This document shows, piece by piece, positions 1 to 64,000 of a DNA stretch of 64,000 nucleotides. Below the pieces are notes generated by a model. That model saw nothing but the letters and a program-made list of their open reading frames with translations, made no database searches and was not told the origin of the DNA. The translations under genes were made by a program, and so were the position numbers. Numbering within the stretch: position 1 is the stretch's first letter; every line of letters starts with the position of its first letter. Source of the DNA: an uncultured Actinomycetota bacterium (GTDB lineage: Bacteria; Actinomycetota; Actinomycetes; S36-B12; UBA5976); the NCBI GenBank assembly GCA_963784905.1, contig CAWATP010000009.1:54279-118278 (forward strand), read 5' to 3'.

Positions 1-80
1 CAACTGCAGCAGTGCCGCTTGGGTTCTCGAGAGCCCAAGCGGCACTGCTCATATTGCACCGGCGTGAAACGATTGCAGAT

Positions 81-1052
81 TCAGCCGTTCTCGTCGGCGA
101 TGATCGTCGGGGGATTCTTGGCGGAGTCCTTCGCTGGCAGCCCGGGGAACGACGGTTCGTATGCCCGCGGATCCTCGATAGGTTCGAGGTGTGACATCAC
201 TTCAGCATCCGGGAACTCGGCAGTTAACCGTGTCTCAATGCGCTCCAGCAGATCGTGGCCCTGCTGAACTGTCCAGGCGCCGGGTACGAGTACGTGCATA
301 TAGATGAATTGCCGATGGCCCGCCACCCGCGTGCGCACATGATGGAACCGCGTATCCGCTCCGTCGAACTCGTCGAGCACCACCACGAGACGTTCATGAT
401 CGGTCTCACTGAGCGAGCGGTCCATGAGCGCGTCCAGCGAATCAGAGATGAGATGCCAGCCCGTCCAGATGATGTTGAGGCCGACCAGCAGCGCGATGAT
501 CGGATCGAGTCGCAGCCAACCTGTGAGGCCAACGGCGAGCACGCCAAGGACCACACCAACCGACGTCCACACATCGGTGAGCAGATGCTTTCCATCCGCG
601 ACAAGCGTCACCGAGCGATGCACACGTCCAGCCCGCATGAGAATGAAGGCAACCCATCCGTTGAGCGCAGACGCGCCAACCGATATGGCGAGGCCGATCC
701 CGACATTTTCGAGTTCGGTTGGATGCAGGATTCGTTGAAATGCAGTCCAGATGATGAAGACGGCCGCCACGAAGATCATCAGACCCTCAACGGCCGCGGA
801 AAAATACTCGGCCTTACTGTGGCCGAAATGGTGCTGGGCATCGTGCGGCTGTGCGGCCACGCGTAGTGCCACCAACGCAACAATTGCGGCTACCAAATTG
901 ACGATCGATTCCGCGGCATCGGAAAGCAGCCCGACCGAGCCAGTGAGCAAGTAGGCACCGCTCTTGAGGGCGATGGTGGTAACGGCAACTGCGACGGACA
1001 TCCAGGCGAACTTCGTCAGGTCAGGGCGGACACTTGGGGTCTGTTCGGTCAT
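81..1052 (-). CDS. Cation diffusion facilitator (CDF) family transporter
   Basis: SDAAES, HHFGHSKAEY and ADGKHLLTD motifs; six TM helices; C-terminal dimerisation domain. Confidence 0.92.
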   Translation of the reverse strand: MTEQTPSVRPDLTKFAWMSVAVAVTTIALKSGAYLLTGSVGLLSDAAESIVNLVAAIVALVALRVAAQPHDAQHHFGHSKAEYFSAAVEGLMIFVAAVFIIWTAFQRILHPTELENVGIGLAISVGASALNGWVAFILMRAGRVHRSVTLVADGKHLLTDVWTSVGVVLGVLAVGLTGWLRLDPIIALLVGLNIIWTGWHLISDSLDALMDRSLSETDHERLVVVLDEFDGADTRFHHVRTRVAGHRQFIYMHVLVPGAWTVQQGHDLLERIETRLTAEFPDAEVMSHLEPIEDPRAYEPSFPGLPAKDSAKNPPTIIADENG

Positions 1053-1171
1053 GCCGCCGAGGATATAGGGGGTCTCGCGGAGTCAACGAAGCGATGGCAG
1101 GAACCCAACAAAAGTAGTTGTATCTTGGATAATCTTGATCTCGAACCAGCCCCATCACCGCAGGAGCACAA

Positions 1172-1591
1172 ATGTCGTATGCAGTTGAGAAGCCAGATAG
1201 CGAATGGCGTGCCACGTTGGATCCGGCGTCTTACCGAGTGCTGCGTATGGCAGGTACCGAACCGGCGTGGTCTGGGCCGCTGCTGGAAGAACACCGAGCG
1301 GGCAGCTTCCAATGCGGAGGGTGCGGAAACGAACTCTTCACGGCCGGTACCAAGTTCGAGTCCGGCTGTGGCTGGCCCAGTTTTTACGAGACGGTGCGGC
1401 CCGATGCAGTCGAGCTGGTGGAGGATCTCTCGGGTGGTCGGACACGCACGGAAGTGCGCTGTGCACGCTGTGGATCGCACTTGGGGCACGTTTTCCCTGA
1501 TGGATACGGGACGCCGACAGGCGACCGCTACTGCATGAACTCGTTGGCGCTCACGTTCACAGCCGATCCGGTCACAGAGCAGGATTCCTGA
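1172..1591 (+). CDS. msrB: Peptide-methionine (R)-S-oxide reductase
   Basis: KFESGCGWPSF, HLGHVFPDG and RYCMNS motifs; two CxxC. Confidence 0.96.
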   Translation: MSYAVEKPDSEWRATLDPASYRVLRMAGTEPAWSGPLLEEHRAGSFQCGGCGNELFTAGTKFESGCGWPSFYETVRPDAVELVEDLSGGRTRTEVRCARCGSHLGHVFPDGYGTPTGDRYCMNSLALTFTADPVTEQDS

Positions 1592-1729
1592 GGTCAGCAC
1601 CCCATCCCGTCTTCGGAATGAAAATGCTTACGCGAGCGTTCCTAGCGGCGAGCACCAAACGATCAGAGCGAGTGAAACCGCGCCTGTCTTGACGTGCCCA
1701 CAGCGTTCACTTCGACTCAGGAGACCAGC

Positions 1730-2152
1730 ATGGCAACGACTCGGCGCGCGGAAGCACAATGGCAGGGCAGCCTCATCGAGGGCAGTGGGCAGGTGACATT
1801 CGCATCCTCGGGTCTCGGCACCTATCCGGTCTCCTGGCCCGCGCGGTCCGCTGAGGCCAATGGTGTGACCAGCCCAGAGGAACTCATCGCCGCAGCACAT
1901 TCGACGTGCTATTCGATGGCGCTTTCCAATGGCCTCGCCAAAGCAGGAACGCCTGCGTCATCGCTGGAAACAAGCGCCGAAGTGGATTTCGTGCCTGGTA
2001 CCGGAATCACGGCGATTCGGCTTCAGGTGCGTGGAGTTGTTCCCGGTCTGGACTCGGCAGGGTTTGCCGCCGCGGCAGAAACTGCCAAAGAGGGCTGCCC
2101 CGTGAGCAAGGCCCTCGCAGCAGTGCCGATCACCCTCACCGTGCTGGACTAG
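1730..2152 (+). CDS. osmC: OsmC family peroxiredoxin
   Basis: PEELIAAAHSTCYSMAL and CPVSKAL; AGGAG RBS before ATG 1730. Confidence 0.92.
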   Translation: MATTRRAEAQWQGSLIEGSGQVTFASSGLGTYPVSWPARSAEANGVTSPEELIAAAHSTCYSMALSNGLAKAGTPASSLETSAEVDFVPGTGITAIRLQVRGVVPGLDSAGFAAAAETAKEGCPVSKALAAVPITLTVLD

Positions 2153-2239
2153 GCGGCTGCAACAATAGGGCTTGCGTTGATAGCGTCGCGCACAGGATCT
2201 CATTCGCCCGTAACGTGATTGCTTCAGGGAGGGACGCGC

Positions 2240-3034
2240 ATGGCCGTTGGCTTGGTTCGTCCCCGCTTCGACCATGTGCGGATGCTGTTTCGACCGCGTT
2301 CATGGCGACGTGAAGCACTGTTCCTGGGTCTGTGTTACATAGGCTATGAATGGGTGCGGGGCGTTGCGCCAGAACGTCGTTCTATCGCATTTTCCAACGC
2401 GGATGGGCTGCAAACGCTTGAGCAGTTCCTGCACATCGACATTGAGCTGAGTGCCAATACGTTCTTGCTCGATCACCTCTGGCTGGCCAATGCTGCAAGC
2501 GCCTTTTACCAACTGGCGCACGAAGGCGTGGCAGTCGCAGTCCTCGTGTGGCTGTGGCAGCGACACCGCGCACATTACGCACCGTTGCGCTCTGCGCTCG
2601 TGATCACCACCTTTGTCAGCCTATTCACATACTGGCTGATCCCGTTGGCTCCGCCGCGATTTGCGCAAGCAGGCATCGTCGACACGATGCTGGAGTACCC
2701 CGTGCTCTTTGCGGGGATGAAGAGTGTTACCGGCCTCGTGAACCTGTACGCGGCCATGCCAAGCGTCCATGTGGCCTGGGCAGTGTGGTGCGCGTTGTCG
2801 TTTTCTGTGGCTTCATCACTCCAGCGGCGTTGGTGGGTTTGGTGCTATCCCCTCACGACAGCGTTGATAGTGCTCGGTACGGGAAATCACTATGTGCTTG
2901 ACATCATTGTCGGAGCATTATTGGTAGGTCTTGCTTGGTGGCTTGTCGAAGTGTGGCACCCAGATCGTCGGCAATTCCTGGCAGCGCTTGCCGCGCTACC
3001 GCACCCGCACCGCCGCGAACACCCGAAACCCTGA
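2240..3034 (+). CDS. PAP2 superfamily membrane protein (Aur1/inositol-phosphotransferase-like)
   Basis: PLAPPRF, YAAMPSVH and TGNHYVLD motifs. Confidence 0.85.
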   Translation: MAVGLVRPRFDHVRMLFRPRSWRREALFLGLCYIGYEWVRGVAPERRSIAFSNADGLQTLEQFLHIDIELSANTFLLDHLWLANAASAFYQLAHEGVAVAVLVWLWQRHRAHYAPLRSALVITTFVSLFTYWLIPLAPPRFAQAGIVDTMLEYPVLFAGMKSVTGLVNLYAAMPSVHVAWAVWCALSFSVASSLQRRWWVWCYPLTTALIVLGTGNHYVLDIIVGALLVGLAWWLVEVWHPDRRQFLAALAALPHPHRREHPKP

Positions 3035-3149
3035 AGAGCGGTTGGGTCGCGGTCACGCAGTGAGAAGGTCCGCCACGTACGCAAACCCCGCTGGAGCTTG
3101 GGCTCGATGGGCCGACTGCGGCCGTAGAACGTGCCAGGCAGTCCAGATC

Positions 3150-5240
3150 TCAGGGCTTGGAAACGGCTCGCCAGGCAGCGGCCATCTTGTCAACCCCCGC
3201 CTTGATGCGGAGTGTGTATTCGGCACGATTCCAGTCATCCCAACGCACACTCGGGAGCTCAATTACGGAGGAACCCAGATGTAGCGTCATGCCGATTTCG
3301 TCGACCTTGGTTGGCTCTGCGTAGGTGCCCCGCGGTACGACTGCGGTGTGGGACGACGGGTCGCCCAAGAGCAGCATTGACCAGGGGATACGCAATTCAA
3401 GCAGGTCTCGATCAAGCCACCACGTGGACAGCGAGTTGTATTCCGTAGCGGAGACGTCCCAAGAACCGCGAACCAACCGCCCCGTATCGAAGAACTCCGC
3501 TGGGCGCGCCGGTGCACCACCAGTTGCGGGCCAGGCTCGGTCGGCAGACATGCGTTGCAGTGACCAGCCGGGGAAGCTCTCGCCGGGCATCGAGGTAGGG
3601 TCCATCCCGTCAAGCTGAATCAAGTCAAGTTCGGTGCGCACGTATGCGTCGGCCTTGCCCTTGAGCGGATCGATCATGATGGCGACGTCGTTGCTGCCGC
3701 TGCGTGGTCCTGCGCCAGGCATGGAGAGGCCGCCAGGCACGATGTTGAAGCCCAGCGATAGCGGTGTATTGAGATCCTGACGTAACTTGATTTCGACGTA
3801 CACGTAAGAAGCGTCTATCTGCGTTGAGTAGGCGATTACAGGTCCGCTGGGCGACTCGTAGGGCGTGCTCCAACCGGTTGCCACTGGGTCGGATGCGACC
3901 ACGCCGAACCACTGCTCGTTCGTGAGCGGGTCGTGCCAGAGGGATCGCCGTTCCGGATGTGCGACGGTGGTACGTGGCTGGGTGTTCCAGGTGAACTTGA
4001 ACCACTCGTCATTCCAGATGAACAGCATCGCACCGGCCAGCCCCTGCGCTTTGATGCCGCGCAGCATCTGAGCGTCCATCGCCATGGCCTGCTGCTCGGT
4101 GTGGGCACCTTGGTCACGGCCCAAGGTGCCGTAGTGCGCGGCACCGATTGAGGCCGGTACACCGAACTCGCTGATCATGGTGGGAAGTCCGGCTGTTGCG
4201 TGATGGGCCTTGAGTGATGCGACATACGCAAGGTATGGATCGACCTTGCCGTTGGCGAGCGGTGTGCGCAACTCGGGCTGTGAGCGCATGAAGTCTGGGT
4301 AGTAGGGGTAGGCGTGGTAGCTCGCAAACGAGCCACCGGGCCAGGCCGAAGTGGGGAGGACGTGATTCGCGTCGAGGCCAACCATGTCCTCACGCGCGTT
4401 GGGCTCCGTGGTGTGTGTCAATGGATCCGTCGTAGGCCAGTTCACAAACGCGATGGGTGAACTCGTGTGGTGCGAGGCTTCCGCCGCCGCCAGCTCGTCC
4501 ATGTGGCGCGCCAGCCACCGCTCGGTAGGACTGCTGTGCGTCGTAGCAGTGAAGTACAGCCCCGCGAACTCCGGAACCGCAGCTGCGTTGGATCGTTCTA
4601 CACCGAAGGGATCCAGCTCGGCACCGATAATCCAGCCGGCCAACCATTTGCTGACATCGGTGGTCCATGTGCCGCTGGCGCGACCTCGCTGGAACGTGCG
4701 GTAGAGATCGCCGTGGACGGCCGCGCTGGCGTCGGCGATCTCACCGCTGAAGGCATTGTCTGCAACCGAATCCATAAGGGTGCCGGTCTCGGAGTACGAC
4801 TCATCCGGTAAGTAAATGCCCTGAATGAGGTAGAGCGGCGCATCGCCATGATCGTGGTTGTACTTCGCGAACTCTTCGTAAAACCCCGGTGTCATGATGG
4901 TGTAGGTACGGATGAAGCGGACGCCCATATCCGCCATTTGCGGAAACCAATCGCGGAAGGTCCCGCGAGGCGTTGCAAGTTCTCCCGGGTTGTGTCCGGG
5001 CACCGTAGTGCCGACGTTCACTCCACCCCAGAAGGTGACATCGCCATGGCGAGTGTGGAGCGCCAAGCGTGCCTCGCCGCCACTATTCGTCACCGACGCA
5101 AGCGTGGTGAGGCCTTGTATGACTTGTGGTTTTGGCGCCCAGGAAGTGGATGACGCTGAGGTCGAACTGGTCGTGCCACAAGACGACAGCAGCGCGGTAA
5201 GCGCTCCTGCGATTACCGCGCTGCTGAACGCTCGTCTCAT
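3150..5240 (-). CDS. Secreted lipoprotein, glycoside-hydrolase-like TIM barrel
   Basis: Lipobox LSSC after a signal peptide (ATG 5240 overlaps the GT2 stop); FASYHAYPYYPDF, ISEFG and DEWFK motifs. Confidence 0.7.
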   Translation of the reverse strand: MRRAFSSAVIAGALTALLSSCGTTSSTSASSTSWAPKPQVIQGLTTLASVTNSGGEARLALHTRHGDVTFWGGVNVGTTVPGHNPGELATPRGTFRDWFPQMADMGVRFIRTYTIMTPGFYEEFAKYNHDHGDAPLYLIQGIYLPDESYSETGTLMDSVADNAFSGEIADASAAVHGDLYRTFQRGRASGTWTTDVSKWLAGWIIGAELDPFGVERSNAAAVPEFAGLYFTATTHSSPTERWLARHMDELAAAEASHHTSSPIAFVNWPTTDPLTHTTEPNAREDMVGLDANHVLPTSAWPGGSFASYHAYPYYPDFMRSQPELRTPLANGKVDPYLAYVASLKAHHATAGLPTMISEFGVPASIGAAHYGTLGRDQGAHTEQQAMAMDAQMLRGIKAQGLAGAMLFIWNDEWFKFTWNTQPRTTVAHPERRSLWHDPLTNEQWFGVVASDPVATGWSTPYESPSGPVIAYSTQIDASYVYVEIKLRQDLNTPLSLGFNIVPGGLSMPGAGPRSGSNDVAIMIDPLKGKADAYVRTELDLIQLDGMDPTSMPGESFPGWSLQRMSADRAWPATGGAPARPAEFFDTGRLVRGSWDVSATEYNSLSTWWLDRDLLELRIPWSMLLLGDPSSHTAVVPRGTYAEPTKVDEIGMTLHLGSSVIELPSVRWDDWNRAEYTLRIKAGVDKMAAAWRAVSKP

Positions 5241-6700
5241 ACCGGAATTTCCTCCACGTGCTTGGCTTCCGTGAATCCCATGCGCTTCTGCTCGCCCCAT
5301 TGCTGGCGATTGGCACGAATACGGAAGATAGCGCGCATACGTACAAAAGCCTGCCATTGGCGGAAGCCGAAGTTCTCGAGGAACGCAGTAATCGTCATGC
5401 GGCGAAGATCTTGCCAGTTGGGGTAGCGCCTGAACGCACGCTCCTCGAGCAGAATGACAATCATGGAGATGAAGTATCCATAGGCAAAGGCAAAGGCCAG
5501 CATCATCAGGTAGATCGGAAGGCTGCCAAAGCCGAACAGTATGGCTAATGGCGTGATGATCATGCCAACCACCGTGATGAGCGGCTCGAGGAATTCGAAC
5601 GCCCAGAAATATGGCAAGGAAACCCAACCGATCCGTCCATACTTCTTCCGGAATAGCATGCCGCGGTGGCGAATCAGCGTCTCACCCAGTCCACGCTGCC
5701 AGCGATCGCGTTGGCGCACGAGTGCTCTTGCCGTGGTCGGGGCCTCGGTCCAGCAGATCGGGTCGGGGAAGAACGTGATGCGGCAGGGCTGGTTGTGATC
5801 AGCCTGGTACTTGCGAATGCGCAGCACCAGTTCGGCGTCTTCCGTGATCGATTCGCCGTTATACCCACCTGCGTTGACGAGCACGTCGCGACGGAAGAGC
5901 CCGAATGCACCGGAAATGATCATGAGCATGCCCATGCGCGACCAACCGAGGCGGCCACCCAAGAATGCACGCAGGTACTCAACGATTTGGACGTTGGCGA
6001 GGAACTGACGATGCGGAGTTGCGATCGAAACCAAGCGGCCGTCTTTAACCGTACTCCCGTTGGCGATGCGAACAATGCCACCGGTGGCAACTGTGTCAGT
6101 GTGCGACTGGAACTCCCACACGAGGCGCGCGAGCGCACCTGGATCGAGCATGGTGTCGGCGTCGATAGCGCTGACCAGCGGGAATTGCGCATAGTTGATG
6201 CCCGCATTGAGCGCGTCCGCTTTGCCGCCATTCTCCTTATCGATGACAACGATTCGCGAATCCATGGGAGAGGCAAAGACCTGTCGCACTGGCATCGTGG
6301 CTAGTCCCGAGCGAGGCGTTCGCTCAATTGCGACCAGCTTAAAAGCCGTTTTCAGCACATCCAGTGTCTTGTCGGTGGATCCATCGTTCACGACGATCAC
6401 TTCGAGTTGACTGAACTGCGTGGCCAATAGCGAACGCACGGATTCCACAATATTCAGTGCTTCGTTGAAACCCGGCACGATAATGCTCACCGGCATCGAT
6501 AACTCGCTGGTGCCCACATGGCGGTAGTCGCGAAGTGGTCGCATACGCACGTAATGGTTGACCGCGAACCAGCCGACGATCACAAGCACTGCTGAAAGCA
6601 CCAGCATGAAGCCGAGGTAATACATCAGAAAACGGTTGTACCAAATGACCAGAGTTTGCAGCCACTGCATTCCGTTGTTGTCGAAAACGCCTGTTCCCAT
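5237..6700 (-). CDS. Processive GT2 glycosyltransferase (IcaA/NodC-like)
   Basis: DGSTD, KENGGKADALN, DADT, TED and QRDRW motifs plus TM helices. Confidence 0.9.
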   Translation of the reverse strand: MGTGVFDNNGMQWLQTLVIWYNRFLMYYLGFMLVLSAVLVIVGWFAVNHYVRMRPLRDYRHVGTSELSMPVSIIVPGFNEALNIVESVRSLLATQFSQLEVIVVNDGSTDKTLDVLKTAFKLVAIERTPRSGLATMPVRQVFASPMDSRIVVIDKENGGKADALNAGINYAQFPLVSAIDADTMLDPGALARLVWEFQSHTDTVATGGIVRIANGSTVKDGRLVSIATPHRQFLANVQIVEYLRAFLGGRLGWSRMGMLMIISGAFGLFRRDVLVNAGGYNGESITEDAELVLRIRKYQADHNQPCRITFFPDPICWTEAPTTARALVRQRDRWQRGLGETLIRHRGMLFRKKYGRIGWVSLPYFWAFEFLEPLITVVGMIITPLAILFGFGSLPIYLMMLAFAFAYGYFISMIVILLEERAFRRYPNWQDLRRMTITAFLENFGFRQWQAFVRMRAIFRIRANRQQWGEQKRMGFTEAKHVEEIPV

Positions 6701-7818
6701 TACGCACCTGCCTGCTGGTAGCTGGGGAACGCGGCGTGCATCGCCAGTTCCTCTCGCGCACGTTGCGCAGCAAAACGGTCATTACCTTCGGCGACGCGCT
6801 GCAGCCGTTTCCGCCCCTCGGCACCCAGCCCCAGCAGAGCGCGAGCGGCGCCACGGCGCACGAACCAGTCAGCATCACCGACCAGCGTCTCGAGCTTGTC
6901 GAACTCAACGACGTTGGGGATCTGGCGTAGCACTTCAATCGCGGTGCTCCGAACATTGGCGTGGTCGTCGCTGGCTGCATCAATCGCCAACGCTTCCATG
7001 CGTTGCTGTTGTTCTGGGGTTGCTCGTACATACGTCGCGCTGAGCACGCGCATCGCTTGCATTCGCTCGAACTTGTTGTCCCCGGCTCCCGCGGCCAAGG
7101 CCGCCGGGATGGCTCGGATATCCGCTGCGTAGGAAAGTGCCCGTAGGAGATCGCAGCGAATCTCCCACGTCTGTCCCGGCTTATCCATGGCGCGAAGGAG
7201 CGAGTCGACTGCCCACGAGTGCCCCAATCGTTCGATGATGCGAGCGCGTGGAAGGTGGCTTTGCTCGAGCGCCAGAATGAGGGCATCCGCTGCCCCCGGA
7301 GTCGCCATGCGCTCCAGAGCGCCCACTGCGGCAAGACGAACCGTGGGCTCTTTGTCCTGTGTGAACTTCTCGATAATGGTTGGATCCACGTGCCAGCAGG
7401 GGAAGCCTGCGATGTACACCGAGAGGCCGCGACGGATCGCGCTTCCGCTCGTGAGCTGCCGCTGGAGTTGATCGGATAGACCGGCGTCGATGAACGACTG
7501 TTGAACTTCGGCGATTCGCACGGGGGTCCACCATGTAGCTCCGGCCGTGCGGTTACACACCGAAGTGAGGTCAGACTGCTCGCGTACGCCGCCACGCAAG
7601 ATCTCAAGCGCCACAGCGCGCAACTTCACGTTGTCACCGGTCTCCCATGCGTCAAGTACGCGCACCTGCATGGCAGCGCTGTTCTTCTCTAGATTGTCGC
7701 GGTTGATCTTGAAAGCAATCACGGCGCCAATGAGAACGATGCTCAGCACGGTGAGCACAACGATCAACAGGAGGATCAGTTGGGCATCGCCCGTCGTCAA
7801 GTGGAAGTTCATCTGCAC
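6700..7818 (-). CDS. Membrane-anchored HEAT-repeat protein
   Basis: N-terminal TM followed by VRLAAVGAL, VRSTAIEVL and VRRGAARAL repeats; translationally coupled to the GT2 gene. Confidence 0.8.
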   Translation of the reverse strand: MQMNFHLTTGDAQLILLLIVVLTVLSIVLIGAVIAFKINRDNLEKNSAAMQVRVLDAWETGDNVKLRAVALEILRGGVREQSDLTSVCNRTAGATWWTPVRIAEVQQSFIDAGLSDQLQRQLTSGSAIRRGLSVYIAGFPCWHVDPTIIEKFTQDKEPTVRLAAVGALERMATPGAADALILALEQSHLPRARIIERLGHSWAVDSLLRAMDKPGQTWEIRCDLLRALSYAADIRAIPAALAAGAGDNKFERMQAMRVLSATYVRATPEQQQRMEALAIDAASDDHANVRSTAIEVLRQIPNVVEFDKLETLVGDADWFVRRGAARALLGLGAEGRKRLQRVAEGNDRFAAQRAREELAMHAAFPSYQQAGA

Positions 7819-7973
7819 CTCAGATTCTTAAGTTAAGGCAAAGATACGGACCTTTGGCCCTATAGGTAAACCTATGCATTCGGCATTCCGTACGGGGCTC
7901 TTTGTGAAAAGCCGACTAGGCGGTAGGTGCGGGACGTAGCTTTGTAGTGACATCGGGTGCTTAGGCTGCGCAT

Positions 7974-8810
7974 ATGGAGTCAGAAATCGCGGCGCCGCGA
8001 GTCATGGATGAAATGACAGCGCTAGGCCCATTCGCGACACTCGCCGGTCGTGTGGCCGTAGTGACGGGGGCGGGAAGCGCTACGGGAATTGGCTTTGCTG
8101 TGGCAACAGCGCTTGCTGCTCAAGGTTCGCGAGTTTTTCTCACATCTACAACAGGCCGCTGCCAAGACCGTGCGGACGAGCTCGTGGCACTCGGTTTTGA
8201 TGCCGCCGCGTGCCCTGCCGACCTCACGGTCACGGCCGACGTCGACGCGTTGCTCAGCGCTGTTCGGACGCGTTACGGACGGGTCGAGATCCTGGTGAAC
8301 AACGCCGGCATGACGAGCGTCCTTGACCCGATGGAAGATGGTCTCCGGACCCATGAGTTGACGGATGTGCGCTGGGCGCGAACCCTAGAACGAAATCTGA
8401 CCGTCTGCTTTCACGTCACTGCACGGGCCCTTGTGGACATGTTGTCTGCAAACTGGGGACGTATTGTCAATGTCGCGAGCACGACAGGGGTCACGGGTGC
8501 GATGCTTGGAGAGGCTGCATACGCATCTGCCAAAGCTGGCGTTGTGGGATTCACGAAGGCCGTCGCGCTCGAGTATGCAGCGAATGGCATCACGGCCAAT
8601 GCGGTTGCCCCGGGATGGATTGCTACTGCCTCGCAGACTGCGGACGAGAAGCTGCAGGGGCAGGCGGCTCCGATTGGTCGAAGTGGGACTCCGGCCGAAG
8701 TGGCGCATGTGGTGACCATGCTCTGCCTACCCAGCGCTTCTTACGTGACTGGGCAATGCATCGTGGTCGACGGTGGCAACTCCATCGCCGAAGAGCGCGC
8801 AGCGCACTAG
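7974..8810 (+). CDS. SDR family oxidoreductase
   Basis: TGAGSATGIG, NNAG, YASAK and NAVAPG motifs. Confidence 0.9.
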   Translation: MESEIAAPRVMDEMTALGPFATLAGRVAVVTGAGSATGIGFAVATALAAQGSRVFLTSTTGRCQDRADELVALGFDAAACPADLTVTADVDALLSAVRTRYGRVEILVNNAGMTSVLDPMEDGLRTHELTDVRWARTLERNLTVCFHVTARALVDMLSANWGRIVNVASTTGVTGAMLGEAAYASAKAGVVGFTKAVALEYAANGITANAVAPGWIATASQTADEKLQGQAAPIGRSGTPAEVAHVVTMLCLPSASYVTGQCIVVDGGNSIAEERAAH

Positions 8811-8820
8811 CGGAGTGTCA

Positions 8821-8970
8821 TCAGCCGAAGGTGGTGACCGACCGCGTGATCACTAGTGCGACCGTCGTCAGCGACACCATGGACTGCATCATCATGAACC
8901 ACATCGGTCCGAGCGAAAAACCGCGGGGAATTGGGATTTGTGCGATGGCGTTGAAGAGTCCACGCCCGTG
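8821..8970 (-). pseudogene. Possible 3' remnant of a DUF1345-like membrane protein gene
   Basis: Minus strand reads MMMQSMVSLTTVALVITRSVTTFG*, resembling the family C-terminus; no upstream body. Confidence 0.3.
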
Positions 8971-9052
8971 ACGGGCTAACGCAATTCACCGTCGGACTCA
9001 CTCTTGCACGGGATTCGTCCTACCGCACGCCTCGCTTGCAGAGATCGTGTAC

Positions 9053-9640
9053 TTAGCGAAGGAGCTTCCATGCCAAAGGAAGAAGGCCGGCTGCCAACAG
9101 GAGTTTGATGGCATCACCGACGAGAAATGGCGTCATGCCCCACGCGACCGCATTCGCCCAAGTCGCATGCAGCGAGTGCTGCAGCCACGACACACCGGTT
9201 GCATAGATGATCGCGTTGCCGGCGATCATCGCAAGGGCCACGCGGAGCGGCGTGCGAGTGAATCCGCGCTCAGCCAGACGACCCACAACACCGGCAGCGA
9301 GCAGGAATCCCACGACGTAGCCGAGGGACGGCATGGAGAGCACCGCACTGCCGGTGACGTGAGTGCCTTGCACTGTAGGAGCGAGCACGGGAAGACCGGC
9401 AAGGGCGAGCGTGAGATATAGGGCGCTCGAAGCGATACCCAGAGAGGATCCCAAGGCTGCGCCCGTAAGCAGCACCGCGAGCGTCTGACCAGTCAGAGGA
9501 ACTGGAGTAAAGGGGAGCCGGACGGCGACTTGCGCACTCGCCGCAATGAAGCCGGCTCCGCCGGCAATCAGTGCCAGGTCGCGCACCCAGGTGCCGCGGA
9601 AGGGAGTAGCGAGTACTCGAGTTGCGGTGGTCGAAGTCAT
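9053..9640 (-). CDS. bioY: Biotin transporter
   Basis: LPFTPVPLTGQTLAV, GYVVGF and PFLVGDAIK motifs. Confidence 0.93.
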   Translation of the reverse strand: MTSTTATRVLATPFRGTWVRDLALIAGGAGFIAASAQVAVRLPFTPVPLTGQTLAVLLTGAALGSSLGIASSALYLTLALAGLPVLAPTVQGTHVTGSAVLSMPSLGYVVGFLLAAGVVGRLAERGFTRTPLRVALAMIAGNAIIYATGVSWLQHSLHATWANAVAWGMTPFLVGDAIKLLLAAGLLPLAWKLLR

Positions 9641-9820
9641 GCGCACTCCTGTGTTGGGTAGGTGCATGGAAGCAGCCTTGGGTGGTTACTCGCAAGGAGC
9701 CTTGCCGCGCGGGGGCCGGTCTTTCACGCGCCGGAGTGTCCGATTCGGGACCTTCTGCTGTACCCTTGGAAGTGAACTACCTGCGCAGCCCACTGGGGAA
9801 GGTGACGCTGGGAGGTAGCA

Positions 9821-10348
9821 ATGGCAGTACCGATCGACTTGAACCGTGCGCAGCGTGCGCTGACACGGGGAGTCATCTATGTCCACGACGCAGGCAAAGC
9901 GTTCTGCAAACCTCTCGAATGGGCGCTTTCTGGCGTGCTCGATTACGAGGTGGCGCTGGATTGGACCCCACAGCCGATTACCCCAGGCCGCATGCGCGCC
10001 GAGTTTTCTTGGACAGGCCCCACCGGCAGTTCGGGCCGCATCGTCCATGCGCTCCACCAGTTGCCCGAGTTGCGCTTTGAAGTCACCGAGGAACCCACAG
10101 TCAGCAGTGAGGGTGAGCGATACGCGAGCACGCCGACACTCGGCATCTACCGCGCTCACATGAGCGTGCACGGCGACGTATTGATCAATGAACAGCGCAT
10201 CCGCACGCTGCTCTCTGAAGTCTCCGACATTGAAGAAATGCGGTCGTCGCTAGGGCTACTGCTTGGCACCGCCTGGGACGCCGAACTCGAGCCCTTCCGG
10301 CTTGCGGGCGAAGGCACTCCGGTCCGTTGGTTGCACCGCGTCGGCTGA
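9821..10348 (+). CDS. DUF3145 family protein
   Basis: TRGVIYVH, LRFEVTEEP and WDAELEPFR; usual neighbour of the actinobacterial fab operon. Confidence 0.85.
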   Translation: MAVPIDLNRAQRALTRGVIYVHDAGKAFCKPLEWALSGVLDYEVALDWTPQPITPGRMRAEFSWTGPTGSSGRIVHALHQLPELRFEVTEEPTVSSEGERYASTPTLGIYRAHMSVHGDVLINEQRIRTLLSEVSDIEEMRSSLGLLLGTAWDAELEPFRLAGEGTPVRWLHRVG

Positions 10349-10441
10349 GCCCTTCCCCTTGGCTTCACTGTCGATTCTGTTCGTCCTCCTGCGGAGGACC
10401 GAACAGAATCGACAGTGAAGCGCAGGATTTGGCGGGCGGCA

Positions 10442-11827
10442 CTAAAGCGGGATATTGCCGTGGTGGCCACGTACTCCCGGAGTACGGCGGATCACTGCCG
10501 CGACTGCGCTCCGCGTCAGTGCGGGTTCCACAATTTCATCGACCATGCCGAGTTCGACCGCGCGATCGATGCCGCCCGTCAGTTGCTCGTGTTCCGCCGC
10601 GAGTTCGAGTTCGACTTGCTCGCGTGACTCGGCCGGTACATCGGCCAACTTACGTCGGTGCAGGATGCGGATGGCCGCCACGGAACCCATAACCGCCACT
10701 TGGGCATCAGGCCAGGCAAACACATGCGTCGCCCCGAGTGACTTCGAGTTCATCGCGACGTAGGCGCCGCCGAAAGCCTTGCGTGTGACAACCGTGACAC
10801 GAGGCACCACGCACTCGGAGAACGCATGCAACAGCTTGGCTCCGCGGCGAACGACACCCTCCCACTCCTGACCGACGCCGGGCAGGTAGCCGGGGACATC
10901 GACGAGCACAACCAGCGGAATCGCGAAGGCGTCACACATGCGCACAAAACGCCCTGACTTTTCGGCACTGGACGAATCCAGACAGCCACCAAGGCGCAGC
11001 GGATTGTTGGCGACAACTCCGACGGTTCTGCCGCCCAATCGGCCCAATGCGGTGACGATGTTGGGTGCCCAACCGGCGTGCAATTCGACGGTCGTGCCTT
11101 CATCGAGGAAAGCACGCACCAGCGGGTGTACGTCGTATGCGCGCTTGGCGGCGGCGGGCAGCAGTGAGCCGAGGTCGGTGTCTTCGATGCTCGCGAGATC
11201 AAGCGACCCTTGCTTGCCGATCAGCGTCGTGAGCGTGCGGGCCCTGTCATACGCATGCTGTTCGGACCCGGCGACGATGTGTACCACGCCCGATCGACGA
11301 CCATGCGGTTCAGCACCACCGAGGCGATCCATGTCGACGTCCTCGCCGGTCACAGAGCGGACAACTTCCGGCCCTGTCACAAAGATGCGCCCCTCAGGCG
11401 CGAGGATCACGATGTCGGTCAGCGCTGGTCCGTAGGCGGCGCCCCCCGCGGCGGGCCCGACGACGACAGAGATCTGCGGGATGCGCCCGGACGCGCGCGT
11501 CATCGCTGCGAAGACGCGACCGACGGCATCCAGTGCCTCAACGCCCTCGCGAAGTCGCGCGCCTCCGGAATGCCAGATGCCCACGATTGGTGATGAGTCT
11601 CCAAGCGCTCGGTCGTACGCGGCCTCGATAGCACGGCAACCGGCGGAGCCCATGGCTCCACCCTGCACGGTCGGATCGGAGCAAAAGGCAACCACACTGG
11701 CGCCGTTGACCAGCCCGACCGCGCTGTGAAAACCGGCAGCATCAACAGGGGTAATCGAAGTGAACATGCCGTCGTCGAAGAAAGCGGCGAGCCGTGCCTG
11801 CGGGCTACGTGGATCAAGCTCGGTCAT
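10442..11827 (-). CDS. Acyl-CoA carboxylase carboxyltransferase (beta) subunit
   Basis: SGGARLREG, GPAAGGAAY, DVPGYLPG and HHGNIPL motifs. Confidence 0.93.
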   Translation of the reverse strand: MTELDPRSPQARLAAFFDDGMFTSITPVDAAGFHSAVGLVNGASVVAFCSDPTVQGGAMGSAGCRAIEAAYDRALGDSSPIVGIWHSGGARLREGVEALDAVGRVFAAMTRASGRIPQISVVVGPAAGGAAYGPALTDIVILAPEGRIFVTGPEVVRSVTGEDVDMDRLGGAEPHGRRSGVVHIVAGSEQHAYDRARTLTTLIGKQGSLDLASIEDTDLGSLLPAAAKRAYDVHPLVRAFLDEGTTVELHAGWAPNIVTALGRLGGRTVGVVANNPLRLGGCLDSSSAEKSGRFVRMCDAFAIPLVVLVDVPGYLPGVGQEWEGVVRRGAKLLHAFSECVVPRVTVVTRKAFGGAYVAMNSKSLGATHVFAWPDAQVAVMGSVAAIRILHRRKLADVPAESREQVELELAAEHEQLTGGIDRAVELGMVDEIVEPALTRSAVAAVIRRTPGVRGHHGNIPL

Positions 11828-11836
11828 AGCAGGGGC

Positions 11837-13072
11837 TCAGTAATTGCGGAAGACCACGGCGACGTCATGGCCGCCGAAGCCAAACGAGTTGTTGAGCCCA
11901 GCGATGTCGCCAGCGGGAAGCGGCCGCGCAACATTTGCCACGACATCGATGCCGAGGTCTTCTTCCATGTCCTCGATGTTGATGGTCGGCGGTGCCATCC
12001 GATCTTGAATAGCGAGAAGCGTGAAAATCGACTCCAACGCACCCGCGCCACCGAGCAAGTGACCAGTCATCGACTTGGTGCCCGATACGAGCACATTCGC
12101 CGCGTGCGCGCCGAGACCCTGGCGGATGGCCTTGGCTTCCGCTACGTCTCCGGCAGGAGTCGATGTGGCATGCGCATTCACGTGCGCAACGTCACTGGCT
12201 GAGAGCCCAGCGTTGGAAAGCGCCAGTTGAATAGCCCGCGTGGCACCACGACCTTCTGGCTCTGGCTGCGCGATGTCGTGACCGTCGGACGTCATGCCAG
12301 AGCCTGCGTAGACGCCGTAGATGTGTGCACCACGAGCCTTGGCGTGGGCTTCGGATTCAAGCACGAGCGATGCAGCGCCTTCGCCCATGACGAATCCATC
12401 GCGGCCTTTGTCGTACGGGCGTGACGCCCGAGCCGGATCGTCATTGCGCGTTGAGAGCGCACCCATGACCGCGAACGAAGCAATGGGCATCGGATGGATG
12501 GCCGCTTCAGTGCCACCGACGATGACAACATCGGCGCGACCATCTTCAATCATGCGGGCGCCAACGGCGACCGCCTCGGCGCCGGAAGCACAGGCCGAAA
12601 CGGGGCAGTGGACGCCTGCGCGAGCGCCGAATTCCAAGCCAACCCACGCGGCCGGACCGTTGGGCATGAGCTGTGGAACAGAAAGGACGGGCACGCGGCG
12701 CCAGCCCTTTTCCATCAACGTCTCGTAGTTCTTCAGCACCGAGATGATTCCGCCGATGCCGGTTGCGTATGCGACGCCAAGGCGGTCCTTATCGACGTCG
12801 TCGCCGAGACCGGCATCTGCCCAAGCTTCGCGTGAGGCGACGATGGCGAATTGCTGGGAGCGGTCGAGTCGACGAGCCTTGACGGGCTCGAGGCCTTGGT
12901 CCAACGGCTCTGCTACCGCTACGCCCGCAAACTGCACGGGCAGTGTGTCGATCCACTCATAGGGCATGGTGACAATGCCGGACTTGCCCGCGATTGCGTT
13001 CGCCCAAGTCTCCTTGGCCGTGCCACCCAACGGTGTAGTCGCGCCGATGCCAGTAACGACAACAGTGGTCAT
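11837..13072 (-). CDS. fabF: Beta-ketoacyl-ACP synthase II
   Basis: SACASG, NAHATST, KSMTGHLLG and NSFGFGGH motifs. Confidence 0.95.
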   Translation of the reverse strand: MTTVVVTGIGATTPLGGTAKETWANAIAGKSGIVTMPYEWIDTLPVQFAGVAVAEPLDQGLEPVKARRLDRSQQFAIVASREAWADAGLGDDVDKDRLGVAYATGIGGIISVLKNYETLMEKGWRRVPVLSVPQLMPNGPAAWVGLEFGARAGVHCPVSACASGAEAVAVGARMIEDGRADVVIVGGTEAAIHPMPIASFAVMGALSTRNDDPARASRPYDKGRDGFVMGEGAASLVLESEAHAKARGAHIYGVYAGSGMTSDGHDIAQPEPEGRGATRAIQLALSNAGLSASDVAHVNAHATSTPAGDVAEAKAIRQGLGAHAANVLVSGTKSMTGHLLGGAGALESIFTLLAIQDRMAPPTINIEDMEEDLGIDVVANVARPLPAGDIAGLNNSFGFGGHDVAVVFRNY

Positions 13073-13341
13073 GCCTTACCCCTTAGCCCTAACGAGATGC
13101 CCGCTGAAGAGATCTTTAGCGTGGCGTTGGCGTGGTCTTGATTCTTGCTGGCCGCCAAAGTCGTGAACTCCAGCTTGCCTGGTCCTATGACGATGCCGCG
13201 GTGCATCGACCGAGCCGAAGGCAACGGTCGAAGGGGACCGGAAGCGCCTGAGTCAAAGAGCGAGGCGTGGCATTCTTTTTGGCCACGCCTCGCGAACGGC
13301 GCGAGGATCCCCGTAGACCTTTGCCTACGGCGCAGTGTGTG

Positions 13342-13581
13342 TTACAGCGCTGCCTTGACGAAGTTCAGGACGTCAGCGACGGTCTTGAGGTTCTTGAGCT
13401 CAGAGTCGGGGATCGAGACGCCGAACTTCTCTTCAGCGGCCATCGAGATCTCCACCATCGAGAGCGAATCGACATCGAGGTCGTCAACGAACGACTTCTC
13501 GAGTTCGATGTCAGCCTCAGCGACGCCGGCGATTTCGTTCACGATCGATCGGAGCGTGTCGAGGATCTCCTGGTCGGTCAT
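13342..13581 (-). CDS. acpP: Acyl carrier protein
   Basis: DLDVDSLSMVE; AAAGGA RBS before ATG 13581. Confidence 0.96.
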   Translation of the reverse strand: MTDQEILDTLRSIVNEIAGVAEADIELEKSFVDDLDVDSLSMVEISMAAEEKFGVSIPDSELKNLKTVADVLNFVKAAL

Positions 13582-13627
13582 GGTATTTCCTTTCGTGGAG
13601 GTTCCGGATGCGATTGCAGCCGGAGGT

Positions 13628-14638
13628 TTAGGGGATGCGGATGACCTGCGCCGCATACGCGAGGCCGGCTCCGAAGCCGACCATGAGTGCGAGGTCGCCC
13701 GACTTGGCGAGTCCGTCGTTGACGAGCCCGTCAAGCGCGAGGGGGATTGACGCAGCCGACGTGTTGCCCGTCATGATGATGTCACGCGCAACCACGACGG
13801 TGTCGGGGAATTTCAGTCCGCGCACCAGGGCGTCTGTGATGCGATTGTTGGCTTGATGTGGCACGAACAATTGGATGTCATCGGCGGTAAGGCCAGCTGC
13901 TGCGAGTGCTTGGTGGCATACGCCGACCATGCTGCCGACAGCCCACTTGAAGACCTTCTGGCCTTCCATGCGCAATGTCGGCCAACGGAACTTGCCAGTG
14001 CTGTTGAACTCTTCACGCAGGTCGAGCCAGTTGGGTTCGACGACGATGGTGTTGAACTCGCTGCCATCCGCACCCCACACCGTCGGTCCAACACCCGGTG
14101 TATCCGCAGGGCCGAGGACAAAGGCGCCGGCGCCATCGGCGAAAATGAAGGCGGTGCCGCGATCGGCCGGGTCCGTCCAAGAAGAGAGCTTCTCGACTCC
14201 GACGACAAGCACATAGTCACTCTGTCCGGTGCTGATGATGCCGTCAGCCATACCCACGCCATACGGGAAACCGGCGCAGGCCGCCGAGACGTCGAAGGCT
14301 CCAGCATTGGTTGCCCCAATGCGGGCTGCCACAAGTACGGCCGCGCTTGGCGTTTGGTACGGGTGCGAAATGGTTGAGACGATGACCGTGCCCAGTTGCT
14401 TCGCACTAATACCGGCGTGAGCAAGTGCCTTAGTTGCAGCATCGCTGCCCATGTCAATGATGTCGACGTCATGTGGCGCCCAAAGCCGCTGCCTGATACC
14501 GGTGCGTTCCTGGATCCACTCATCTGATGAGTCGATGGGGCCGATGATTTCGGAGTTCGGTACAACGCGCTCGGCGCGATGCACGCCGAAACCGATGACC
14601 TCGCTGTAGCGGCGCGGGTTTGCCTTCATGGTGCTCAC
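13628..14638 (-). CDS. fabH: Beta-ketoacyl-ACP synthase III
   Basis: AACAGF, PHQAN, GNTSAASIP and GFGAGL motifs. Confidence 0.95.
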   Translation of the reverse strand: MSTMKANPRRYSEVIGFGVHRAERVVPNSEIIGPIDSSDEWIQERTGIRQRLWAPHDVDIIDMGSDAATKALAHAGISAKQLGTVIVSTISHPYQTPSAAVLVAARIGATNAGAFDVSAACAGFPYGVGMADGIISTGQSDYVLVVGVEKLSSWTDPADRGTAFIFADGAGAFVLGPADTPGVGPTVWGADGSEFNTIVVEPNWLDLREEFNSTGKFRWPTLRMEGQKVFKWAVGSMVGVCHQALAAAGLTADDIQLFVPHQANNRITDALVRGLKFPDTVVVARDIIMTGNTSAASIPLALDGLVNDGLAKSGDLALMVGFGAGLAYAAQVIRIP

Positions 14639-15828
14639 GCGTTGAGTTCCTCCGCGATCGGGTGGAGCCGGAGCAGTGGTTGACCGGGAGAGACCGGATC
14701 ACCGTCGGACACGAGCCATTCGACCACAGCACCGCCATATTCGGCGAACACCGGGGTTTCGTCATGGAGATGTACTACCGCTGCAACGACAGTCTGAGGC
14801 TCGAGCAGTACCCCTTCATCGAGACCTTCCATCACGCGCACCGTGCCCTTTGCGGGGCTGACAACGAGTCGCCATGCGGGTTGCGTCTGCAGCAAGTTCG
14901 ATTCACCGTGTTCCGCGACGAAGGTTCGAGCTGCATCGAGATCGTCGGGTGACTTGAGCGCAAACGTGGCAATACCCGGAAGAGCTCGCTTGATGAGTCC
15001 AGTGAGCGTGCCGGCTGGGGGGATCTCCAGGATGCCGGTTGCGCCGAGATCTGCGAAGGCCTGCATGCAGAGGTCCCATCGCACCGGGTTGGAAACTTGC
15101 GAAACGAGGCGCTTGAGAACTTCTTGGCCGCTGGAGAGCACCTGACCATCGGCATTGGAAAGCAGTGCCACGCGTGGGTCATGGGTCGAGATGGCGCGGG
15201 CGAGTTTGCCTAACTGCCGTGTGGCTGGCGACATATGCGAGGTATGGAATGCGCCGGCAACCGAGAGGGGGCGAACCTTGGCTTTGGCCGGCGGATCGGC
15301 CTCGAAAGCAGCCAACTGCTCGATGGTTCCCGCGGCCACAATTTGGCCGGCACCATTGTCGTTTGCGGCGGTGAGACCATGCTTGGCTATTGAGGAGAGC
15401 ACCTCCTCGCGTTCGCCGCCCAGTACCGCGGCCATACTCGTCTTGGTGATAGCCGCGGCTGATGCCATGGCCCGAGCGCGTTCACGGACGAACACCATGG
15501 CCTGTTCCGCTGTCAGAACACCGGTCGAAGCGGCCGCTGTAATTTCGCCGACGCTGTGGCCGGCGCCAGCGCCGAGGACGGCCCATCCATCCGAAGGATG
15601 CGGGAAGAGTTCAAGCAGCGATACAACTCCGGTCGCCACAATCAGCGGCTGGGCGACGGCGGTGTCGCGGATCGTGTCGGCGTCTGCCGCTGTGCCGTAC
15701 GCCCGCAGATCCATATCCGCGACGGTCGAAAGCCAGTCAAGTCGGTCACCAAAGTGGGGAAGCTCAAGCCACGGCGCCAGCATGCCTGGTGTCTGAGACC
15801 CCTGTCCGGGGGCGACGATGATGAGCAT
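14635..15828 (-). CDS. fabD: ACP S-malonyltransferase with C-terminal biotinyl/lipoyl-like domain
   Basis: PGQGSQ, GHSVGE, VAGAFHT and SNPVRW motifs. Confidence 0.93.
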   Translation of the reverse strand: MLIIVAPGQGSQTPGMLAPWLELPHFGDRLDWLSTVADMDLRAYGTAADADTIRDTAVAQPLIVATGVVSLLELFPHPSDGWAVLGAGAGHSVGEITAAASTGVLTAEQAMVFVRERARAMASAAAITKTSMAAVLGGEREEVLSSIAKHGLTAANDNGAGQIVAAGTIEQLAAFEADPPAKAKVRPLSVAGAFHTSHMSPATRQLGKLARAISTHDPRVALLSNADGQVLSSGQEVLKRLVSQVSNPVRWDLCMQAFADLGATGILEIPPAGTLTGLIKRALPGIATFALKSPDDLDAARTFVAEHGESNLLQTQPAWRLVVSPAKGTVRVMEGLDEGVLLEPQTVVAAVVHLHDETPVFAEYGGAVVEWLVSDGDPVSPGQPLLRLHPIAEELNA

Positions 15829-15863
15829 TCGGCAAGCCTGACGTGTTACCGCGGGGTCGCCAA
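15829..15863 (-). promoter_or_regulatory. Putative leaderless fabD promoter overlapping the att core
   Basis: Minus strand TTGGCG-17 nt-CAGGCT-6 nt-ATG; no Shine-Dalgarno sequence. Confidence 0.5.
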
Positions 15864-16133
15864 ATTGAACACGCCATCACCTTCAGGCGACGGCTCGACT
15901 CCATCCATCAACCAGGCCTCGTCAACGCCACAGGCGCGAGCAATAGCGCGCAAGAAGGGCACCTTGCGAGCGCGTGGCCAGTTGCGATTTTCGTATCCGG
16001 CCAACGTGGTACGAGAGATGCCAACGAGCTCGGCGACCTCTCGCTGTTCAAGTCCGGCGACAGTGCGCGCCAACACGATGCGTTCAGCAACCGTGAAGCG
16101 GGGAACCTCGCCTGTCAGTGCGTGAATACTCAT
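15846..16133 (-). CDS. XRE-family immunity repressor, prophage (truncated) form, 95 aa
   Basis: HTH LEQREVAELVGISRTTLAGYE...GVDEAWL; reads through the att core and stops at a TAA completed by host sequence. Confidence 0.9.
   Translation of the reverse strand: MSIHALTGEVPRFTVAERIVLARTVAGLEQREVAELVGISRTTLAGYENRNWPRARKVPFLRAIARACGVDEAWLMDGVEPSPEGDGVFNLATPR
15848..15865 (+). repeat. Left attachment site core ACCGCGGGGTCGCCAAAT
   Basis: Identical to 32579-32596. Confidence 0.95.
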
Positions 16134-16228
16134 GTGTTCAAGTTTGACCCTTAGAGCACAATTGCGCAACACGCCGAATGTGAACGTGGTTCTTGCATTT
16201 GTGCGGACTCTGGTCCTATCTTGAACCT
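16134..16228. promoter_or_regulatory. Divergent leaderless promoters for repressor and cro
   Basis: Plus strand TTGCAT-18-TATCTT-6-ATG; minus strand TTGCGC-17-CAAACT-7-ATG. Confidence 0.65.
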
Positions 16229-16411
16229 ATGTCCAATTCTTTGATGACGACCAGAGAAGCCTCCCAGGCACTTGGCGTCACCGTGAAGACCATCAACTCC
16301 CTGGCACGGGCGGGGCGCATCAAGACGGCCCACAAGGGCGCCGGGCGAACGTCCTCTCGCATGTTCCGCATTGAAGACATTGAGGACTTCAAGCGCGAGC
16401 GCGCTGCATGA
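16229..16411 (+). CDS. Cro/Xis-like small HTH protein (MerR/HTH_17 type)
   Basis: LMTTREASQALGVTVKTINSLARAGRI; divergent from the repressor; ends in -RAA. Confidence 0.85.
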   Translation: MSNSLMTTREASQALGVTVKTINSLARAGRIKTAHKGAGRTSSRMFRIEDIEDFKRERAA

Positions 16412-16473
16412 CCTCCGTCGGCCGCGTGCATTCCCCCGTCGCGTGGCCGGCGGACTTCCCTACACAAATGAAA

Positions 16474-16512
16474 GCCCGGCGCGGTTCCCTAACCAAGAAC
16501 CCCGCGCCGGGC
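16474..16512. terminator. GC-rich hairpin downstream of cro
   Basis: GCCCGGCGCGG ... CCGCGCCGGGC inverted repeat preceded by AAA. Confidence 0.45.
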
Positions 16513-16532
16513 ACCTACTGAAAGAAGGCGCA

Positions 16533-16664
16533 ATGACACTAGCAATCATCGTTGGACTTCTCGCCCTGGTGGCGTGGTCCTATATCCGCCGCGAACGCCG
16601 CCGCGCTACTGAGCGCCGCTCGCAGCTCGTCGCCCGCCTCAACATCGAGGAGGGTGCGCGATGA
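16533..16664 (+). CDS. Small viral membrane protein
   Basis: AAGAAGG RBS; single TM plus basic tail; ATGA coupling to the next gene. Confidence 0.7.
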   Translation: MTLAIIVGLLALVAWSYIRRERRRATERRSQLVARLNIEEGAR

Positions 16665-16924
16665 GCCAACGAGAGTCCGAGCTGCGCGACGCAGCCACCG
16701 CGGCCAAGTCCCGGATTAGCCAACTCCTGACCGATGCGCAGGGCAACCCTCCGCACCCGAGCCACCTCGACTACATCCTCATTCAAATTGCACTCTTCGG
16801 CGCGGAGTGCGCACCCAGGGCCAGCACCGCGGAAGCTACTTGCAAAGCCATCGTCGCCGAGGTCGATAGGGCCCTTGCACTGCGAGCAGACCAGGCAAGT
16901 GCAAGCGTGGTGAGGTTGGCATGA
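16661..16924 (+). CDS. Viral hypothetical protein
   Basis: GGAGG RBS; ATGA overlaps at both ends. Confidence 0.7.
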   Translation: MSQRESELRDAATAAKSRISQLLTDAQGNPPHPSHLDYILIQIALFGAECAPRASTAEATCKAIVAEVDRALALRADQASASVVRLA

Positions 16925-17142
16925 TTCCCCGTCACTGTGCTCTGTGTGGTTTGGTCGCCAACCGCAACACCAAGCCCTTCATCATCTTCATGACGCTGCG
17001 CGTCCTCGATGTCGATTTCATCGGCGCCTGCCGCGTACACATGGACCCGACGAACTCCCTAATTGGCAGAGAGCCAGACGTTGAGCTCGTGAAGACGTTC
17101 TTCGCCGCCGACTTCCGCGAGCCCTCCGTGGAGGTGCGCTGA
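16921..17142 (+). CDS. Viral hypothetical protein (CxxC)
   Basis: Coupled start/stop overlaps; GAGG RBS. Confidence 0.65.
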   Translation: MIPRHCALCGLVANRNTKPFIIFMTLRVLDVDFIGACRVHMDPTNSLIGREPDVELVKTFFAADFREPSVEVR

Positions 17143-17360
17143 TGACGTGGCTTGCATTGTTGGCTGGCCTGCTCTTCGGTGGGCTCACCGGCTGGGTGTG
17201 CGGGATGCTCACCATCTTCAAAGCCTTCGGGCACATCATCGACCTGGGCAAACGCCTCCTGGTCGCACAAGCTGCCGCCGGGGCGCCTTCCGGCGGCACG
17301 GTGGGGCTCGGGCGTCGGGAAGCGTCTGAGCCTCACCACGGCACCAAGGTCGGTGTCTGA
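17142..17360 (+). CDS. Small viral membrane protein
   Basis: GGAGG RBS; N-terminal TM; TGATG coupling. Confidence 0.7.
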   Translation: MTWLALLAGLLFGGLTGWVCGMLTIFKAFGHIIDLGKRLLVAQAAAGAPSGGTVGLGRREASEPHHGTKVGV

Positions 17361-17590
17361 TGGCACTTTCAGGACTCAAGCTCGGGCAGCGCGTTGCGTG
17401 GAACGGGCAGGCGTTCACGGTGTGGGCGAAGGCACCTGCCGCACGACAGTGGTGGCTGTATCAGCACCCGCAAGAGGGGGGGGGGCTCGCCCGGTTTCAT
17501 CTGTGCGAAACAGGGCGACCTGTTCCCGCCCACGCCTGCCGGTCTCGCCGCGTCCATCGAACGCTTGAACCCAGGGGCGTGAGCGTATGA
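17360..17590 (+). CDS. Viral hypothetical protein containing a G10 tract
   Basis: TGATG coupling; homopolymer at 17476-17485 may shift the C-terminal frame. Confidence 0.6.
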   Translation: MALSGLKLGQRVAWNGQAFTVWAKAPAARQWWLYQHPQEGGGLARFHLCETGRPVPAHACRSRRVHRTLEPRGVSV

Positions 17591-17886
17591 CCACGATCGA
17601 CTTCGAGCCTAAGCCCAACGAGACCGGGTACGACTACGCCAACCGGCTCATGATCATGACGGTGGGTTGCTTGGATTGCGAGCATGTGTGGAGCGGCAAG
17701 GGCGCTGACGTGGTGGCCATGTTCAACACGCACCAGACGCAACCGGGCAAGACCACGCACCGGCAGTGGCGGGAAGCGAACTGTCTTTGCGGTTGGCACT
17801 CAGGCAGCGAATACCACGAGCACGCCGTCGTGGTGCTGGCCACCATCGACCATCATTTGGCGATGCATGCGGGGTTGCTGCCATGA
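17587..17886 (+). CDS. Viral Cys/His-rich (putative Zn-binding) protein
   Basis: CLDC, H..H and CLCGW motifs; coupled ORF. Confidence 0.65.
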   Translation: MTTIDFEPKPNETGYDYANRLMIMTVGCLDCEHVWSGKGADVVAMFNTHQTQPGKTTHRQWREANCLCGWHSGSEYHEHAVVVLATIDHHLAMHAGLLP

Positions 17887-18278
17887 GCACACAACTCACC
17901 ATCGAGGCCATCGACCAGGTGATCGAGGCCGGCCACGCACACGCCAACAGCGAGTGGCGCCGTGTCGCCCTGGAGTCGGTGCGCCTGCTGTCTAACACCC
18001 GCGAATTCTTCACCACTGACGAAGTGTGGGAACTGTTGGAGCCGACCGGCTTCACGACCTCGGACCCGCGCGCCCTGGGTGGTGTGATGCGTGCAGCTCG
18101 CGCCGCCGGCTACATCAAGCCGACGCTGGACATGAAGAAGAGCCAACGCCCCGGATGCCACTACCGGCCCATCACCATCTGGATATCACTCCGCGCATCC
18201 GTGCTCCCCCGTTCCGCCAACCGCGGGCACATGGTCGTCAATGTTGACAACATCCCCCGAGAGGCGTACGTCGCATGA
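17883..18278 (+). CDS. Viral putative winged-helix DNA-binding protein
   Basis: FTTDEVWELL...DPRALGGVMRAARAAGYIK...S.RP..H.RP...W pattern that I recall from phage proteins. Confidence 0.6.
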   Translation: MSTQLTIEAIDQVIEAGHAHANSEWRRVALESVRLLSNTREFFTTDEVWELLEPTGFTTSDPRALGGVMRAARAAGYIKPTLDMKKSQRPGCHYRPITIWISLRASVLPRSANRGHMVVNVDNIPREAYVA

Positions 18279-18487
18279 AACTCGTCATCAACGTGAAGCC
18301 TGAGCGCGGCGCTTGGCACTGGGACGTCATCGACCTCGACCAGAAGCGGGCCTACTCCTACGGCATGAATCCGCACTTCGGTGTTGCTTCCACTCGTTGG
18401 GGCGCGATATGGGGCGCGCGCCGTCGCGCCCGTTGGATGAAGCGCGTGGCAGACACCACAGTGGAACGCATCGAGGTGAAGCCATGA
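18275..18487 (+). CDS. Viral hypothetical protein
   Basis: ATGA coupling; GAGG RBS. Confidence 0.65.
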   Translation: MKLVINVKPERGAWHWDVIDLDQKRAYSYGMNPHFGVASTRWGAIWGARRRARWMKRVADTTVERIEVKP

Positions 18488-18594
18488 AGACCGTGCTTGA
18501 TGCCCGTGACGCGAAGGTGTGCCACTGCCCTGGCTGCGGCAATTGGCTCTACGACGGCGCGGCCTGCACTGTCTGCCCAGGGGGTGCGAAGTGA
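18484..18594 (+). CDS. Tiny zinc-ribbon protein (36 aa)
   Basis: CPGC...CTVC; GAGGTG RBS; ATGA and GTGA coupling. Confidence 0.55.
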   Translation: MKTVLDARDAKVCHCPGCGNWLYDGAACTVCPGGAK

Positions 18595-18866
18595 CGCCCG
18601 GCGAGGGACTCGGCCATTGTGCGCCGTGCGTCGAGCGCACTGTGCAGCCCTATCGCAAGTCGGTGAAGCCCAAGGATTGCGGTTACTGCCAGACCTACCA
18701 GGCGGGCATCGTTGAGGGCTGGATGCGCGCCTCTGATGCGGTCACCGAAATCGACTTCGGGCGCGCCGAAACGCTCGGGGTGCAACGGTTCCGCGCGGTG
18801 CTGCGTAACGCACTCCTGGCCAACGCAAAGCTCCACGTTGCCCTGGTCGTGGCCGATGATCGTTGA
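18591..18866 (+). CDS. Viral zinc-finger protein
   Basis: CAPC...CGYC; GTGA coupling. Confidence 0.55.
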   Translation: MTPGEGLGHCAPCVERTVQPYRKSVKPKDCGYCQTYQAGIVEGWMRASDAVTEIDFGRAETLGVQRFRAVLRNALLANAKLHVALVVADDR

Positions 18867-19143
18867 ACGCTGTGCCCGTCACGCTTTCAAGCCCTCCCGT
18901 CACGCCTGCAGCGAATGCCGGGACGCTTTTGAGGCGGCGCGTGACGCGTTGATCGAGCGCAACTATCGTGAGCTCGACGCGCGGTACGAACTGCACCGCC
19001 AACGCACGCTTGCAACGGCCATGTGCAACCTTTGTGACGACAACGCACGCCGGCCCGATGGCCGCCTGTGCCACCATGACCCCGACCATGATGAACGAGT
19101 CGCCCGCGGTGTTGCCGCGTGCCGAGAGGCGTTGGCGTCGTGA
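18856..19143 (+). CDS. Zn-finger protein resembling the C-terminal domain of actinophage replication proteins
   Basis: C..H...CSEC and CNLCDDN...CHHD motifs. Confidence 0.55.
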   Translation: MIVERCARHAFKPSRHACSECRDAFEAARDALIERNYRELDARYELHRQRTLATAMCNLCDDNARRPDGRLCHHDPDHDERVARGVAACREALAS

Positions 19144-19499
19144 GAACACGGAACTTCGTGAAACTCCCGATCATGATTTTCGAAGACACCCGCGCCATCA
19201 GGGCCGGTGAGCAAGCCATGCATCTGTGGGTGTCGATGTGGTCGCGCAGCTTCACGATGGAATCTGACGGATGTTGGGAAGACGTCCAGGTGAGTCGGCT
19301 CAACGTGCCCAATTGGGACAAGCGGCTCGATGCGCTCATCGAGCAAAAGTTGGTGGCGCAGGTGAGTGACGGCGTCTTCCAGCTCATTGATTGGCTGCTG
19401 TACCACGAGTCGGTGAAGGAACGCGGTGCGCGCCTGGAGAAGGAGCGTGAGCGCAAGCGCCTCGCAGCATTGCAAAAGGAGAAGAAACACAGCGCCTAA
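19140..19499 (+). CDS. Putative replication initiator (phage replisome-organiser N-terminal-like wHTH)
   Basis: FVKL...A..LW...DG...L...L...DG.F...DW..Y.S followed by a RERKR helix. Confidence 0.6.
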   Translation: MRTRNFVKLPIMIFEDTRAIRAGEQAMHLWVSMWSRSFTMESDGCWEDVQVSRLNVPNWDKRLDALIEQKLVAQVSDGVFQLIDWLLYHESVKERGARLEKERERKRLAALQKEKKHSA

Positions 19500-19640
19500 C
19501 GCTTTCCGCGCGGAAAGCGCGCGGAAGCCCCCCGGAATCCTGACGGAGTCCGGGGGGCTTCCTTTTGGAAGACGTTCACCCTTCCTCGCGGAAGCCGAGC
19601 GGATGCCGCGCGCAGATAGAGAGATAGAGAGAGAGAAATG
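19500..19640. other. Candidate replication origin
   Basis: 20-bp perfect palindrome 19500-19519; (C/T)GGA cores at 19511, 19522, 19533, 19544, 19566, 19589 and 19600; 14-bp-stem hairpin 19523-19562; purine run 19614-19638. Confidence 0.55.
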
Positions 19641-19809
19641 CTCCGCGCCGCGCCCCCGCGTGGCCGCGGTGAATCGCGGCGCGTCGCAGCGGGCGCGATT
19701 CAGCGCGGGCGCGTCGTGGCGTGCGTCTGCGAGGTGAATTTGATGGGGTGAAAGAGGTTCGGCCCCTGGAGGCTGGAGCTTTCCAGGGGCCGAAGGTGTG
19801 CGGGTTCGC

Positions 19810-20058
19810 CTACTCGGGGTCGAAGCCCAGGGCGTGCACGGCGTCGGCCTGCCGCTCGATGGTCTTGCGCACGATGATGCGATGCACCAACGACGGGTGC
19901 AGATCGGTGGCCCTGGCGATGTAGCGCATGCCCAGGCCTTCGGCGTCCGCGTCAGCAATAGCCTCGTCACGCACCGCCAGGGCGGCATCGACGTGGGCGT
20001 GTGCCTCACGAGCTGCGGCAGCGAGCCGGGCGAGCCGTTCACGCATGAAATCCGCCAC
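19810..20058 (-). CDS. Small HTH transcriptional regulator
   Basis: RDEAIADADAEGLGMRYIARATDLHPSLVHRII; GAAGGGA RBS before GTG. Confidence 0.75.
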   Translation of the reverse strand: MADFMRERLARLAAAAREAHAHVDAALAVRDEAIADADAEGLGMRYIARATDLHPSLVHRIIVRKTIERQADAVHALGFDPE

Positions 20059-20179
20059 GGAAATCCCTTCGTTGTGAGGAAACCCTAGCAGAAAGATGAC
20101 ACTTTCCTCATGTTGTGGGGTATGGTGTTCACATCCGCAATCCGCGCGGTGTTCACCACAGTCAACAGGGAGACGGGTT

Positions 20180-20629
20180 ATGGGCCTCGCAGTTCGCGGC
20201 ACCTGCCCCAAGTGCCAACGGGTCTATGACACCGAGGCACCAGCCCGCCGCTCGACTCGCCGTTTCACCTGCGCCACCGACGGCTGTGACGGCGACGTCC
20301 TGGCCCGCCGCATCAAAGGCAACGACCCCGCACCGGCGCCCCTGGCTGCTGAACCCAACCCCGCCGGCCGACGACGAAAGAAGGCACTCCGTGTCGATGG
20401 ATACGCCCGACAGCCCCGACACTCTGAGCCCGGACCAAGCCCCGAGCTTCCTGGTGGCGTTGCCGAACCTGGCACCCAAACGCCCCCACCGCCCCCTGGA
20501 CGAGACCCCGAACCTGCCCCCGTCGTCGAACCCCGACAGCCCCACGGTGAGCCCGCCGCCGAGCGACCTCGACGACGAGCCGAGCGAGTACGACGAGCCG
20601 GCGTCACCCCGTACGACGACCTCTACTAG
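20180..20629 (+). CDS. Zn-ribbon protein with Pro/Arg-rich tail
   Basis: GGGAG RBS; CPKC...CATDGC; overlaps the next ORF. Confidence 0.55.
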   Translation: MGLAVRGTCPKCQRVYDTEAPARRSTRRFTCATDGCDGDVLARRIKGNDPAPAPLAAEPNPAGRRRKKALRVDGYARQPRHSEPGPSPELPGGVAEPGTQTPPPPPGRDPEPAPVVEPRQPHGEPAAERPRRRAERVRRAGVTPYDDLY

Positions 20630-20948
20630 GCGCAAGCCCGGCGGTGACCCGCGTGAGGTTGCCATGGTCCTGGGCGGCCTCCTGGTGCTGCTCACCGGCA
20701 CCCTGGCGTTGCTCGCCAACCAACGCGGCCGCACCTTCCGGCAACCCACCATTCGGCAACGTGATGACATCGCCCAACCGTTGGCACGGATCGCGGTGCG
20801 GCATCTGCCGCTTGATGCCCTGGGCCCCGACCTGGCTGACGCCACCATGGCCGCCGTCGCCCTCCACGCCTACGTCATGGCCGGGCCCCTCACCCCACCG
20901 ATCAGCGCCGACAGCCCTGCCGGCGACTTCAACAACCACCAGGAGTAA
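20391..20948 (+). CDS. Viral membrane protein with acidic Pro-rich N-terminus (possible assembly factor)
   Basis: AAGAAGG RBS; two hydrophobic segments; ends just before the RBS of the next gene. Confidence 0.65.
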   Translation: MSMDTPDSPDTLSPDQAPSFLVALPNLAPKRPHRPLDETPNLPPSSNPDSPTVSPPPSDLDDEPSEYDEPASPRTTTSTRRKPGGDPREVAMVLGGLLVLLTGTLALLANQRGRTFRQPTIRQRDDIAQPLARIAVRHLPLDALGPDLADATMAAVALHAYVMAGPLTPPISADSPAGDFNNHQE

Positions 20949-20952
20949 ACCC

Positions 20953-21342
20953 ATGCTCGACAAGCTCCGCGCCCTGTTCGATGGCAAGACCACCACGCGC
21001 CTCGTGCTCGCCGGAGTTGCCATCGTCTGGGGCATTCAGACCATCACCGACACCATCCGCGACATGGAAGCCCACGCCGACGAGCTCGCCGAACTCATCG
21101 CCCTGCGTGAGCTGACCCTGGCCTCGCTCGACGTCGAGCTGCGAAACGTTGACGGCGTGCAGTTCACGTTCTCCGGTATCAGTGACGACACCCACCCGGC
21201 AGGTCAGGGCCGCACCGTGCCGCCGTCGCCATTCATCAACCACGACACCCATGACATCGACGTCACGGACAACGACGAGTCGGTGGCCGAGTTCAATGCC
21301 ACCCGAGGCAACACCGCCGGCGCAAACGGGCTTGTGCCATGA
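20953..21342 (+). CDS. Viral membrane-anchored coiled-coil protein
   Basis: AGGAG RBS; TM segment then an acidic helix. Confidence 0.7.
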   Translation: MLDKLRALFDGKTTTRLVLAGVAIVWGIQTITDTIRDMEAHADELAELIALRELTLASLDVELRNVDGVQFTFSGISDDTHPAGQGRTVPPSPFINHDTHDIDVTDNDESVAEFNATRGNTAGANGLVP

Positions 21343-21821
21343 CCGGCACACCCAACCCGTCGCGGGTCATCTTTCGCGGCTTCAAGTTCGACCGCCGCAC
21401 TGTCGCCATGATCGAGTGGGCCGAACGTAAAGCCGGCTTCAAGTTCGTCATCACCCAAGGCTCCTACTCGACCGGCGTGAGGGTGTCCGGTGGCACCCAC
21501 AACGGTGGTGGCGCCGCCGACTTCTCCGTGCGCAACCTCTCCCGCGCCAGCATCGACAAGATGGTGCATGCGCTGCGTGACGCCGGTTTCGCCGCCTGGC
21601 ACCGGCGCGAAATCCCTGGCACCTGGCCCGAGCACTGTCACGCCATCGCCATCGGCTGCCCCGACCTGGCTACTGCCGCTCGAGCCCAGGTCTTGGACTT
21701 CGAGCGCGGGCATGACGGGCTCAAGCAATCACGACCCGACAACACCTACCGGCCCAAGCCCGCGGTCATCTTCGACATGAAGACCTGCAAGCCCATTCAC
21801 CGACTGACGTTTAAGGACTGA
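21339..21821 (+). CDS. Endolysin, Zn-peptidase (M15-like) catalytic domain
   Basis: ITQGSY...SGGTHNGGGAAD...AAWHR...EHCH (Hx6D and HxH ligands) as in actinophage lysin A domains. Confidence 0.8.
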   Translation: MTGTPNPSRVIFRGFKFDRRTVAMIEWAERKAGFKFVITQGSYSTGVRVSGGTHNGGGAADFSVRNLSRASIDKMVHALRDAGFAAWHRREIPGTWPEHCHAIAIGCPDLATAARAQVLDFERGHDGLKQSRPDNTYRPKPAVIFDMKTCKPIHRLTFKD

Positions 21822-21822
21822 T

Positions 21823-22047
21823 ATGAACCGCACCCAACTCGCGGCCGCGGCCAAGAGCTACGGCAAGACCCTCATCATCGCCTGCGCCCTCCTGGCCAAG
21901 GCCGGCGTCACCGACTGGCCCACCTACGCCCTGGCCGTGCTACTCGCCGTGCTCGCGCCTGCCGGCCGCTACCTCGACCCCAACGACCCCACCGTTGGCC
22001 GCGCGCGTGCCGCCGTCACCGAAGCCCAGGCCGCAACCACGCCATGA
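21823..22047 (+). CDS. Putative holin
   Basis: 74 aa, two TMs, RYLDPNDP tail; directly after the endolysin. Confidence 0.7.
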   Translation: MNRTQLAAAAKSYGKTLIIACALLAKAGVTDWPTYALAVLLAVLAPAGRYLDPNDPTVGRARAAVTEAQAATTP

Positions 22048-22808
22048 TCGTTTCCGGCAGCTTCAAGGAAGACGGCTCCATCGACTGGGGTGACGGCAAG
22101 GTCATTGACTGTTTCGGGCAGAAGGGCACCGGCAAGTCGGTCATGGCCAAGTTCGTGGCCGCCACCTATCCCGGTGACCGCATCGTCATCGACGTCGCCG
22201 GCGACGACGGCCCCATGGGCGAAGGCGTCATCGAGCTGCGCGGCGACGCCTCCACGCTGCCCTGGTCGTGGCCGGAGAGCGAACGCAAAGACGGCGAATA
22301 CATGACGGTGCGCTACGTGCCGGACCCCGGCTCGCCGACGTTCCTAGAAGACATGGACGCCGTAGTCGGGCTGGCACTGCGCCACGCCCTCGACCAGTTC
22401 CACAAGGGCCGCCACGGTGCCCTGCTGCTGGTGCACGAAATCGGTGTCGTGGCACCGGAAAACAAGACCCAACCGAACATGATGCGCGCCCTCATGCACA
22501 ACCGTCACAACAGGCTCACCATGGTCATGTGTGGGCCGCGCGCCATGCGCATCAACCCGTTGGTGCGCAGCCAGGCCGACATCATCTACGTGTTTCGCCT
22601 GGCCAACCTCGATGATCGCAAGAAGCTCGCCGAAGCCATCGGGTGGTCCGCCACCGACTTCGCCGAAGAAGTCGACGCCATCAAGGAACAACACGCCTAC
22701 CTGCGCATCGACCTCAAGGAACAGTCCGGGGACGACGCCGAATTCGATCACCGGCTCGTGCACCTGCCGCCGCTGCCGGCCGACGTCGTGAAAGAAGTCA
22801 TGGCATGA
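22044..22808 (+). CDS. FtsK/HerA-superfamily genome-packaging ATPase (P9/A32-like)
   Basis: 254 aa; Walker A GQKGTGKS, IVID strand, Walker B LLLVHE, NRH arginine finger and SQAD...F. Confidence 0.82.
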   Translation: MIVSGSFKEDGSIDWGDGKVIDCFGQKGTGKSVMAKFVAATYPGDRIVIDVAGDDGPMGEGVIELRGDASTLPWSWPESERKDGEYMTVRYVPDPGSPTFLEDMDAVVGLALRHALDQFHKGRHGALLLVHEIGVVAPENKTQPNMMRALMHNRHNRLTMVMCGPRAMRINPLVRSQADIIYVFRLANLDDRKKLAEAIGWSATDFAEEVDAIKEQHAYLRIDLKEQSGDDAEFDHRLVHLPPLPADVVKEVMA

Positions 22809-23002
22809 ACCGCGTACGCGCCTTCCTGACGCCCGAGGGGCACCCTGTCACCGAAATCGAGGGCGCCGGCATCGTCAACGTGTTCTCCGGTGACGGCGTC
22901 ATCGAACTCATCGCCGATTTGCGGACCGCTTGGACTGACGACTTCATGGACGCGGTGCTTGTTTGGAAACTGCGCGAAATCGCCAGAGAGGTCATGACAT
23001 GA
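22805..23002 (+). CDS. Viral hypothetical protein
   Basis: ATGA coupling at both ends. Confidence 0.6.
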   Translation: MNRVRAFLTPEGHPVTEIEGAGIVNVFSGDGVIELIADLRTAWTDDFMDAVLVWKLREIAREVMT

Positions 23003-23319
23003 GCTGCGAACACAATGCCGCGATCATCCACCGTGCCGACGCTGTGTCGCGTTTCCTCGCCACTTGCCCCGACTGCACATCGGTGGCGTCGGTGGGCTTC
23101 CATGAGGTCATGACCCCGATCCTGGGCTGGGACGGGTTCGTTCAAGTCGTCAAGGCGCGACTGTCACAAAACGACGTCACCAGAGCCACGGAGACGCCCG
23201 AACAGGAACCGGCTGGGGCGGTTGATACCGGAGATCGCTCGCACGTCTCAAATTGCGTCTGTGGGCGTTGCGTCGGCGAACGTCGCCGAGTCCGCGGTCT
23301 CGGCCCTCTACCAAACTAA
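22999..23319 (+). CDS. Viral Cys-rich protein
   Basis: CPDC and CVCGRC; coupled ORF. Confidence 0.6.
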   Translation: MSCEHNAAIIHRADAVSRFLATCPDCTSVASVGFHEVMTPILGWDGFVQVVKARLSQNDVTRATETPEQEPAGAVDTGDRSHVSNCVCGRCVGERRRVRGLGPLPN

Positions 23320-23330
23320 GGAGCCAAATC

Positions 23331-23555
23331 ATGGCTAAGAAGCGTTCCCACAACCTGCTGCGCAAGGCCCCCGTGGTGTTGCACGCGTGCCCCGAGTGCC
23401 CGATGCACCAGCCGCGCCCGTTTTGCTCGACCTGCCACGGTCGCGGCCTGCTCACCGAGCTGCAGCTGCGGATCTGGAACAGCAAGCGCATGCTCGACGA
23501 CAACGGCATGGCCAGCGTAGTGAGCAGCGAGTCGCCGCTCGATGAGCTGCTCTAG
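23331..23555 (+). CDS. Small zinc-finger protein (CxxC...CxxCxGxG)
   Basis: AAGGAG RBS; CPEC...CSTCHGRG; stop overlaps the convergent gene. Confidence 0.65.
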   Translation: MAKKRSHNLLRKAPVVLHACPECPMHQPRPFCSTCHGRGLLTELQLRIWNSKRMLDDNGMASVVSSESPLDELL

Positions 23556-24127
23556 TTGTAGGTGGCTTGCAACGCCGACACGTAAAGCTGTTGCGCGCCG
23601 CCCTCCGCGGGCGTGTTCACCTTGAGCTGCAGCGCGGTGGTCGGTGCCACCGTGTTCAGTTGCGCGGTCTTCACGCCGTTGATGGTGTAGGTGGTCTTCC
23701 CGTTGGCGGCGATGTCAATGATGAACGGGATCCACGTGGAGCCTGGCACCGTGCCGGCCGACGTGTACCCGGCGCCGTTGTAGACGGTCACCGCGCCGGA
23801 GCCGTTCATGGCAATGGTGATGCGCGACGAGCCGCCATCAATGCTGATGGAGTCGCCGACGCTCGGCGCCCAGGTCGCACCGATCCAGAAGAAGCCGGTG
23901 ATGGTGACGCCGTTGAATGACGTTCGTCCGGGGCTGAGCGCGGGAATGAGCGGCCACGTGCAGGAGGCGCCGTTGGCGGCGCATGCGATACTGGGGCGCA
24001 TGCCGGCGCTGCTGTAAGTGCCGGTGCCCAGGGTCGGTGGGAACTTTTCACCGCTGATGCACTGCCAGGCGAAATAGTCCACGCCCTCGATGAGCGCGGA
24101 CAGGGTGGCTGGGTTCGAGAACGGCAT
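23552..24127 (-). CDS. Beta-sandwich virion protein (ConA-like; candidate spike/receptor-binding)
   Basis: G/T/S-rich all-beta pattern; last gene of the structural operon. Confidence 0.55.
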   Translation of the reverse strand: MPFSNPATLSALIEGVDYFAWQCISGEKFPPTLGTGTYSSAGMRPSIACAANGASCTWPLIPALSPGRTSFNGVTITGFFWIGATWAPSVGDSISIDGGSSRITIAMNGSGAVTVYNGAGYTSAGTVPGSTWIPFIIDIAANGKTTYTINGVKTAQLNTVAPTTALQLKVNTPAEGGAQQLYVSALQATYN

Positions 24128-24131
24128 GAGC

Positions 24132-24476
24132 TCACCCGCTCGGCGTGAACATGCCGGCAATGCGGATGCCGGCGGTGGCGCCTGGAGTGGCCCCGGACCA
24201 GACGGCGATGATGGTGTCATCGCCACCCATGTGATACACGGTGTTGCTCGTGTCACCGTCGCCGCTCTTGGTCGAGTCCTGTTGGTTGAGCTGCGCCACG
24301 CTGTCGCGATAGATCCGGCACACCGGGTTGCGGGCGGTGTTGCCCGACAAGCTCACCGACGTGGTGTCGATGTCGTAGGTGCCGGCAGGGCCGGGCGTCA
24401 GGCTGATGCTGGCGGTGCCGTCGGCGGCCACGGTCGCGGTCTGTGCTTTCTTCCAGGGGCGTGCAATAGGTGCCAC
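24132..24476 (-). CDS. Small all-beta virion protein (candidate single jelly-roll penton)
   Basis: 114 aa from GTG; alternating beta-strand pattern; size similar to tectiviral pentons. Confidence 0.45.
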   Translation of the reverse strand: MAPIARPWKKAQTATVAADGTASISLTPGPAGTYDIDTTSVSLSGNTARNPVCRIYRDSVAQLNQQDSTKSGDGDTSNTVYHMGGDDTIIAVWSGATPGATAGIRIAGMFTPSG

Positions 24477-24480
24477 GGCG

Positions 24481-24627
24481 TCACCAGGGGAGGAACGGGC
24501 CGAAGATGGCCGGCTTCTTGCGGCCGTGCCCGTCGTACGCGTCATGCAGCACAACGAACCCCGACACAACCAGGACGAGACCCACGATCACGCCTGTGCG
24601 CGAGCTCGCGATGAGTGGACGCTTCAC
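24481..24627 (-). CDS. Small membrane protein (48 aa)
   Basis: Read by hand: MKRPLIASSRTGVIVGLVLVVSGFVVLHDAYDGHGRKKPAIFGPFLPW; GTGA coupling. Confidence 0.6.
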   Translation of the reverse strand: MKRPLIASSRTGVIVGLVLVVSGFVVLHDAYDGHGRKKPAIFGPFLPW

Positions 24628-24836
24628 GGCATGCCTTTCACATCGGCGATGAACTTGCCCTTGGCGTCGATCTCGCCGTCAGCCAGGGCGCCGTCATCCC
24701 ACGCGAAGTAGCAATCGGCGATGTTGTCGCCGGGGCCGGCCAGACTGCCGTCACCCTTGACGATCGCCGGCTCCCCGAGGGCAACACCGTTGACCTTCTT
24801 CGGACTGTTCTGAATCTTCGATCGGACCTTGCCCAT
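24624..24836 (-). CDS. Viral hypothetical protein (70 aa)
   Basis: TAATG coupling to the upstream gene. Confidence 0.6.
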   Translation of the reverse strand: MGKVRSKIQNSPKKVNGVALGEPAIVKGDGSLAGPGDNIADCYFAWDDGALADGEIDAKGKFIADVKGMP

Positions 24837-26242
24837 TACTGGTACCACCTCTGCATTTCGTTGGCTATGGCCGCAAACTCCGTCGCGGTGAGTCGGAACC
24901 GGAACAGTGCCGCCTGGAAGAACTCCATGTCCGCGAAGTAAGAACCCGACGAACGAGAGCCGACGCGCAGTGTGTCGCCGTTAGCGAGACTTCCAACGGT
25001 GGTGTCGGTAGTTCCCAAACTTATAGTCGCACCTGATGCCCAATACAGCTTGTCCGTCCCGGTGTCGCGCATGCCGGCCCAAACGCCAAGTGAACCGGAT
25101 GCTTCCGCCGCGGCTGAATAGGTCAGCGAAGTGTTGGTGCCGTCGGCAACCAAGAAAAGCGGGACGTTGTTAGTTGTTTCCGTTTCGAGCGACCATCCGG
25201 CGCCGGCCCCGGCTCGCTTCGTAAGCATTTTCGCGTAGGAAGTCGGAGTTGCCCAACGCCTGGCTACGAAGACGATCGTGAACGGATCGGCGGCCGCGAA
25301 GTCCAGCAGCACATTGTCACCGACCTCCAGGAAGTCATCGGCGCCGAAGAGCAGGCATGACCGTACGACTGCGACGGCTTTTCTTCCCGAGAGTGCTCGT
25401 GAAATGAGCACGCCCTGCCCCGTCAATGCCGTGAACGAGGTTGCCGCCCCCGTAGTGATCACCGAGGTGTCAACATCCAGCACAGTGGGCCCATCAATGC
25501 CGTTAAGAATCTGCGTCCTGTAGTCCTTGCCAGCGAATGCTCTAGCGCCCCAACCGTAGGCCCCGATGACGATCTTGTTGGTGCCGTTGAATATTGACGT
25601 TGCGCCGACGCCTGTAACCGTCGCTCCGAGCTGGACCCAAGCGACTCCGTCGAAGGAATAGAGGAACGTCAGACTCCAACCACCGGCGCCGTTGTCAACG
25701 TCCAGATTGCACCGAAGGTAGACGGCGGTACCGGCGGCAAAGGGGACTGGAATGGTTGAGATAGCGAGGCGACTTGAGGCGTTTGTGCCCAGTGGCGCCC
25801 AGGTGAACTGAAGTGTTCCGTTGGTGTTGATTGCGAACACGTAGGAGAGATTGCCGTCAGATTCCCACTTTGAAAGGAGCAATTGCTGGGCGCTGGGATT
25901 CCAACTCTCGGCCGCCACGAAACGTCGGAGGTCGATGTCTGAGGTGATGTTGAAATCGGGCGTGCTTGTGACTTGCATATTGTTGCCATCAACGCCGGGC
26001 AGGTAGATGTAGGGCCGCCCGTCGAATCGCAATTGCTTTGGGTCGTTGGTGTCAGGTGACGGGCCGGAGCCCACCTGCGCATCGAGCGCCTGGCCGCCCC
26101 AGCCGAGATTGGTGATCCGTTGGGATCCCGCAGACGGGTGGCCGGCGTCGATCCACCAGACGGCCTGCTTCAGCAGGTTGTCCACTCCGAGGTTGCCGAC
26201 GCACCGGGCGCCGCCGCCGGCACCGATGGGACCTCCGGGCAT
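24836..26242 (-). CDS. LamG/concanavalin-A-like multidomain protein, candidate receptor-binding spike (468 aa)
   Basis: TAATG-coupled start MPGGPIG; two LamG-like units (DIDLR..W..LLSKW; FTIVFVAR...LRVG...ALFRFRLT..E). Confidence 0.7.
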   Translation of the reverse strand: MPGGPIGAGGGARCVGNLGVDNLLKQAVWWIDAGHPSAGSQRITNLGWGGQALDAQVGSGPSPDTNDPKQLRFDGRPYIYLPGVDGNNMQVTSTPDFNITSDIDLRRFVAAESWNPSAQQLLLSKWESDGNLSYVFAINTNGTLQFTWAPLGTNASSRLAISTIPVPFAAGTAVYLRCNLDVDNGAGGWSLTFLYSFDGVAWVQLGATVTGVGATSIFNGTNKIVIGAYGWGARAFAGKDYRTQILNGIDGPTVLDVDTSVITTGAATSFTALTGQGVLISRALSGRKAVAVVRSCLLFGADDFLEVGDNVLLDFAAADPFTIVFVARRWATPTSYAKMLTKRAGAGAGWSLETETTNNVPLFLVADGTNTSLTYSAAAEASGSLGVWAGMRDTGTDKLYWASGATISLGTTDTTVGSLANGDTLRVGSRSSGSYFADMEFFQAALFRFRLTATEFAAIANEMQRWYQ

Positions 26243-26733
26243 TACCTCACCCCGAACGGCGTCATGTCGGTGAAGGCCTGGATACCGACGGATGTCCCCG
26301 CGGTGCCATAGACGGTGAAGGCGTGCGAACCGATAGGGATGGCCAGCCAAGAGTTGTTGGGGATGATCTGCACGCCGTTGCCCTGGGTGGGTGCGACGCC
26401 GCTGGGCTGGGTGCCGGTTTGCACGGTCATGGTGGCGCCGGTGGTGTTGGTGATGACCACGGCCCCGACCTGCGTGTGGTACGAGCACACGAGCACACCG
26501 TCGGCGGGGATGACGCGGGCAACGACTTCGAGCACATTGTTGCTCAGTTGCGAGCGATCGCGTGCGGCCATGCCCGACATGACCGTGGAGAGACGCTTGA
26601 GCTCGTCCAGGGTGGCTTCGGCGACGGCGCGAGCGAGCTCACGGTCGGTGAGTGGGCGAGAGGGCAGGTCGCCGGTGGTGGGGCCTTCGTTGCGCGCAGC
26701 GATTTGACTGTTGCCGGTGTTCATGAGTCCCAT
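26242..26733 (-). CDS. Virion protein with N-terminal helix and beta-rich C-terminus (candidate vertex protein)
   Basis: AGGA RBS; position in the structural operon. Confidence 0.55.
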   Translation of the reverse strand: MGLMNTGNSQIAARNEGPTTGDLPSRPLTDRELARAVAEATLDELKRLSTVMSGMAARDRSQLSNNVLEVVARVIPADGVLVCSYHTQVGAVVITNTTGATMTVQTGTQPSGVAPTQGNGVQIIPNNSWLAIPIGSHAFTVYGTAGTSVGIQAFTDMTPFGVR

Positions 26734-26741
26734 GCTGGTTC

Positions 26742-26918
26742 CTATCCGAGTCCGTTGGCTTTGAGGTAGTAGGCGACGGCGGAGACGCCGACACCGATGA
26801 CGGCGAGCTCGACGCGGCGCAGGCGCCGTTCGTGGTCGGTGAAGGTGATGAAGAAGGTGTCGACCTTCGTGGCGATGGTGATGAGGATGTCGTGGTCACT
26901 GCTGAATTCCGGTGGCAT
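26742..26918 (-). CDS. Small coiled-coil plus TM protein (XhlA/holin-like)
   Basis: TGATG coupling; KVD...DHERRLRRVE followed by a TM. Confidence 0.6.
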   Translation of the reverse strand: MPPEFSSDHDILITIATKVDTFFITFTDHERRLRRVELAVIGVGVSAVAYYLKANGLG

Positions 26919-27676
26919 CACTTCACCGCTCCGAGGACGCTGCGCGGTGTGACACCGGAGGACTTGAGGAGGCCGCCGACGACGAGGACGACGCCGGCGA
27001 TGGCGAAGAGTGCGAACATGCCGTACTTCTTCAACGTCTCGCCCAGGGCGCCCATGGAGTCGCGTACCCAGTTGAACATGCCGCCCGGTCCCCAGTCGGG
27101 GAGGTCGGTGGTCGTCTTGCCGGCCTGCGCCGCGTCGGTGCTGCCGGTAGCCGTGGTGGCGGTGGCCATGCCGGAGTTGTCGCCCAGGTTGGAGGGAACC
27201 TGCACGGTGGCCGATGAACTGGACGGGATGAGCCCGCCGAGGGCGCTCTTGCCTGCGTTCATGCGTTTGGTCACCTGGCTTTCGCTTTGGTCTTTGGGGC
27301 GCTCGTATTTGGTGAGCACGAGGCGGGTGGCGGTGGTGTTGTCGGTGGTGGCTTTGATGCGCGCCCACAGCGTTGGGGAGGCTGGCGAGGCGGGGTTGGC
27401 GCGGGTGGCCGGTGACTGCATCTCAGCGACGATGTAGCGCTCCTGGGTGGCCAACGTGTTGGGGTCCAGGTTGTGGGACTTGGCCCACTTCTTGAGGTTG
27501 TCCCAGCGTTCGTTGTGCCATTGCGCGATGCCGTGGGAGGTGCCGCCGTCGCCCAGGGCGTCGGGTCGCACGTTGGATTCGGAGACCAGGTTGGCGACAA
27601 TGCCGAACGCACCCGCAACCGACATGCCGGCGTTGCGCAGGAAGTCGTAGACGGTGCGGGCGTTGGCGTTGGCCAT
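26918..27676 (-). CDS. Virion-associated lysozyme (Phage_lysozyme2-like) with C-terminal membrane anchor
   Basis: GIVANLVSES...GIAQW..RW...KYERP; low-complexity linker; C-terminal TM. Confidence 0.82.
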   Translation of the reverse strand: MANANARTVYDFLRNAGMSVAGAFGIVANLVSESNVRPDALGDGGTSHGIAQWHNERWDNLKKWAKSHNLDPNTLATQERYIVAEMQSPATRANPASPASPTLWARIKATTDNTTATRLVLTKYERPKDQSESQVTKRMNAGKSALGGLIPSSSSATVQVPSNLGDNSGMATATTATGSTDAAQAGKTTTDLPDWGPGGMFNWVRDSMGALGETLKKYGMFALFAIAGVVLVVGGLLKSSGVTPRSVLGAVK

Positions 27677-27684
27677 GGCTCAGC

Positions 27685-28188
27685 TCACAGGTTCCGCATG
27701 AGGAAGCCGGCCTTGGCAGGCGAGAGCGGCACACCGGCTTTGAGGGCGAGGGCGGTGTCGTTGGCAATGCTCGCGGCCGACGGCTGCGCCGCCGCATTCG
27801 CAAGCTGTTGCATGACGTAGGACTGGGGCTTGGCTGCCGGTGTCGGTGCGACGCCAGACGGCGGGACCGCGGTGGCGGTGGTGGGTGCTGCAGCGCCGCC
27901 CTGGGCGATGCCGGCGAGGATCTGCGAAATGCTCGACAGTTGCGACGTGTAGGCGTCCAGGGCGGTGGTGTCGGCCGCGGTGCCGCCAGCTGCGCCGGCG
28001 CCGCCACTGCTGCCGGCATAGAGCCCGCCAAGGCTGCCGTTGCTGCCCGTGGTGTCGGTGGCAGTGCTCACGGAGCCGCCGCTCGAGCCCTTGCGGACGA
28101 ACACGACCAGCCCGATGACCGCACCCACGGCGGCCGCGGCCTGGGCGCGCTTGTCGCGCATGAGACCCGACAGGCTCTTGGTGTTCAT
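27685..28188 (-). CDS. Membrane-anchored low-complexity virion protein
   Basis: ATGA coupling; N-terminal TM then G/S/A/T-rich region. Confidence 0.7.
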   Translation of the reverse strand: MNTKSLSGLMRDKRAQAAAAVGAVIGLVVFVRKGSSGGSVSTATDTTGSNGSLGGLYAGSSGGAGAAGGTAADTTALDAYTSQLSSISQILAGIAQGGAAAPTTATAVPPSGVAPTPAAKPQSYVMQQLANAAAQPSAASIANDTALALKAGVPLSPAKAGFLMRNL

Positions 28189-28607
28189 CGGCCACCGGCC
28201 GTCTTGAGCTGAGACATGATCGAGGGCAGCGCATTGCTGCCGGTCGACGGGTATGCCGCCTGCGCGCCGGCGCCGCCTTGCATACCGACGTTGCGCTTCG
28301 ACGGGGTGGCGGTCGGCTGCGCCTGCACGCGCCAATCCTGCTGCGGGGCGGTGCGCCCGGTGAAGCGGCCCACCACGCCGAAGCCAATGTTGTTGGTCAT
28401 GTTGCCGTTGTTGTTGCTCATCGGCGAGGCGGTGAGGGTGGCGTAGGCCAGGGCGCGCATCATGCGCGTGCCGATGGGTTCGGCGTCACGTACGACGACC
28501 TGTGCCAGGCGGGTGCGAGGGGCGATGACGGGGCCGCGGACAGGGCCGGCGGGGCTGTTGCGGCGCGCCTTCCCGGCCTTGCCTGGTTGTCCGAAAATGA
28601 GGCCCAT
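28185..28607 (-). CDS. Extended G/P/N/Q-rich basic virion protein
   Basis: 140 aa, no TM, coupled within the structural operon. Confidence 0.6.
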   Translation of the reverse strand: MGLIFGQPGKAGKARRNSPAGPVRGPVIAPRTRLAQVVVRDAEPIGTRMMRALAYATLTASPMSNNNGNMTNNIGFGVVGRFTGRTAPQQDWRVQAQPTATPSKRNVGMQGGAGAQAAYPSTGSNALPSIMSQLKTAGGR

Positions 28608-28608
28608 G

Positions 28609-28758
28609 TCAGTTGGCCTTGTTGCGGCCCTGGAGGGCGGTGGTGAGGTCGACGGCGCCCTTGGAGGTGGCGCTGATGGCCTTGCCGAAGCCGGTGGCGT
28701 TGGCCAGGACGAGATAGGCGCCGATGAGGATGGCCGCGAGCTTGATGCCGTTGCGCAT
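28609..28758 (-). CDS. Small membrane protein resembling tectiviral DNA-delivery proteins (49 aa)
   Basis: Read by hand: MRNGIKLAAILIGAYLVLANATGFGKAISATSKGAVDLTTALQGRNKAN; AAGGGAG RBS. Confidence 0.65.
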   Translation of the reverse strand: MRNGIKLAAILIGAYLVLANATGFGKAISATSKGAVDLTTALQGRNKAN

Positions 28759-28781
28759 GTGGGTTGCTCCCTTGAGTGGTG

Positions 28782-29030
28782 TTACCAGGACGATCCGCCG
28801 CCGCCACCGCTGCCGTTGGAGGCGCCGGGTACGGGGTTGATGTAGGTGGTGCCGCTGCCGGCGGTGGAGCTGCTGCTGCGGTCGGGGATGAGGGGGATGG
28901 TGGGGTCACCGATGCGCCGAATCTTGTCGCCCACCACGCCCAGTGCGTCAGAGACTCCGCTGGAGTAGTTCACGACCGCGTAGAGGGCCACGAGGGTGAA
29001 CCACCAACCGAAGACGGTGCGCCCGTTCAT
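28782..29030 (-). CDS. Small membrane protein
   Basis: TM plus amphipathic helix, DPTIPLIP, Gly/Ser tail; ATGA coupling. Confidence 0.65.
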   Translation of the reverse strand: MNGRTVFGWWFTLVALYAVVNYSSGVSDALGVVGDKIRRIGDPTIPLIPDRSSSSTAGSGTTYINPVPGASNGSGGGGGSSW

Positions 29031-29143
29031 GCGGCGGCCGCCGGTCGCTGCAACAGGTTCAGCCGGTAGAGCGCGTCACCTTTGAAGACTTGTGCCAGGA
29101 CCAGGAGGCCGATGGCGCTGATGAGGAGTCCGTCACTGTTCAC
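29027..29143 (-). CDS. Tiny membrane protein (38 aa)
   Basis: GTGA-coupled; MNSDGLLISAIGLLVLAQVFKGDALYRLNLLQRPAAAA. Confidence 0.6.
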   Translation of the reverse strand: MNSDGLLISAIGLLVLAQVFKGDALYRLNLLQRPAAAA

Positions 29144-29544
29144 AGGGGTTGCCCGTCTGCTCCGAGGTTGAGGAACTTGGCTTTGAGCATGGTGCGCACC
29201 GCGGTGGCACCGCCGGGTGGGCCGCCTTTGGTGACGGGCTTGATGGCCGGTAGGACCACCCACACCCAGGCGAAGAAGCCCAGGACGATGGCCGATGCCT
29301 GGGTGCCGCCGCCCTTCCAACGCATCGACGCATCGGCGCTGGAAGCAGTTGCGCGGGCAGGAGGAGTCGGGTCCGGCGCCGACTCCTCCTGCCCGCTGCG
29401 TTCGTGGTCTTCGTTGACGGCCAGGAGGCGGTCACGTTCCGCGAGGGAATCGTCATCGCCCTTGGCCAGCAGCTCATCAGCGCGCGCCTGGTTGTCCGCA
29501 TACCTGTCGGCTGCGGTCTTCCGGGGTGTGCGCTGACGGGCCAC
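29140..29544 (-). CDS. Membrane protein with charged N-terminus
   Basis: One TM (AIVLGFFAWVWVVLP) then LKAKFLN. Confidence 0.65.
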   Translation of the reverse strand: MARQRTPRKTAADRYADNQARADELLAKGDDDSLAERDRLLAVNEDHERSGQEESAPDPTPPARATASSADASMRWKGGGTQASAIVLGFFAWVWVVLPAIKPVTKGGPPGGATAVRTMLKAKFLNLGADGQPL

Positions 29545-29547
29545 GGG

Positions 29548-29802
29548 TTACGCGCAGACGGTGAGGTCGAGCGTGGTGGCCGTTGCTTCGGGCAGCCAGG
29601 CCACGAGGTCGGTGCCACTGTCGTCCTTGCCGAGGTAGACGCCACGGCGGTCGTGCTCGTCGGACACCAGGGCGCCGACGGTGAGGGTTGCGGCCACGGG
29701 GGCCTCCTGTTCGATGGGGGTTTCAGTTGCGGGGACGGGGATGTCGGCCGCGGGGATGTCCGCGGGGATGTCCGCGGGGATGTCGGTGGGCTGTTCGCTC
29801 AC
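29548..29802 (-). CDS. Acidic small protein with DIPA repeats
   Basis: AAGGAG RBS; three exact 12-bp repeats. Confidence 0.6.
   Translation of the reverse strand: MSEQPTDIPADIPADIPAADIPVPATETPIEQEAPVAATLTVGALVSDEHDRRGVYLGKDDSGTDLVAWLPEATATTLDLTVCA
29749..29784 (+). repeat. Tandem repeat (CGCGGGGATGTC) x3
   Basis: Read directly; a partial fourth copy at 29736-29745. Confidence 0.9.
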
Positions 29803-29806
29803 GGTG

Positions 29807-30043
29807 TCACTCCTTGCCGAGGTGGATGGAAGCCTTGGTCTTGCCGACGCGGACGCCTCCGGCCCCGCCGATCAGTCCGGCCGTCACCGCGAGGATGAGG
29901 CCGAACCACAGCATGGGGTTGTCCGGGTGCAGGAGCCCCGCGAACCCGTCAGGGCTCGCGGTGGCTCCCGCCTCCAGAGAATGCGGCGCCACGAAACGGG
30001 GCTCGACTGGCTTGAGGCCGGTGAGTCGGAACGTGTCATACAT
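29807..30043 (-). CDS. Small membrane protein downstream of the capsid gene
   Basis: Single TM (PMLWFGLILAVTAGLIG) followed by a beta-hairpin-like tail. Confidence 0.7.
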   Translation of the reverse strand: MYDTFRLTGLKPVEPRFVAPHSLEAGATASPDGFAGLLHPDNPMLWFGLILAVTAGLIGGAGGVRVGKTKASIHLGKE

Positions 30044-30055
30044 TCCAGGCTCCGA

Positions 30056-31237
30056 TCAGGCGCCGACGGGTGCGGCGAAGATCGTCTCGGAGATGATGCG
30101 CGCGATGCCGTTGGTGGGGCTGGACGGCAGGTTCACCACGAGGCGAAGGTCGGTGGTGGAACCCTGGTCAACACTGTCGCGGAAGGCCCAGGCGGTGGCG
30201 AAGTCGAAGCATGCAGCGCCCCAGACTCGGCCGATGTCTTCCACGTAGTCCATCTCGTTGATGGCGCGGAGCATGGCCGCGTGCTGCACCTGCTCCGGCG
30301 TATCCGAGCCACCGAAGCGCCAACCCACCAAACCGAAGTTGGTGTCGTTGACGGCCAACGGGGCACCGGGGGCGGTGCCGGTGTAGACCTGCCAGATGAC
30401 CCGCATCCACTGGCGGCCGACGCCGGTGCCGGTCATGAGGATCTCGTTGTCGCCCTGCGCGAGGCCCGACTGGCGGGTGCCGATGAGGGAGTGGAACGAG
30501 CTCATGTCCGGGACCACGTAGCGGCCGTTGACCTGCGGGATGGAGAAGACCTCGCCGAGGATCTGGTAGCTCAACGTCGGCGTGAGGGTGCCGGCGGCTG
30601 CCAGGTTGGCGTGGGTTTCCCAGTCGATGTCGATGGTGAGCTGCGTGGCGTTGGTCTGCGCGTAGATGGCGCCCACCAGTTCACGGTCATCGAAGGAGAC
30701 GGGGATCTCAAACCACAGGTCCACGGTGTAGGTGGCGGCGGTGAGTGCGGTCACTGCCGGGCCCATGGAGTTGGCGGCCGAGACCGTGCCCCAGTCCTCG
30801 GAGGAGAGCGACGCGGTGCCGTTCTGTGCACCGTAGGCGCCGACAGCCTGGTTGGCGGCGCGCTGCACACCGTTGGAGTTCAGCGCGGGGTTGCCAATCA
30901 CGTTGACGAGCTTCAGTTGGAGGCCCGAGAGCGCCACGAGGTTCGCTTGGCCGTTGGCGGCGAGCTTGACGCCCTTGATGAGGTTGTAGGGCCACTCGGA
31001 AGTGGTCGCTGCACCCGCGGTGGCGGCAACAGTGCCGGTGACGCGGATCCAAATCTTGTTGATGATGCCCGTCTGGCGAAGGGCGATGGAATCGGAGGTA
31101 CCGAAACCATTGATGGCGGTGCGCGACTTCATCATGAAGCGCATGCGGCGCGTGAACTCCATGAACGAGTCACGGTCAACGTTTACTCCGGGTGTCTCGA
31201 TGCCCTGGAGAACGAGAGTGGGCTGGCCTTGGGCCAT
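30056..31237 (-). CDS. Double jelly-roll major capsid protein (PRD1 P3-like)
   Basis: 393 aa; ordered motifs GIINKIWIRVTGTV, PYNLIKGV, SGLQLKLVN, IPVSFDDRELVGAIYAQ and IPQVNGRYVVPDMS parallel my recollection of PRD1 P3. Confidence 0.85.
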   Translation of the reverse strand: MAQGQPTLVLQGIETPGVNVDRDSFMEFTRRMRFMMKSRTAINGFGTSDSIALRQTGIINKIWIRVTGTVAATAGAATTSEWPYNLIKGVKLAANGQANLVALSGLQLKLVNVIGNPALNSNGVQRAANQAVGAYGAQNGTASLSSEDWGTVSAANSMGPAVTALTAATYTVDLWFEIPVSFDDRELVGAIYAQTNATQLTIDIDWETHANLAAAGTLTPTLSYQILGEVFSIPQVNGRYVVPDMSSFHSLIGTRQSGLAQGDNEILMTGTGVGRQWMRVIWQVYTGTAPGAPLAVNDTNFGLVGWRFGGSDTPEQVQHAAMLRAINEMDYVEDIGRVWGAACFDFATAWAFRDSVDQGSTTDLRLVVNLPSSPTNGIARIISETIFAAPVGA

Positions 31238-31398
31238 TAGTTGGCTCCCTTGTGGGTGTAGGCGACGAAGCGGGCAAAGCCGAGGTTCGGCAACTTGTCC
31301 GCAAGGACTTCGAGCAAGAAGTTGCTCACGATGGAAACGCCCGCAACGGCGAGCCAGAAGGCCGCCTTGCGTCCGGTCTTACGGGGCTCTGCGGCCAT
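31237..31398 (-). CDS. Small membrane protein (53 aa)
   Basis: Read by hand: MAAEPRKTGRKAAFWLAVAGVSIVSNFLLEVLADKLPNLGFARFVAYTHKGAN; TAATG coupling to the capsid gene. Confidence 0.7.
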   Translation of the reverse strand: MAAEPRKTGRKAAFWLAVAGVSIVSNFLLEVLADKLPNLGFARFVAYTHKGAN

Positions 31399-31404
31399 GA
31401 ACGG

Positions 31405-31491
31405 TCAGGCCTTCTTCATCTCGTACGTCTTCACGCCGAGGACAACGGCGAGAGCGATAGCCGCGGTAATGGCGACCTGCTTTGCACGCAT
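31405..31491 (-). CDS. Micro membrane protein (28 aa), first gene of the structural operon
   Basis: AAGGAG RBS; MRAKQVAITAAIALAVVLGVKTYEMKKA. Confidence 0.65.
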   Translation of the reverse strand: MRAKQVAITAAIALAVVLGVKTYEMKKA

Positions 31492-31604
31492 GTGCGCTCC
31501 TTGGTTCGTGGACGCCCGGCGGGTGTCCGTGCCCCATGGGTAGCGCGGGGGGTGGGTGTTCACGGAAGTAGACAGGCCACAAGGCCCAGGTGTTGGACAC
31601 GCAA

Positions 31605-31635
31605 CAACGCCCCCACCGAAACGGTGGAGGCGTTG
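31605..31635 (-). terminator. Hairpin after the integrase
   Basis: CAACGCC-C-CCACCG/CGGTGG-A-GGCGTTG stem with a G-U pair on the minus strand. Confidence 0.55.
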
Positions 31636-31652
31636 GTAATGCTGGGGTTTTG

Positions 31653-32444
31653 CTAGGCGGCGATCAGATTCACGGCGGCACTGAGCTCGTCGTCATAGAT
31701 GGCCACGTAACGCTGTGTGGTGTCTGCCGACGTGTGCCCGAGCAGCGTTTGCACGACGCGCAGGTCGCGGGTGGTCGAGTATGCGCGGGTTGCAAACCGA
31801 TGCCGCAGGGAGTGCGCCGTGAAGGGCTTGGGTAGAACCTGCTTGAGTCGCTGGGCAATCCACTCTGTGCTCGCTGGCTGGTCCGGCCATCGGGGTGAGG
31901 GGAACGCCCAGCCCACGATGCCGTCGAGCTCGGGTGCGAGTATCGGGTGGATGGGGACGCGGCGGGTCTTGCCGCCCTTGCCGGTGACGATCAAGCCGAG
32001 GGGCGTGATGTTGTCGCTGTGGAGTCCGGCGATTTCGGCGATGCGCAACCCGGCGAACGCGCCCAGGAGGAGTGCGAGCCTGGTCTTTCCTTGGGCGCGG
32101 CCCAGCGCAATGTGTAGCGAGTTTTCGTCAATGGGCCGCGGTACTCCGTCTGGCACTTTGAATCCGGGAATGTCGAGCGTGGGGTCGTTGTCTACGAGAC
32201 CGCGTCGCCCGGCCCAGCGGTAGAAGCATCGCAGTGAGACGTGGAGTTGGTGCAAGGTTTCGGCGCTGTATTGGTTGCGTGCTCGGAACAGTTCGAGCAC
32301 ATCGTCTTCGGTCGCAGTGGCGAGCTCTACTCGAACTGCGAGGGTTCGGATATGGCATCGGCGCGCGAGCAGGGTCTTTCGTGCGCGGCCGAGGCTTTCC
32401 ATGTAGTCAATCCATCGGTCGATGAGTTCGTCATTGCTGTTCAC
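31653..32444 (-). CDS. int: Tyrosine integrase lacking an arm-binding domain
   Basis: GLR, GKGGK, HSLRHR, LLGH and TQRY catalytic motifs; only 263 aa; ends in -LIAA. Confidence 0.93.
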   Translation of the reverse strand: MNSNDELIDRWIDYMESLGRARKTLLARRCHIRTLAVRVELATATEDDVLELFRARNQYSAETLHQLHVSLRCFYRWAGRRGLVDNDPTLDIPGFKVPDGVPRPIDENSLHIALGRAQGKTRLALLLGAFAGLRIAEIAGLHSDNITPLGLIVTGKGGKTRRVPIHPILAPELDGIVGWAFPSPRWPDQPASTEWIAQRLKQVLPKPFTAHSLRHRFATRAYSTTRDLRVVQTLLGHTSADTTQRYVAIYDDELSAAVNLIAA

Positions 32445-32516
32445 GTTGCCCCCTGGGGAAGTCGGGTTGGTTTACCTCCGGGAGTGTTGCCGACGAGCTG
32501 AAGGGCCGGTGGGCGG

Positions 32517-32579
32517 TTATGCCGAGAGCGAATATTCGTGGCGGGGGGTCCGAAAGGGAAGTATCACCGCTGCCGGAGA
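32517..32579 (-). other. Orphaned 3' end of the repressor gene encoding an ssrA-like tail
   Basis: In frame with LATPR of the core: SPAAVILPFRTPRHEYSLSA*. Confidence 0.8.
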
Positions 32580-32596
32580 CCGCGGGGTCGCCAAAT
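32579..32596 (+). repeat. Right attachment site core ACCGCGGGGTCGCCAAAT
   Basis: Identical to 15848-15865. Confidence 0.95.
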
Positions 32597-32653
32597 CCGG
32601 CGCACCGCTACTCGCGGGTTCCCAAGCACCGATCGGTGAGCGGCTAGCCCTGA

Positions 32654-34042
32654 TCATCGGCGCACGTACAGCACGGCGACTGCGTCGGCAGCTGCTTCCC
32701 GCCACTGAGGATCATGGCTCAGCGCCGTTGCGAGTGCGCTTCGTGGGGACAACAGCGCACAGTCGGCGCCCTCCAGAGCGTGTCCAGGTGCGCGTTGTCC
32801 ATTGATGGTGCGGAGGTTCGTCGTCATCAGTTCGACGCCATACAGGTCGTTGCGGGAATCGATGGAGACGCGTACGTCTGGCCGTACCAAGATGATGTAA
32901 CCGCCCACAAGGTAGGAGTTGAACACCTTGCAGCCAGCGGGAATCTGCGCCACGACACCGGGCGAGTAGACCTGTGGATCCGGCTGACCAATGTGGCTCA
33001 GGCTTGGCACAGCAGCGAACACAAATGCCAACTCGGCCAATATCAGCCCCGGCACGAAGATCACCCGTCGCGATCGCACATACTCGGTGAGCCGCGGGTA
33101 GGAGCCGGCCGCCAGCATCGGCAATGCCAGCAGCAACAGGATCGGCAGGATTCGAACGGCGATGAGCGTGCCGATGAAGGTGACGGCCAAGGCTGCGATG
33201 AACTCCGGTTGGCGGTAGAGCACGGCGCGCCAAAGGCCGAGCACGCCGATCAAGAGCGCGAGCATCGTGCCTGGATCTGCCAGGTTGGGGTGTTGCCATT
33301 CGGTGATGAGTGGAGCAGAGGCCGAGGCCACGTTGCTTGCTCTTGTCAGCACGTCGATGCCCCAAGGATTGCAGAGCGATGCGATCACGCCGACGATGCC
33401 AGCGATGACGGTGCGGATGCCGAATAGGTGCGTTTCGCGTCTGCACAATTGCAGCGCCGCCAAGGCGCCAATGATGGCGAGGCCAAGCAAGCTTGCTTCG
33501 TGCAAGTTGACCCAGCTGGCCATGAGCACCCCGATCACCGCAATGACACGAGACGGCCTTGCACTCTTGGGCAAACGTGCGAGCAGCAGTACCAGCAGTG
33601 GCGTGGCGATGTAATCAATTGTCTGGGGGCGAGCTGATAGCCAAGCGATCACGAGCGGAGATGCGCCGACCAACGTGATTGCCGCGCGCAGTGGCATGAT
33701 GCCCACCGAGCGCATGAGCAACAGGACCGCGCCTGCCGCGAGCGCGGCGAGCGCTGCGCAGAACAGTGCAACGGCTGGTAGCCCTGCGAGGTTGTAGCAG
33801 GCTGCGAGCAGAACATCGAAACCCCACGAATGCGCTTGCCAGGGCTCATTCGCCGCGGTCCACGAGAACGTGTCTACGGTCGGCAGCGAATGCGTTTCCA
33901 GCATGCGTTGACCGGCGCGGATCTGCCAGAACGTGTCCGACTCGGCTAGTACACCTGCGCGCAGCAGAGCCACAGGTAGGAATGCTGCCCAAGCAAGAAG
34001 CCACGACACTCGGCTATGCCGTTGCGTCGTGGCTTCATACAT
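32654..34042 (-). CDS. Polytopic membrane protein, GT-C-fold glycosyltransferase-like
   Basis: DTFWQIRAG...DTFSWT, ARPQ, WVNLH, NPWG, ITEW and IDSRNDLYG motifs. Confidence 0.65.
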   Translation of the reverse strand: MYEATTQRHSRVSWLLAWAAFLPVALLRAGVLAESDTFWQIRAGQRMLETHSLPTVDTFSWTAANEPWQAHSWGFDVLLAACYNLAGLPAVALFCAALAALAAGAVLLLMRSVGIMPLRAAITLVGASPLVIAWLSARPQTIDYIATPLLVLLLARLPKSARPSRVIAVIGVLMASWVNLHEASLLGLAIIGALAALQLCRRETHLFGIRTVIAGIVGVIASLCNPWGIDVLTRASNVASASAPLITEWQHPNLADPGTMLALLIGVLGLWRAVLYRQPEFIAALAVTFIGTLIAVRILPILLLLALPMLAAGSYPRLTEYVRSRRVIFVPGLILAELAFVFAAVPSLSHIGQPDPQVYSPGVVAQIPAGCKVFNSYLVGGYIILVRPDVRVSIDSRNDLYGVELMTTNLRTINGQRAPGHALEGADCALLSPRSALATALSHDPQWREAAADAVAVLYVRR

Positions 34043-34053
34043 GGTGCTCAGTA

Positions 34054-36774
34054 TTAGTCCTCGGTGTTGCCCGCGTCAGCGGCCGATGCATCGGCGAGTT
34101 GGTAACGCGCGACCGCTTCAGCGACGCGCGCTCGATCGAACTCACCGCGCTTGGCGAGTTGCGCCAAGGTCTGCACGACGATCGATTGCGCGTCGACCAA
34201 GAAGTGACGGCGCAGTGCCCCACGAGTGTCAGACAAGCCGTGCCCATCCGTGCCAAGTGAAATGAAGTCCTGCGGAACCCACGACTGGATTTGGTCTTGC
34301 ACCGCACGCATCCAGTCCGAGACGGCGATGACTGGACCGGCCGTGCCGGCGAGCTGCTGCTCGACGAACGCCACACGCCGATCGGACTCTGGGTTGAGCA
34401 AGTTGAATCGATCAGTCTCCAGGCCGTCGCGCCGCAGTTCATTCCATGAGGTCACCGACCAGACGTCGGCAAATACGCCCCAATCGTCGCGGAGCATCTG
34501 CTGCGCTTGGCGCGCCCACGGAACGGAGACGCCGGACGCCATGATCTGTGCGCGGGGACCTTCGCCTTCACCTGCTGGTGCCAACAGATACATGCCCTTG
34601 AGGATGCCTTCAACGTCGACGTTCTCAGGTTCGGCCGGCTGTGGGTAGGCCTCGTTGTAGACAGTGAGGTAGTAGTAGATGTTCTCGCTGTTCTCCCCGT
34701 ACATGCGACGGATTCCATCGCGCACGATGTGCCCGAGTTCGTATGCGTATGCCGGGTCGTAAGCGACGACGGCGGGGTTCGTGGAGGCAAGCAGGAGCGA
34801 GTGGCCGTCCTCGTGTTGCAGGCCCTCACCGTTCAGCGTTGTACGTCCAGCGGTGGCACCGACGACGAAGCCGCGCACCATCTGATCCATCGCTAGCCAG
34901 AACTGGTCGCCGGTACGTTGGAAGCCGAACATTGAGTAGAAGATGTAGATCGGGATCATGGGTTCGTCGTGCGTCGAGTAGGCGGAACCTGCTGCGACGA
35001 ACGAGGCGACCGAGCCCGCTTCGTTGATGCCCTCGTGCAGGATCTGACCCGATGTCGATTCCTTGTAGGACAACATCAATTCCCGGTCGACAGCGTTGTA
35101 GGTCTGACCCCATGGCGAGTAGATGCGCAACGTCGAGAAGAGTGAATCCATACCAAAAGTGCGCGCTTCGTCGGGGATGATCGGTACAAAGCGTTTGCCG
35201 ATCTTTTCGTCGCGGACCAGATCCTTGAATAAGCGCACGAATGCCATGGTGGTGGCAACACTCTGATTGCCCGAACCGCGCTTGGTGCTCTCGAAAATCT
35301 TGTCGGCGGGCAACTCCAGTGGCCTGCTGAGCGAGCGACGGGTCGGCACCGAACCGCCGAGCGCGCGACGACGATCAAGCATGTACTGCATGGTCGGGTC
35401 AGATTCATCGGGTCGGTAGAACGGCGGCATGTACGGGTTCTCTTCGATCTGCGCATCGGAGATCGGGATGTTGAGACGATCGCGGAACGTCTTGATGTTG
35501 TCCGCGGTCATCTTCTTCATTTGGTGCGTGGCGTTGCGGCCTTCGAAGGACGAACCAAGTGTCCAGCCCTTGATGGTCTTGGCGAGGATGACCGTTGGCT
35601 GGTTCTTATGCTCGCTGGCCGCCTTGTATGCCGCGTACAGCTTGTGGTGGTCGTGGCCACCGCGCTTGAGGGCCCAGATCTCATCGTCGGTCATGTCGGC
35701 AACCAAGTCTTTGGCGCGCGGGTCGCGGCCAAAGAAGTTGTCGCGCACATAGGCGCCGTTTTCAGCCTTGAAGGTTTGGTAGTCACCATCGACGGTCGTG
35801 TTCATGATGTGCAGCAGAGCACCGTCGCGATCCTTGGCGAGCAACGGATCCCAGTTGCTGCCCCAAACGACCTTGATGACGTTCCAGCCGGCGCCGCGGA
35901 ACACTGCCTCCAGTTCCTGAATGATCTTGCCATTGCCACGAACCGGGCCGTCGAGTCGCTGCAGGTTGCAGTTGATGACGAAGTTGAGGTTGTCCAGTCC
36001 TTCACGTGCCGCGAGGCTGATCGCGCCGAGCGATTCCGGCTCGTCGGTTTCACCGTCGCCGAGGAAGGCCCATACCTGCTGATCACTGGTGTCCTTGATG
36101 CCACGGCCAGCGAGGTAGCGATTGAAGCGAGCCTGGTAGATCGCGTGGTGTGGTCCGAGACCCATCGACACCGTCGGGAACTGCCAGTAGTCGGGCATGA
36201 GGCGGGGATGCGGGTAGGACGGGATGCCGCCGCCCGCGTGCGACGCCTCTTGGCGGAAGCCATCAAGTTGGTGCTCGGAGAGTCGACCCTCAACGAACGA
36301 GCGCGCATACATGCCAGGCGCTGCGTGGCCCTGGAAGAAGATCTGATCGCCACCGCCTGGATGGTTCTGGCCTCGGAAGAAGTGGTTGAAGCCAACTTCG
36401 TACAGCGAGGCGGACGACGCATACGACGAGATGTGCCCGCCGACGCCGACACCGGGACGTTGGGCGCGGTGCACGATCATGGCCGCGTTCCAACGGATCC
36501 ATGTGCGCATCTGATGCTCAGCAGCTTCGTCGCCGGGAAAGATCGGCTCGTCCTTGGGGGAGATGGTGTTGATGTAATCCGTCTGACGGATTGACGGAAG
36601 GCCGACCGAGCGCTCCCGAGAGTGCCGTACCAACTCCAGCATCAACTGCCGAGCACGCCAAGCGCCATTGTTGGCGATGATGGCGTCGAGCGACGCCTTC
36701 CACTCAGCAGTTTCCTCGGGATCCTTGTCGAAGTACTGACTCGGTAGGTCATCGACGAAGTACGGATCAACCAT
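34054..36774 (-). CDS. aceE: Pyruvate dehydrogenase E1, homodimeric type
   Basis: [28 protein letters not shown] and GEGLQHEDG motifs. Confidence 0.97.
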
Positions 36775-36961
36775 GGGTAACCCTCCATCAGGCCTAGCGC
36801 AGGGGTGGCGCGCTCAGCAGGTTGCGGTAGGGACATTGTTCCTTATAAGGCTCGAGGTGAAGAAATGGGGGCTAAACGGCGACGGAAAGGTGCGATGATG
36901 CCCTTGCCTTCGGGGGTCCCGTCGTGTGGACTTCACCTAACTGTCTCCCGAGGAAAGGTAA

Positions 36962-37399
36962 ATGCCGGTGCCCATTGCGGCAGCGAACGCGGAAGCGTTG
37001 CGCGGATTGCTCACGAAGTTGGGCATCACACCAGGAATGACGGTTCAGGAAATCGGTGATGACTCCGATTCTGATGACGTGTTACGCGAGGCGGTGGCGG
37101 CTGTTGCCGGCTCGGCGCTCGTCGATTGGGCGTACGAGGACGTTGTCGACGCTGTGCTGTTGTGGCACCGCGATGATGACGGCGATTTAGTTGATGCGCT
37201 GGTCGATGCCATCGGACCGCTGACAGACAAGGGCGTCATCGTCTTACTGACCCCCAAGCCCGGTCGCGCAGGGCACGTACCGGCCGACGAAATCGCCGAT
37301 GCCGTTCCGACGGCGGGTCTCCAGGCAACCTCGACGGTCAGTGCCAGTACCGATTGGCAGGGTACTCGACTGGTCACTCCCAAGGGTCCTCGCCGCTAG
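36962..37399 (+). CDS. DUF3052 family protein
   Basis: LLWHRDDDGDLVDALVD and LLTPKPGR; canonical divergent neighbour of aceE. Confidence 0.88.
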   Translation: MPVPIAAANAEALRGLLTKLGITPGMTVQEIGDDSDSDDVLREAVAAVAGSALVDWAYEDVVDAVLLWHRDDDGDLVDALVDAIGPLTDKGVIVLLTPKPGRAGHVPADEIADAVPTAGLQATSTVSASTDWQGTRLVTPKGPRR

Positions 37400-37548
37400 C
37401 ACTCGCTTCTCGTCCCCGCAGGCGCTGTCGCGACAGCGTCTCCTGCTGTAAAGCACCTTCTGGGTGCAGAAGTGTCCAGTCGAGGCGGTTCGGCAGTGAG
37501 CGGTTGTTTCGGTTACCCTTCCGGCATCCCGCATGCGATGCATGCGAC

Positions 37549-37625
37549 GGGCGTGTAGCTCAGTTGGTTAGAGCTCTGGCTTTACAAGCCAGCTGTCGGG
37601 GGTTCGAGTCCCTCCGCGCCCACCA
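37549..37625 (+). tRNA. tRNA-Val(TAC)
   Basis: Cloverleaf: anticodon arm CTGGC-TTTACAA-GCCAG, GGTTCGAGTCC T-arm, encoded CCA. Confidence 0.96.
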
Positions 37626-37730
37626 TGCGATTCGACGGTTCCGTTATTTCCGACGGCGGCGTTTCGTCAGCCTTTTGCTCAAAGGCGGCCGTTCGGCACG
37701 AAACCAACTTGTGCGTCCTACAGTGAGAGC

Positions 37731-38525
37731 ATGACAACCGTCGCTGATTGCATGGCCCGTTTCGAGCAGTGGTTTCCTGCTGCACTTGCGGAAGATTGGG
37801 ATGCTGTAGGTCTCTTGACGGGTCGCCGCGCGGATTCCGTGACGAGTCTGTGCTTGGCCGTGGATATCACGTATGCGACGGTGGATTGGGCTATCGGCGA
37901 GGGCGCGCAATTTCTCTTCGCGCATCATCCGTTGTACCTGCGTGGCACCACTACGGTCGACGGTGACTCGCCCAAGGGTGCACTCATCCATCGCGCCATC
38001 AGCAACGGTCTTGCCGTATTTGTCGCGCACACGAATGCAGATATCGCGCGTCCTGGCGTCTCTGATGCGATCGCTCATGGTCTTGGACTGCGACAGCTTT
38101 CGCCAATCCGAGCACATACATCGAATCCGGACCTCGGGCTGGGTCGCGTGGGCGAATTGCACGAGGCCTGCGACTTCGCGACCTTGGTGCAGCGGGTGTT
38201 TGAGACGCTGCCGAGCGGGTCCTCGGGAATTAGGTGGGCCGGCGATCCTCAGCGACGCGTGGAGCGAATTGCCATTTGTGGCGGCGCAGGCGATGACTTG
38301 CTCGATGAGGTACACGCCGATGTCTACGTCACGAGTGACGTGCGGCACCATGTGGCCTCGGAATATCTCGCCAGTGGACGCGCCGCGCTGATCGATGTGC
38401 CCCATGCCGCCGCTGAAGCCATGTTTCTGGATCCGCTAGCACAGGGTCTTCGCACGGCGTTTCCGGACGTTCGCACGAGCGTTTTCCCCGGCACAACTGA
38501 CCCGTGGCGCGGTCACAGCGCCTAG
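37731..38525 (+). CDS. Nif3-like dinuclear metal centre protein
   Basis: WDAVGL, HHPL, HTNAD and H...E motifs. Confidence 0.9.
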   Translation: MTTVADCMARFEQWFPAALAEDWDAVGLLTGRRADSVTSLCLAVDITYATVDWAIGEGAQFLFAHHPLYLRGTTTVDGDSPKGALIHRAISNGLAVFVAHTNADIARPGVSDAIAHGLGLRQLSPIRAHTSNPDLGLGRVGELHEACDFATLVQRVFETLPSGSSGIRWAGDPQRRVERIAICGGAGDDLLDEVHADVYVTSDVRHHVASEYLASGRAALIDVPHAAAEAMFLDPLAQGLRTAFPDVRTSVFPGTTDPWRGHSA

Positions 38526-38576
38526 TTCTTGAGCGTATGCGCATTGGTATGCCCACCCATACGCCACAATGTGCGG

Positions 38577-39323
38577 GTGGCAACTGCTGATCCCTTCGCA
38601 CAGATTCGACTCCTGGACTTGCAGGAGGCGGACACCCATCTCGATCAAATTGCGCATCGTCGGGCAAACCTGACCGAGGTCGCTCGATTGCGTGAATGCG
38701 AGATTGCACTCAATCGTGTGCGCACGCTCATTGTCGCGGGTGAGACCGAAGTGTCAGATCGAGATCGCGAACTGCGCAAGATGGACAGTGACGTCGAGCA
38801 AGTGCGTATGCGTGCTTCGAAGGATCAGTCCTTGCTTGACAGTGGTGCCGTGTCAAACTCCAAGCAACTGGAGGATCTTGCCCACGAGGTTGCCTCGCTG
38901 GCTCGCCGTCAAGCCATTTTGGAAGACGAAGAGCTCGAACTTATGGAGCGCCTTGAGGATGCACGTCATTCACTGAGCGCCTTGCAGGCGGAGCGTGCGC
39001 GGATCGATGTAGAGATGAACGAAGCGCGCGAGGCATTGGCCGATGTCGAGCATTCCCTTGCAGCCGAGCACGAGGATGCGACGAAGCACCGTGCCAACCT
39101 TGTCACCGGAATCCCTGCGGATTTACTGCGCGCATACGAGAAGAGCCGCGCCGACAATGGTGGAGTGGGAGCCGCGTTGCTGCAGCACGGCCGATGTGGC
39201 GGATGCCGACTCTCCATCAATGCCAATGAGTTGTCACGCATCAAGTCGGCACGATCCGACGAAGTGCTTCGCTGTGAAGAGTGCCGTCGCATCCTGGTGA
39301 GAACGGGCGAGTCCGGGCTGTGA
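38577..39323 (+). CDS. Coiled-coil protein with C4 zinc ribbon (DUF164-like)
   Basis: Long coiled coil; CGGC...CEECRRIL. Confidence 0.88.
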   Translation: MATADPFAQIRLLDLQEADTHLDQIAHRRANLTEVARLRECEIALNRVRTLIVAGETEVSDRDRELRKMDSDVEQVRMRASKDQSLLDSGAVSNSKQLEDLAHEVASLARRQAILEDEELELMERLEDARHSLSALQAERARIDVEMNEAREALADVEHSLAAEHEDATKHRANLVTGIPADLLRAYEKSRADNGGVGAALLQHGRCGGCRLSINANELSRIKSARSDEVLRCEECRRILVRTGESGL

Positions 39324-39760
39324 CTCGCTACCTCATCATGGAAGCCGATGGGGGTTCGCGTGGTAATCCCGGCCCGGCGGCATACGGCACGGTGGTGCGA
39401 GAAGGGTCCACTGGGCGCCTTCTTGCGGAACGGGCTGACTACCTGGGTATCACCACCAACAACGTCGCGGAGTACACCGGGTTGCTGACCGGCTTGCTGT
39501 TCTGCGCAACGCTGGGCGATGTGCGCGTTGATGTGCGATTGGACTCCAAACTGGTGGTCGAACAGATGACAGGTCGTTGGAAGATCAAGCACGGAAATAT
39601 GCGTGAGTTGGCGATGCAGGTGCGCGCGGCGATCAACCCTGCATTCGTGCGTTACCAATGGATTCCGCGAGAGCAAAACCGCGATGCCGATCGACTGGTG
39701 AACGAAAGTTTGGATGCCGTGCAGTCTGGCGGAAATGGTCTGATCGTTCGCGATTTCTAG
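39320..39760 (+). CDS. rnhA: Ribonuclease HI
   Basis: DGGSRGNPG, TNNVAEY, DSKLVVEQ and PREQN..AD motifs. Confidence 0.9.
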   Translation: MTRYLIMEADGGSRGNPGPAAYGTVVREGSTGRLLAERADYLGITTNNVAEYTGLLTGLLFCATLGDVRVDVRLDSKLVVEQMTGRWKIKHGNMRELAMQVRAAINPAFVRYQWIPREQNRDADRLVNESLDAVQSGGNGLIVRDF

Positions 39761-40149
39761 CCCATCCCCTTCGCTTCACGGTCGAAAGTGTTCAGTTCGA
39801 CGGTGTGTCGCGAACGGTATCGACAGTGAAGCGCGGATAAACGTGATGCGCTCGTGGCTTGTGACACGCCGATGCGCGGGTGTACACATGGAACACGGTT
39901 CCCGTGGCACCTCGTGATCGATTGCGTGGCGGCTGGGTCGCTTAGGCGATCCCCGTCCCGTCGTCTCGCGGCGAGTCGAAGATTCCGGCCCTAGGCCGTT
40001 GTCCGGGAACCAGGGGCCCGCAGGCTGGAGCTTTGCGGGCCCCGCCCTTCTCGCCAACGGCGCGCGCCAGACACCATCAAATGTCGTTGCCTCGGCCATG
40101 GCCGCGCGCTAGCGTGAATGAACTGCCATTGTGACTGTGAGGAATCGGC

Positions 40150-40851
40150 TTGACCACCTACTCCATGCGCCTCCGCGGTGTGCATCTCGAGCCGTACTTT
40201 CAGCGCTACATGGACACTCGGCCATTGGCCCCTGTACGCGGTGAATTGTTCACACGCCCTGACTTGGCGGTCACGACAGAGCAGTTCTTTGCCGATCTCA
40301 ACTCTGACGAGCACGCGCAGATTCTCGACTGGTTGCTGGAGATTGCGGCTGCGATCCACAGCGGATCCGGAATCGAGTCATCGATCAACGTGGCGCCGGC
40401 AATTGTGGCAAGCGAGCGCGGACGAAACGATTTTCTCTATCTCGCTGCGTCAGCGGCCACGCCAATCACTTTCGAATTCAGCGACCTTCCGACGGATTGG
40501 TCGGAAGACGAAGCAAACCGACTGTTCACCCATATTCGCGAGCGCGGGCACCAGTCGGCATTGGATAACTTCGGTACGGGCGAAATCGACATCGCTGCGA
40601 TGAGTACGTTGAACTTCGACACCATCAAGATCGCCGGTGGCGTCACCTTTGGATTTGATCGTGACATCGAAAGCCAGAATCGTCTGGAGCGCATCTACCG
40701 CGCCATCACCGACGCCGGAAAGCAGCACGTGGTCCAGGGTGTCGAGGCGCAGTCGGCCTTCGAGTGGCTCAAGCAAGTTGGGTACACGACCTTCCAGGGC
40801 TATTGGTTCGGCATTCCCACCCCCGCCGCCACACTCGCTCATCGCAACTAA
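40150..40851 (+). CDS. Stand-alone degenerate EAL-domain protein
   Basis: PYFQ, SINV, ALDNFGTG, IKI, QGVE and FQGYWFG; canonical EAL and DDFG altered. Confidence 0.75.
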   Translation: MTTYSMRLRGVHLEPYFQRYMDTRPLAPVRGELFTRPDLAVTTEQFFADLNSDEHAQILDWLLEIAAAIHSGSGIESSINVAPAIVASERGRNDFLYLAASAATPITFEFSDLPTDWSEDEANRLFTHIRERGHQSALDNFGTGEIDIAAMSTLNFDTIKIAGGVTFGFDRDIESQNRLERIYRAITDAGKQHVVQGVEAQSAFEWLKQVGYTTFQGYWFGIPTPAATLAHRN

Positions 40852-40870
40852 GCGCGGAGCCCCAAACTTC

Positions 40871-41638
40871 TCAGGTACATACTTCGAGGACACTGCCGGT
40901 TGTGGTGAGCGCGCAGTTCACTTCGAATCCGGCGGTCGCCACGGCCTGCGCCACGTCATCGAATGTTCTGGGCGTTCGGCGCTGCTCGCCGAGTATGCGA
41001 ACGATGCGGCCCTTGGTGGCCTTGTTGAAATGGGACACAGCGATTCGTCTGCCGCCGCGTTCCTGCATCACCTTTACGAGGATGGTCTGCGATCGCTGCT
41101 CGGGCGGCGGCGACCACATGGCGCCATAGCTGCCAGATCGCAGATCCACGAGGAGCTGATCGCCAACGAGTTCGTTGATGGTGGTCTTCAGACGCGGACG
41201 CCAGTAGGTGCTGAGCCGTCCAAGGCGAGGCAATACCGAATCGGCACTGCAGCGATACGCCGGGATGCAGTCGCCAAATCCGACGACTCCGAGCAGCGCA
41301 CTCTGCACGAGCACCGATGCTTCGAGCCGCCTGAGCACGGACGGTGTGCACGATCCAAGTTCAATTGCTTCGAATAGCACACCGTCATAAATCGCATGAG
41401 CTGGGGATGTTGGTGCGCTCAGCAATGCCACGTTGCGAGCGAGTTCAGTGTCTTGGTTGATGGTGGTGCCGATCGCCGCGCGCACTCGCGGAGTTGGCTT
41501 GCTACAGATTCGGCTCAGCCCAGAAATGACGGCCTCCCGAGACTCCGCAAGCGGGGCAGCGACGAGCTGGTGAAGGGCAAGTGGTGTTCGGCTGGTGCCA
41601 TCTCGCTTGGTCTCAGATGGAGGCAGGATCAGGCGCAT
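40871..41638 (-). CDS. yaaA: Peroxide stress protein YaaA
   Basis: LPPSETK, YDGVLF, DLRSGSY and SHFNKATKG motifs. Confidence 0.88.
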   Translation of the reverse strand: MRLILPPSETKRDGTSRTPLALHQLVAAPLAESREAVISGLSRICSKPTPRVRAAIGTTINQDTELARNVALLSAPTSPAHAIYDGVLFEAIELGSCTPSVLRRLEASVLVQSALLGVVGFGDCIPAYRCSADSVLPRLGRLSTYWRPRLKTTINELVGDQLLVDLRSGSYGAMWSPPPEQRSQTILVKVMQERGGRRIAVSHFNKATKGRIVRILGEQRRTPRTFDDVAQAVATAGFEVNCALTTTGSVLEVCT

Positions 41639-41724
41639 GAGATGCATCCTCCACTACAGGAATGACTCGGTAGTGCAGAAGTGCAGGGGAAGGACGCGTT
41701 CGACGAACTTCGCTACCCTTGCCC

Positions 41725-42124
<400 letters not shown>

Positions 42125-42193
42125 CTATCGGCAGTGCAGGGGATCCGCGCGACCATGAGCGGAGCGCGCCGTCTGTTCTGGATATAGTGCCAT

Positions 42194-43165
42194 ATGGCGT
42201 ATCTCTACCAAGTCGGCATCTTCTTCACGGCAGGTGTCGCGTACGCCATCAATCTGCAATTGCCCGTTATTAGTGCGCTATTTCTCGCGTTGCTGTTTGG
42301 CCTAGCGCTTGGGAATCTTGTCGTGCTGCCCAGCATCGCGGCAAGGGTCTTGCAGCTCAATGCAAGAAAGTCGTTGCGAGCCGGCGTTGCGCTTCTGGGT
42401 TTTCAAATCACGCTTCACAATTTCCTTGAGATTGGCTGGCGAGGCTTCTTCGCAATCTTGATCGTGATGCTGGTGACGTTCTTCGCTACGAAGGCAGCAG
42501 CGGAATACCTCAAATTTGGTCATGAGTTCGCGCTACTGCTCGCCACAGGATTTTCAATCTGTGGCGCTTCGGCAATCGCAGCGGTTGGAGAAATCCGTAA
42601 GAGCGCGAAGGACGAGATTGCCTACGCTGTCGGCTTGGTCACGCTGCTGGGCACGATCTCGATCTTCGTGCTGCCGCCAGTTGCGGCGATCCTCCAACTT
42701 TCGCACACGCAGTCTGGTTCCTGGATTGGCGCTGCGGTGCACGATGTTGGTCAAGTAGTGGCCGCGGCATCAATCGTCGGCGGCTCTACATTGCAGTACG
42801 CCATCGTGACGAAGTTGTCTCGCGTGGTGATGTTGGCCCCGATGCTGCTGATGCTCGCGCCACGTCAGGATGCCAGAGGACGACTCGATCAAGGGGCATC
42901 GCACCGGCCGCTGGTTCCATTCTTCATATTGGCCTTCTTGATGGCCATTGTGCTGAATAATTGGGTGCCACTGAGTCCGCACTGGAACTCTGGAATCGCC
43001 AACCTGTCGCGGTTGCTCATGTCGATGGGACTCTTTGCGATCGGCACGACTGTGAAGATCGCTGACCTTCGCAAGCTCGGCGTCGCACCAATCCTCTTCG
43101 GCGTTGCGGCCTGGCTCACCCTGGGTGTCTTCTCAGTGCGCGTCGTGACCTTGTTGGTGCAGTAA
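42194..43165 (+). CDS. YeiH/PSE family putative sulfate exporter
   Basis: GFSICGASAIAA, HDVGQVVAA and KLSRV motifs. Confidence 0.88.
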   Translation: MAYLYQVGIFFTAGVAYAINLQLPVISALFLALLFGLALGNLVVLPSIAARVLQLNARKSLRAGVALLGFQITLHNFLEIGWRGFFAILIVMLVTFFATKAAAEYLKFGHEFALLLATGFSICGASAIAAVGEIRKSAKDEIAYAVGLVTLLGTISIFVLPPVAAILQLSHTQSGSWIGAAVHDVGQVVAAASIVGGSTLQYAIVTKLSRVVMLAPMLLMLAPRQDARGRLDQGASHRPLVPFFILAFLMAIVLNNWVPLSPHWNSGIANLSRLLMSMGLFAIGTTVKIADLRKLGVAPILFGVAAWLTLGVFSVRVVTLLVQ

Positions 43166-43205
43166 TGCACAAGCTGCCCGGCGAGATTGCGCTATAGCGA
43201 GCGCA

Positions 43206-43667
43206 TTACTTGGTGATATCGCAGGCGAAGCTGTCACGCAGCACCGTGACAGCGTGCACCGCGGCAACCTCTTCGCGATATACGACGCCGAGCAGCGTGA
43301 GTTTGACCAAGGATCGCGAAACGCGACCGAGAACAACTTTGCTCGCACTATCGAGCTGCTCCAGGGTCGGTTCAAGCACTGCATCGCCGAGGTCTTCGGC
43401 AAAGAGACCCACGACAACGTCCTGAACCAAGTCCTGCGCCTTCACGGTGCGCAGCGCGGCCCTGAATATCTCACCCTGAGCATGGGCAGGCATGAATCGT
43501 CGCTGCACCTTCGCGCCAGGACGCGCGGTGCGAATGACCGTGTCGAGATCGCCTCCGAGCCCGAAGCTCTCGACGAAGGGGATGAGTGCTGCAAGATCGG
43601 CACCCGTAACTTCTCCGATTGCTTGCGTGAACTCGGCATCGAGTCGATCCTGCTTGACCTCAGACAT
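43206..43667 (-). CDS. Hypothetical protein
   Basis: AGGAGG RBS before ATG 43667; coding-like composition. Confidence 0.6.
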   Translation of the reverse strand: MSEVKQDRLDAEFTQAIGEVTGADLAALIPFVESFGLGGDLDTVIRTARPGAKVQRRFMPAHAQGEIFRAALRTVKAQDLVQDVVVGLFAEDLGDAVLEPTLEQLDSASKVVLGRVSRSLVKLTLLGVVYREEVAAVHAVTVLRDSFACDITK

Positions 43668-43745
43668 GTTGGCCTCCTGCGCTGAGAGTAGCCGCACTGC
43701 TCGGACGTCTCCGCCGTTTGTGTTGCCCTTGATAATCTTGGCGCT

Positions 43746-44093
43746 ATGACGCAGTTGCCCGCCTGTCCACTCTGCACCTGCGAGTACACCTATGAGATAG
43801 GCGCGTTGTTGGTGTGCCCAGAGTGTGCGCACGAATGGATAGCTGTCGAGCCGACGGGCGACCTCGATGCCGTATTCCTCGTAAAAGATTCAGCGGGCAA
43901 CATCTTGTCCGACGGTGACACGGTGACCATCGTCAAGGACCTCAAGGTCAAGGGAAGCGCGGCGTCAATCAAGGTCGGCACGAAAGTGCGTGGTATTCGA
44001 CTTGTCGAAGGTCCCGGCGATCACGATATCGAGGCCAAGGTCGATGGCTTTGGCTCGATGTATCTCAAGTCCAGCATTGTGAAGAAGGCCTAG
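43746..44093 (+). CDS. PhnA/YjdM zinc-ribbon protein
   Basis: [16 protein letters not shown] and [15 protein letters not shown]. Confidence 0.9.
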
Positions 44094-44097
44094 TTCG

Positions 44098-44823
44098 TTA
44101 TTGCGCCTGATCGATGTCTCGGCGACCTGCGTTGAAGCTGTTCACGGCGGCGTCGGAGGCGTACCCGATCGCAAGACCTGTGAGCAACTGATAGTCCCTG
44201 GGGATGTCAAATTCCGCATCGATAGGGCTGCGCCATGTCGCCAGCACACCTTGTGCACAGGTACCAAGTCCGTTGGCGTGGGCTGACAACATGAGTGACT
44301 GCAGCATGAGTCCAGCGTCTTGTGCCGAGAATGGCATCAAGCCTTTGTGTGCAAAGACGAACATGACCGTTGGCGCACCGAAGAATTCGCAATTGCGCCG
44401 CCATTGTTGATCACGTGCCGCTTGATCGTCGCGTTCAATGCCAAGGAATCCATAGAGCTCGTGACCGATCTTGCGCCGGTATGGCTGCAGCACTTCGGGG
44501 TACGGCTGCCAAGTACGGAAGTCGCCATCGGGATATCCGCGTCGCGTGAGGAACATTCTGGCCATGGCGAGTTTGCTGCCATGCTGTACGGGAAGCGATG
44601 CGTCGAAGCGCTCGATGTAGGCCTGCTGGAGTCGATCGCGCTTTTCACCCGATGCGATGGCAAGAAGATAGGGCTGCGTGTTTGTCCAACTTGGCGACCA
44701 CTTGGCGTCATCGAGTACACGCTGGAGCACGGTTGCCGGGATCGGCTCAGACGTGAAGTCACGCACACTGCGGCGGCTGTTGACCAAACGCGAAAAGGCA
44801 TCGCCCGTCATAGCTTCACTCAT
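44098..44823 (-). CDS. Nitroreductase
   Basis: RRSVRDF, SPSWTNTQP, FFGAP and GLGTCAQG motifs. Confidence 0.9.
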   Translation of the reverse strand: MSEAMTGDAFSRLVNSRRSVRDFTSEPIPATVLQRVLDDAKWSPSWTNTQPYLLAIASGEKRDRLQQAYIERFDASLPVQHGSKLAMARMFLTRRGYPDGDFRTWQPYPEVLQPYRRKIGHELYGFLGIERDDQAARDQQWRRNCEFFGAPTVMFVFAHKGLMPFSAQDAGLMLQSLMLSAHANGLGTCAQGVLATWRSPIDAEFDIPRDYQLLTGLAIGYASDAAVNSFNAGRRDIDQAQ

Positions 44824-44946
44824 GCGGTGAGCCTATTGCTGAGGGGCCGGTCAGATCCGATCCCGGCCGCGGCGCTTCGCCTCATACCGAGTGCCGTGGA
44901 CGCGAGAAAGTTGGGGCTTTCACTCTGCAGGCTATGGCCCTCCGAA

Positions 44947-46107
44947 CTAGTCGCTGATGATCCAGGTCGACCCTGAGGGCGTGTCCTTGATGGTCACTTG
45001 CAGTGCATTGAGGCGATCGCGAATCTCATCGGCTTCGGCCCAAAAGCCGTTGGCTCGCGCGGACGATCGGGCGGCAAGCAGGGCGTCTACGTACGGACCG
45101 ACAATCGCGGCCACGTCAATGTTGGGATTGGCAGCAAGTTGTCCGAGTCGGACGACCAGTGCGTGAACTGCAGCGCGCGTCTCATGATCTCGTTCCACTC
45201 CGTCGAGCGCCAGCAGCGCATCGACGGCGTCGGTGACCCGTCCTTGGTCAAGCAGGGAATGGACAGCGTCGTCGTTCCATACCACCGCGTGGGTGGTCTC
45301 GACGCTACTGAGGCGCGTGCCAGCCTGTGCTGCAATGTCATCGATCGTGACCGTGCTACCGGTGTCAACTTTCCACAAACGACCTCCCATGCGGACGGTC
45401 ATTCCACCGCGCCCGAACACGTGAACCTCGCGTGAGACCAGATCGAATCGGACGCCCGTGTGTTCGTCGATACCCAGCACAAAGCAGTCTTGGGGGAGGA
45501 GCCGCTCAAGCACCCCGAGACGACGCTCACCTGCGTAACAAAAGCGCGTGTCATGAGAGCCACCCTCGGCATTGTCGAAGTGCGGGATGACGGCGGCACG
45601 AAGACCGGTCGCGCGACCAAGCAGGTCAAGGCCATCCACCCAGTGTGGATGCTCGCCGACCTTGTACATCTCATACACAGGCATGGTGAAGGCGCCTGCG
45701 GTCAAGGCCGCTGCCGAGGCAAGCACGACGCTGCCGTGCTGCAAGACGGAGTCCAGAACAGGAGCGATGCCGGTTTCGCGCCAAACTCGGAGGGCGTAGG
45801 TCGGACTACCCGGCCCGGAGAAGACCCATTCGGCCTGTCGCAGTGCGGCCAGCGCAGTTGCGATGGTAGTTGCTGATGCATCCACGCTGCGCAGGGTCAC
45901 GACTGCAATGTCGCGGCCAACCGAGTCTGCGAAGTACTTGCGTATGCGCTCGGTGAGCTCGTCGGCATTCTCCTGGAAGCCGTACGGGGTATCCAATTGG
46001 ACTGCATTTCCGCGGCCGGATAGCACCGTCGAAAGCAGTTGCTGATGTGCCGTCACCATGGTGGGACTGGTCTCGCCCGAGCCGAGCAGTACGAGGCTGC
46101 GCATCAT
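44947..46107 (-). CDS. Peptidase S51/cyanophycinase-like domain fused to a CysRS C-terminal-like helical domain
   Basis: GSGETSPTM, GPGSPTY, ASAAA, IPHFDN and GIDEHT; C-terminal AR..W.EADEIRDRL...IKDTPSGSTW. Confidence 0.7.
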   Translation of the reverse strand: MMRSLVLLGSGETSPTMVTAHQQLLSTVLSGRGNAVQLDTPYGFQENADELTERIRKYFADSVGRDIAVVTLRSVDASATTIATALAALRQAEWVFSGPGSPTYALRVWRETGIAPVLDSVLQHGSVVLASAAALTAGAFTMPVYEMYKVGEHPHWVDGLDLLGRATGLRAAVIPHFDNAEGGSHDTRFCYAGERRLGVLERLLPQDCFVLGIDEHTGVRFDLVSREVHVFGRGGMTVRMGGRLWKVDTGSTVTIDDIAAQAGTRLSSVETTHAVVWNDDAVHSLLDQGRVTDAVDALLALDGVERDHETRAAVHALVVRLGQLAANPNIDVAAIVGPYVDALLAARSSARANGFWAEADEIRDRLNALQVTIKDTPSGSTWIISD

Positions 46108-47057
46108 GTTCCGATCATGTCAGGGGCTGGTCCTCCCGTCACGGGGCGAGTCGCCTCTCGCCCACGGCTGGTGCGTTCGGCAAGGCGGAGTCGAGAGATC
46201 CGCGAGAGGGCCGCGTCTTCCAACGGAGATGTCGAACCCAGCGCAAACCGCATCGCCGTGAGAGCAAGCCGAGTAGCTGGTCGGATGAGCCAGCGCGGCG
46301 GCCGCCGCAGACCCATCTCGACGCGAATTTCGTCGGGAAGCGTGTCAACAGCAGCCCAAAAGAGCAATCGGAAGGCCGGTTTTGCGCCTCGTGGCAGCGG
46401 CGCCCGCTGGACGAAACGCACGACACGTCGGGTTCGCTCGTCAATGCGCAAGGCCGGCGCAAACTGCTTGATGGTGTCGCGCAATCCCGCGTCAGATTCA
46501 GGTGTATTGCGCAGACCGAGCGGGGCAACGGCGGCACCCCATTGCCGGACGTAGGCATCGGCGGACACCGTTTGCCTTCCGTATAGCTGATGCACGGTGA
46601 GGAAAGAATCGGTGAATGCGATATGCACCCACTGCAGGAGATCGGCGTCGGACGCGTGGTAATCGCGACTCACGCCATCAGCAGCCGTGAACGTTCCCCG
46701 CACACGCTCATGCAGTGTGCGGACTCTGGCCGCTTCCTGCTCCAGCGTCGCTCGCGAGCCGAATGTGGAAATGGTGAGCCAACGAATGGTGCCGTTGAGC
46801 CGACCCACCACGTCCTCTTCGTATCGAGAGTGCTGCACGACGCCAGCAAGGCTGCCGGGGTGCAACGTCTGCATGAGCAACGCCCGGATGCCGCCCACCG
46901 TTGTTGCAATATCGGCATGCACGATCCACGGGGCATCGGAAGGGCTGAACAGACCGAAGTCCTGGCCCTGTGCAACGTCTGCAGTCCACGGAGGTATGCC
47001 GTCGGGCGAACCGCTCAACAACGCTCGGAACCGGAGGGCGAACGCCTTAGCAATCAT
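46104..47057 (-). CDS. Oxygenase MpaB (DUF2236) family protein
   Basis: W.VHAD, GGIRALLMQTLHP and Y.A.D..LL.WVH motifs. Confidence 0.85.
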   Translation of the reverse strand: MIAKAFALRFRALLSGSPDGIPPWTADVAQGQDFGLFSPSDAPWIVHADIATTVGGIRALLMQTLHPGSLAGVVQHSRYEEDVVGRLNGTIRWLTISTFGSRATLEQEAARVRTLHERVRGTFTAADGVSRDYHASDADLLQWVHIAFTDSFLTVHQLYGRQTVSADAYVRQWGAAVAPLGLRNTPESDAGLRDTIKQFAPALRIDERTRRVVRFVQRAPLPRGAKPAFRLLFWAAVDTLPDEIRVEMGLRRPPRWLIRPATRLALTAMRFALGSTSPLEDAALSRISRLRLAERTSRGREATRPVTGGPAPDMIGT

Positions 47058-47809
47058 GCTGAGCGCCCTCGAGAGCGGGGCGCCATCAGGCGCATCCACC
47101 AGCGCTGCGGGATGAGGCGGGCCATCTTCATGACTGCAGCCATGGCTGGCGGGAAGACGATTTCGGGCTTGCCGCGCTCGATGCCGTCGACGATGTAGCG
47201 AGCAGCACGATCGGCATCGATGATGAAGGGCATGGGGAATGTGTTCGTTGACGTCATCGGTGTGCGCACGAAACCTGGGGCAACGCTCTGTACGAGGACG
47301 CCACTTCCGTGTAATCCGCAGCGTAACGACTCCAACAGATTGAGCTGCGCCGCTTTGCTTGCGCCGTAACCCGGTGCCCCCGGCATGCCGCGGTATCCAG
47401 CCACCGAGGAGATGCCGACGATCGTTCCTGCGCCCTGCGCGTGCATGGGCGGAAGCACGGCAGCGATGACCTTGCCCATACCCAGCACGTTGATGTCAAT
47501 GTGTCGTGCGAAGACCTCGTAATCAAAGGACGGAGGAGGCATCTGCTGCCAATACCCCGCGGCAACTATGACGATGTCGAGGGCTCCAAACTGAAGTTGG
47601 AGTTCGGTGGCCGCTGCATTCACTGCCACGTCATCTGTCATATCGAGCGGCAGAACGTGCATACGCTCACCGGCGATTTCACGTAGCGCAGCCTCGTCGC
47701 GCGCGGAGATGGAGACTGCGCACCCACGTGCAAACAGTTCTCGTGCAACCGCCGCCCCTATGCCGGATGACGCTCCAATAACCCAAGCCTTGCGTCCGTT
47801 GAGATTCAT
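47054..47809 (-). CDS. SDR family oxidoreductase
   Basis: GASSGIG, YGASK and PGFVRTPMT..N.FPMPF. Confidence 0.88.
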   Translation of the reverse strand: MNLNGRKAWVIGASSGIGAAVARELFARGCAVSISARDEAALREIAGERMHVLPLDMTDDVAVNAAATELQLQFGALDIVIVAAGYWQQMPPPSFDYEVFARHIDINVLGMGKVIAAVLPPMHAQGAGTIVGISSVAGYRGMPGAPGYGASKAAQLNLLESLRCGLHGSGVLVQSVAPGFVRTPMTSTNTFPMPFIIDADRAARYIVDGIERGKPEIVFPPAMAAVMKMARLIPQRWWMRLMAPRSRGRSA

Positions 47810-49044
47810 CACGCGCCGCGTTCCATCGCATACTGGCGAACATTGAGATGGCCGGAGCGGAATCCGGCTTCCGAGTAGGCAAGGTAGAACTCCCACATTC
47901 GCTGGAAGGTTTCGTCAAAGCCCAGCGCTTGGACTTGTGCTCGGTGCTCCATGAAGCGGTGGCGCCACAGTCGCAGCGTCTCCGCGTAGTCGAGGCCAAA
48001 GGCACGTTCTTCGACGATGCGCATATGCCCGTCTACCGCCGAATGGTTCGCGATGGCTTCGGGAGAGGGGATGACGCCACCCGGGAAGATGTACTTGTGA
48101 ATCCATGTGTAGGCGTGCTGTGACGCACGCAGTCGGTCGTCGGGCATGGTGATCGCCTGAATAGCAAAGCGACCTTCGGGTGCGAGCAATTTGCCAACTG
48201 TCGCAAAATACGTGGGCCAGTACTTCACACCAACCGCTTCGATCATTTCCACGCTGACGATGGCGTCGTATTCGCCCTCAACGTCGCGGTAATCGCATAG
48301 CGCAATACGCACACGATCCTGCAAACCCGCGGCGGCGACCTTTGCGTCAGCCAGTGCCTTCTGTTCCTGGGAAAGGGTGACAGAAAGCACCGTGGCTCCC
48401 CGCGATGCGGCACGGATGGCAAGCTCTCCCCAGCCGGTGCCAATTTCCAGAACGCGACTGCCGGAGCGAACTCCGGCAAAGTCGAGTACACCGTCGATCT
48501 TGCGTCGTTGCGCATCGGCCAAACCGGCAAAGTCCGTCGGGTGTTCGAACCACGCCGATGAGTAGGTCATGGTTTCATCAAGGAAGGTCGAGAAGAGGGC
48601 ATTGGAAAGGTCGTAATGCCGGGCGATGTTCTCCCTTGCGCCGTGGTGGTGGTTCTCCTCGTGTTCCGGATGCAGCGGCTCGAGAAACCTGCGGAACCTA
48701 CGCATCCAAGCGGGCACCAAATCGGTCAGGCGAGCGGCAAAAGGCGTGAGCACGTCGGCAAGATCGCTGCCGGCTGCTGCCCGCCAGTCACCGGCCATAT
48801 ATGCCTCGCCGAGACCGATCTTCAGCTCTGAGCCAAGCCGGTGGAAGAAACGATCACTGACGATCTCCATGCGGACGCCGGAGGCAGAATGGCCCCGCGT
48901 GGTCCCGTCCGGAAGCTGCACAATGACTTCGACGTTGCGCGCCATTCGTTCGAGTAACGCACGCGCAACGAATGCTCGAAGCGGTGAGTTAGGGCTACGT
49001 TCGATGTCGCGCCAGTCGCTGGAGTTCTCGAGATCAGTGCTCAT
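47809..49044 (-). CDS. Cyclopropane-fatty-acyl-phospholipid synthase family methyltransferase
   Basis: HYDLSN, MTYSSA, LEIGTGWG and YIFPGG motifs. Confidence 0.92.
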   Translation of the reverse strand: MSTDLENSSDWRDIERSPNSPLRAFVARALLERMARNVEVIVQLPDGTTRGHSASGVRMEIVSDRFFHRLGSELKIGLGEAYMAGDWRAAAGSDLADVLTPFAARLTDLVPAWMRRFRRFLEPLHPEHEENHHHGARENIARHYDLSNALFSTFLDETMTYSSAWFEHPTDFAGLADAQRRKIDGVLDFAGVRSGSRVLEIGTGWGELAIRAASRGATVLSVTLSQEQKALADAKVAAAGLQDRVRIALCDYRDVEGEYDAIVSVEMIEAVGVKYWPTYFATVGKLLAPEGRFAIQAITMPDDRLRASQHAYTWIHKYIFPGGVIPSPEAIANHSAVDGHMRIVEERAFGLDYAETLRLWRHRFMEHRAQVQALGFDETFQRMWEFYLAYSEAGFRSGHLNVRQYAMERGA

Positions 49045-49772
49045 CGCATACCTACCTGAATACTGGGAGTGGGGCGGGGCACAACGGGAAGTCGGCGTAG
49101 CCAGAGCCAGATGCCGTGCAACTTGATGCGAAGAGTGGTCTGCTGCGCAACAAACGGGGTACGTATCGAGGCAAGGAGTAGTTGCAGTCCTGTGGCCGGC
49201 TGCACCCTGCCGGCGAAGGAAGCTGAGAACACCGTGGCGTCGTCTTGCTGCAGTTGCAGTCCAACGCTCACGACGGCCTCGTCCATGTGCAAGCGGACGC
49301 GATACTGACCAGCTACGGTGAAGAACGGCGAAACGTAGAACTCCTTGGGAATCTCAAAACCCCCGCGATCGTCCGGAACAACGACATGGCCATACCGCGA
49401 TCCGTAGGTGTTGTGGATTTCCAAAATGACCCAGCGGACGTGCCCGTCACTTGCGATGCACCAGAACACGCTCAACGGGTTGAAGGCGTACCCAAAAGAA
49501 CGCGCCGAGGCCAGCATGAGCACGCGGTCGTCGGGCAGGGTCTGCGCATCTCGGGATGCAGCGAAGGCGATCGCCGCGTCACCAATGGAATCTAGTGAGC
49601 CGCCGAAATGGTCGGCAATGGGGAAGGACGCCAAGAGGTGATCAGGCAGCGGCTCATCCAGATCCAGCAGCCACATATGTGTGCCGAATGAAAGTCTGTG
49701 CCGGATGGGCTGGAGCCGAGTGTGGCGCACTCGACCACGCACAAGGCTTGGCGTCGCAGGAAGGGTTACCAC
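49041..49772 (-). CDS. DUF1365 family protein
   Basis: V.H.R..P..H, FNPLSVFWC, EIHNTYG and KEFYVSPF motifs. Confidence 0.9.
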   Translation of the reverse strand: MVTLPATPSLVRGRVRHTRLQPIRHRLSFGTHMWLLDLDEPLPDHLLASFPIADHFGGSLDSIGDAAIAFAASRDAQTLPDDRVLMLASARSFGYAFNPLSVFWCIASDGHVRWVILEIHNTYGSRYGHVVVPDDRGGFEIPKEFYVSPFFTVAGQYRVRLHMDEAVVSVGLQLQQDDATVFSASFAGRVQPATGLQLLLASIRTPFVAQQTTLRIKLHGIWLWLRRLPVVPRPTPSIQVGMR

Positions 49773-51043
49773 TGTGCGCCGAATTTCCGAGCCGCTGCAA
49801 TGCCGGAACGTGCTCCGTCTTCGTGGAAGCCCCAACCGAGGTGCGCGCCTGCGAAGGCCAGTCGCGGGCCGCCAGAGGTGCGCAGACGCCCTGCTGCAGC
49901 GACAGCTCCGCGCGTGAACACCGGGTGTGCGTACTCCATGCGCGCGAGCACGGTGGACTCATCAACACGACCCGCTGGATTGAGCGTCACCATGTACTGA
50001 TCGGGGCTGTGAAGCCGCTGCAAGTGATTCATCCAGTAGGTGACGAGCACCGCTGATGAGCCGCCATCGCATGAGTCCATCGCATAGTTCCAAGATGCAC
50101 GAGCGCCGGGTTCCACTGGGAGGACCGAGTCGTCGCGGTGCAGCCACGTGGTGTTGCGCGAGTACGGGATGGATCCCAGATCAGCGCGCTCGTCAGGCGT
50201 TGCATCGGTCAGCAGTTGGAACGCGTGATCGGCGTGTGTCGCGATGATCGCACTGTCGAACCGTGTCGTTTCGCCGGTCTCCAAAGTGACATCCACGCCA
50301 TCGCTATGGCGTTGAACTCCGCGAACGCCAACTCCCGTGCGGGCATCTGGAAGTTGCCGCACGATGGCGTCGACGTATGTTGCAGACCCTCCGATCACCG
50401 TTCGCCAAGTGGGGGAGTTCCCGATGCTCAGCAGACCATGGTGGTCAAGGAAGGCAAAGAGATGTCGTGCGGGATAGCGCAATGTGTCTTCATCTCCCGA
50501 TGACCAGACACAAGAAACGAGCGGAACCGCAAAGTGGCGAATGAAGTATGTGCTGTAGTGCCCGACCTGCAAGAACTCACCCCACGTGAGCTCTGCTCCC
50601 GAGTCCTGCGCGAGGATCGCGCGGGCCTCTCGATGAAAGCGCGGTACTTCGCTCAACAGGCGCAGGTACCGCGTATCCAAGGCTCTACGCGGCTGCGCGA
50701 AGAGCCCGGGCAGCCCGCGACCGCCGGCATAGGCGAGACCACACGAAGCGCAGCGAACGCTCATGCTCATTTCGGTCTCCTGCGTAGCAATGCCCAACTC
50801 TGAGAAGATACGGAGCAAGTTTGGATAGGTGCGTTCGTTGTGCACGATGAAGCCGGTGTCGACCCGCTGCACGCGCTCATCGGTTCCGGTGATCGTGTGG
50901 GTGTGGGCGTGGCCGCCGAATCGCGTGTCCTGCTCAAACAGCGTGATGTCATGCGTATGCCGCAGGGCGTATGCGGCGGAAAGGCCGGACACTCCGGACC
51001 CGATGATGGCAACGCTTGGCACAGCAAACTCCCTTGACGGCAT
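49766..51043 (-). CDS. FAD-dependent oxidoreductase (amine-oxidase-like fatty-acid desaturase)
   Basis: GSGVSG, GGHAHT, VDTGFIVHN..TYPN and GWGFHEDG motifs. Confidence 0.9.
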   Translation of the reverse strand: MPSREFAVPSVAIIGSGVSGLSAAYALRHTHDITLFEQDTRFGGHAHTHTITGTDERVQRVDTGFIVHNERTYPNLLRIFSELGIATQETEMSMSVRCASCGLAYAGGRGLPGLFAQPRRALDTRYLRLLSEVPRFHREARAILAQDSGAELTWGEFLQVGHYSTYFIRHFAVPLVSCVWSSGDEDTLRYPARHLFAFLDHHGLLSIGNSPTWRTVIGGSATYVDAIVRQLPDARTGVGVRGVQRHSDGVDVTLETGETTRFDSAIIATHADHAFQLLTDATPDERADLGSIPYSRNTTWLHRDDSVLPVEPGARASWNYAMDSCDGGSSAVLVTYWMNHLQRLHSPDQYMVTLNPAGRVDESTVLARMEYAHPVFTRGAVAAAGRLRTSGGPRLAFAGAHLGWGFHEDGARSGIAAARKFGAQW

Positions 51044-51059
51044 GAAAAACGTACTACTT

Positions 51060-51104
51060 TTGTCTATAGATTGTCTAGCCTTTGCATAAGACGTGTCCTA
51101 TGAT
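51060..51104. promoter_or_regulatory. Candidate CarH/LitR operator: tandem 11-bp direct repeats over divergent promoters
   Basis: TGTCTA 51061, TGTCTA 51072, TGCATA 51083 and TGTCCT 51094; -10 TATGAT at 51099. Confidence 0.7.
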
Positions 51105-51110
51105 GCTCTC

Positions 51111-52019
51111 GTGTTCACAATCAAGCGTGCAGCCGAACTGACTGGTGTGCCAGCCGCGACCCTGCGCGCTTGGGAGCGTCGTTACGGACTTGGTCAGCCG
51201 ATCCGCAGCGAATCGGGTTACCGCCTATACGACGAGCGTTCCTTGGCAGACATTCGTGCTATGCAACTGCTGTTGGATTCCGGGTGGGCGCCACGCCAAG
51301 CGGCGGCGCAAGTGATTGAGTTGTCTGGGCACATCGGAACGGTGCTGTCTCCCGAGGCCGCAGCGCCAGCGGCACAAACCGATCTCGAGCGCTCGCGGGC
51401 TATAGATGTCTTCATCGCAGCCGCCTCGGCCATGGACGAGTTTGCTATGCGCCGCGCTCTCGACTTGGGATTTGGCCGTGCGTCCTTCGAGTGCGCCTTT
51501 GACGATTGGCTTGCGCCTGCGTTGCGCGCACTTGGACAGGCATGGGTGGATGGGAAACTCGACGTAGCCGCGGAGCATTTTGCGAGTGCTGCCGTGATGC
51601 GTCGGCTGAGCGCAGCATATGAATCGGCCGCAATCGTGCAAGGCGCGCCACGCATCCTCGTGGGGCTTGGTCCTGGTGGCTTCCACGAACTTGGGGCAGT
51701 CGGGTTCGCCACGGCGGCTCGCAGGAATGGCTTGGCGGCGCTGTATCTCGGCCCCGATCTCCCCGAAACCGCGTGGCTGAATGCATTGCGTCAGGATCAT
51801 GCAGATGCAATCGTGCTGTCCGTGGTGACAGCCCAGGAGGCTGCAGTAGCGCGTGCGCTGATTGAGCGCGTGGCGGCAGAGCATCCCTCGTTACTCATTG
51901 CAATTGGCGGTCCGTTTGCGACGCCACTTGACGACGTAGCTGTCGTATTACGCAACGGAATCGCCGATTCTGTGCAGCAACTCTTGCAAGCGCTGCGCAC
52001 GCGCAGCGTAAGTAACTGA
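51111..52019 (+). CDS. MerR-family B12-binding photoreceptor (CarH/LitR-like)
   Basis: TLRAWERRYG HTH; W-x9-EH; HELG cobalamin ligand. Confidence 0.88.
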   Translation: MFTIKRAAELTGVPAATLRAWERRYGLGQPIRSESGYRLYDERSLADIRAMQLLLDSGWAPRQAAAQVIELSGHIGTVLSPEAAAPAAQTDLERSRAIDVFIAAASAMDEFAMRRALDLGFGRASFECAFDDWLAPALRALGQAWVDGKLDVAAEHFASAAVMRRLSAAYESAAIVQGAPRILVGLGPGGFHELGAVGFATAARRNGLAALYLGPDLPETAWLNALRQDHADAIVLSVVTAQEAAVARALIERVAAEHPSLLIAIGGPFATPLDDVAVVLRNGIADSVQQLLQALRTRSVSN

Positions 52020-52035
52020 GACGAGGAGCGTTCGA

Positions 52036-52461
52036 ATGCGCATCACTCGCACTGTCGCTTCGCGTCGATCTGCTTCGGAGGTCTTTGCCTACCTCAGTGA
52101 TTTCACGACGACCACCGAATGGGACCCCGGCACCGTGAAGACAACATTGCTGAGTGGGGACGGCGGCGTGGGCACGCGGTACTCAAACACTTCCACTTTC
52201 AATGGTCGCCAAACCCATTTGGTGTACGAAGTCATCGAGTTCGTGCCGGGTGAGCTCATTCGTCTGCGTGGGGAGAACAAGACGGTGACCGCGATAGACA
52301 CGATCACCGTACAGGCGATGTTTGACGGTACCCGGATCACTTACGAGGCGGACTTTACGTTCAAGGGTGTGGCTGCGATTGCTGCACCGTTTCTGCGAGG
52401 CGCATTCCGAAAACTGGGTGACGAGGCAGCCTCAGGCCTGCGCAAGGCGCTGGCGAACTGA
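52036..52461 (+). CDS. SRPBCC family protein
   Basis: VFAYLSDFTTTTEWDPG. Confidence 0.85.
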   Translation: MRITRTVASRRSASEVFAYLSDFTTTTEWDPGTVKTTLLSGDGGVGTRYSNTSTFNGRQTHLVYEVIEFVPGELIRLRGENKTVTAIDTITVQAMFDGTRITYEADFTFKGVAAIAAPFLRGAFRKLGDEAASGLRKALAN

Positions 52462-52466
52462 ATCCG

Positions 52467-52871
52467 TCACCTGCTGTGCCAGGTGTCGCTTTCCTTTTGT
52501 AACTGACCCGCTCGTGCATACAGATCATCAACCACACGGCCGGCGTAGTTCGACCCTCGGCCGAGCAGCCGGTCTAGGCCAATGTGCGCGAACCAGAGCA
52601 TGCTGATCGCCGCGAGCGGTGTTTGGAAACTGGGATCCGTTACGACGGCGGCAAACGTTGCGATGGAGGGAAGCGCATAGGTGTGGAAGCCGTCGTAGAC
52701 CCACTTTCCGTGCCGGTGATCGTGTACGCGCTGTGTGAGCAGGAAGTCTGGCGCGATCAAGGCAATAACCGCCCACCACCAGGGTTGATTGGTCTGGGCA
52801 AAGATGGCAAGACTCAACGGCAGCAGTGCGAGACCTTCGATGCGCAGGAATCGAGCGCTTCTGAAAAACAT
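52467..52871 (-). CDS. DUF4260 family membrane protein
   Basis: LRIEGL, APD, Y..FHTY and W.AHIGLDRLLG motifs. Confidence 0.82.
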   Translation of the reverse strand: MFFRSARFLRIEGLALLPLSLAIFAQTNQPWWWAVIALIAPDFLLTQRVHDHRHGKWVYDGFHTYALPSIATFAAVVTDPSFQTPLAAISMLWFAHIGLDRLLGRGSNYAGRVVDDLYARAGQLQKESDTWHSR

Positions 52872-53007
52872 GCCCAGGTTCCTTTCGTCGGTGAAACCAG
52901 CGTAATGGCCGGTGCACTTGGTCTGTTCGTATGTCCATCGAAGTCAATTTGCGACGTTCTCTTCGGGAATGTGCAGATTTGCTCGCTGCGATGGTTCACT
53001 ACGGCTC

Positions 53008-53661
53008 GTGACCACACAGCGACGAATGCCGCAACACCATTTTGCAACAGTTATGGCTGCATTCTGCGCCCTGCTCTTGATCTCCAATGTCGGCGCCGTG
53101 AAACTCATTGCACTCGGGCCGCTGATCTTCGACGGGGGAGCAATCCTGTTCCCACTCACCTACATTGCCGGCGACGTCCTGACAGAGATCTATGGATTCC
53201 GCCTTGCCCGACGTGCGATCTATACCGCTTTGCTGTTGCAGGGCCTAGCAGCATTGACCTTCTGGGTTGTAACGGCGCTGCCGGCAGCTCCTGGATGGGA
53301 CCTGCAGGACTCATATGCATCTGTGGTCGGGTTCGTTCCGCGCATCGTGCTGGCGAGCTTGTCTGCGTTTCTTATCGGCGAGACGCTGAATGCCTATGTA
53401 TTGGTGAAGATCAAAGAGCGAACGAAAGAGCGCCTGCTCTGGGTTCGGCTTATTGGCTCCACCGTCGTCGGGGAGTTTGCAGACACGTTGGTGTTCTGCA
53501 CGATCGCCTTCTTCGGCGTCATCACTGGATCGGAGTTTGCGAATTACGTGATCACCGGGTACCTGTACAAGACGTTGCTCGAGGTGATCCTGTTGCCTGT
53601 GACGTATCGGGTAGTGCGATTCCTCAAGCAAAACGAGGTTACGTACCAGCCGACTGATTGA
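53008..53661 (+). CDS. Queuosine precursor transporter (YhhQ/VUT family); start uncertain
   Basis: LISN...K, FPLTY...D.LTE.YG and R...ST..GE..DT; convergent with tgt. Confidence 0.88.
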   Translation: MTTQRRMPQHHFATVMAAFCALLLISNVGAVKLIALGPLIFDGGAILFPLTYIAGDVLTEIYGFRLARRAIYTALLLQGLAALTFWVVTALPAAPGWDLQDSYASVVGFVPRIVLASLSAFLIGETLNAYVLVKIKERTKERLLWVRLIGSTVVGEFADTLVFCTIAFFGVITGSEFANYVITGYLYKTLLEVILLPVTYRVVRFLKQNEVTYQPTD

Positions 53662-53670
53662 ACTTTACGC

Positions 53671-54897
53671 TTAACGGTTATGGCGATATCGACCTAGGAA
53701 ATCTGCCTTGAAGTCCCAATAGGTGCCGTCGAGCATGGTCCGCCGGATGTCGGCGACAAGATGCACGATGAAGTATTCATTGTGAATGGTGGCGAGGGTG
53801 GCCGAAAGCATTTCTTTGGCGCGAAAGAGATGATGCAGATAGGCACGGGTGTAGTTGCTGCAGGTGTAGCAACCGCATTCGGTTTCGATGGGTACAAATG
53901 ATCGACGGTGTGCCGCGGTCATGAGATTGAAACGGCCGTCCCGGCTATAGACAGCACTATTGCGAGCCACTCGAGACGCGCTGACGCAGTCGAAAGTGTC
54001 GGCGCCGTTTTCAATGGCCGTGAAGAAGTCTTCGGGTTCGCCTATCCCCAGCAGGTGCCGGGGTTTGTCCTCCGGCAGTTCTTCACATACCCAGCCGACG
54101 ATGGTGCCGAGACTTTCCTTCTCCAACGCTCCACCGATACCGAAACCGTCGAAGGGCAACGCCGCAAGGTCGCGGGCCGCGCGCCGCCGCAGATCTTCAT
54201 ACTGCGCACCTTGTACGACTCCAAAAAGTGCTTGGTAGGGCTTGGCCGAACGCTCCAGGGTCAGACGTTCGTGCTCGTTGATGCATCGCTTCGCCCATGC
54301 GTGCGTTCGTTCGAGAGAACGTTCTTGGTACGCCCGCGTATTCATCAAGGTGGTGCACTCGTCGAAGGCGAACATGATGTCCGCGCCGATGCTGTGCTGG
54401 ACTTGCATCGAAACCTCGGGGGTGAATCGATGCATGGCGCCATCGAGGTGAGACTTGAACGTCACGCCATCATCATCGACGTGAGCGAGCCGGTCCTTAC
54501 CCGCAGCCATGACATCGTCGTTTTCCATCCCCTTGACGTCCATCGCCAGGATCTTCTTGAAGCCGACGCCGAGTGAAAGCACCTGAAATCCACCGCTATC
54601 GGTGAAGGTAGGCCCAGACCAGTTCATGAACTTCCCCAGTCCACCCGCGGCATCGACGATGTCAGGACCCGGCTGGAGATAGAGGTGATACGCGTTCGAC
54701 AAGATGGCATTTGCGCCAAGCTCGCGCATCGATTCAGGAAGCACCGACTTCACCGTCGCCTTCGTCCCGACTGGGATGAAGGCGGGGGTTGCAATATCTC
54801 CGTGAGGGGTGTGGATGGTGCCGACTCTCCCGAGCGTCATTTCACCGGTCGATCGCCGAAGACGATCGTGAATGGTGAAAGGGATGCGCTGTCTCAC
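53671..54897 (-). CDS. tgt: tRNA-guanine transglycosylase
   Basis: TPAFIPVGT, TDSGGFQV, KPRHLLG and CGCYTC motifs; GTGA coupling. Confidence 0.95.
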   Translation of the reverse strand: MRQRIPFTIHDRLRRSTGEMTLGRVGTIHTPHGDIATPAFIPVGTKATVKSVLPESMRELGANAILSNAYHLYLQPGPDIVDAAGGLGKFMNWSGPTFTDSGGFQVLSLGVGFKKILAMDVKGMENDDVMAAGKDRLAHVDDDGVTFKSHLDGAMHRFTPEVSMQVQHSIGADIMFAFDECTTLMNTRAYQERSLERTHAWAKRCINEHERLTLERSAKPYQALFGVVQGAQYEDLRRRAARDLAALPFDGFGIGGALEKESLGTIVGWVCEELPEDKPRHLLGIGEPEDFFTAIENGADTFDCVSASRVARNSAVYSRDGRFNLMTAAHRRSFVPIETECGCYTCSNYTRAYLHHLFRAKEMLSATLATIHNEYFIVHLVADIRRTMLDGTYWDFKADFLGRYRHNR

Positions 54898-55364
54898 GGG
54901 TTGGGCATCTCGATGCTTGCGCCGAGCGCCTGCACGATTTTGGCCGAGATGGCGCCGAGTGTGGCGAACTCTTCGGGCGAGAGCGCGTCGACCAGGTGGT
55001 GGCGGACGGATTCCACATGGCTGGGAGCTGCCTCCTGCAGTAATTGCCATCCCTGTGCCGTCATTACCGCGAGCAGACCGCGACCGTCGCCTTCGCAGTT
55101 GCTCCGCGCAACGAGTCCTGCGAGCTCCATACGGTCGATCTGATGCGTCAAACGCGAGCGTGAGACCAACGTCTTACGAGCCAGATCGCTCATGCGCAGG
55201 CTGTGATCCGGTGATTCTGAAAGGCGAACGAGGATGTCGTAGTCCGAGAGCGTCAGGCCCGATGCTGCGTGGAGTTCGCGTCCCAAGCGATCGGGAACCA
55301 GCGTGATGGCGGTGAGCCATGAACGCCACGCCACCTGTTCCTCAAGCGAGAGCCACCGCGTCAT
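54894..55364 (-). CDS. MarR family regulator
   Basis: LRMSDLA...SRSRLTHQIDRME..GLV.R...DGRG. Confidence 0.9.
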   Translation of the reverse strand: MTRWLSLEEQVAWRSWLTAITLVPDRLGRELHAASGLTLSDYDILVRLSESPDHSLRMSDLARKTLVSRSRLTHQIDRMELAGLVARSNCEGDGRGLLAVMTAQGWQLLQEAAPSHVESVRHHLVDALSPEEFATLGAISAKIVQALGASIEMPNP

Positions 55365-55405
55365 GAACGGAGTTTAGCGCCGGCACATGCTGCACTGCGG
55401 TGCTT

Positions 55406-56140
55406 TCAGGCATGGTCCCAGAGTCGGACGCCCCCGAGTAGGCCGGCAGTGTTGGACACGATGCGGCAGTTCGCCGGCAACTCCAAATCTGCGAGACGCG
55501 CGGCATTTCCGCCGCCAATATGGCATGTGTCGAAGAAGAGGAAGTCGTCGAAAACGCCGATTGCGCGAAGTACGCGTTCTCTCCAGCGAGTGTTGCCAAT
55601 GCGCTTGCGTGCTGCGTTTCCGATCGCTGCATCAAAATCCATATCGGTGCGGAAGAGCGCGTGGGACAACTCGAGGTGGGGGATGAGCACGCCGTCTTGG
55701 AAGATGGCGGTACCGACGCCGGTGCCCAATGTCATCACGAATTCAAAGCCGACGCCATCGACGACGGCTGAGCCCTGTACATCGGCGTCGTTGGCGACTC
55801 GCAGTGGTTTGCCGAAGGCGGTGCCTAATGCATCCTGCAGTCTGAAGCCGTGCCAAGCCGCGGTCAACTGTGCATCCGCTTCGCCGTCATAGGTGGCGCG
55901 GCTGAGGGACGGCACATTGCCGACAACACCTGCACGAACCAACCCCGGAAAGGCCACTGACACTCGTTCGAATTCTCCGAACTCTCGAGTCAAGTCGAGC
56001 AAACGTTCAATGAGACGATCGGGCGGGCACGGGTACGGCGTCTTGATCTTGACGCGCTCACTTACCATGGAACCGTCGAGTGCGACCAGTGCAGCCTTCA
56101 GGCCGGTACCACCAATATCAATACACAAGGTTGTGGTCAT
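55406..56140 (-). CDS. ROK family kinase (polyphosphate glucokinase-like)
   Basis: [19 protein letters not shown] and GGGN motifs. Confidence 0.85.
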
Positions 56141-56982
56141 GGCTGCGTCAAAATCTCCGCTCCGGTATCAGTGACGACGATCGTATGCTCGAACTGGGCA
56201 CTGCGCCTCCGGTCCCTGGTCACGACTGTCCAGTTGTCATCCCACATATCCCATTCGAAGGTGCCCAACGTCAGCATCGGTTCGATTGTGAACGTCATGC
56301 CGACCTCCATCACGGTGTCGTAGCGCTCATCGTCGTAGTGCGGGATAACGAGGCCAGAGTGAAAGGCCGTAGAAATTCCATGACCAGTGAAATCGCGGAC
56401 TACGCCGTATCCGAAACGCGACGCGTAGGACTCAATGACACGACCGATGACGCTGATCGGGCGCCCTGGTCGGACAGCTGATATGGCCCGACGCAGGGAC
56501 TCCTCGGTGCGCTCGACCAAGAGCCTCGACTCGTCATCAACCGCACCACATAGGTAGGTGGCATCCGTATCGCCGTGTACGCCGTTGAGAAACGCAGTGA
56601 TATCGATGTTGACGATATCGCCGTCCCGCAATTCCGTGGAGTCAGGGATGCCGTGGCAAATCACTTCGTTGATGGAGGTACACAAGCTCTTGGGGTAACC
56701 ACGATATCCCAGCGTCGACGGGTAGGCCCCGTGATCGCACATGAATTCATGACCTATGCGATCGATCGCGTCGGTGGTGACACCGGGTGCGATGGCCTTT
56801 GCGGCTTCAGCCATCGCTTGCGCTGCAACACGTCCTGCGATGCGCATGCGCTCGATCGTGTCGGAATCCTGCACCCAACTGCCGACGTACGCAGTCGGTG
56901 CGGGTCGATCGACATATTCCGGTCGCGGAATCGACGCGGGAACAGAGCGGCGAGGCGACAGGACTCCGGGCGTGAGCGACAT
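56137..56982 (-). CDS. map: Methionine aminopeptidase type I
   Basis: [20 protein letters not shown] and SAQFEHT motifs. Confidence 0.96.
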
Positions 56983-56999
56983 GAGCGGAGTCTATAAAT

Positions 57000-57035
57000 G
57001 TTGAGGCCCGCATCCTGAAGGATGCGGGCCTCAAC
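57000..57035. terminator. Long perfect hairpin after the histone-like gene
   Basis: GTTGAGGCCCGCATCCT-GA-AGGATGCGGGCCTCAAC. Confidence 0.8.
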
Positions 57036-57046
57036 GGCGAACGAGG

Positions 57047-57382
57047 TTATGCCTTCTTGGCAGCGGCCTTCTTCGGTGCTGCCTTCTTGACGACCTTCTT
57101 GGCAGCGGCCTTCTTCGGTGCTGCCTTCTTGGCGACGACCTTCTTGGCTGCTGCCTTCTTCGGTGCAGCCTTCTTGGCTGCTGCCTTCTTCGGTGCAGCC
57201 TTCTTAGCTACGGCCTTCTTGGCTACGGCCTTCTTGGCTACGGCCTTCTTGGCTACGGCCTTCTTGGCCACAGCCTTCTTCGCGACGACCTTCTTGGCTA
57301 CAGCCTTCTTCGGAGCAGCCTTCTTGGCGACGACCTTCTTGGCCGCTGCCTTCTTCGGAGCAGCCTTCTTAGCCACTGCCAT
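57047..57382 (-). CDS. Histone H1-like Lys/Ala-rich protein made of pentapeptide repeats
   Basis: GGAGGA RBS; xxxKK units ([15 protein letters not shown]) encoded by 15-bp repeats. Confidence 0.85.
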
Positions 57383-57589
57383 AATTCCTCCAGTTTTTGG
57401 CGCCCTCGACATAGGGCGACTAAGGCAACGATGACACAAACTTCGCGATATTCGAAGCATTCAAGCAACAGCGCATCGGTGTGTCGTCTTGTGTTGCGAC
57501 GCTACATAGCTGCGTCCGATGCATCACGTGATCGCAATTCACGCTATCGAAGTGCATCTGTGTGGGTTCGACCATCAAATCCCTCAATG

Positions 57590-58150
57590 CAGAAAGTGCT
57601 TGCGGCATAAGGGGAATTGGCGCCATCGACAGAAGCGCGCCAGAGGTGAGAGACATACGAAGCGATGTAACACGAGCGGTGAAAGTTGCTCTCACACCAC
57701 CGATTTGCGAACCGATTGAGTACGACAACATTTCTGTGCCCGCCATACGTCTGCGGAGCGAATCAGGGATCGTGAGGTTGCAGTTGAGTGATCGGGAAAC
57801 GCCGCTCACTATGTTTGCCGCACCTGCGAATGCAAGCAACAACATGACGCGAAGATGTTTGGTGCGAAGCCAGTGGCACAGATTGCCAGTCCCCAAAGCA
57901 TTGCTGCGTATACGACGGCTTGTCCACGGTGATGCACTCGCAGCGTCCATCCGGACGGAGACGACGCAAGCAGTGCCCCGACAGCTGCACTTGCAGAGAG
58001 GGCGCCAAGCGCCTACTGCGCATCGAAGGCAATCGCAACGAATGGCAGTAGCGCGTTCGGGTAGGCAAAGACCATGGCAATGGTGTCAACGAAGTACGTA
58101 CCAAGAATGTCTCTGCGGGACCTTGCCCAACTCACCGGCACGAAACTCCG
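57590..58150 (-). pseudogene. Degraded 3' half of an EntS-like MFS transporter gene
   Basis: ARSRRDILGTYFVDTIAM...; in-frame TAG at 58013-58015; continues in other frames (AGAANIVSG..R...TIPD.LR.RMAG.EMLSYSIG). Confidence 0.7.
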
Positions 58151-58178
58151 CAAGAACGTGAGCGGGAGCACCTGCCAA

Positions 58179-59015
58179 CTAACTGTAGGACTGCTCTGCT
58201 GCCGGGTAGGACTGGTCGGCAACGTCGTGGGCCCAGCGCTGCGCGGCATCGCGCATCGCGTCACCGACGGCGGCATAGGGCTTCACGAACTTTGGCTGAT
58301 GCCCTCGAGTCATGCCGAACAAATCGTGGACGACAAGCACTTGGCCGTCTGTCGCATTGCCGGCGCCGATACCGATGACTGGGATGCGTAGTTCAGTAGT
58401 GATGCGAGCAGCCAAGTCCCGAGGCACAACTTCGAGGACAAGGGCAAATGCACCGGCATCCTGCAGTTGTAGGGCTTCGGCGAGGATGCGATCTCCAGCT
58501 TCACCGCGACCCTGCACGCCGTACCCGCCAAGTTGGTGCACGGACTGCGGTGTCACGCCGAGATGTGCCATGACGGGAATGCCGACGGCAGTCAAGGCCT
58601 GCACTTGCGGAACAACTGCTCGGCCGCCTTCGAGCTTCACCGCATGTGCAAGCCCGTCTTTGAGGAACCGTGAGCCGGTATCCACGGCTTGTGCGATGGA
58701 TGACTGGTACGAGCCGAAGGGTAGGTCGGCGACGACAAGCGCTCGTCGCGATCCGCGCACGACGCCGCGAACGAGCGGCAGCAACTCCTCGATGGTCACT
58801 GGGATGGTGTTGTCATAGCCGTAGATGACAGTCGCAGCGGAATCGCCGACGAGCAACACGGGAATGCCGGCCTCATCCAGAATCGAAGCCGTTGTTGCGT
58901 CGTATGCAGTGAGCATGGGCCAACGTTCGCCGCGAAGCTTCGCAGCGGCGAGATCATTGATCGTGATGCGTGCCCCTGAAGTGCCGTTATACAGCGATGT
59001 CGCGGTGCTGGGCAT
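58179..59015 (-). CDS. panB: 3-methyl-2-oxobutanoate hydroxymethyltransferase
   Basis: MLTAYD, LVGDS, DLPFGSY, VKLEGG and IGIGAG motifs. Confidence 0.96.
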   Translation of the reverse strand: MPSTATSLYNGTSGARITINDLAAAKLRGERWPMLTAYDATTASILDEAGIPVLLVGDSAATVIYGYDNTIPVTIEELLPLVRGVVRGSRRALVVADLPFGSYQSSIAQAVDTGSRFLKDGLAHAVKLEGGRAVVPQVQALTAVGIPVMAHLGVTPQSVHQLGGYGVQGRGEAGDRILAEALQLQDAGAFALVLEVVPRDLAARITTELRIPVIGIGAGNATDGQVLVVHDLFGMTRGHQPKFVKPYAAVGDAMRDAAQRWAHDVADQSYPAAEQSYS

Positions 59016-59092
59016 GGTGAAACTCCTATCTCGAGGCCCGAACGGGTCCCCGGATGACTGCAGTCTCGCACAAGGCGAGACAGCAGAGCCAA

Positions 59093-60832
59093 CTAGTTGC
59101 GCGACTCGCGCCAGCGATTCGTTATCGGCAGACGTCGATCGCGGCCGAATGCGCGGGATGAGAGTTTCGGCCCCGGCGGGTACTGCCGGCGCTTGTATTC
59201 GGCGAGATCGACCAATCGCAGCACTCGGTCCACGAGCGCAGGATCGAAGCCACGTGTGACGAGCTCATCGCCGCCGATATCACCTTCAACGTAGAGATCC
59301 AGCAGCGCATCGAGTTCGAGATATTCGGGCAGCGAATCGCTGTCCTTCTGGTTGGGTCGCAGTTCCGCCGAAGGTGGTTTGCTGATTGATGAAGGCGGAA
59401 TCGGTGGCACCTCACCTCGCGACACAGCATCTGCGTTCCGCCATTCTGAGAGCGCCCATACCAGCGTCTTGGGAACGTCCTTGATGGGGGCGTAGCCGCC
59501 GACCGCATCTCCATAGATCGTGGAATAGCCGACCGCTAACTCGCTCTTGTTACCGGTGGCGAGTACGAGATGGCCCTCTTCGTTGCTGACCGCCATAAGT
59601 GTGGTGCCGCGCACCCGAGCCTGCAGATTTTCTGCCGCCAGCCCATGCAGTGGCATCGCACGCTCGTAGGCATGCACCATCGGCTCAATCTCAATCGTGC
59701 GCAGGTGGCAGCCGAGACGTGCCGCCAAGTCGGCGGCGTCGTCGCGTGAATGCTGTGATGAATACCGTGATGGCATGGAAATTCCGTATACCTGATCGGG
59801 TCCAAGCGCGTCTGCGGCGATTGCGGCCACCAGTGCCGAGTCGATGCCTCCTGAGAGACCGAGTGTGACGGAGGCGAAGCCGTTCTTCTTGACGTAATCG
59901 TGTGTGGCGACCACTAGCGCGCGGTAAGCCTCGGCATGTGGATCGAGTGCGGCAGCAATAGTGAATTGCAGTGGCTTGTAGGTATCCAAGGGGAATCGCC
60001 CGATCAGCACGGCACTGGTGCCATCAGCCAACGTCGGCACGTTCTCAGCCGCCTGCAACTCGAGATCCACGAGCATCAGACCATCGTCAAAAAGGGGAGC
60101 GCGGGCGATGGTTGTTCCACGTTCGTCGACGACGAGGGAGTCACCGTCGAAGACCAATTCATCCTGTGCGCCGACCATGTTGACGTATGCGATGGGGCAG
60201 CCCGCCTCAATCGCGCGCTGCTGCACCAGCGCGCGTCGTACATCCGTCTTGCCCTGCTCGTAGGGCGAGCCATTAATGACGACCAGCAAGCCGGCTTGCT
60301 GTGAGCGAACCCGCGCGACCGGCCCACCGTCTTGCCAGAGGTCTTCGCAGATGGCGAACGCGACGTTTACGCCGGCGATCCTCGCGACCAAACTATCGTC
60401 GCCCGGCACGAAGTTGCGGAACTCGTCAAAAACCCCGTAGTTGGGCAGATGGTGTTTGGCATACGTGCCCGCGATCCGCCCGCGATGGATCAGCGCAAGT
60501 GCATTTACGGGCGAACCCAAGGGCCGACCGAGTGCGGGAGATGTGTCGGCGCGGACGCCAAGGTAACCCACAACTACGGCGGCATCGCCACACCCAGCTG
60601 CGTCCAAAGATTTCGCGAGTTGTTCGATGGCCAAGAGCGATGCGCGTTGGAAGGACGGCCGGAGCGCCAGATCTTCGATGGGGTACCCGCTGATCATCAT
60701 CTCGGGGAATACGACGAGGTGGGCGCCACTGTGCACCGCCTGCTTGGTGGATGCGAGCACGAGCGCGGCGTTACCCGCTAGGTCGCCGACGCTGGGGTTG
60801 AGCTGTGCGAGCGCGATCCGCATTTGGGCCAT
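59093..60832 (-). CDS. nadE: Glutamine-dependent NAD+ synthetase
   Basis: Nitrilase domain (FPE, K..LPNYGVFDE, ICEDLW) plus SGGIDSA, ENLQAR and PSAEL. Confidence 0.95.
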   Translation of the reverse strand: MAQMRIALAQLNPSVGDLAGNAALVLASTKQAVHSGAHLVVFPEMMISGYPIEDLALRPSFQRASLLAIEQLAKSLDAAGCGDAAVVVGYLGVRADTSPALGRPLGSPVNALALIHRGRIAGTYAKHHLPNYGVFDEFRNFVPGDDSLVARIAGVNVAFAICEDLWQDGGPVARVRSQQAGLLVVINGSPYEQGKTDVRRALVQQRAIEAGCPIAYVNMVGAQDELVFDGDSLVVDERGTTIARAPLFDDGLMLVDLELQAAENVPTLADGTSAVLIGRFPLDTYKPLQFTIAAALDPHAEAYRALVVATHDYVKKNGFASVTLGLSGGIDSALVAAIAADALGPDQVYGISMPSRYSSQHSRDDAADLAARLGCHLRTIEIEPMVHAYERAMPLHGLAAENLQARVRGTTLMAVSNEEGHLVLATGNKSELAVGYSTIYGDAVGGYAPIKDVPKTLVWALSEWRNADAVSRGEVPPIPPSSISKPPSAELRPNQKDSDSLPEYLELDALLDLYVEGDIGGDELVTRGFDPALVDRVLRLVDLAEYKRRQYPPGPKLSSRAFGRDRRLPITNRWRESRN

Positions 60833-60996
60833 GCGGCAAGCCTAAGCGGCGGGGCTGACCATGTGGACGACCGTTGAACGCAGGCAACGGAAGGTTCGAA
60901 CCGCCGACGCCCGGGGCGTGATCTGCGCAATATGGGCGTAACACGACAGTGGCAGGCTCCACATTGGACGCCTATGCCACTGGAAGGGTGTGTCTC

Positions 60997-62334
60997 ATGG
61001 ACAAGCAGACTGAATTCGTCCTCCGATCGATCGAGGAACGCGATATTCGCTTCGTGCGGTTGTGGTTCACGGACGTGCTGGGGTTCCTGAAGTCCGTTGC
61101 CGTTGCACCGGCCGAGCTTGAGGGTGCCTTCGAAGAGGGAATCGGGTTCGATGGATCCGCCATTGAAGGTTTCGCTCGAGTTCACGAGAGCGACATGCTG
61201 GCCTGGCCCGACGCGTCCACTTTCCAGATTCTGCCCTGGCGCGGCGAAGCCAACTCCGTGGCACGTATCTTTTGCGACATCACGATGCCCGATGGTTCGC
61301 CTTCCTTCGCGGATCCCCGGCATGTGCTGAAGCGCGCCTTGGCGAAGGCCTCGGATATGGGCTTCAGCTTCTACACACATCCGGAAATCGAGTTCTTCCT
61401 CTTCAAGGACGAACCGCGTGCCGGTGTGGAGCCTGTACCAGTCGACAATTTCGGGTACTTCGATCACTCGCCACACGGCGTCGGCTACGACTTCAGACGC
61501 CTCGCCATCACCATGCTCGAGTCGATGGGCATCTCGGTTGAGTTCTCGCATCATGAGGCGGCGCCAGGACAGCAGGAGATCGATCTGCGCTACGCCGATG
61601 CGCTCACTACTGCAGACAACATCATGACCTTCCGTGCTGTGGTTAAGGAAGTTGCGCTCGGCCAGGGCGTGTATGCCTCGTTTATGCCGAAGCCGTCGAG
61701 CAACTACCCGGGCTCGGGCATGCACACACACCTGTCGCTGTTCGAAGGTGATCGCAACGCATTTTACGAAGCGGGTAATCAATACCAGCTTTCGAAGGTC
61801 GGACAGTCCTTCGTTGCCGGATTGCTGAAGCACGCGCCTGAAATCACGGCAGTCACCAACCAATGGGTGAACTCTTATAAGCGACTCATTGGAGGCGGAG
61901 AGGCGCCTGCGCATGTGTGCTGGGGTCATAACAATCGCTCCGCGATGGTGCGCGTCCCCATGTATAAGCCAGGCAAGGGCAACAGCACCCGCATCGAGGT
62001 TCGCTCACTTGATACCGCTTGTAACCCCTACCTTGCCTTCGCTGTGCTGTTGAGCGCCGGGCTCAAGGGCATCGAAGAGGGCTACCCGCTGCCTCCCGGT
62101 GCCGAGGACGATGTGTGGAGTCTGACTGACAGCGAGCGCCGGGCCATGGGCATGACTGCCTTACCTTCAAGCTTGGGCGATGCCATTCGTGTGATGGAAC
62201 GCAGCGATTTGGTGGCGGAGACCCTGGGCGAGCATGTATTCGATTTCTTCCTTCGCAACAAGCGCGCGGAATGGGAGGAATACCGTCGTCAGGTGACTCC
62301 ATACGAGTTGGACAAGTATCTTCCGGTGTTGTGA
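60997..62334 (+). CDS. glnA: Glutamine synthetase type I (GlnA2-like)
   Basis: FDGSAIEGF, HHE.APGQQEI, FMPKP, GSGMHTH and NSYKRL motifs. Confidence 0.93.
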   Translation: MDKQTEFVLRSIEERDIRFVRLWFTDVLGFLKSVAVAPAELEGAFEEGIGFDGSAIEGFARVHESDMLAWPDASTFQILPWRGEANSVARIFCDITMPDGSPSFADPRHVLKRALAKASDMGFSFYTHPEIEFFLFKDEPRAGVEPVPVDNFGYFDHSPHGVGYDFRRLAITMLESMGISVEFSHHEAAPGQQEIDLRYADALTTADNIMTFRAVVKEVALGQGVYASFMPKPSSNYPGSGMHTHLSLFEGDRNAFYEAGNQYQLSKVGQSFVAGLLKHAPEITAVTNQWVNSYKRLIGGGEAPAHVCWGHNNRSAMVRVPMYKPGKGNSTRIEVRSLDTACNPYLAFAVLLSAGLKGIEEGYPLPPGAEDDVWSLTDSERRAMGMTALPSSLGDAIRVMERSDLVAETLGEHVFDFFLRNKRAEWEEYRRQVTPYELDKYLPVL

Positions 62335-62352
62335 CAACTCGGGAGGCTCGCT

Positions 62353-64000
62353 GTGGCTGGTGAAGGCCTGCAGCGGGTTGCCTCACTGACATCGCGACTT
62401 GTTCGCATTGGCGTCCGCGATTCCGAGATGGCGCTTGCCTTGATACTGCAAGAGCCGCTCGCCTCAGTTTTTGCTGCTGAAGCGCTTGATGATCTGGATC
62501 TCGCACCTGACCCCGACCAAGCATTGCGCGTGCTGTCCGACATTGCTGTGTCTGCGCCGGACGCCCTGCAGTTGTTGGTCCACGACGCGGGCGCGCGGCA
62601 TCGCCTGCTCGCATTGGTTGGTATGTCGCGGGGTATCGCGCAGCATCTCGTGAAGCGCCCTCAAGACTTGAGCCTGTTTGCGACGGGCGGGGCTTGGGAA
62701 CGACTCGTATCCGCAGAGGCTATGCGCGCCCATCTACTCGCTGGAGTGGGGGTGGATCTTTCGCTCACACCACCCTTTGCGACGCTGACTGGGTTGGCGG
62801 CTCGGGACGAATTGCGGATTCGCTATCGACAACTGCTCATGTGCGTGGCTGCACTCGACCTCGCGCACGGGTTGCCCGTGGATGGAGTTGTCGAGATGCT
62901 CTCGGATCTTGCTGATGCTGTACTGCAGACTGCATTGGCGATCGCGACCGCCGAACTCTCAGCGAACGCTGAGCCTTGTCGCTTCGCGATCATCGCGATG
63001 GGCAAGTGCGGTGGTCGAGAACTCAACTACGTGAGTGACGTCGACGTCATTTTTGTCGGTGAACCGCTCGACGCCAGTGACGATCCCGCGAAGGCTCTGC
63101 GCACCGCTACCACGCTGGCCACGACGGTGATGTCGATCTGTCAGGACTTCACCACCGAAGGAACGATCTGGCAGGTGGACGCTGCCCTGCGACCTGAAGG
63201 AAACGACGGCGCCCTGGTGCGAACACTGCGTTCACATGTGGGTTATTACGAGCGGTGGGCTGAGAGCTGGGAGTTCCAGGCGCTGCTCAAAGCGAGGCCC
63301 TGTGCAGGGGACGAAGCGTTGGGCACGGCTTATGTGGACGCCCTGTCGCCGATGGTGTGGACAGCTACCACACGGCCGAATTTCGTCAACGATGTGCAGA
63401 TCATGCGCAAGCGTGTTGAGCGCGAGATAGCGCCGACCGATCTGGAGCGCGAACTCAAACTTGGCCCCGGTGGTCTGCGCGACGTTGAGTTCTCCGTGCA
63501 ATTGCTGCAATTGGTTCACGGGCGATCCGACGAGCGGCTGCGCTCCCGCGCGACGCTTGAGGCACTCGATGTGTTGGCCGCGTGCGGGTACGTGGGTCGG
63601 GAAGACGCGAGCATGATGGCAAGCTCGTATCGCTTTGAACGGTCGGTCGAACACCGCATTCAATTGCTCGATTTGCGACGCACGCACATGATTCCAACGG
63701 ACGAATTGCAGTTGCGGACCATTGCGCGATCATTGCAGTTGCGCACCACCGAGAAGCTTGAGCAGAACCTGCGTCACCACGCGAAGAACGTGCGGCGGAT
63801 TCACGAGAAACTGTTCTACCGACCCCTGCTGCAAGCAGTAGCGAGACTGGACGACGGCGACTCACGCCTGACGCTGGAGCAAGCAGTAGAGCGGCTTCGC
63901 ATCCTGGGCTTCCGCGATCCGGAGGGGGCTATGCGGCACGTGGAGGCGCTCTCCACTGGGGTGTCACGGCGCGCTGCGATTCAACGCACATTGCTACCGG
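62353..64000 (+). CDS. glnE: Glutamine synthetase adenylyltransferase, runs off the window end
   Basis: Read by hand from GTG 62353: MGKCGGRELNYVSDVDV, VDAALRPEG, WEFQALLKAR and KLGPGGLRDVEF. Confidence 0.93.
   Translation, partial: MAGEGLQRVASLTSRLVRIGVRDSEMALALILQEPLASVFAAEALDDLDLAPDPDQALRVLSDIAVSAPDALQLLVHDAGARHRLLALVGMSRGIAQHLVKRPQDLSLFATGGAWERLVSAEAMRAHLLAGVGVDLSLTPPFATLTGLAARDELRIRYRQLLMCVAALDLAHGLPVDGVVEMLSDLADAVLQTALAIATAELSANAEPCRFAIIAMGKCGGRELNYVSDVDVIFVGEPLDASDDPAKALRTATTLATTVMSICQDFTTEGTIWQVDAALRPEGNDGALVRTLRSHVGYYERWAESWEFQALLKARPCAGDEALGTAYVDALSPMVWTATTRPNFVNDVQIMRKRVEREIAPTDLERELKLGPGGLRDVEFSVQLLQLVHGRSDERLRSRATLEALDVLAACGYVGREDASMMASSYRFERSVEHRIQLLDLRRTHMIPTDELQLRTIARSLQLRTTEKLEQNLRHHAKNVRRIHEKLFYRPLLQAVARLDDGDSRLTLEQAVERLRILGFRDPEGAMRHVEALSTGVSRRAAIQRTLLP

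Follow-up and report, generated by a model that had tools for sequence, protein, structure and literature searches.

A probable temperate, tailless PRD1/Bam35-like virus integrated in an actinobacterial genome

The 64-kb stretch of DNA analysed here (the window) very probably carries, at positions 15848-32596, a temperate virus of an actinobacterium in its integrated state, tailless and PRD1/Bam35-like (double jelly-roll, DJR). This assessment includes the proposed life cycle, in which the free genome would be a circle of about 16.7 kb, recombined with the chromosome at an 18-bp core by a Xer-like integrase. Replication would proceed via small initiator-like DNA-binding proteins and the host replisome, without a protein-primed polymerase (PolB), and the late block would make an icosahedral capsid lined inside by a membrane, to be filled by the ATPase.

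The genes form a plus-strand block (16193-23555) and a minus-strand block (23552-32444), which meet stop to stop, with frequent start/stop overlaps. The initial annotation described about 45 coupled ORFs in two convergent blocks. The two-block layout stands, but the count falls to about 40 genes, because a gene call based on codon usage gives 39, to which a Pfam-supported repressor is added.

Capsid protein, packaging ATPase and late genes

The features concerned are as follows.

30056-31237, minus strand: 393-aa major capsid protein of the PRD1 P3/Bam35 type; homology points to a double jelly-roll (profile matches)
31237-31563, minus strand: small proteins of 53 and 52 aa, one hydrophobic helix each, directly upstream of the capsid gene (gene call)
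22044-22808, plus strand: genome-packaging ATPase, 254 aa, Walker A GQKGTGKS (phrog_2666, 2.7e-14)
22805-23555, plus strand: last small ORFs of the plus block (65 aa; 74 aa, Cys-rich; gene call)
27685-30043, minus strand: nine small late genes, 38-167 aa (gene call), with a hydrophobic helix in five of the nine by a crude hydropathy test
26918-27676, minus strand: membrane-anchored lysozyme/transglycosylase, N-terminal catalytic domain and C-terminal hydrophobic helix (Pfam Phage_lysozyme2, 2e-28, residues 5-144)
26242-26733, minus strand: 163-aa protein (tblastn matches in related loci L002, L004, L006, L032 and L062)
24836-26242, minus strand: 468-aa protein (match at 7e-25 to phrog_5313, whose function is unknown)
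23552-24476, minus strand: last genes of the late block, for Gly/Ser/Thr-rich proteins of 191 and 114 aa (gene call, frame plot)

Judged by its sequence matches, the 393-aa protein is a capsid protein of the PRD1/Bam35 type. It matches phrog_5863 (2.5e-18) and, 0.6 bits short of the curated cut-off of 25.3, PF09018 (1.7e-5, 24.7 bits). The best matches of its profile (A3) among solved structures are PRD1 P3 (E = 4e-11, P3 residues 38-343, both barrels) and the STIV coat protein (1.5e-12, first barrel), and we infer a double jelly-roll fold because the match to P3 extends over both barrels. The protein was aligned to the phiG2 capsid protein by hhalign with 99.3% probability, and tblastn found the capsid genes of phiG2, Bam35, pGIL01 and Sato (E 2e-6 to 6e-5). 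The Toil coat protein had no detectable match to the capsid profile (hhalign probability 0.65%), and PM2-type capsid proteins were absent from all search results. In a quick tree, the window's capsid clade (14 rows, support 99) is separate from the rows of Bam35, phiG2 and Toil. The 53-aa product is kept beside the capsid gene in 19 related loci, and a small gene also occupies this position in Toil, phiG2 and Bam35.

The 254-aa protein is, by homology, a packaging ATPase of the STIV B204/Bam35 gp14 type. It matches STIV2 B204 (4kfr, E = 1.6e-4) and Bam35 gp14 (BLASTP, 3e-7), and the Toil ATPase only at E = 0.01; a homologue is present in 32 of 33 related loci. The virion toolkit that had been proposed at the outset, namely a PRD1-lineage capsid protein, its ATPase and a membrane-anchored muramidase, is thus borne out, the last by the lysozyme domain and the hydrophobic helix near its C-terminus.

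The remaining late products are assigned as candidates. The nine small genes may encode virion-membrane and assembly proteins; their 49-aa and 78-aa products are kept in 13 and 19 related loci, respectively. Because its gene follows that of the lysin, as in Bam35, the 163-aa protein may be a penton or vertex protein; the 468-aa protein is a candidate spike or receptor-binding protein, to judge from its size and position. The 191-aa and 114-aa proteins, which match no family, are candidate vertex or spike proteins by their position, which is like that of Bam35 genes 27-29.

Relatives and known systems

The capsid family comprises 246 representatives at E ≤ 1e-3 and 98 protein clusters, many of them on contigs of 16-19 kb. 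The related loci are 30 in mostly actinobacterial genomes and three IMG/VR contigs, and conservation of the capsid, ATPase and small flanking genes ranges from 13 to 33 of these 33. Four contigs assemble as circles (18,519, 16,362, 16,927 and 16,593 bp, with exact terminal overlaps of 127, 125, 141 and 95 bp), and the 16,593-bp circle comes from a Streptomyces isolate assembly. In three further proviruses the att repeats lie 15.9-16.0 kb from each other, at tRNA-Lys or tRNA-Asn, and the hosts of these tRNA-flanked elements include the cultured strain Nocardioides soli DSM 105498. PolB (PF03175) was found in none of the five related records tested.

These relatives bear out the circular and integrating life style that had been suggested for the element, and the reported absence of a protein-primed polymerase holds for the window and for the five related records. 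The caveat that related DJR proviruses might already exist was also justified, since relatives are present in public MAGs and in IMG/VR. A description of a circular, PolB-less, tectivirus-like lineage of actinobacteria was not found in the literature. The element is a member of an uncultured group, set apart from its known relatives by a circular genome, an integrase, the lack of its own polymerase and a lysogeny switch in common with tailed phages.

Among the closest known systems are Bam35, pGIL01 and Sato (Betatectivirus) and Lysinibacillus phiG2, which have a homologous capsid protein and packaging ATPase. Tectiviridae of the Bam35/phiG2 type resemble the element in their small genomes (14-17 kb), in the many small genes of membrane type that follow the capsid gene, and in a lysin followed by vertex-sized genes; their order of ATPase, small gene and capsid recurs in many of its relatives. 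They differ in that their genomes are linear, bear inverted terminal repeats, and encode a terminal protein as well as a protein-primed PolB; they persist as linear plasmids and have no integrase (PMC5894146). The window element has att repeats and an integrase and lacks PolB, and its relatives assemble as circles.

The actinobacterial tectiviruses, namely Toil (Rhodococcus, Epsilontectivirus), WheeHeim and Forthebois (Streptomyces) and the Microbacterium phages, share the host phylum, a genome of about 17 kb, the order of ATPase, small gene and capsid, an entry lysozyme and temperate behaviour. Unlike the window element, they have PolB and linear genomes, and an integrase was not found in them. 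Toil-like Streptomyces proviruses are likewise DJR-capsid elements integrated in actinobacterial chromosomes, but according to Yutin 2018 (PMC5894146) they encode Cas1, a casposon-type enzyme by which they integrate, and group with PolB-encoding Toil-like elements, whereas the element in the window has a tyrosine integrase and no PolB. The same paper reports that, in other lineages, some DJR proviruses carry integrases and some DJR elements lack PolB. PM2-like Vinavirales (Corticoviridae, Asemoviridae; Proteobacteria, Bacteroidota) and archaeal proviruses of the STIV/TKV4/MVV type are also circular or integrating DJR viruses, and many have tyrosine integrases and lack PolB (PMC5894146; ICTV summary); they differ from the window element in capsid subgroup and in host.

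The lysogeny switch

The switch lies at the two ends of the element.

15848-15865, plus strand: attL core, 18-bp direct repeat, overlapping the last codons and stop of the repressor; single-copy core at the empty site of the same genus
32579-32596, plus strand: attR core, the other exact copy of the 18-bp repeat, 134 bp away from the start of the integrase
15846-16172, minus strand: XRE-family repressor, 3' end formed by the att core (Pfam HTH_31, 5e-10; phrog_2328, 3e-19)
32517-32578, minus strand: stretch for 20 extra C-terminal repressor residues in the circular form (in-silico reading across attP)
16193-16411, plus strand: divergent HTH_17/excisionase-family DNA-binding protein in a Cro/Xis-like position (Pfam HTH_17, 1.6e-9; gene call)
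31653-32444, minus strand: Xer-like tyrosine integrase, 263 aa (PF00589, 2.4e-16; TIGR02224, 2e-30)

The integrase had been called intact-looking, which agrees with its two family matches and with the R..K..HxxR..H..Y residues, present by eye; it ends in -IAA. Homologues occur in 17 of the 33 related loci. Of the supposed repressor/cro pair, the repressor is upheld by HTH_31 and phrog_2328, while the "cro" is instead a protein of the HTH_17/excisionase family (NCBIfam TIGR01764 "excise", 2.7e-5; likely start 16244). Repressor and integrase match Gordonia Wizardvirus immunity repressors (43% identity, E = 2e-9) and integrase (34% identity, E = 8e-28), and specifically the adjacent genes 48 and 47 of phage Jambalaya; other Wizardvirus phages match likewise. 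The proposal of a control module of tailed-actinophage type is therefore strongly supported.

The repressor has 108 aa in the prophage (95 if it starts from the ATG at 16133). When the sequence is read in silico across attP, the ORF continues through the core to give 128 aa in the circular form. Integration would thus replace the final 20 residues and part the repressor from int. By homology with the Gordonia and Mycobacterium cassettes, we propose that the shorter prophage form is stable and active as a repressor, and that the virus-encoded repressor and the integrase, with its -IAA end, have short lifetimes. Such integration-dependent immunity systems were defined in Villanueva 2015 (PMC4557955), and Wizard and Twister6 are described as having them in Pope 2017 (PMC5559632). 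The cassettes of Mycobacterium clusters G, I, N and P (for example BPs) and Gordonia cluster DC (Wizard, Twister6, Jambalaya) share with the window the order int, rep and divergent HTH gene, an attP inside the 3' end of rep, a prophage repressor shorter than the viral form, and an integrase with an AA end. The window differs in that the carrier is a predicted tailless DJR virus outside Caudoviricetes, that 20 residues are truncated, compared to 33 in BPs, and that the tail of the viral repressor is not a canonical AA tag.

On this comparison, an integration-dependent switch is partly shown. It is also possible, though we consider it the less probable reading, that a real virus uses an ordinary repressor/antirepressor switch and that nothing in its regulation depends on attP lying where the repressor gene ends. 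In favour of this, the two repressor forms differ in their final residues only, the tails of the virus form (-LSA in the window, -TAS in L031) are unlike canonical ssrA-like tags, and an AA end is found in six of the 17 related integrases but is missing from the other 11. Against this, the layout of rep, attP within rep, int and divergent HTH gene recurs in L031 and in the circular L004, and the homologous cassettes are those described as integration-dependent, with Jambalaya ending its repressor in -AAA and its integrase in -SAA.

Early block, insertion site and alternative readings

The early block contains the following.

16408-18487, plus strand: small ORFs (gene call)
16533-16664 and 17142-17360, plus strand: ORFs with a hydrophobic helix (gene call)
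17587-17886, plus strand: Cys/His-rich 99-aa protein (gene call)
17883-18278, plus strand: 131-aa protein (gene call)
18667-19140 and 19140-19499, plus strand: two ORFs in different frames, candidate replication genes (weak PHROG likeness)
20397-21342, plus strand: proteins of 183 aa (Pro-rich N-terminus) and 129 aa, a single hydrophobic helix in each (gene call)
21339-21821, plus strand: 160-aa protein with an H-x6-D ... H-x-H pattern (sequence read by eye)

The 131-aa protein has homologues in 15 records of tailed Streptomyces phages (siphophages; 29-36% identity, E down to 7e-6), and the region of the 183-aa protein gave tblastn matches in several related loci. The 160-aa protein has no Pfam match at 1e-5; its pattern, which we take to be the LAS-type (M15-like) motif, suggests a cell-wall peptidase. 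The replication candidates resemble initiator and replisome-organiser families (phrog_3171, 8e-6; phrog_2447, 3e-6; phrog_3926, 1.6e-5), and the 119-aa candidate has no phage match by tblastn. Replication and lysis modules of tailed-actinophage type, as proposed at the outset, are possible, the signs of them being these weak PHROG hits and the one early gene in common with Streptomyces siphophages. Gene calls are uncertain at 18.5-20.4 kb, and an early gene may be damaged there because the frame shifts repeatedly.

The element could accordingly be a cryptic or decaying provirus, truly inserted and no longer able to excise, replicate or form particles. The frame changes and the insecure identity of the replication protein would fit this, as would the failure to see excision, or an empty site, in the reads and contigs of four runs, of which the best gave only short contigs. 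We nevertheless regard it as unlikely. Set against those of relatives, the genes for capsid, ATPase, integrase, lysozyme and repressor are of full length, the att repeats remain identical, and the late genes are tightly coupled and free of stops. In addition, a relative of about 92% identity from another sample has a 5.9-kb contig joining window positions 29919-31651 to 16393-18984 with about 1,484 bp between them, where the attP-joined order predicts 1,472 bp.

The core, ACCGCGGGGTCGCCAAAT, occurs in exactly two copies in the window, both on the plus strand, and allowing up to two mismatches still gives only two matches. The chance expectation is 0.01, and at least two matches were seen in 0 of 100 shuffles. 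The element spans 16,749 bp with both repeats and 16,731 bp with one. On its left are host housekeeping genes for KAS III and an acyltransferase (Acyl_transf_1), presumably fabD-like; on its right are an adjoining gene for a 462-aa membrane protein and another housekeeping gene, PDH E1. In all four same-genus genomes a single core copy, with 1-2 mismatches, directly follows the left flank, and in three of them the next 11-14 bases or so resemble the window's right flank. In L036 and L037, two of the four, a homologue of the membrane protein (42% identity) begins about 60-90 bp from the acyltransferase gene; it was not found in the DNA retrieved from the other two. The direct repeats and 16731-bp unit of the initial annotation are thereby confirmed, and window 15848-32596 is a true insertion at an otherwise empty intergenic site.

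An assembly or binning error, with a free viral contig misjoined into a chromosomal contig at a short common repeat, is very improbable. The source is a MAG of 38 contigs and 76% completeness, free circular relatives exist, and the GC content of the element (64.9%) is 3-4 points above that of its flanks (61.2% and 60.2%). However, both junctions fall exactly at a core that is single-copy at the same site in the four genomes, integrase and repressor lie at opposite ends as expected from recombination at an attP between them, usual assembly k-mers are longer than 18 bp, and independent relatives are integrated likewise.

A six-frame scan covered 150 of the 154 ORFs that measure at least 72 aa from stop to stop (the four omitted run into the flanks) with Pfam, PHROGs and NCBIfam. 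It matched only lysozyme, integrase, HTH proteins, the P3-type capsid, the packaging ATPase and, weakly, replication-initiator families. Polymerase, terminase, portal, HK97 capsid and tail families had no match among the 150, as had been claimed, and neither did FtsK/SpoIIIE, RepSA, relaxase and Nudix families. Actinomycete integrative and conjugative elements (AICEs) range from 9 to 24 kb, and a pSAM2-like AICE or integrative plasmid, with the P-loop ATPase as conjugation translocase and no virion, would be superficially similar in size, int and xis-like genes, ATPase and small membrane proteins; but this reading is effectively refuted by the capsid protein, a homologue of PRD1 P3 and of the STIV coat protein that is kept beside the ATPase across the family. 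In addition, the ATPase matches viral packaging enzymes, and the FtsK/SpoIIIE, RepSA, relaxase and Nudix families had no match in the 150 ORFs. Where the labels "terminase" and "tape measure" appear in the scan, they are the PHROG names of the ATPase and the lysozyme domain.

The insertion site and its flanks

The element lies at 15848-32596 of the window. Its main features are as follows.

15846-16172 (-): XRE repressor
15848-15865 (+): attL core
16193-16411 (+): HTH_17 gene
22044-22808 (+): 254-aa ATPase
26918-27676 (-): lysozyme
30056-31237 (-): 393-aa capsid protein
31653-32444 (-): Xer-like tyrosine integrase
32579-32596 (+): attR core

The initial annotation proposed exact 18-bp direct repeats at both ends. 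This was borne out: the 18-mer ACCGCGGGGTCGCCAAAT occurs at 15848-15865 and 32579-32596, both on the + strand, and no third copy of the core is present in the window when two mismatches are allowed. Shuffled sequences gave a mean of 0.01 matches, and two or more matches in none of 100 shuffles.

Both flanks consist of host genes. An Acyl_transf_1 protein (Pfam), which we take to be fabD-like, and a KAS III are encoded on the left; the right flank encodes a multi-pass membrane protein of 462 aa, which has no Pfam family, and a PDH E1 component. The left flank was found in 17 of the 31 genomes searched, among them all four of the same genus. In each of these four, a single copy of the core, with one or two mismatches, directly follows the left flank, and in three of them the next ~11-14 bases are similar to the right flank of the window. 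Two of the four (L036 and L037) also carry a homologue of the right-flank membrane protein, 42% identical, at ~60-90 bp from the acyltransferase gene, while this homologue is absent from the ~1.5 kb examined in the other two. The 16.7 kb is thus an insertion, at an intergenic position that stands empty in the relatives. The GC content of the element (64.9%) exceeds that of the flanks (61.2% and 60.2%). Two other readings, as an assembly artefact and as a satellite, were considered and rejected.

No contig bridging the empty site (attB) or the joined ends (attP) of exactly this element was found in the sequencing runs examined. None of the runs listed as carrying the element was an RNA run. The best run with element DNA had a share of 0.33, in short contigs only, and most of the joints listed in the runs were disregarded because of their short sides and low likeness.

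Particle genes and gene content

The 393-aa protein scores 24.7 bits against the Pfam family PF09018, for which the cut-off is 25.3, and matches phrog_5863 at 2.5e-18. In tblastn it matched the capsid genes of phiG2 (over 83% of the query), Bam35c, pGIL01, pGIL02 and Sato. A profile made from 54 family members matched PRD1 P3 at 2.3e-6. A wider profile, A3, consisting of 81 sequences all found with the one query at E below 1e-7, matched P3 at E=4.3e-11, aligning profile positions 33-321 with P3 residues 38-343 of 394, so that both barrels are spanned. With the same profile the STIV coat protein was matched at 1.5e-12, over its first barrel. Comparison of the family profile with the phiG2 capsid protein using hhalign gave a probability of 99.3% (E=8e-21), and with the Toil coat protein a probability of 0.65%. 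The proposal that this is a PRD1-type capsid protein is thus supported at the level of sequence; it would be a capsid protein of the kind expected in Tectiviridae, and its fold is predicted to be a double jelly-roll (DJR).

The 254-aa ATPase has a Walker A motif and matches phrog_2666 (2.7e-14), the STIV2 packaging NTPase B204 (1.6e-4) and Bam35 gp14 (3e-7). The match to Toil gp12 is weak (E=0.01), and in a search with the window protein against phages only phiG2 was matched (E=7e-3). These matches agree with the FtsK/HerA-type ATPase proposed earlier, and the element has the genome-packaging ATPase of this superfamily that characterises Tectiviridae.

The order of the late block is tectivirus-like. 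Going downstream, two small hydrophobic proteins are followed by the capsid gene, about nine small genes (several with a hydrophobic helix) and the lysozyme. The lysozyme (Phage_lysozyme2, 2e-28) ends in a hydrophobic helix and is membrane-anchored. After it come proteins of 163, 468, 114 and 191 aa, in place of the Bam35 penton and spike genes 27-29, a position that makes them candidate penton or spike proteins. The 468-aa protein has a sole match, to phrog_5313, which is a family of unknown function. Upstream of the ATPase, a 160-aa protein carries the pattern H-x6-D ... H-x-H and is a candidate LAS-type peptidase, an assignment that Pfam did not confirm.

The element contains 216 ORFs of at least 40 aa, many of them spurious because the GC content is high. 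A GC3 frame plot was therefore used together with a codon-usage model trained on confident genes, which called 39 genes, to which the repressor is added (low score, but supported by Pfam). About 45 tightly coupled ORFs in two convergent blocks had been reported at the outset. The blocks hold, the + block running from 16193 to 23555 and the - block from 23552 to 32444, meeting stop to stop, and many neighbouring genes overlap by 1-4 bases; the count does not. A crude hydropathy test found a hydrophobic helix in 13 of the predicted genes; together with the membrane-anchored lysozyme, this would be indirect support for a lipid membrane inside the capsid, as in Tectiviridae. A scan for promoters and terminators was uninformative, giving no promoter-like sites and nine terminator-like sites where 9.9 were expected.

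Gene calls are unsure at 18.5-20.4 kb, where the best frame switches several times. Between 18488 and 20400 the best coding frame changes four or five times in the frame plot and gene call, a pattern that small overlapping genes or the decay of an early gene might explain, and there is a possible 82-aa gene on the opposite strand at 19810-20058. Two small Cys-rich proteins, at 17587-17886 (also His-rich) and 23331-23555, look like zinc ribbons; neither matched any family.

In order to look for absences without bias, stop-to-stop ORFs of at least 72 aa were taken from all six frames, and 150 of the 154 were scanned, the four that run into the flanks being dropped. In Pfam the only matches were Phage_lysozyme2, Phage_integrase, HTH families and Phage_Capsid_P3_N. 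Further matches came from PHROGs, to the packaging ATPase family and, weakly, to replication-initiator families, and from NCBIfam, to models of Xer-type recombinases and of the excisionase family. In PHROGs the ATPase bears the label 'terminase large subunit' and the lysozyme domain the label 'tape measure'. The reported lack of terminase, portal, HK97-type capsid, tail and polymerase genes is therefore upheld for these 150 ORFs in all three databases. The same scan bears on the reading of the element as an AICE. AICEs have an FtsK/SpoIIIE-type Tra translocase, a RepSA-type replication initiator and Spd spread proteins. None of these families was matched in the 150 ORFs (Pfam and NCBIfam), and a capsid gene is present, so this reading was rejected.

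The lysogeny cassette

The repressor gene ends inside attL, such that the core forms its last codons, and the first base of the core plus two bases of the host make up its stop codon. The distance from the start of the integrase to attR is 134 bp. When the ends are joined in silico (32578 then 15848), repressor, core and integrase follow one another on a single strand, the HTH_17 gene pointing away from the repressor, and the repressor read across attP has 128 residues rather than 108. Two relatives have the same arrangement. The core of L031 is a tRNA end in reverse complement, and its joined repressor is 12 residues longer. In L004, a circular contig, the repressor is at 19-414, the integrase is directly downstream across the joined ends (match at 15971-16582), and a divergent HTH gene is at 472-720. 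Hence attP lies within the repressor frame and the prophage repressor is shorter at its C-terminus; the repressor is directly upstream of the integrase on the same strand, next to a divergent Cro-like gene.

Searches by tblastn with the repressor matched 96 phage records, of which 59 are from Gordonia phages, 14 from Mycobacterium phages and 11 from Arthrobacter phages; the top matches have 42.7% identity at E=2e-9. The integrase matched 421 records, mostly of Mycobacterium and Gordonia phages, with 34.4% identity to Wizardvirus (E=8e-28). The two proteins match adjacent genes of the same Wizardvirus phages, as expected for the control module of tailed actinophage type that had been suggested. 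In one of these phages, Jambalaya, the matched genes are 48, for the immunity repressor, and 47, for the tyrosine integrase; they are neighbours on the same strand, and a divergent HTH gene comes next.

In Gordonia phages with integration-dependent immunity, attP is in the repressor gene, and the repressor's far C-terminal end is an ssrA-like tag (Pope et al., PMC5559632). For BPs, the prophage makes a repressor that lacks 33 residues and is stable and active (Villanueva et al. 2015, PMC4557955). Judged from the matches and gene order, the cassette of the element is homologous in sequence and layout to known integration-dependent immunity cassettes, and by analogy we lean slightly towards the view that it also works as one. 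The Jambalaya repressor ends in -AAA and its integrase in -SAA. The window integrase ends in -IAA, and six of 17 related integrases end in AA. In the viral form the repressor ends in -LSA in the window element and -TAS in L031; these endings are not canonical, and a tag on the repressor is therefore not evident.

Relatives, genome form and classification

Among 5.8 billion clustered proteins, 98 relatives of the capsid protein were found, with identities down to 36%. Contigs of 16-19 kb carry many of them, and a 147-kb contig carries one. An exhaustive HMMER search gave 246 capsid representatives at E<=1e-3, of which 33 were at E<=1e-30. Scans for close relatives using the single capsid protein found nothing in viral contigs or genome contigs, but alignment-based pattern scans succeeded, confirming three of the 32 candidates from IMG/VR and 30 of the 82 from contigs of one genome per species. 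It had been cautioned at the start that related DJR proviruses might already exist in genome surveys, and these 33 loci show that they do. Judged by record title, nearly all are from Actinomycetota (Micromonosporaceae, Nocardioides, Streptomyces, Kitasatospora, Cellulomonas, Actinotalea, Acidimicrobiia and others), and two are binned elsewhere. These two (L005/L063 and L014) are on contigs the size of the element (17-20 kb) in MAGs assigned to Gammaproteobacteria and Methylomirabilota, and are probably mis-binned free viral contigs rather than a sign of wider host range. In an even sample of 400 other genomes from the class of the host, three had the capsid gene.

Across the 33 loci, many of which are cut by contig ends, the capsid gene is present in 33, the ATPase in 32, the 53-aa and 78-aa neighbours in 19 each, the 49-aa neighbour in 13 and a homologous integrase in 17. 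The ATPase and capsid genes are on opposite strands in the window and about a third of the relatives, whereas they are collinear in L004, L031, Toil, phiG2 and Bam35. This difference implies an inversion of the late or early block within the family.

Four contigs of circle type have exact direct terminal overlaps, their lengths being 18,519 bp (overlap 127 bp), 16,362 bp (125 bp), 16,927 bp (141 bp) and 16,593 bp (95 bp), and none of them has inverted repeats. The 16,927-bp contig encodes an integrase, and IMG/VR classes its two contigs as having direct terminal repeats. The overlaps are read as the signature of circular assembly, although a terminally redundant linear genome would look alike. 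The 16,593-bp contig (L062) is a whole contig in the isolate assembly of Streptomyces sp. NPDC056144. No integrase of the window type was found on it by tblastn. This cultured strain may carry it as an episome or as an excised circle.

Three other relatives are flanked by repeats of tRNA genes. L031 has a 35-40-bp repeat of the 3' end of tRNA-Lys, 15,903 bp apart; cultured Nocardioides soli DSM 105498 has a 39-bp exact repeat of tRNA-Asn, 15,917 bp apart; and a Cellulomonas MAG has a 39-nt repeat, 85% identical, ~16.0 kb apart. In a direct-repeat search of seven integrated relatives, L031 alone had an att pair among the listed families, and the two further pairs came from tRNA 3' ends searched across whole records. 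For L022 (Actinotalea lenta) no pair was found within the DNA examined. The window element differs from these relatives in its intergenic att site. The sole tRNA of the window, tRNA-Val (TAC) at 37549-37625, is 5 kb from the element and is not used. Taken together, the circle-type contigs and the tRNA-flanked relatives bear out the circular, integrating life style inferred initially. A 5,865-bp contig from a public run, ~92% identical to the window, carries 29919-31651 followed by 16393-18984 with ~1,484 bp between them, where the attP-joined order predicts 1,472 bp. It belongs to a relative from another organism and not to the window element.

How the genome is replicated is the weakest part of our model. 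The element gave no match to a polymerase, terminal protein, RCR Rep or helicase family, and PF03175 (PolB) matched none of five related records. Two adjacent ORFs weakly match PHROGs of replication initiators or replisome organisers (E 3e-6 to 8e-6), and 15 records of tailed Streptomyces phages contain homologues, of unknown function, of a 131-aa early protein. We suggest that the circle would be copied by the host machinery, recruited by a viral DNA-binding protein.

In its particle genes the element appears to work like a temperate tectivirus, and the original reading as a temperate tectivirus-like provirus is essentially right. We nevertheless keep it out of Tectiviridae, since the protein-primed family B DNA polymerase (PolB) of that family has no counterpart in the 150 six-frame ORFs, and in place of linear dsDNA with inverted terminal repeats there are direct att repeats and circle-type relatives. 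It fits the wider class of PRD1-like viruses. To our knowledge, cultured tectiviruses are all linear and PolB-dependent, and the temperate ones persist as plasmids. Compared to these, the window lineage has kept the particle genes but changed its genome type, replication mode and route to lysogeny.

In a quick tree of 84 rows, the window capsid is in a clade of 14 rows (SH-aLRT 99), sister to a clade of 55 rows, and both are apart from the rows with Bam35, phiG2 and Toil. The remote capsid relatives P0139 and P0148 have no tblastn match among 50,697 phage records, which implies that the sister clades have no cultured member among those records. The case is evenly balanced that the window belongs to a lineage of family rank within Tectiliviricetes, for which no description was found, which combines a PRD1/Bam35-type capsid with a ~16-18-kb circle integrated by a tyrosine recombinase, replacing the linear protein-primed genome, and with an immunity cassette exchanged with tailed actinophages, and hence between two realms.

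In a full-text literature search, no account was found of an actinobacterial lineage that is circular, lacks PolB and has a tyrosine integrase and a P3-type capsid (Additional files 5 and 7 of Yutin 2018 may list such contigs), nor of an integration-dependent immunity cassette in a tailless virus. The extracts from PMC11768872 and PMC6950372 report no integrase in cultured actinobacterial tectiviruses. The novelty is limited, in that relatives are already public and the general pattern has precedents. Integrating DJR viruses are already known in other lineages (PM2-like, Vibrio, archaeal STIV-like), and only a minority of DJR elements encode a polymerase (Yutin et al. 2018, PMC5894146). In Vibrio, transfer of lysogeny elements between filamentous and DJR phages was reported in 2025 (PMC12715192), so that such exchange of modules is not new as a concept.

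The element nonetheless stands well above an ordinary prophage, in its change of genome type, its cross-realm lysogeny cassette and its cultured carriers. The lineage would suggest that virion and replication/lysogeny modules recombine freely in the PRD1-adenovirus lineage, and would bring a cassette hitherto found in tailed actinophages into a tailless virus, as a case of cross-realm module exchange. Because culture-collection strains carry members, their particles, membrane content, host range and switch are directly testable; if the proposal is true, Nocardioides soli DSM 105498, Actinotalea lenta and the Kitasatospora and Streptomyces strains provide a tractable model of the lineage. The cultured carriers include Actinotalea lenta SYSU T00b441, Kitasatospora sp. 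NPDC049285 and NPDC057198, and Micromonospora sp. MW-13. Surveys of actinobacterial prophages are centred on tailed phages, and may miss such elements.

Several relatives have unusual arrangements. L027 and L030 are related proviruses side by side on one contig of an uncultured Actinomycetota MAG, a distance of 15,869 bp separating their capsid genes. Their identity is 99.6% across the 6.5 kb that surround the capsid gene and only 88-91% over the other ~8.5 kb; two variants may have lysogenised one site in tandem, or the two may have recombined. A long-read Nocardioides MAG has three copies (L011, L029 and L033), 97-98.7% identical, each at the end of a megabase-sized contig; the element is multi-copy here and breaks the assembly. 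Inside and beside the Actinotalea lenta element (L022) there are long arrays of 30-nt repeats, at 15497-16066 and 6286-6465 (14 and 5 listed copies), which may encode a repeat-rich fibre or spike protein.

Follow-up and report, generated by a model that had tools for sequence, protein, structure and literature searches.

Integration-dependent immunity has been presented as a minimal, possibly ancestral, lysis/lysogeny switch which, to our knowledge, has so far been described only in tailed actinobacteriophages. Here we asked whether an integrated element of an uncultured Actinomycetota bacterium, which appears to carry its phage attachment site inside a repressor gene, uses a switch of this kind, and what type of virus carries it. 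The element lies within a 64-kb stretch of contig CAWATP010000009.1, referred to here as the window, and all positions given below are those of the window. Passages of two earlier reports describe integration-dependent immunity as a three-gene system in which attP lies within rep and both Rep and Int are tagged (PMC3694055, PMC4557955), and a passage of the first describes the system as lacking xis (PMC3694055). In systems of this type, exemplified by BPs, Brujita and Charlie, the cassette measures about 2 kb; its rep and int genes adjoin and are transcribed together in the viral form beside a divergent cro-like gene, the long repressor is degraded by ClpXP, the short one is stable and represses P_R, and immunity depends on integration.

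An integrated element upstream of fabD

We found that the element is bounded by an exact 18-bp direct repeat, ACCGCGGGGTCGCCAAAT, which forms the common core of both attL (15848 to 15865) and attR (32579 to 32596). Measured from core to core the element spans 15848 to 32596, and joining its ends in silico gives an excised circle of 16,731 bp. The two cores are identical at 18 of 18 positions and occur exactly twice within the window, while none of 100 dinucleotide shuffles contained two core matches, even with two mismatches allowed. Furthermore, the core is the sole exact match of at least 14 nt between the two 10-kb regions flanking the element ends.

The insertion point lies 20 nt upstream of fabD. 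On the left flank, the fabD-like acyltransferase gene (14635 to 15828, minus strand; Pfam Acyl_transf_1, 7e-19) has its start codon 20 nt from attL and is conserved in relatives at 72-75% DNA identity. On the right flank is a gene for a 462-aa membrane protein (32654 to 34042, minus strand). Together with the direct repeat, the element is delimited by an empty site in two of the four same-genus genomes searched (G003 and G002), where homologues of the 462-aa protein gene, 42% identical, directly adjoin fabD with core-like sequence in between. Four same-genus genomes keep a core-like sequence, GGTTACCGGGGGGTCGCCAAAT, upstream of fabD. One sequencing run, a sediment metagenome, was listed as containing the sequence, and no RNA run was; the Logan contigs of this metagenome (0.34 of words; short pieces only) contained no attP/attB junction.

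Integration shortens the repressor

The repressor gene starts at an ATG at 16133 and is read on the minus strand through the left core, where it encodes FNLATPR and stops at a TAA at 15846-15848. This prophage form (15846 to 16133) is a helix-turn-helix (HTH) protein of 95 aa that matches Pfam HTH_31 (4e-10) and HTH_3 (6e-9) as well as phrog_2328, annotated as 'transcriptional repressor' (2e-19); homology to phage repressors, given below, supports the assignment. Its stop codon is made at the junction of core and host DNA, the T being the last core base and AA belonging to the host. At the right end of the element the same frame continues as SPAAVILPFRTPRHEYSLSA and stops at 32517-32519, giving a viral-only tail of 20 aa that ends EYSLSA (32517 to 32578, minus strand, by in-silico join). 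The sequence-only reading had placed attP inside the repressor gene, and every coordinate of this arrangement checks: the repeated core bounds the element and is read as NLATPR near the 3' end of rep. Joining the ends in silico and translating likewise bore out the two lengths claimed for the repressor (95 aa for the prophage form, 115 aa for the circular one) and placed the latter directly upstream of int in the same orientation, with 72 nt between its stop codon and the start of int. Since attP is inside rep, chromosomal integration removes a degradation-tag-like tail from the repressor. An open extension of 20 codons is not in itself significant in DNA of 62% G+C; the significance of this one comes from its C-terminal motif, from homology and from its recurrence in relatives.

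The integrase gene (31653 to 32444, minus strand) starts at a GTG at 32444, ends at 31653 and encodes a tyrosine integrase of 263 aa that ends NLIAA (Pfam Phage_integrase, 2e-16; phrog_1, 6e-39), with the catalytic motif residues R, K, HxxR, H and Y visible in the sequence. Divergent from rep is a small HTH gene (16229 to 16411, plus strand) encoding a cro-like or excisionase-like protein of 60 aa, with matches to Pfam HTH_17 (9e-10) and to PHROG excisionase and regulator families. The intergenic region of 95 nt between the two (16134 to 16228) is, by its position, the presumed site of divergent promoters and an operator, and holds GTGTTCAA at 16134 and the palindrome GAACGTGGTTC at 16182. A sigma-70 consensus scan of 15700-16500 returned no promoter, and no terminator was detected there either.

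The element encodes a PRD1-type capsid protein

We found that the 393-aa protein encoded at 30056 to 31237 (minus strand) is a double jelly-roll major capsid protein (MCP), as indicated by PDB profiles, AlphaFold2 and Foldseek. Profile matches in the PDB included PRD1 P3 (7e-7) and the STIV coat protein (3e-6). The AlphaFold2 model (pLDDT 88, pTM 0.88) matched P3 of PR772/PRD1 in Foldseek with an E value of 2e-19 and a TM score of 0.72 over the whole length, and the best matches among isolates, tectiviruses of Bacillus and Lysinibacillus, share only 23-28% identity with it. A putative packaging ATPase of 254 aa (22044 to 22808, plus strand; phrog_2666, 3e-14; Pfam Zot/AAA below cut-off) is conserved beside the MCP in relatives, and a 252-aa lysozyme-domain protein is encoded at 26918 to 27676 (minus strand; Pfam Phage_lysozyme2, 2e-28). 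Given the PRD1-type double jelly-roll of its capsid protein, we class the carrier as a tectivirus-like virus, which agrees with the earlier proposal that it belongs to a different realm from the tailed phages. An actinomycete integrative conjugative element was also considered and ruled out by the capsid protein, packaging ATPase and lysozyme; no conjugation genes were found among the scanned ORFs.

Both the Tectiviridae and the double jelly-roll viruses of the Bam35-Toil group (Bam35, Toil, WheeHeim/Forthebois; Yutin et al. 2018) resemble the element in having a capsid protein of PRD1 type together with a packaging ATPase and lytic enzymes; genome size, about 15-18 kb, is also shared, and the hosts are likewise Gram-positive or actinobacterial. 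Unlike these viruses, it is integrated by a tyrosine integrase and has no recognised protein-primed DNA polymerase. No DNA polymerase, that of protein-primed family B included, was found among the 21 element ORFs scanned with Pfam and/or PHROGs, a set without the shortest ORFs; the sole ORF longer than 400 aa (24836-26488) has no Pfam family, and a replication-initiator match within the element is weak. Tectiviridae have linear genomes with inverted terminal repeats and, when temperate, persist as linear episomes, whereas this element is integrated between direct repeats by its tyrosine integrase; among seven related contigs, four to five of them whole, there was no terminal overlap or inverted terminal repeat. 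In the part of the literature available to us, most Bam35/Toil-like prophages are described as linear episomes without recombinases (PMC5894146).

The arrangement recurs in related elements

Relatives of the MCP were found by alignment-based scans of viral and genome contigs; single-sequence scans gave none. Among loci with a related MCP, 12 of 83 from viruses or metagenomes and 13 of 27 from genomes carry an integrase of the same type, many loci in both sets being fragments, and the cassette is not universal in the capsid family. Of 401 genomes sampled from the GTDB class, four had the MCP, namely the window's own and three others (G110, G189 and G211), and these three had no integrase of the same type nearby. 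Three IMG/VR contigs (L023-L025) were too remote to be informative.

In the viral contigs, repressors were identified by their position upstream of int. The ORF upstream of int matches Pfam HTH families (E <= 0.01) in all seven viral contigs with usable upstream sequence and an ORF, five of them over the curated cut-off, and a core resembling a tRNA 3' half lies inside the HTH ORF in three of the seven. The seven ORFs end LIAA, PLAA, GVAA, RQVA, VRVA, VIGA and AAAG. L024 and L052 had no recognisable HTH ORF upstream of int, and tblastn with the Rep of the window returned 0 of the 83 metagenome or viral loci.

In five independent prophages, rep crosses attL and stops at the core or a few codons later, and gains 12-37 aa when the ends are joined. 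These are prophages of a Marmoricola MAG (L142, att at tRNA-Lys), of Nocardioides soli DSM 105498 (L139, att at tRNA-Asn) and of Actinotalea lenta SYSU T00b441 (L133, att at tRNA-Lys), together with L130 and L131. The five are the resolved ones among the 13 int-bearing genome loci, which also include L117, L123, L125, L127, L134, L135, L136 and L143. The arrangement is thus kept at different att sites, namely upstream of fabD, at tRNA-Asn and at tRNA-Lys.

The element could instead be a decaying, non-inducible remnant whose two-form repressor has by now lost its function, given that its genome is metagenome-assembled, that no excision junction reads were obtained, and that it has no recognised DNA polymerase and a weak replication-initiator match. 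We regard this as very improbable, since the cores are identical over all 18 bp and rep, the tail, int, and the MCP, ATPase and lysozyme genes are all open; moreover, its 16.7 kb is close to the size of related prophages (about 14.7 to 16.5 kb), if somewhat below that of many viral contigs (17.3-18.8 kb).

Repressor and integrase are homologous to those of tailed actinophages

The sequence-only reading had likened the locus to the immunity systems of BPs and Brujita, and homology supports this: both Rep and Int are related to proteins of cluster G, Brujita and Gordonia cluster DC phages, in which the switch was proven or predicted, and Int also to integrases of other tailed actinophages. Rep shares 38% identity over 78 aa with gp33 of the cluster G phage Avrafan (E 9e-11), whose 136 aa equal what is reported for BPs gp33. 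With Brujita gp34 it shares 32% over 72 aa (E 8e-8). The closest repressors in the phage collection are those of Gordonia DC-cluster phages Wizard and Twister6, at 43% over 86 aa. Int matched 421 phage records, 407 of them from phages of Mycobacterium (291) and Gordonia (116); cluster G gene 32 and Brujita gene 33 were among the matches.

As in BPs and cluster G (gp32 Int, gp33 Rep, gp34 Cro), rep, attP within rep, and int lie on one strand with a small HTH gene divergent from them. In both cases the repressor of the prophage is the shorter form (103 compared to 136 aa there, 95 compared to 115 aa here), and Rep and Int have tagged C-termini there and, by sequence, tag-like C-termini here; the integrases are about 34% identical, with 263 aa here compared to an annotated 398 aa in Avrafan. 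The carriers differ, being 41-kb siphoviruses in cluster G and a 16.7-kb double jelly-roll virus without a tail here; in addition, the repressor tail ends KAS there and LSA here, and attB here lies between genes, upstream of fabD.

Brujita (cluster I1; gp33 Int, gp34 Rep, gp35) has the same cassette order, with a Rep tail that contains APVIPL and ends NEHAA and an Int that ends LSAA. Unlike the element, Brujita is tailed and its repressor tail has a tRNA-type core (ESNPRP), compared to the att core here, which is not derived from a tRNA. Wizard and Twister6 have the order HTH gene, rep (123 aa, ending EPAAA) and a tyrosine integrase gene (295 aa, ending NSAA). The divergent HTH_17 gene of the element occupies the position of cluster G gp34, Brujita gp35 and Wizard gene 48. 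The Brujita gene carries the annotation 'putative excisionase', and the HTH_17 gene here resembles it in that its product has an excisionase-type fold, in contrast to the description of the system as xis-less. Integration-dependent immunity has also been predicted in other Gordonia, Arthrobacter and Bifidobacterium phages, the Bifidobacterium prophages having been called by the same in-silico join; unlike the element, all of these phages, Wizard and Twister6 included, are Caudoviricetes and most integrate at tRNA genes.

The viral-only tail has tag-like termini and an internal motif

Since tmRNA was not found by Rfam or aragorn in the host metagenome-assembled genome (76% complete), which does encode clpP1-clpP2-clpX, we compared the C-termini with the tmRNA tags of congeners. 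The tags of three same-genus genomes end DFALAA or LALAA. The claim that EYSLSA is ssrA-like holds in the sense of a sequence resemblance to DFALAA of the genus, and the NLIAA end of Int, on which the sequence-only reading had not remarked, is tag-like in the same sense. The LSA end of Rep is non-canonical, the canonical form being LAA, and the repressor of one relative ends AAAG. The pattern [LIV][AS]A, which both Rep and Int of the element fit, ends 6 of 688 long host ORFs (0.9%). The sequence-only reading had further tied the switch to related elements keeping an in-frame tail across attP, and they do: with C-terminal patterns picked after the data were seen, the last two residues are A, S, V or G in 13 of 13 tails (host baseline 14%) and Ala is the last residue in 10 of 13 (17% of host ORFs). 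Two tails ending in AS match the DKAS end of cluster G gp33. According to a passage on BPs, changing A135 of gp33 (A135E) stabilises its long form (PMC4557955).

These termini bear on whether the tail is a degron at all. If it were not, attP in rep would be real but would follow from the compactness of the genome, with the core overlapping the end of a regulator gene by chance, and lysogeny would be decided otherwise. High-G+C DNA is indeed expected to contain open extensions of 20 codons by chance, the tails end variously (LSA, TAS, RAS, CVA, AAG), Ala closes 17% of host ORFs in any case, and no promoter was detected. We nevertheless consider this reading improbable because the last two residues are small in all 13 related tails and the last is Ala in 10, because Int has the same kind of terminus, because Rep is homologous to BPs-type gp33 and Brujita gp34, a tag having reportedly been shown by mutation in the passage cited (PMC4557955), and because the arrangement is kept at the fabD-upstream, tRNA-Asn and tRNA-Lys sites.

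In addition to its end, the viral-only tail contains an internal motif, A-x-V-I/L-P/x-L...R, 16-26 residues from the C-terminus. Its forms are PAAVILPFR in the window, NADVLPGPW in Avrafan, DAPVIPLRQ in Brujita and SSQVIPLPG in Wizard, and A[DQE]VI[DS]L..R in four double jelly-roll prophages. Synonymous codons vary within the motif and its distance from the core ranges from 5 to 44 nt. We found no mention of it in the passages, abstracts and titles that made up the literature searched. It is conceivable, albeit unlikely, that the tail acts mainly via this motif, for instance by binding an adaptor, by oligomerisation or by auto-inhibition, and that proteolysis through the terminal tag plays a lesser part. 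That the motif is common to the window, the three tailed phages and the four prophages, with varying codons and a varying distance from the core, speaks for this; the sample is small, however, and the motif could instead reflect a DNA site bound by Int. In BPs, moreover, both repressor forms bind DNA similarly and A135E alone stabilises the long form, as stated in passages of the same report (PMC4557955).

A proposed lysis/lysogeny switch

Taken together, our data indicate that the element is probably a temperate, tailless PRD1-like virus of a small-genome actinobacterium that has its own tyrosine integrase, an 18-bp site upstream of fabD and a three-gene cassette for integration-dependent immunity. 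We infer the proteolysis of the long repressor, the activity of the short one, the promoters, the operator and the role in the choice between lysis and lysogeny. In the circular form, a single leftward transcript would encode the 115-aa repressor and the 263-aa integrase, with the ssrA-like ends EYSLSA and NLIAA, respectively. Host ClpXP would be expected to degrade both proteins, so that lytic growth would be the default outcome. Should Int survive long enough, recombination between attP and attB would cut the repressor gene at the core, and the stop codon created at the junction would yield a tagless, and presumably stable, repressor of 95 aa. This form would shut off the rightward lytic promoter and confer immunity, while the same recombination would separate int from the rep promoter.

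A broader proposal, which we consider about as likely as not, is that the element represents a large uncultured family of integrative, tectivirus-like actinobacterial viruses of roughly 15 to 19 kb, many of which use the switch and acquired it through an exchange of modules with tailed actinophages that crossed realms. The same proposal holds that the tail combines, in both realms, a conserved small-residue degron at the C-terminus with a conserved, undescribed A-x-V-I/L-P-L...R motif upstream of it, which may bind an adaptor or the integrase.

Implications for tectivirus-like viruses

The proposed switch belongs to a type already known, in a kind of virus from which it had not been reported. 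Papers on integration-dependent immunity name only tailed phages in their titles and abstract openings, and the literature searched contained no report of it in double jelly-roll or tectivirus-like viruses. The WheeHeim/Forthebois report nowhere uses the word integrase and leaves the lysogeny mechanism open, and its passages offer no explanation of how actinobacterial tectiviruses live as temperate viruses (PMC6950372); the cassette is a candidate mechanism of lysogeny for one branch of tectivirus-like viruses. By sequence homology, its presence in PRD1-like viruses suggests a module that is independent of virion type and may move between viral realms, and the same logic of truncation at attL is kept at several different attachment sites. 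On the broader proposal, two cultured strains, Nocardioides soli DSM 105498 and Actinotalea lenta SYSU T00b441, would be lysogenic by nature and would allow the switch to be studied in a virus without a tail.

Attachment sites and insertion point

In the window, the core ACCGCGGGGTCGCCAAAT has exactly two copies (15848-15865 and 32579-32596) and is the sole exact repeat of at least 14 nt between the 10-kb regions around both ends. With up to 2 mismatches allowed, two matches were recovered in 0 of 100 dinucleotide-preserving shuffles. Joining the ends in silico gives an excised circle of 16,731 bp. Contigs of a sediment metagenome that partly matched the window yielded no excision junction. 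The host genome is a metagenome-assembled one (MAG) of 1.82 Mb and 76% completeness; the left flank carries a fabD-like acyltransferase gene (Pfam Acyl_transf_1, 7e-19) whose ATG lies 20 nt from the core, and the right flank encodes a 462-aa membrane protein. In two of the four other congeneric species searched (G003 and G002), a 42%-identical homologue of this membrane protein directly adjoins fabD with the sequence GGTTACCGGGGGGTCGCCAAAT between them, and in G001 the next host gene adjoins fabD instead. Given this adjacency, the comparison of congeners indicates that the 16.7-kb segment is inserted at a conserved host site and that the repeats represent genuine attachment sites.

The attB site falls within the short spacer preceding fabD (window 15829-15865 and 32597-32653), where GGTTACCGGGGGGTCGCCAAAT is conserved across the genus. 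Integration moves the native upstream DNA of fabD 16.7 kb away and leaves the stop codon of the repressor gene (rep) 17 nt from the start of fabD, with both genes on one strand. As a consequence, transcription of the fatty-acid synthesis operon may now begin at the repressor promoter.

Two forms of the repressor

From its ATG at 16133, the minus-strand rep ORF crosses the left core as ...FNLATPR and, in the prophage, stops at a TAA (15846-15848) composed of the last core base and two host bases. Left of the right core the frame goes on as SPAAVILPFRTPRHEYSLSA to a stop at 32517-32519. The repressor is 95 aa when integrated versus 115 aa in the circle joined in silico, where a 263-aa ORF (32444-31653) in the same orientation begins 72 nt downstream of it. 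The sequence-only reading had proposed that one repressor gene runs through both cores, with these two lengths, upstream of the integrase gene (int), and both the coordinates and the join agree with it. The 95-aa product is an HTH repressor (minus strand; Pfam HTH_31, 4e-10; phrog_2328 'transcriptional repressor', 2e-19), while the 263-aa product (minus strand) is a tyrosine integrase (Phage_integrase, 2e-16; phrog_1, 6e-39) with visible catalytic R, K, HxxR, H and Y motifs and the C-terminus NLIAA. A 60-aa HTH_17 gene is divergent from rep across a 95-nt spacer (the rep-cro spacer). The sequence GTGTTCAA has 3 copies in the 64-kb window, of which those at 15865-15872 and 16134-16141 flank rep in inverted orientation, and the spacer also contains the palindrome GAACGTGGTTC (16182-16192); we regard these as candidate operator half-sites. 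A consensus scan of the rep-cro region found no sigma-70-type promoter.

The tmRNA tags of three congeneric genomes end in DFALAA or LALAA, and that of one family member in DFALAA; no tmRNA gene was found in the 76%-complete host MAG. The viral repressor end, EYSLSA, follows the DFALAA pattern (acidic, aromatic, small, Leu, small, Ala), consistent with the ssrA-like ending suspected at the outset. Among 688 long, high-GC3 host ORFs taken as a C-terminal baseline, the C-terminal residue is Ala in 17%, the last two residues are Ala-Ala in 1.5%, and the ending fits [LIV][AS]A in 0.9%; the viral repressor and integrase both match the last of these patterns. The host also has clpP1-clpP2-clpX.

Homology to integration-dependent immunity systems

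Among 50,697 phage records, the repressor matched best the immunity repressors of cluster DC phages of Gordonia (43% identity over 86 aa), and the 96 matching records included 59 from Gordonia, 14 from Mycobacterium and 11 from Arthrobacter phages. In the cluster DC phage Wizard, an HTH gene is likewise followed by a 123-aa repressor ending in EPAAA and a 295-aa Y-integrase ending in NSAA. Direct comparison gave 38% identity over 78 aa (E 9e-11) with gp33 of Avrafan, a cluster G phage whose gp33 has the 136 aa reported for BPs gp33, and 32% over 72 aa (E 8e-8) with gp34 of the cluster I1 phage Brujita. The integrase matched 421 phage records (291 Mycobacterium and 116 Gordonia phages), including cluster G gene 32 and Brujita gene 33; the listed matches also include phages that we take to be of clusters P, N and CW. 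Order, co-orientation and homology to Avrafan gp33 and Brujita gp34 all agree with the BPs/Brujita-like architecture first recognized from the sequence. Passages of PMC4557955 attribute an integration-dependent switch to clusters G, I, N and P, and PMC5559632 does so for CW and DC phages. Judged by its sequence, the cassette carries nearly all sequence-testable defining features of integration-dependent immunity. Such systems are described as lacking a separate excisionase; the divergent gene here has an excisionase-type HTH_17 fold, and the Brujita gene in that position is itself annotated 'putative excisionase'.

A double jelly-roll virus

The element encodes a double jelly-roll (DJR) major capsid protein (MCP) of 393 aa (30056-31237, minus strand). 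Its score against the Pfam PRD1 P3 N-terminal domain was just below the cut-off, and a profile of 44 MCP homologues matched the solved structures of PRD1 P3 (7e-7) and the STIV coat protein (3e-6). An AlphaFold2 model (pLDDT 88, pTM 0.88) matched PR772/PRD1 P3 over the whole length in Foldseek (E 2e-19, TM 0.72), with the STIV, PBCV-1 and PM2 capsid proteins ranking next. Profile, AlphaFold2 and Foldseek results thus uphold the view that the carrier belongs to a different realm than tailed phages. A packaging ATPase is predicted in the element (phrog_2666, 3e-14), another of its proteins has a lysozyme domain (2e-28), and numerous small ORFs look membrane-like. One small ORF (29548-29802) contains three tandem copies of the 12-nt unit CCGCGGGGATGT (29748-29790), and its product has a repeated ADIP peptide (PADIPADIPAADIP).

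Since the nearest MCPs among isolated phages are those of Bacillus and Lysinibacillus tectiviruses (23-28% identity), we place the element among tectivirus-like viruses of the Bam35-Toil kind. It differs from Tectiviridae proper, which have a family B polymerase and a linear genome with inverted terminal repeats, on both counts. No family B DNA polymerase was found among the element ORFs scanned, and the only replication-related hint is a 113-aa ORF (19158-19499) that weakly matches phage replication-initiation families (phrog_2447, 2e-6).

Relatives keep the tail across the attachment site

The protein collection held 98 MCP homologues, many on 16-19 kb contigs, and a profile scan of JGI metagenomes with the MCP gave 203 relatives, 80 of which were kept (L026-L105). 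Many of the kept contigs measure 17.3-18.8 kb, and this clustering suggests that an uncultured virus family, common in JGI metagenomes, is represented here by complete genomes. Neither terminal overlap nor inverted terminal repeat was found in 7 related contigs, 4 to 5 of them whole. An int of the window's type is present in 12 of 83 viral and metagenome loci; in 3 it is cut by the contig end and in 2 (L024 and L052) no HTH ORF was recognized upstream, leaving 7 usable. In these, the ORF ending just upstream of int matches Pfam HTH families (E <= 0.01; 5 of 7 above the curated cut-off) and terminates in LIAA (L028), RQVA (L032), AAAG (L033), PLAA (L039), VRVA (L042), VIGA (L062) or GVAA (L075). 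Att cores usually take the form of a tRNA 3' half, and segments resembling one lie inside the upstream ORF in 3 of the 7 (38 nt at 92% identity to tRNA-Asn in L033, 27 nt in L032 and two segments in L075). The L075 segments are about 300 nt apart (reverse-complement coordinates about 9980-10000 and 10280-10300), one inside the repressor ORF and the other between repressor and int, which suggests two alternative att cores.

With one genome scanned per species, actinobacterial genomes yielded 27 loci, 13 of them with int of the window's type, and prophage structure was worked out in 5 of these 13. Each has its repressor and integrase genes at opposite ends: L142 in a Marmoricola MAG (35-bp att repeat at tRNA-Lys, 15,903 bp), L139 in Nocardioides soli DSM 105498 (39-bp att repeat at tRNA-Asn, 15,917 bp), L133 in Actinotalea lenta (35-bp att repeat at tRNA-Lys, 16,451 bp), L130 in an Actinomycetota MAG (about 14,690 bp; its 35-bp repeat has 2 mismatches, and gene calling gave no tRNA in this locus) and L131 in a Cellulomonas sp. 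(at tRNA-Asn; its 36-bp repeat has 4 mismatches). In all five, rep extends across attL, with its stop codon at the core or no more than a few codons beyond, and the joined form gains 12 to 37 residues, ending in RTAS, RRAS, ECVA, AAAAA or TVSA. The prediction that relatives would keep an in-frame tail across attP is borne out by these 5 joined prophages and the 7 viral loci, all with small-residue ends. Using C-terminal patterns picked after seeing the data, we found that 10 of 13 repressors in the DJR virus family end in Ala, versus 17% of the host baseline, and that the last two residues fall within A, S, V and G in 13 of 13, versus 14%. The two -AS endings are not exceptions because Avrafan gp33 ends in DKAS and A135E is reported, in a passage of PMC4557955, to stabilize the 136-aa BPs repressor. 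An uncultured Actinomycetota MAG (G189:C3; L138/L141 and L112-L114) contains two copies of a related DJR element, apparently in tandem, with capsid genes 15.9 kb apart and no int of the window's type nearby.

The viral-only tail (32517-32578) contains the motif copy PAAVILPFR, which corresponds to NADVLPGPW in Avrafan, DAPVIPLRQ in Brujita and SSQVIPLPG in Wizard, 16 to 26 residues from the C-terminus as measured in these four. Four prophages (L130, L131, L133 and L139) have A[DQE]VI[DS]L..R, and the consensus A-x-V-I/L-P/x-L...R lies upstream of the terminal tag in the viral-only tails of both these tailed phages and the DJR viruses. Copies vary at third codon positions, and the core-to-motif distance ranges from 5 to 44 nt. 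On this codon-level evidence, the variation favors selection on the tail peptide and shows the tail to be translated; alternatively, the motif may be a DNA-level Int site. The passages and abstracts covered contain no description of this motif.

Discussion

Homology and architecture make a BPs-like mode of action the most likely one for the element; the integration-dependent switch is described in PMC3694055 and in passages of PMC4557955. The two DNA states and two protein forms, with their tag-like termini, homology and conservation, are shown by the sequence, and for proteolysis, repression and promoters we infer the following course. In the circular genome, one leftward transcript would yield both repressor and integrase, each tagged and unstable. 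Integration at attB would remove the tag-coding end of rep, with the stop codon at the junction giving a stable 95-aa repressor that would silence the rightward promoter, and would also part int from the rep promoter.

The switch is of a known kind, and its viral context, a non-tailed DJR virus, appears to be new. Titles and abstract openings of the integration-dependent immunity literature name only tailed phages and no tailless or DJR virus, and our literature searches found no such switch in a non-tailed DJR virus. According to a passage of Yutin et al. 2018 (PMC5894146), most Bam35/Toil-like prophages are without recombinases; PMC6950372, on actinobacterial tectiviruses, nowhere contains the word integrase and leaves the lysogeny mechanism open. 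Our data suggest that a complete lysogeny switch has been exchanged across realms, supply a probable lysogeny mechanism for a branch of tectivirus-like viruses, and identify cultured lysogens in which the switch is testable.
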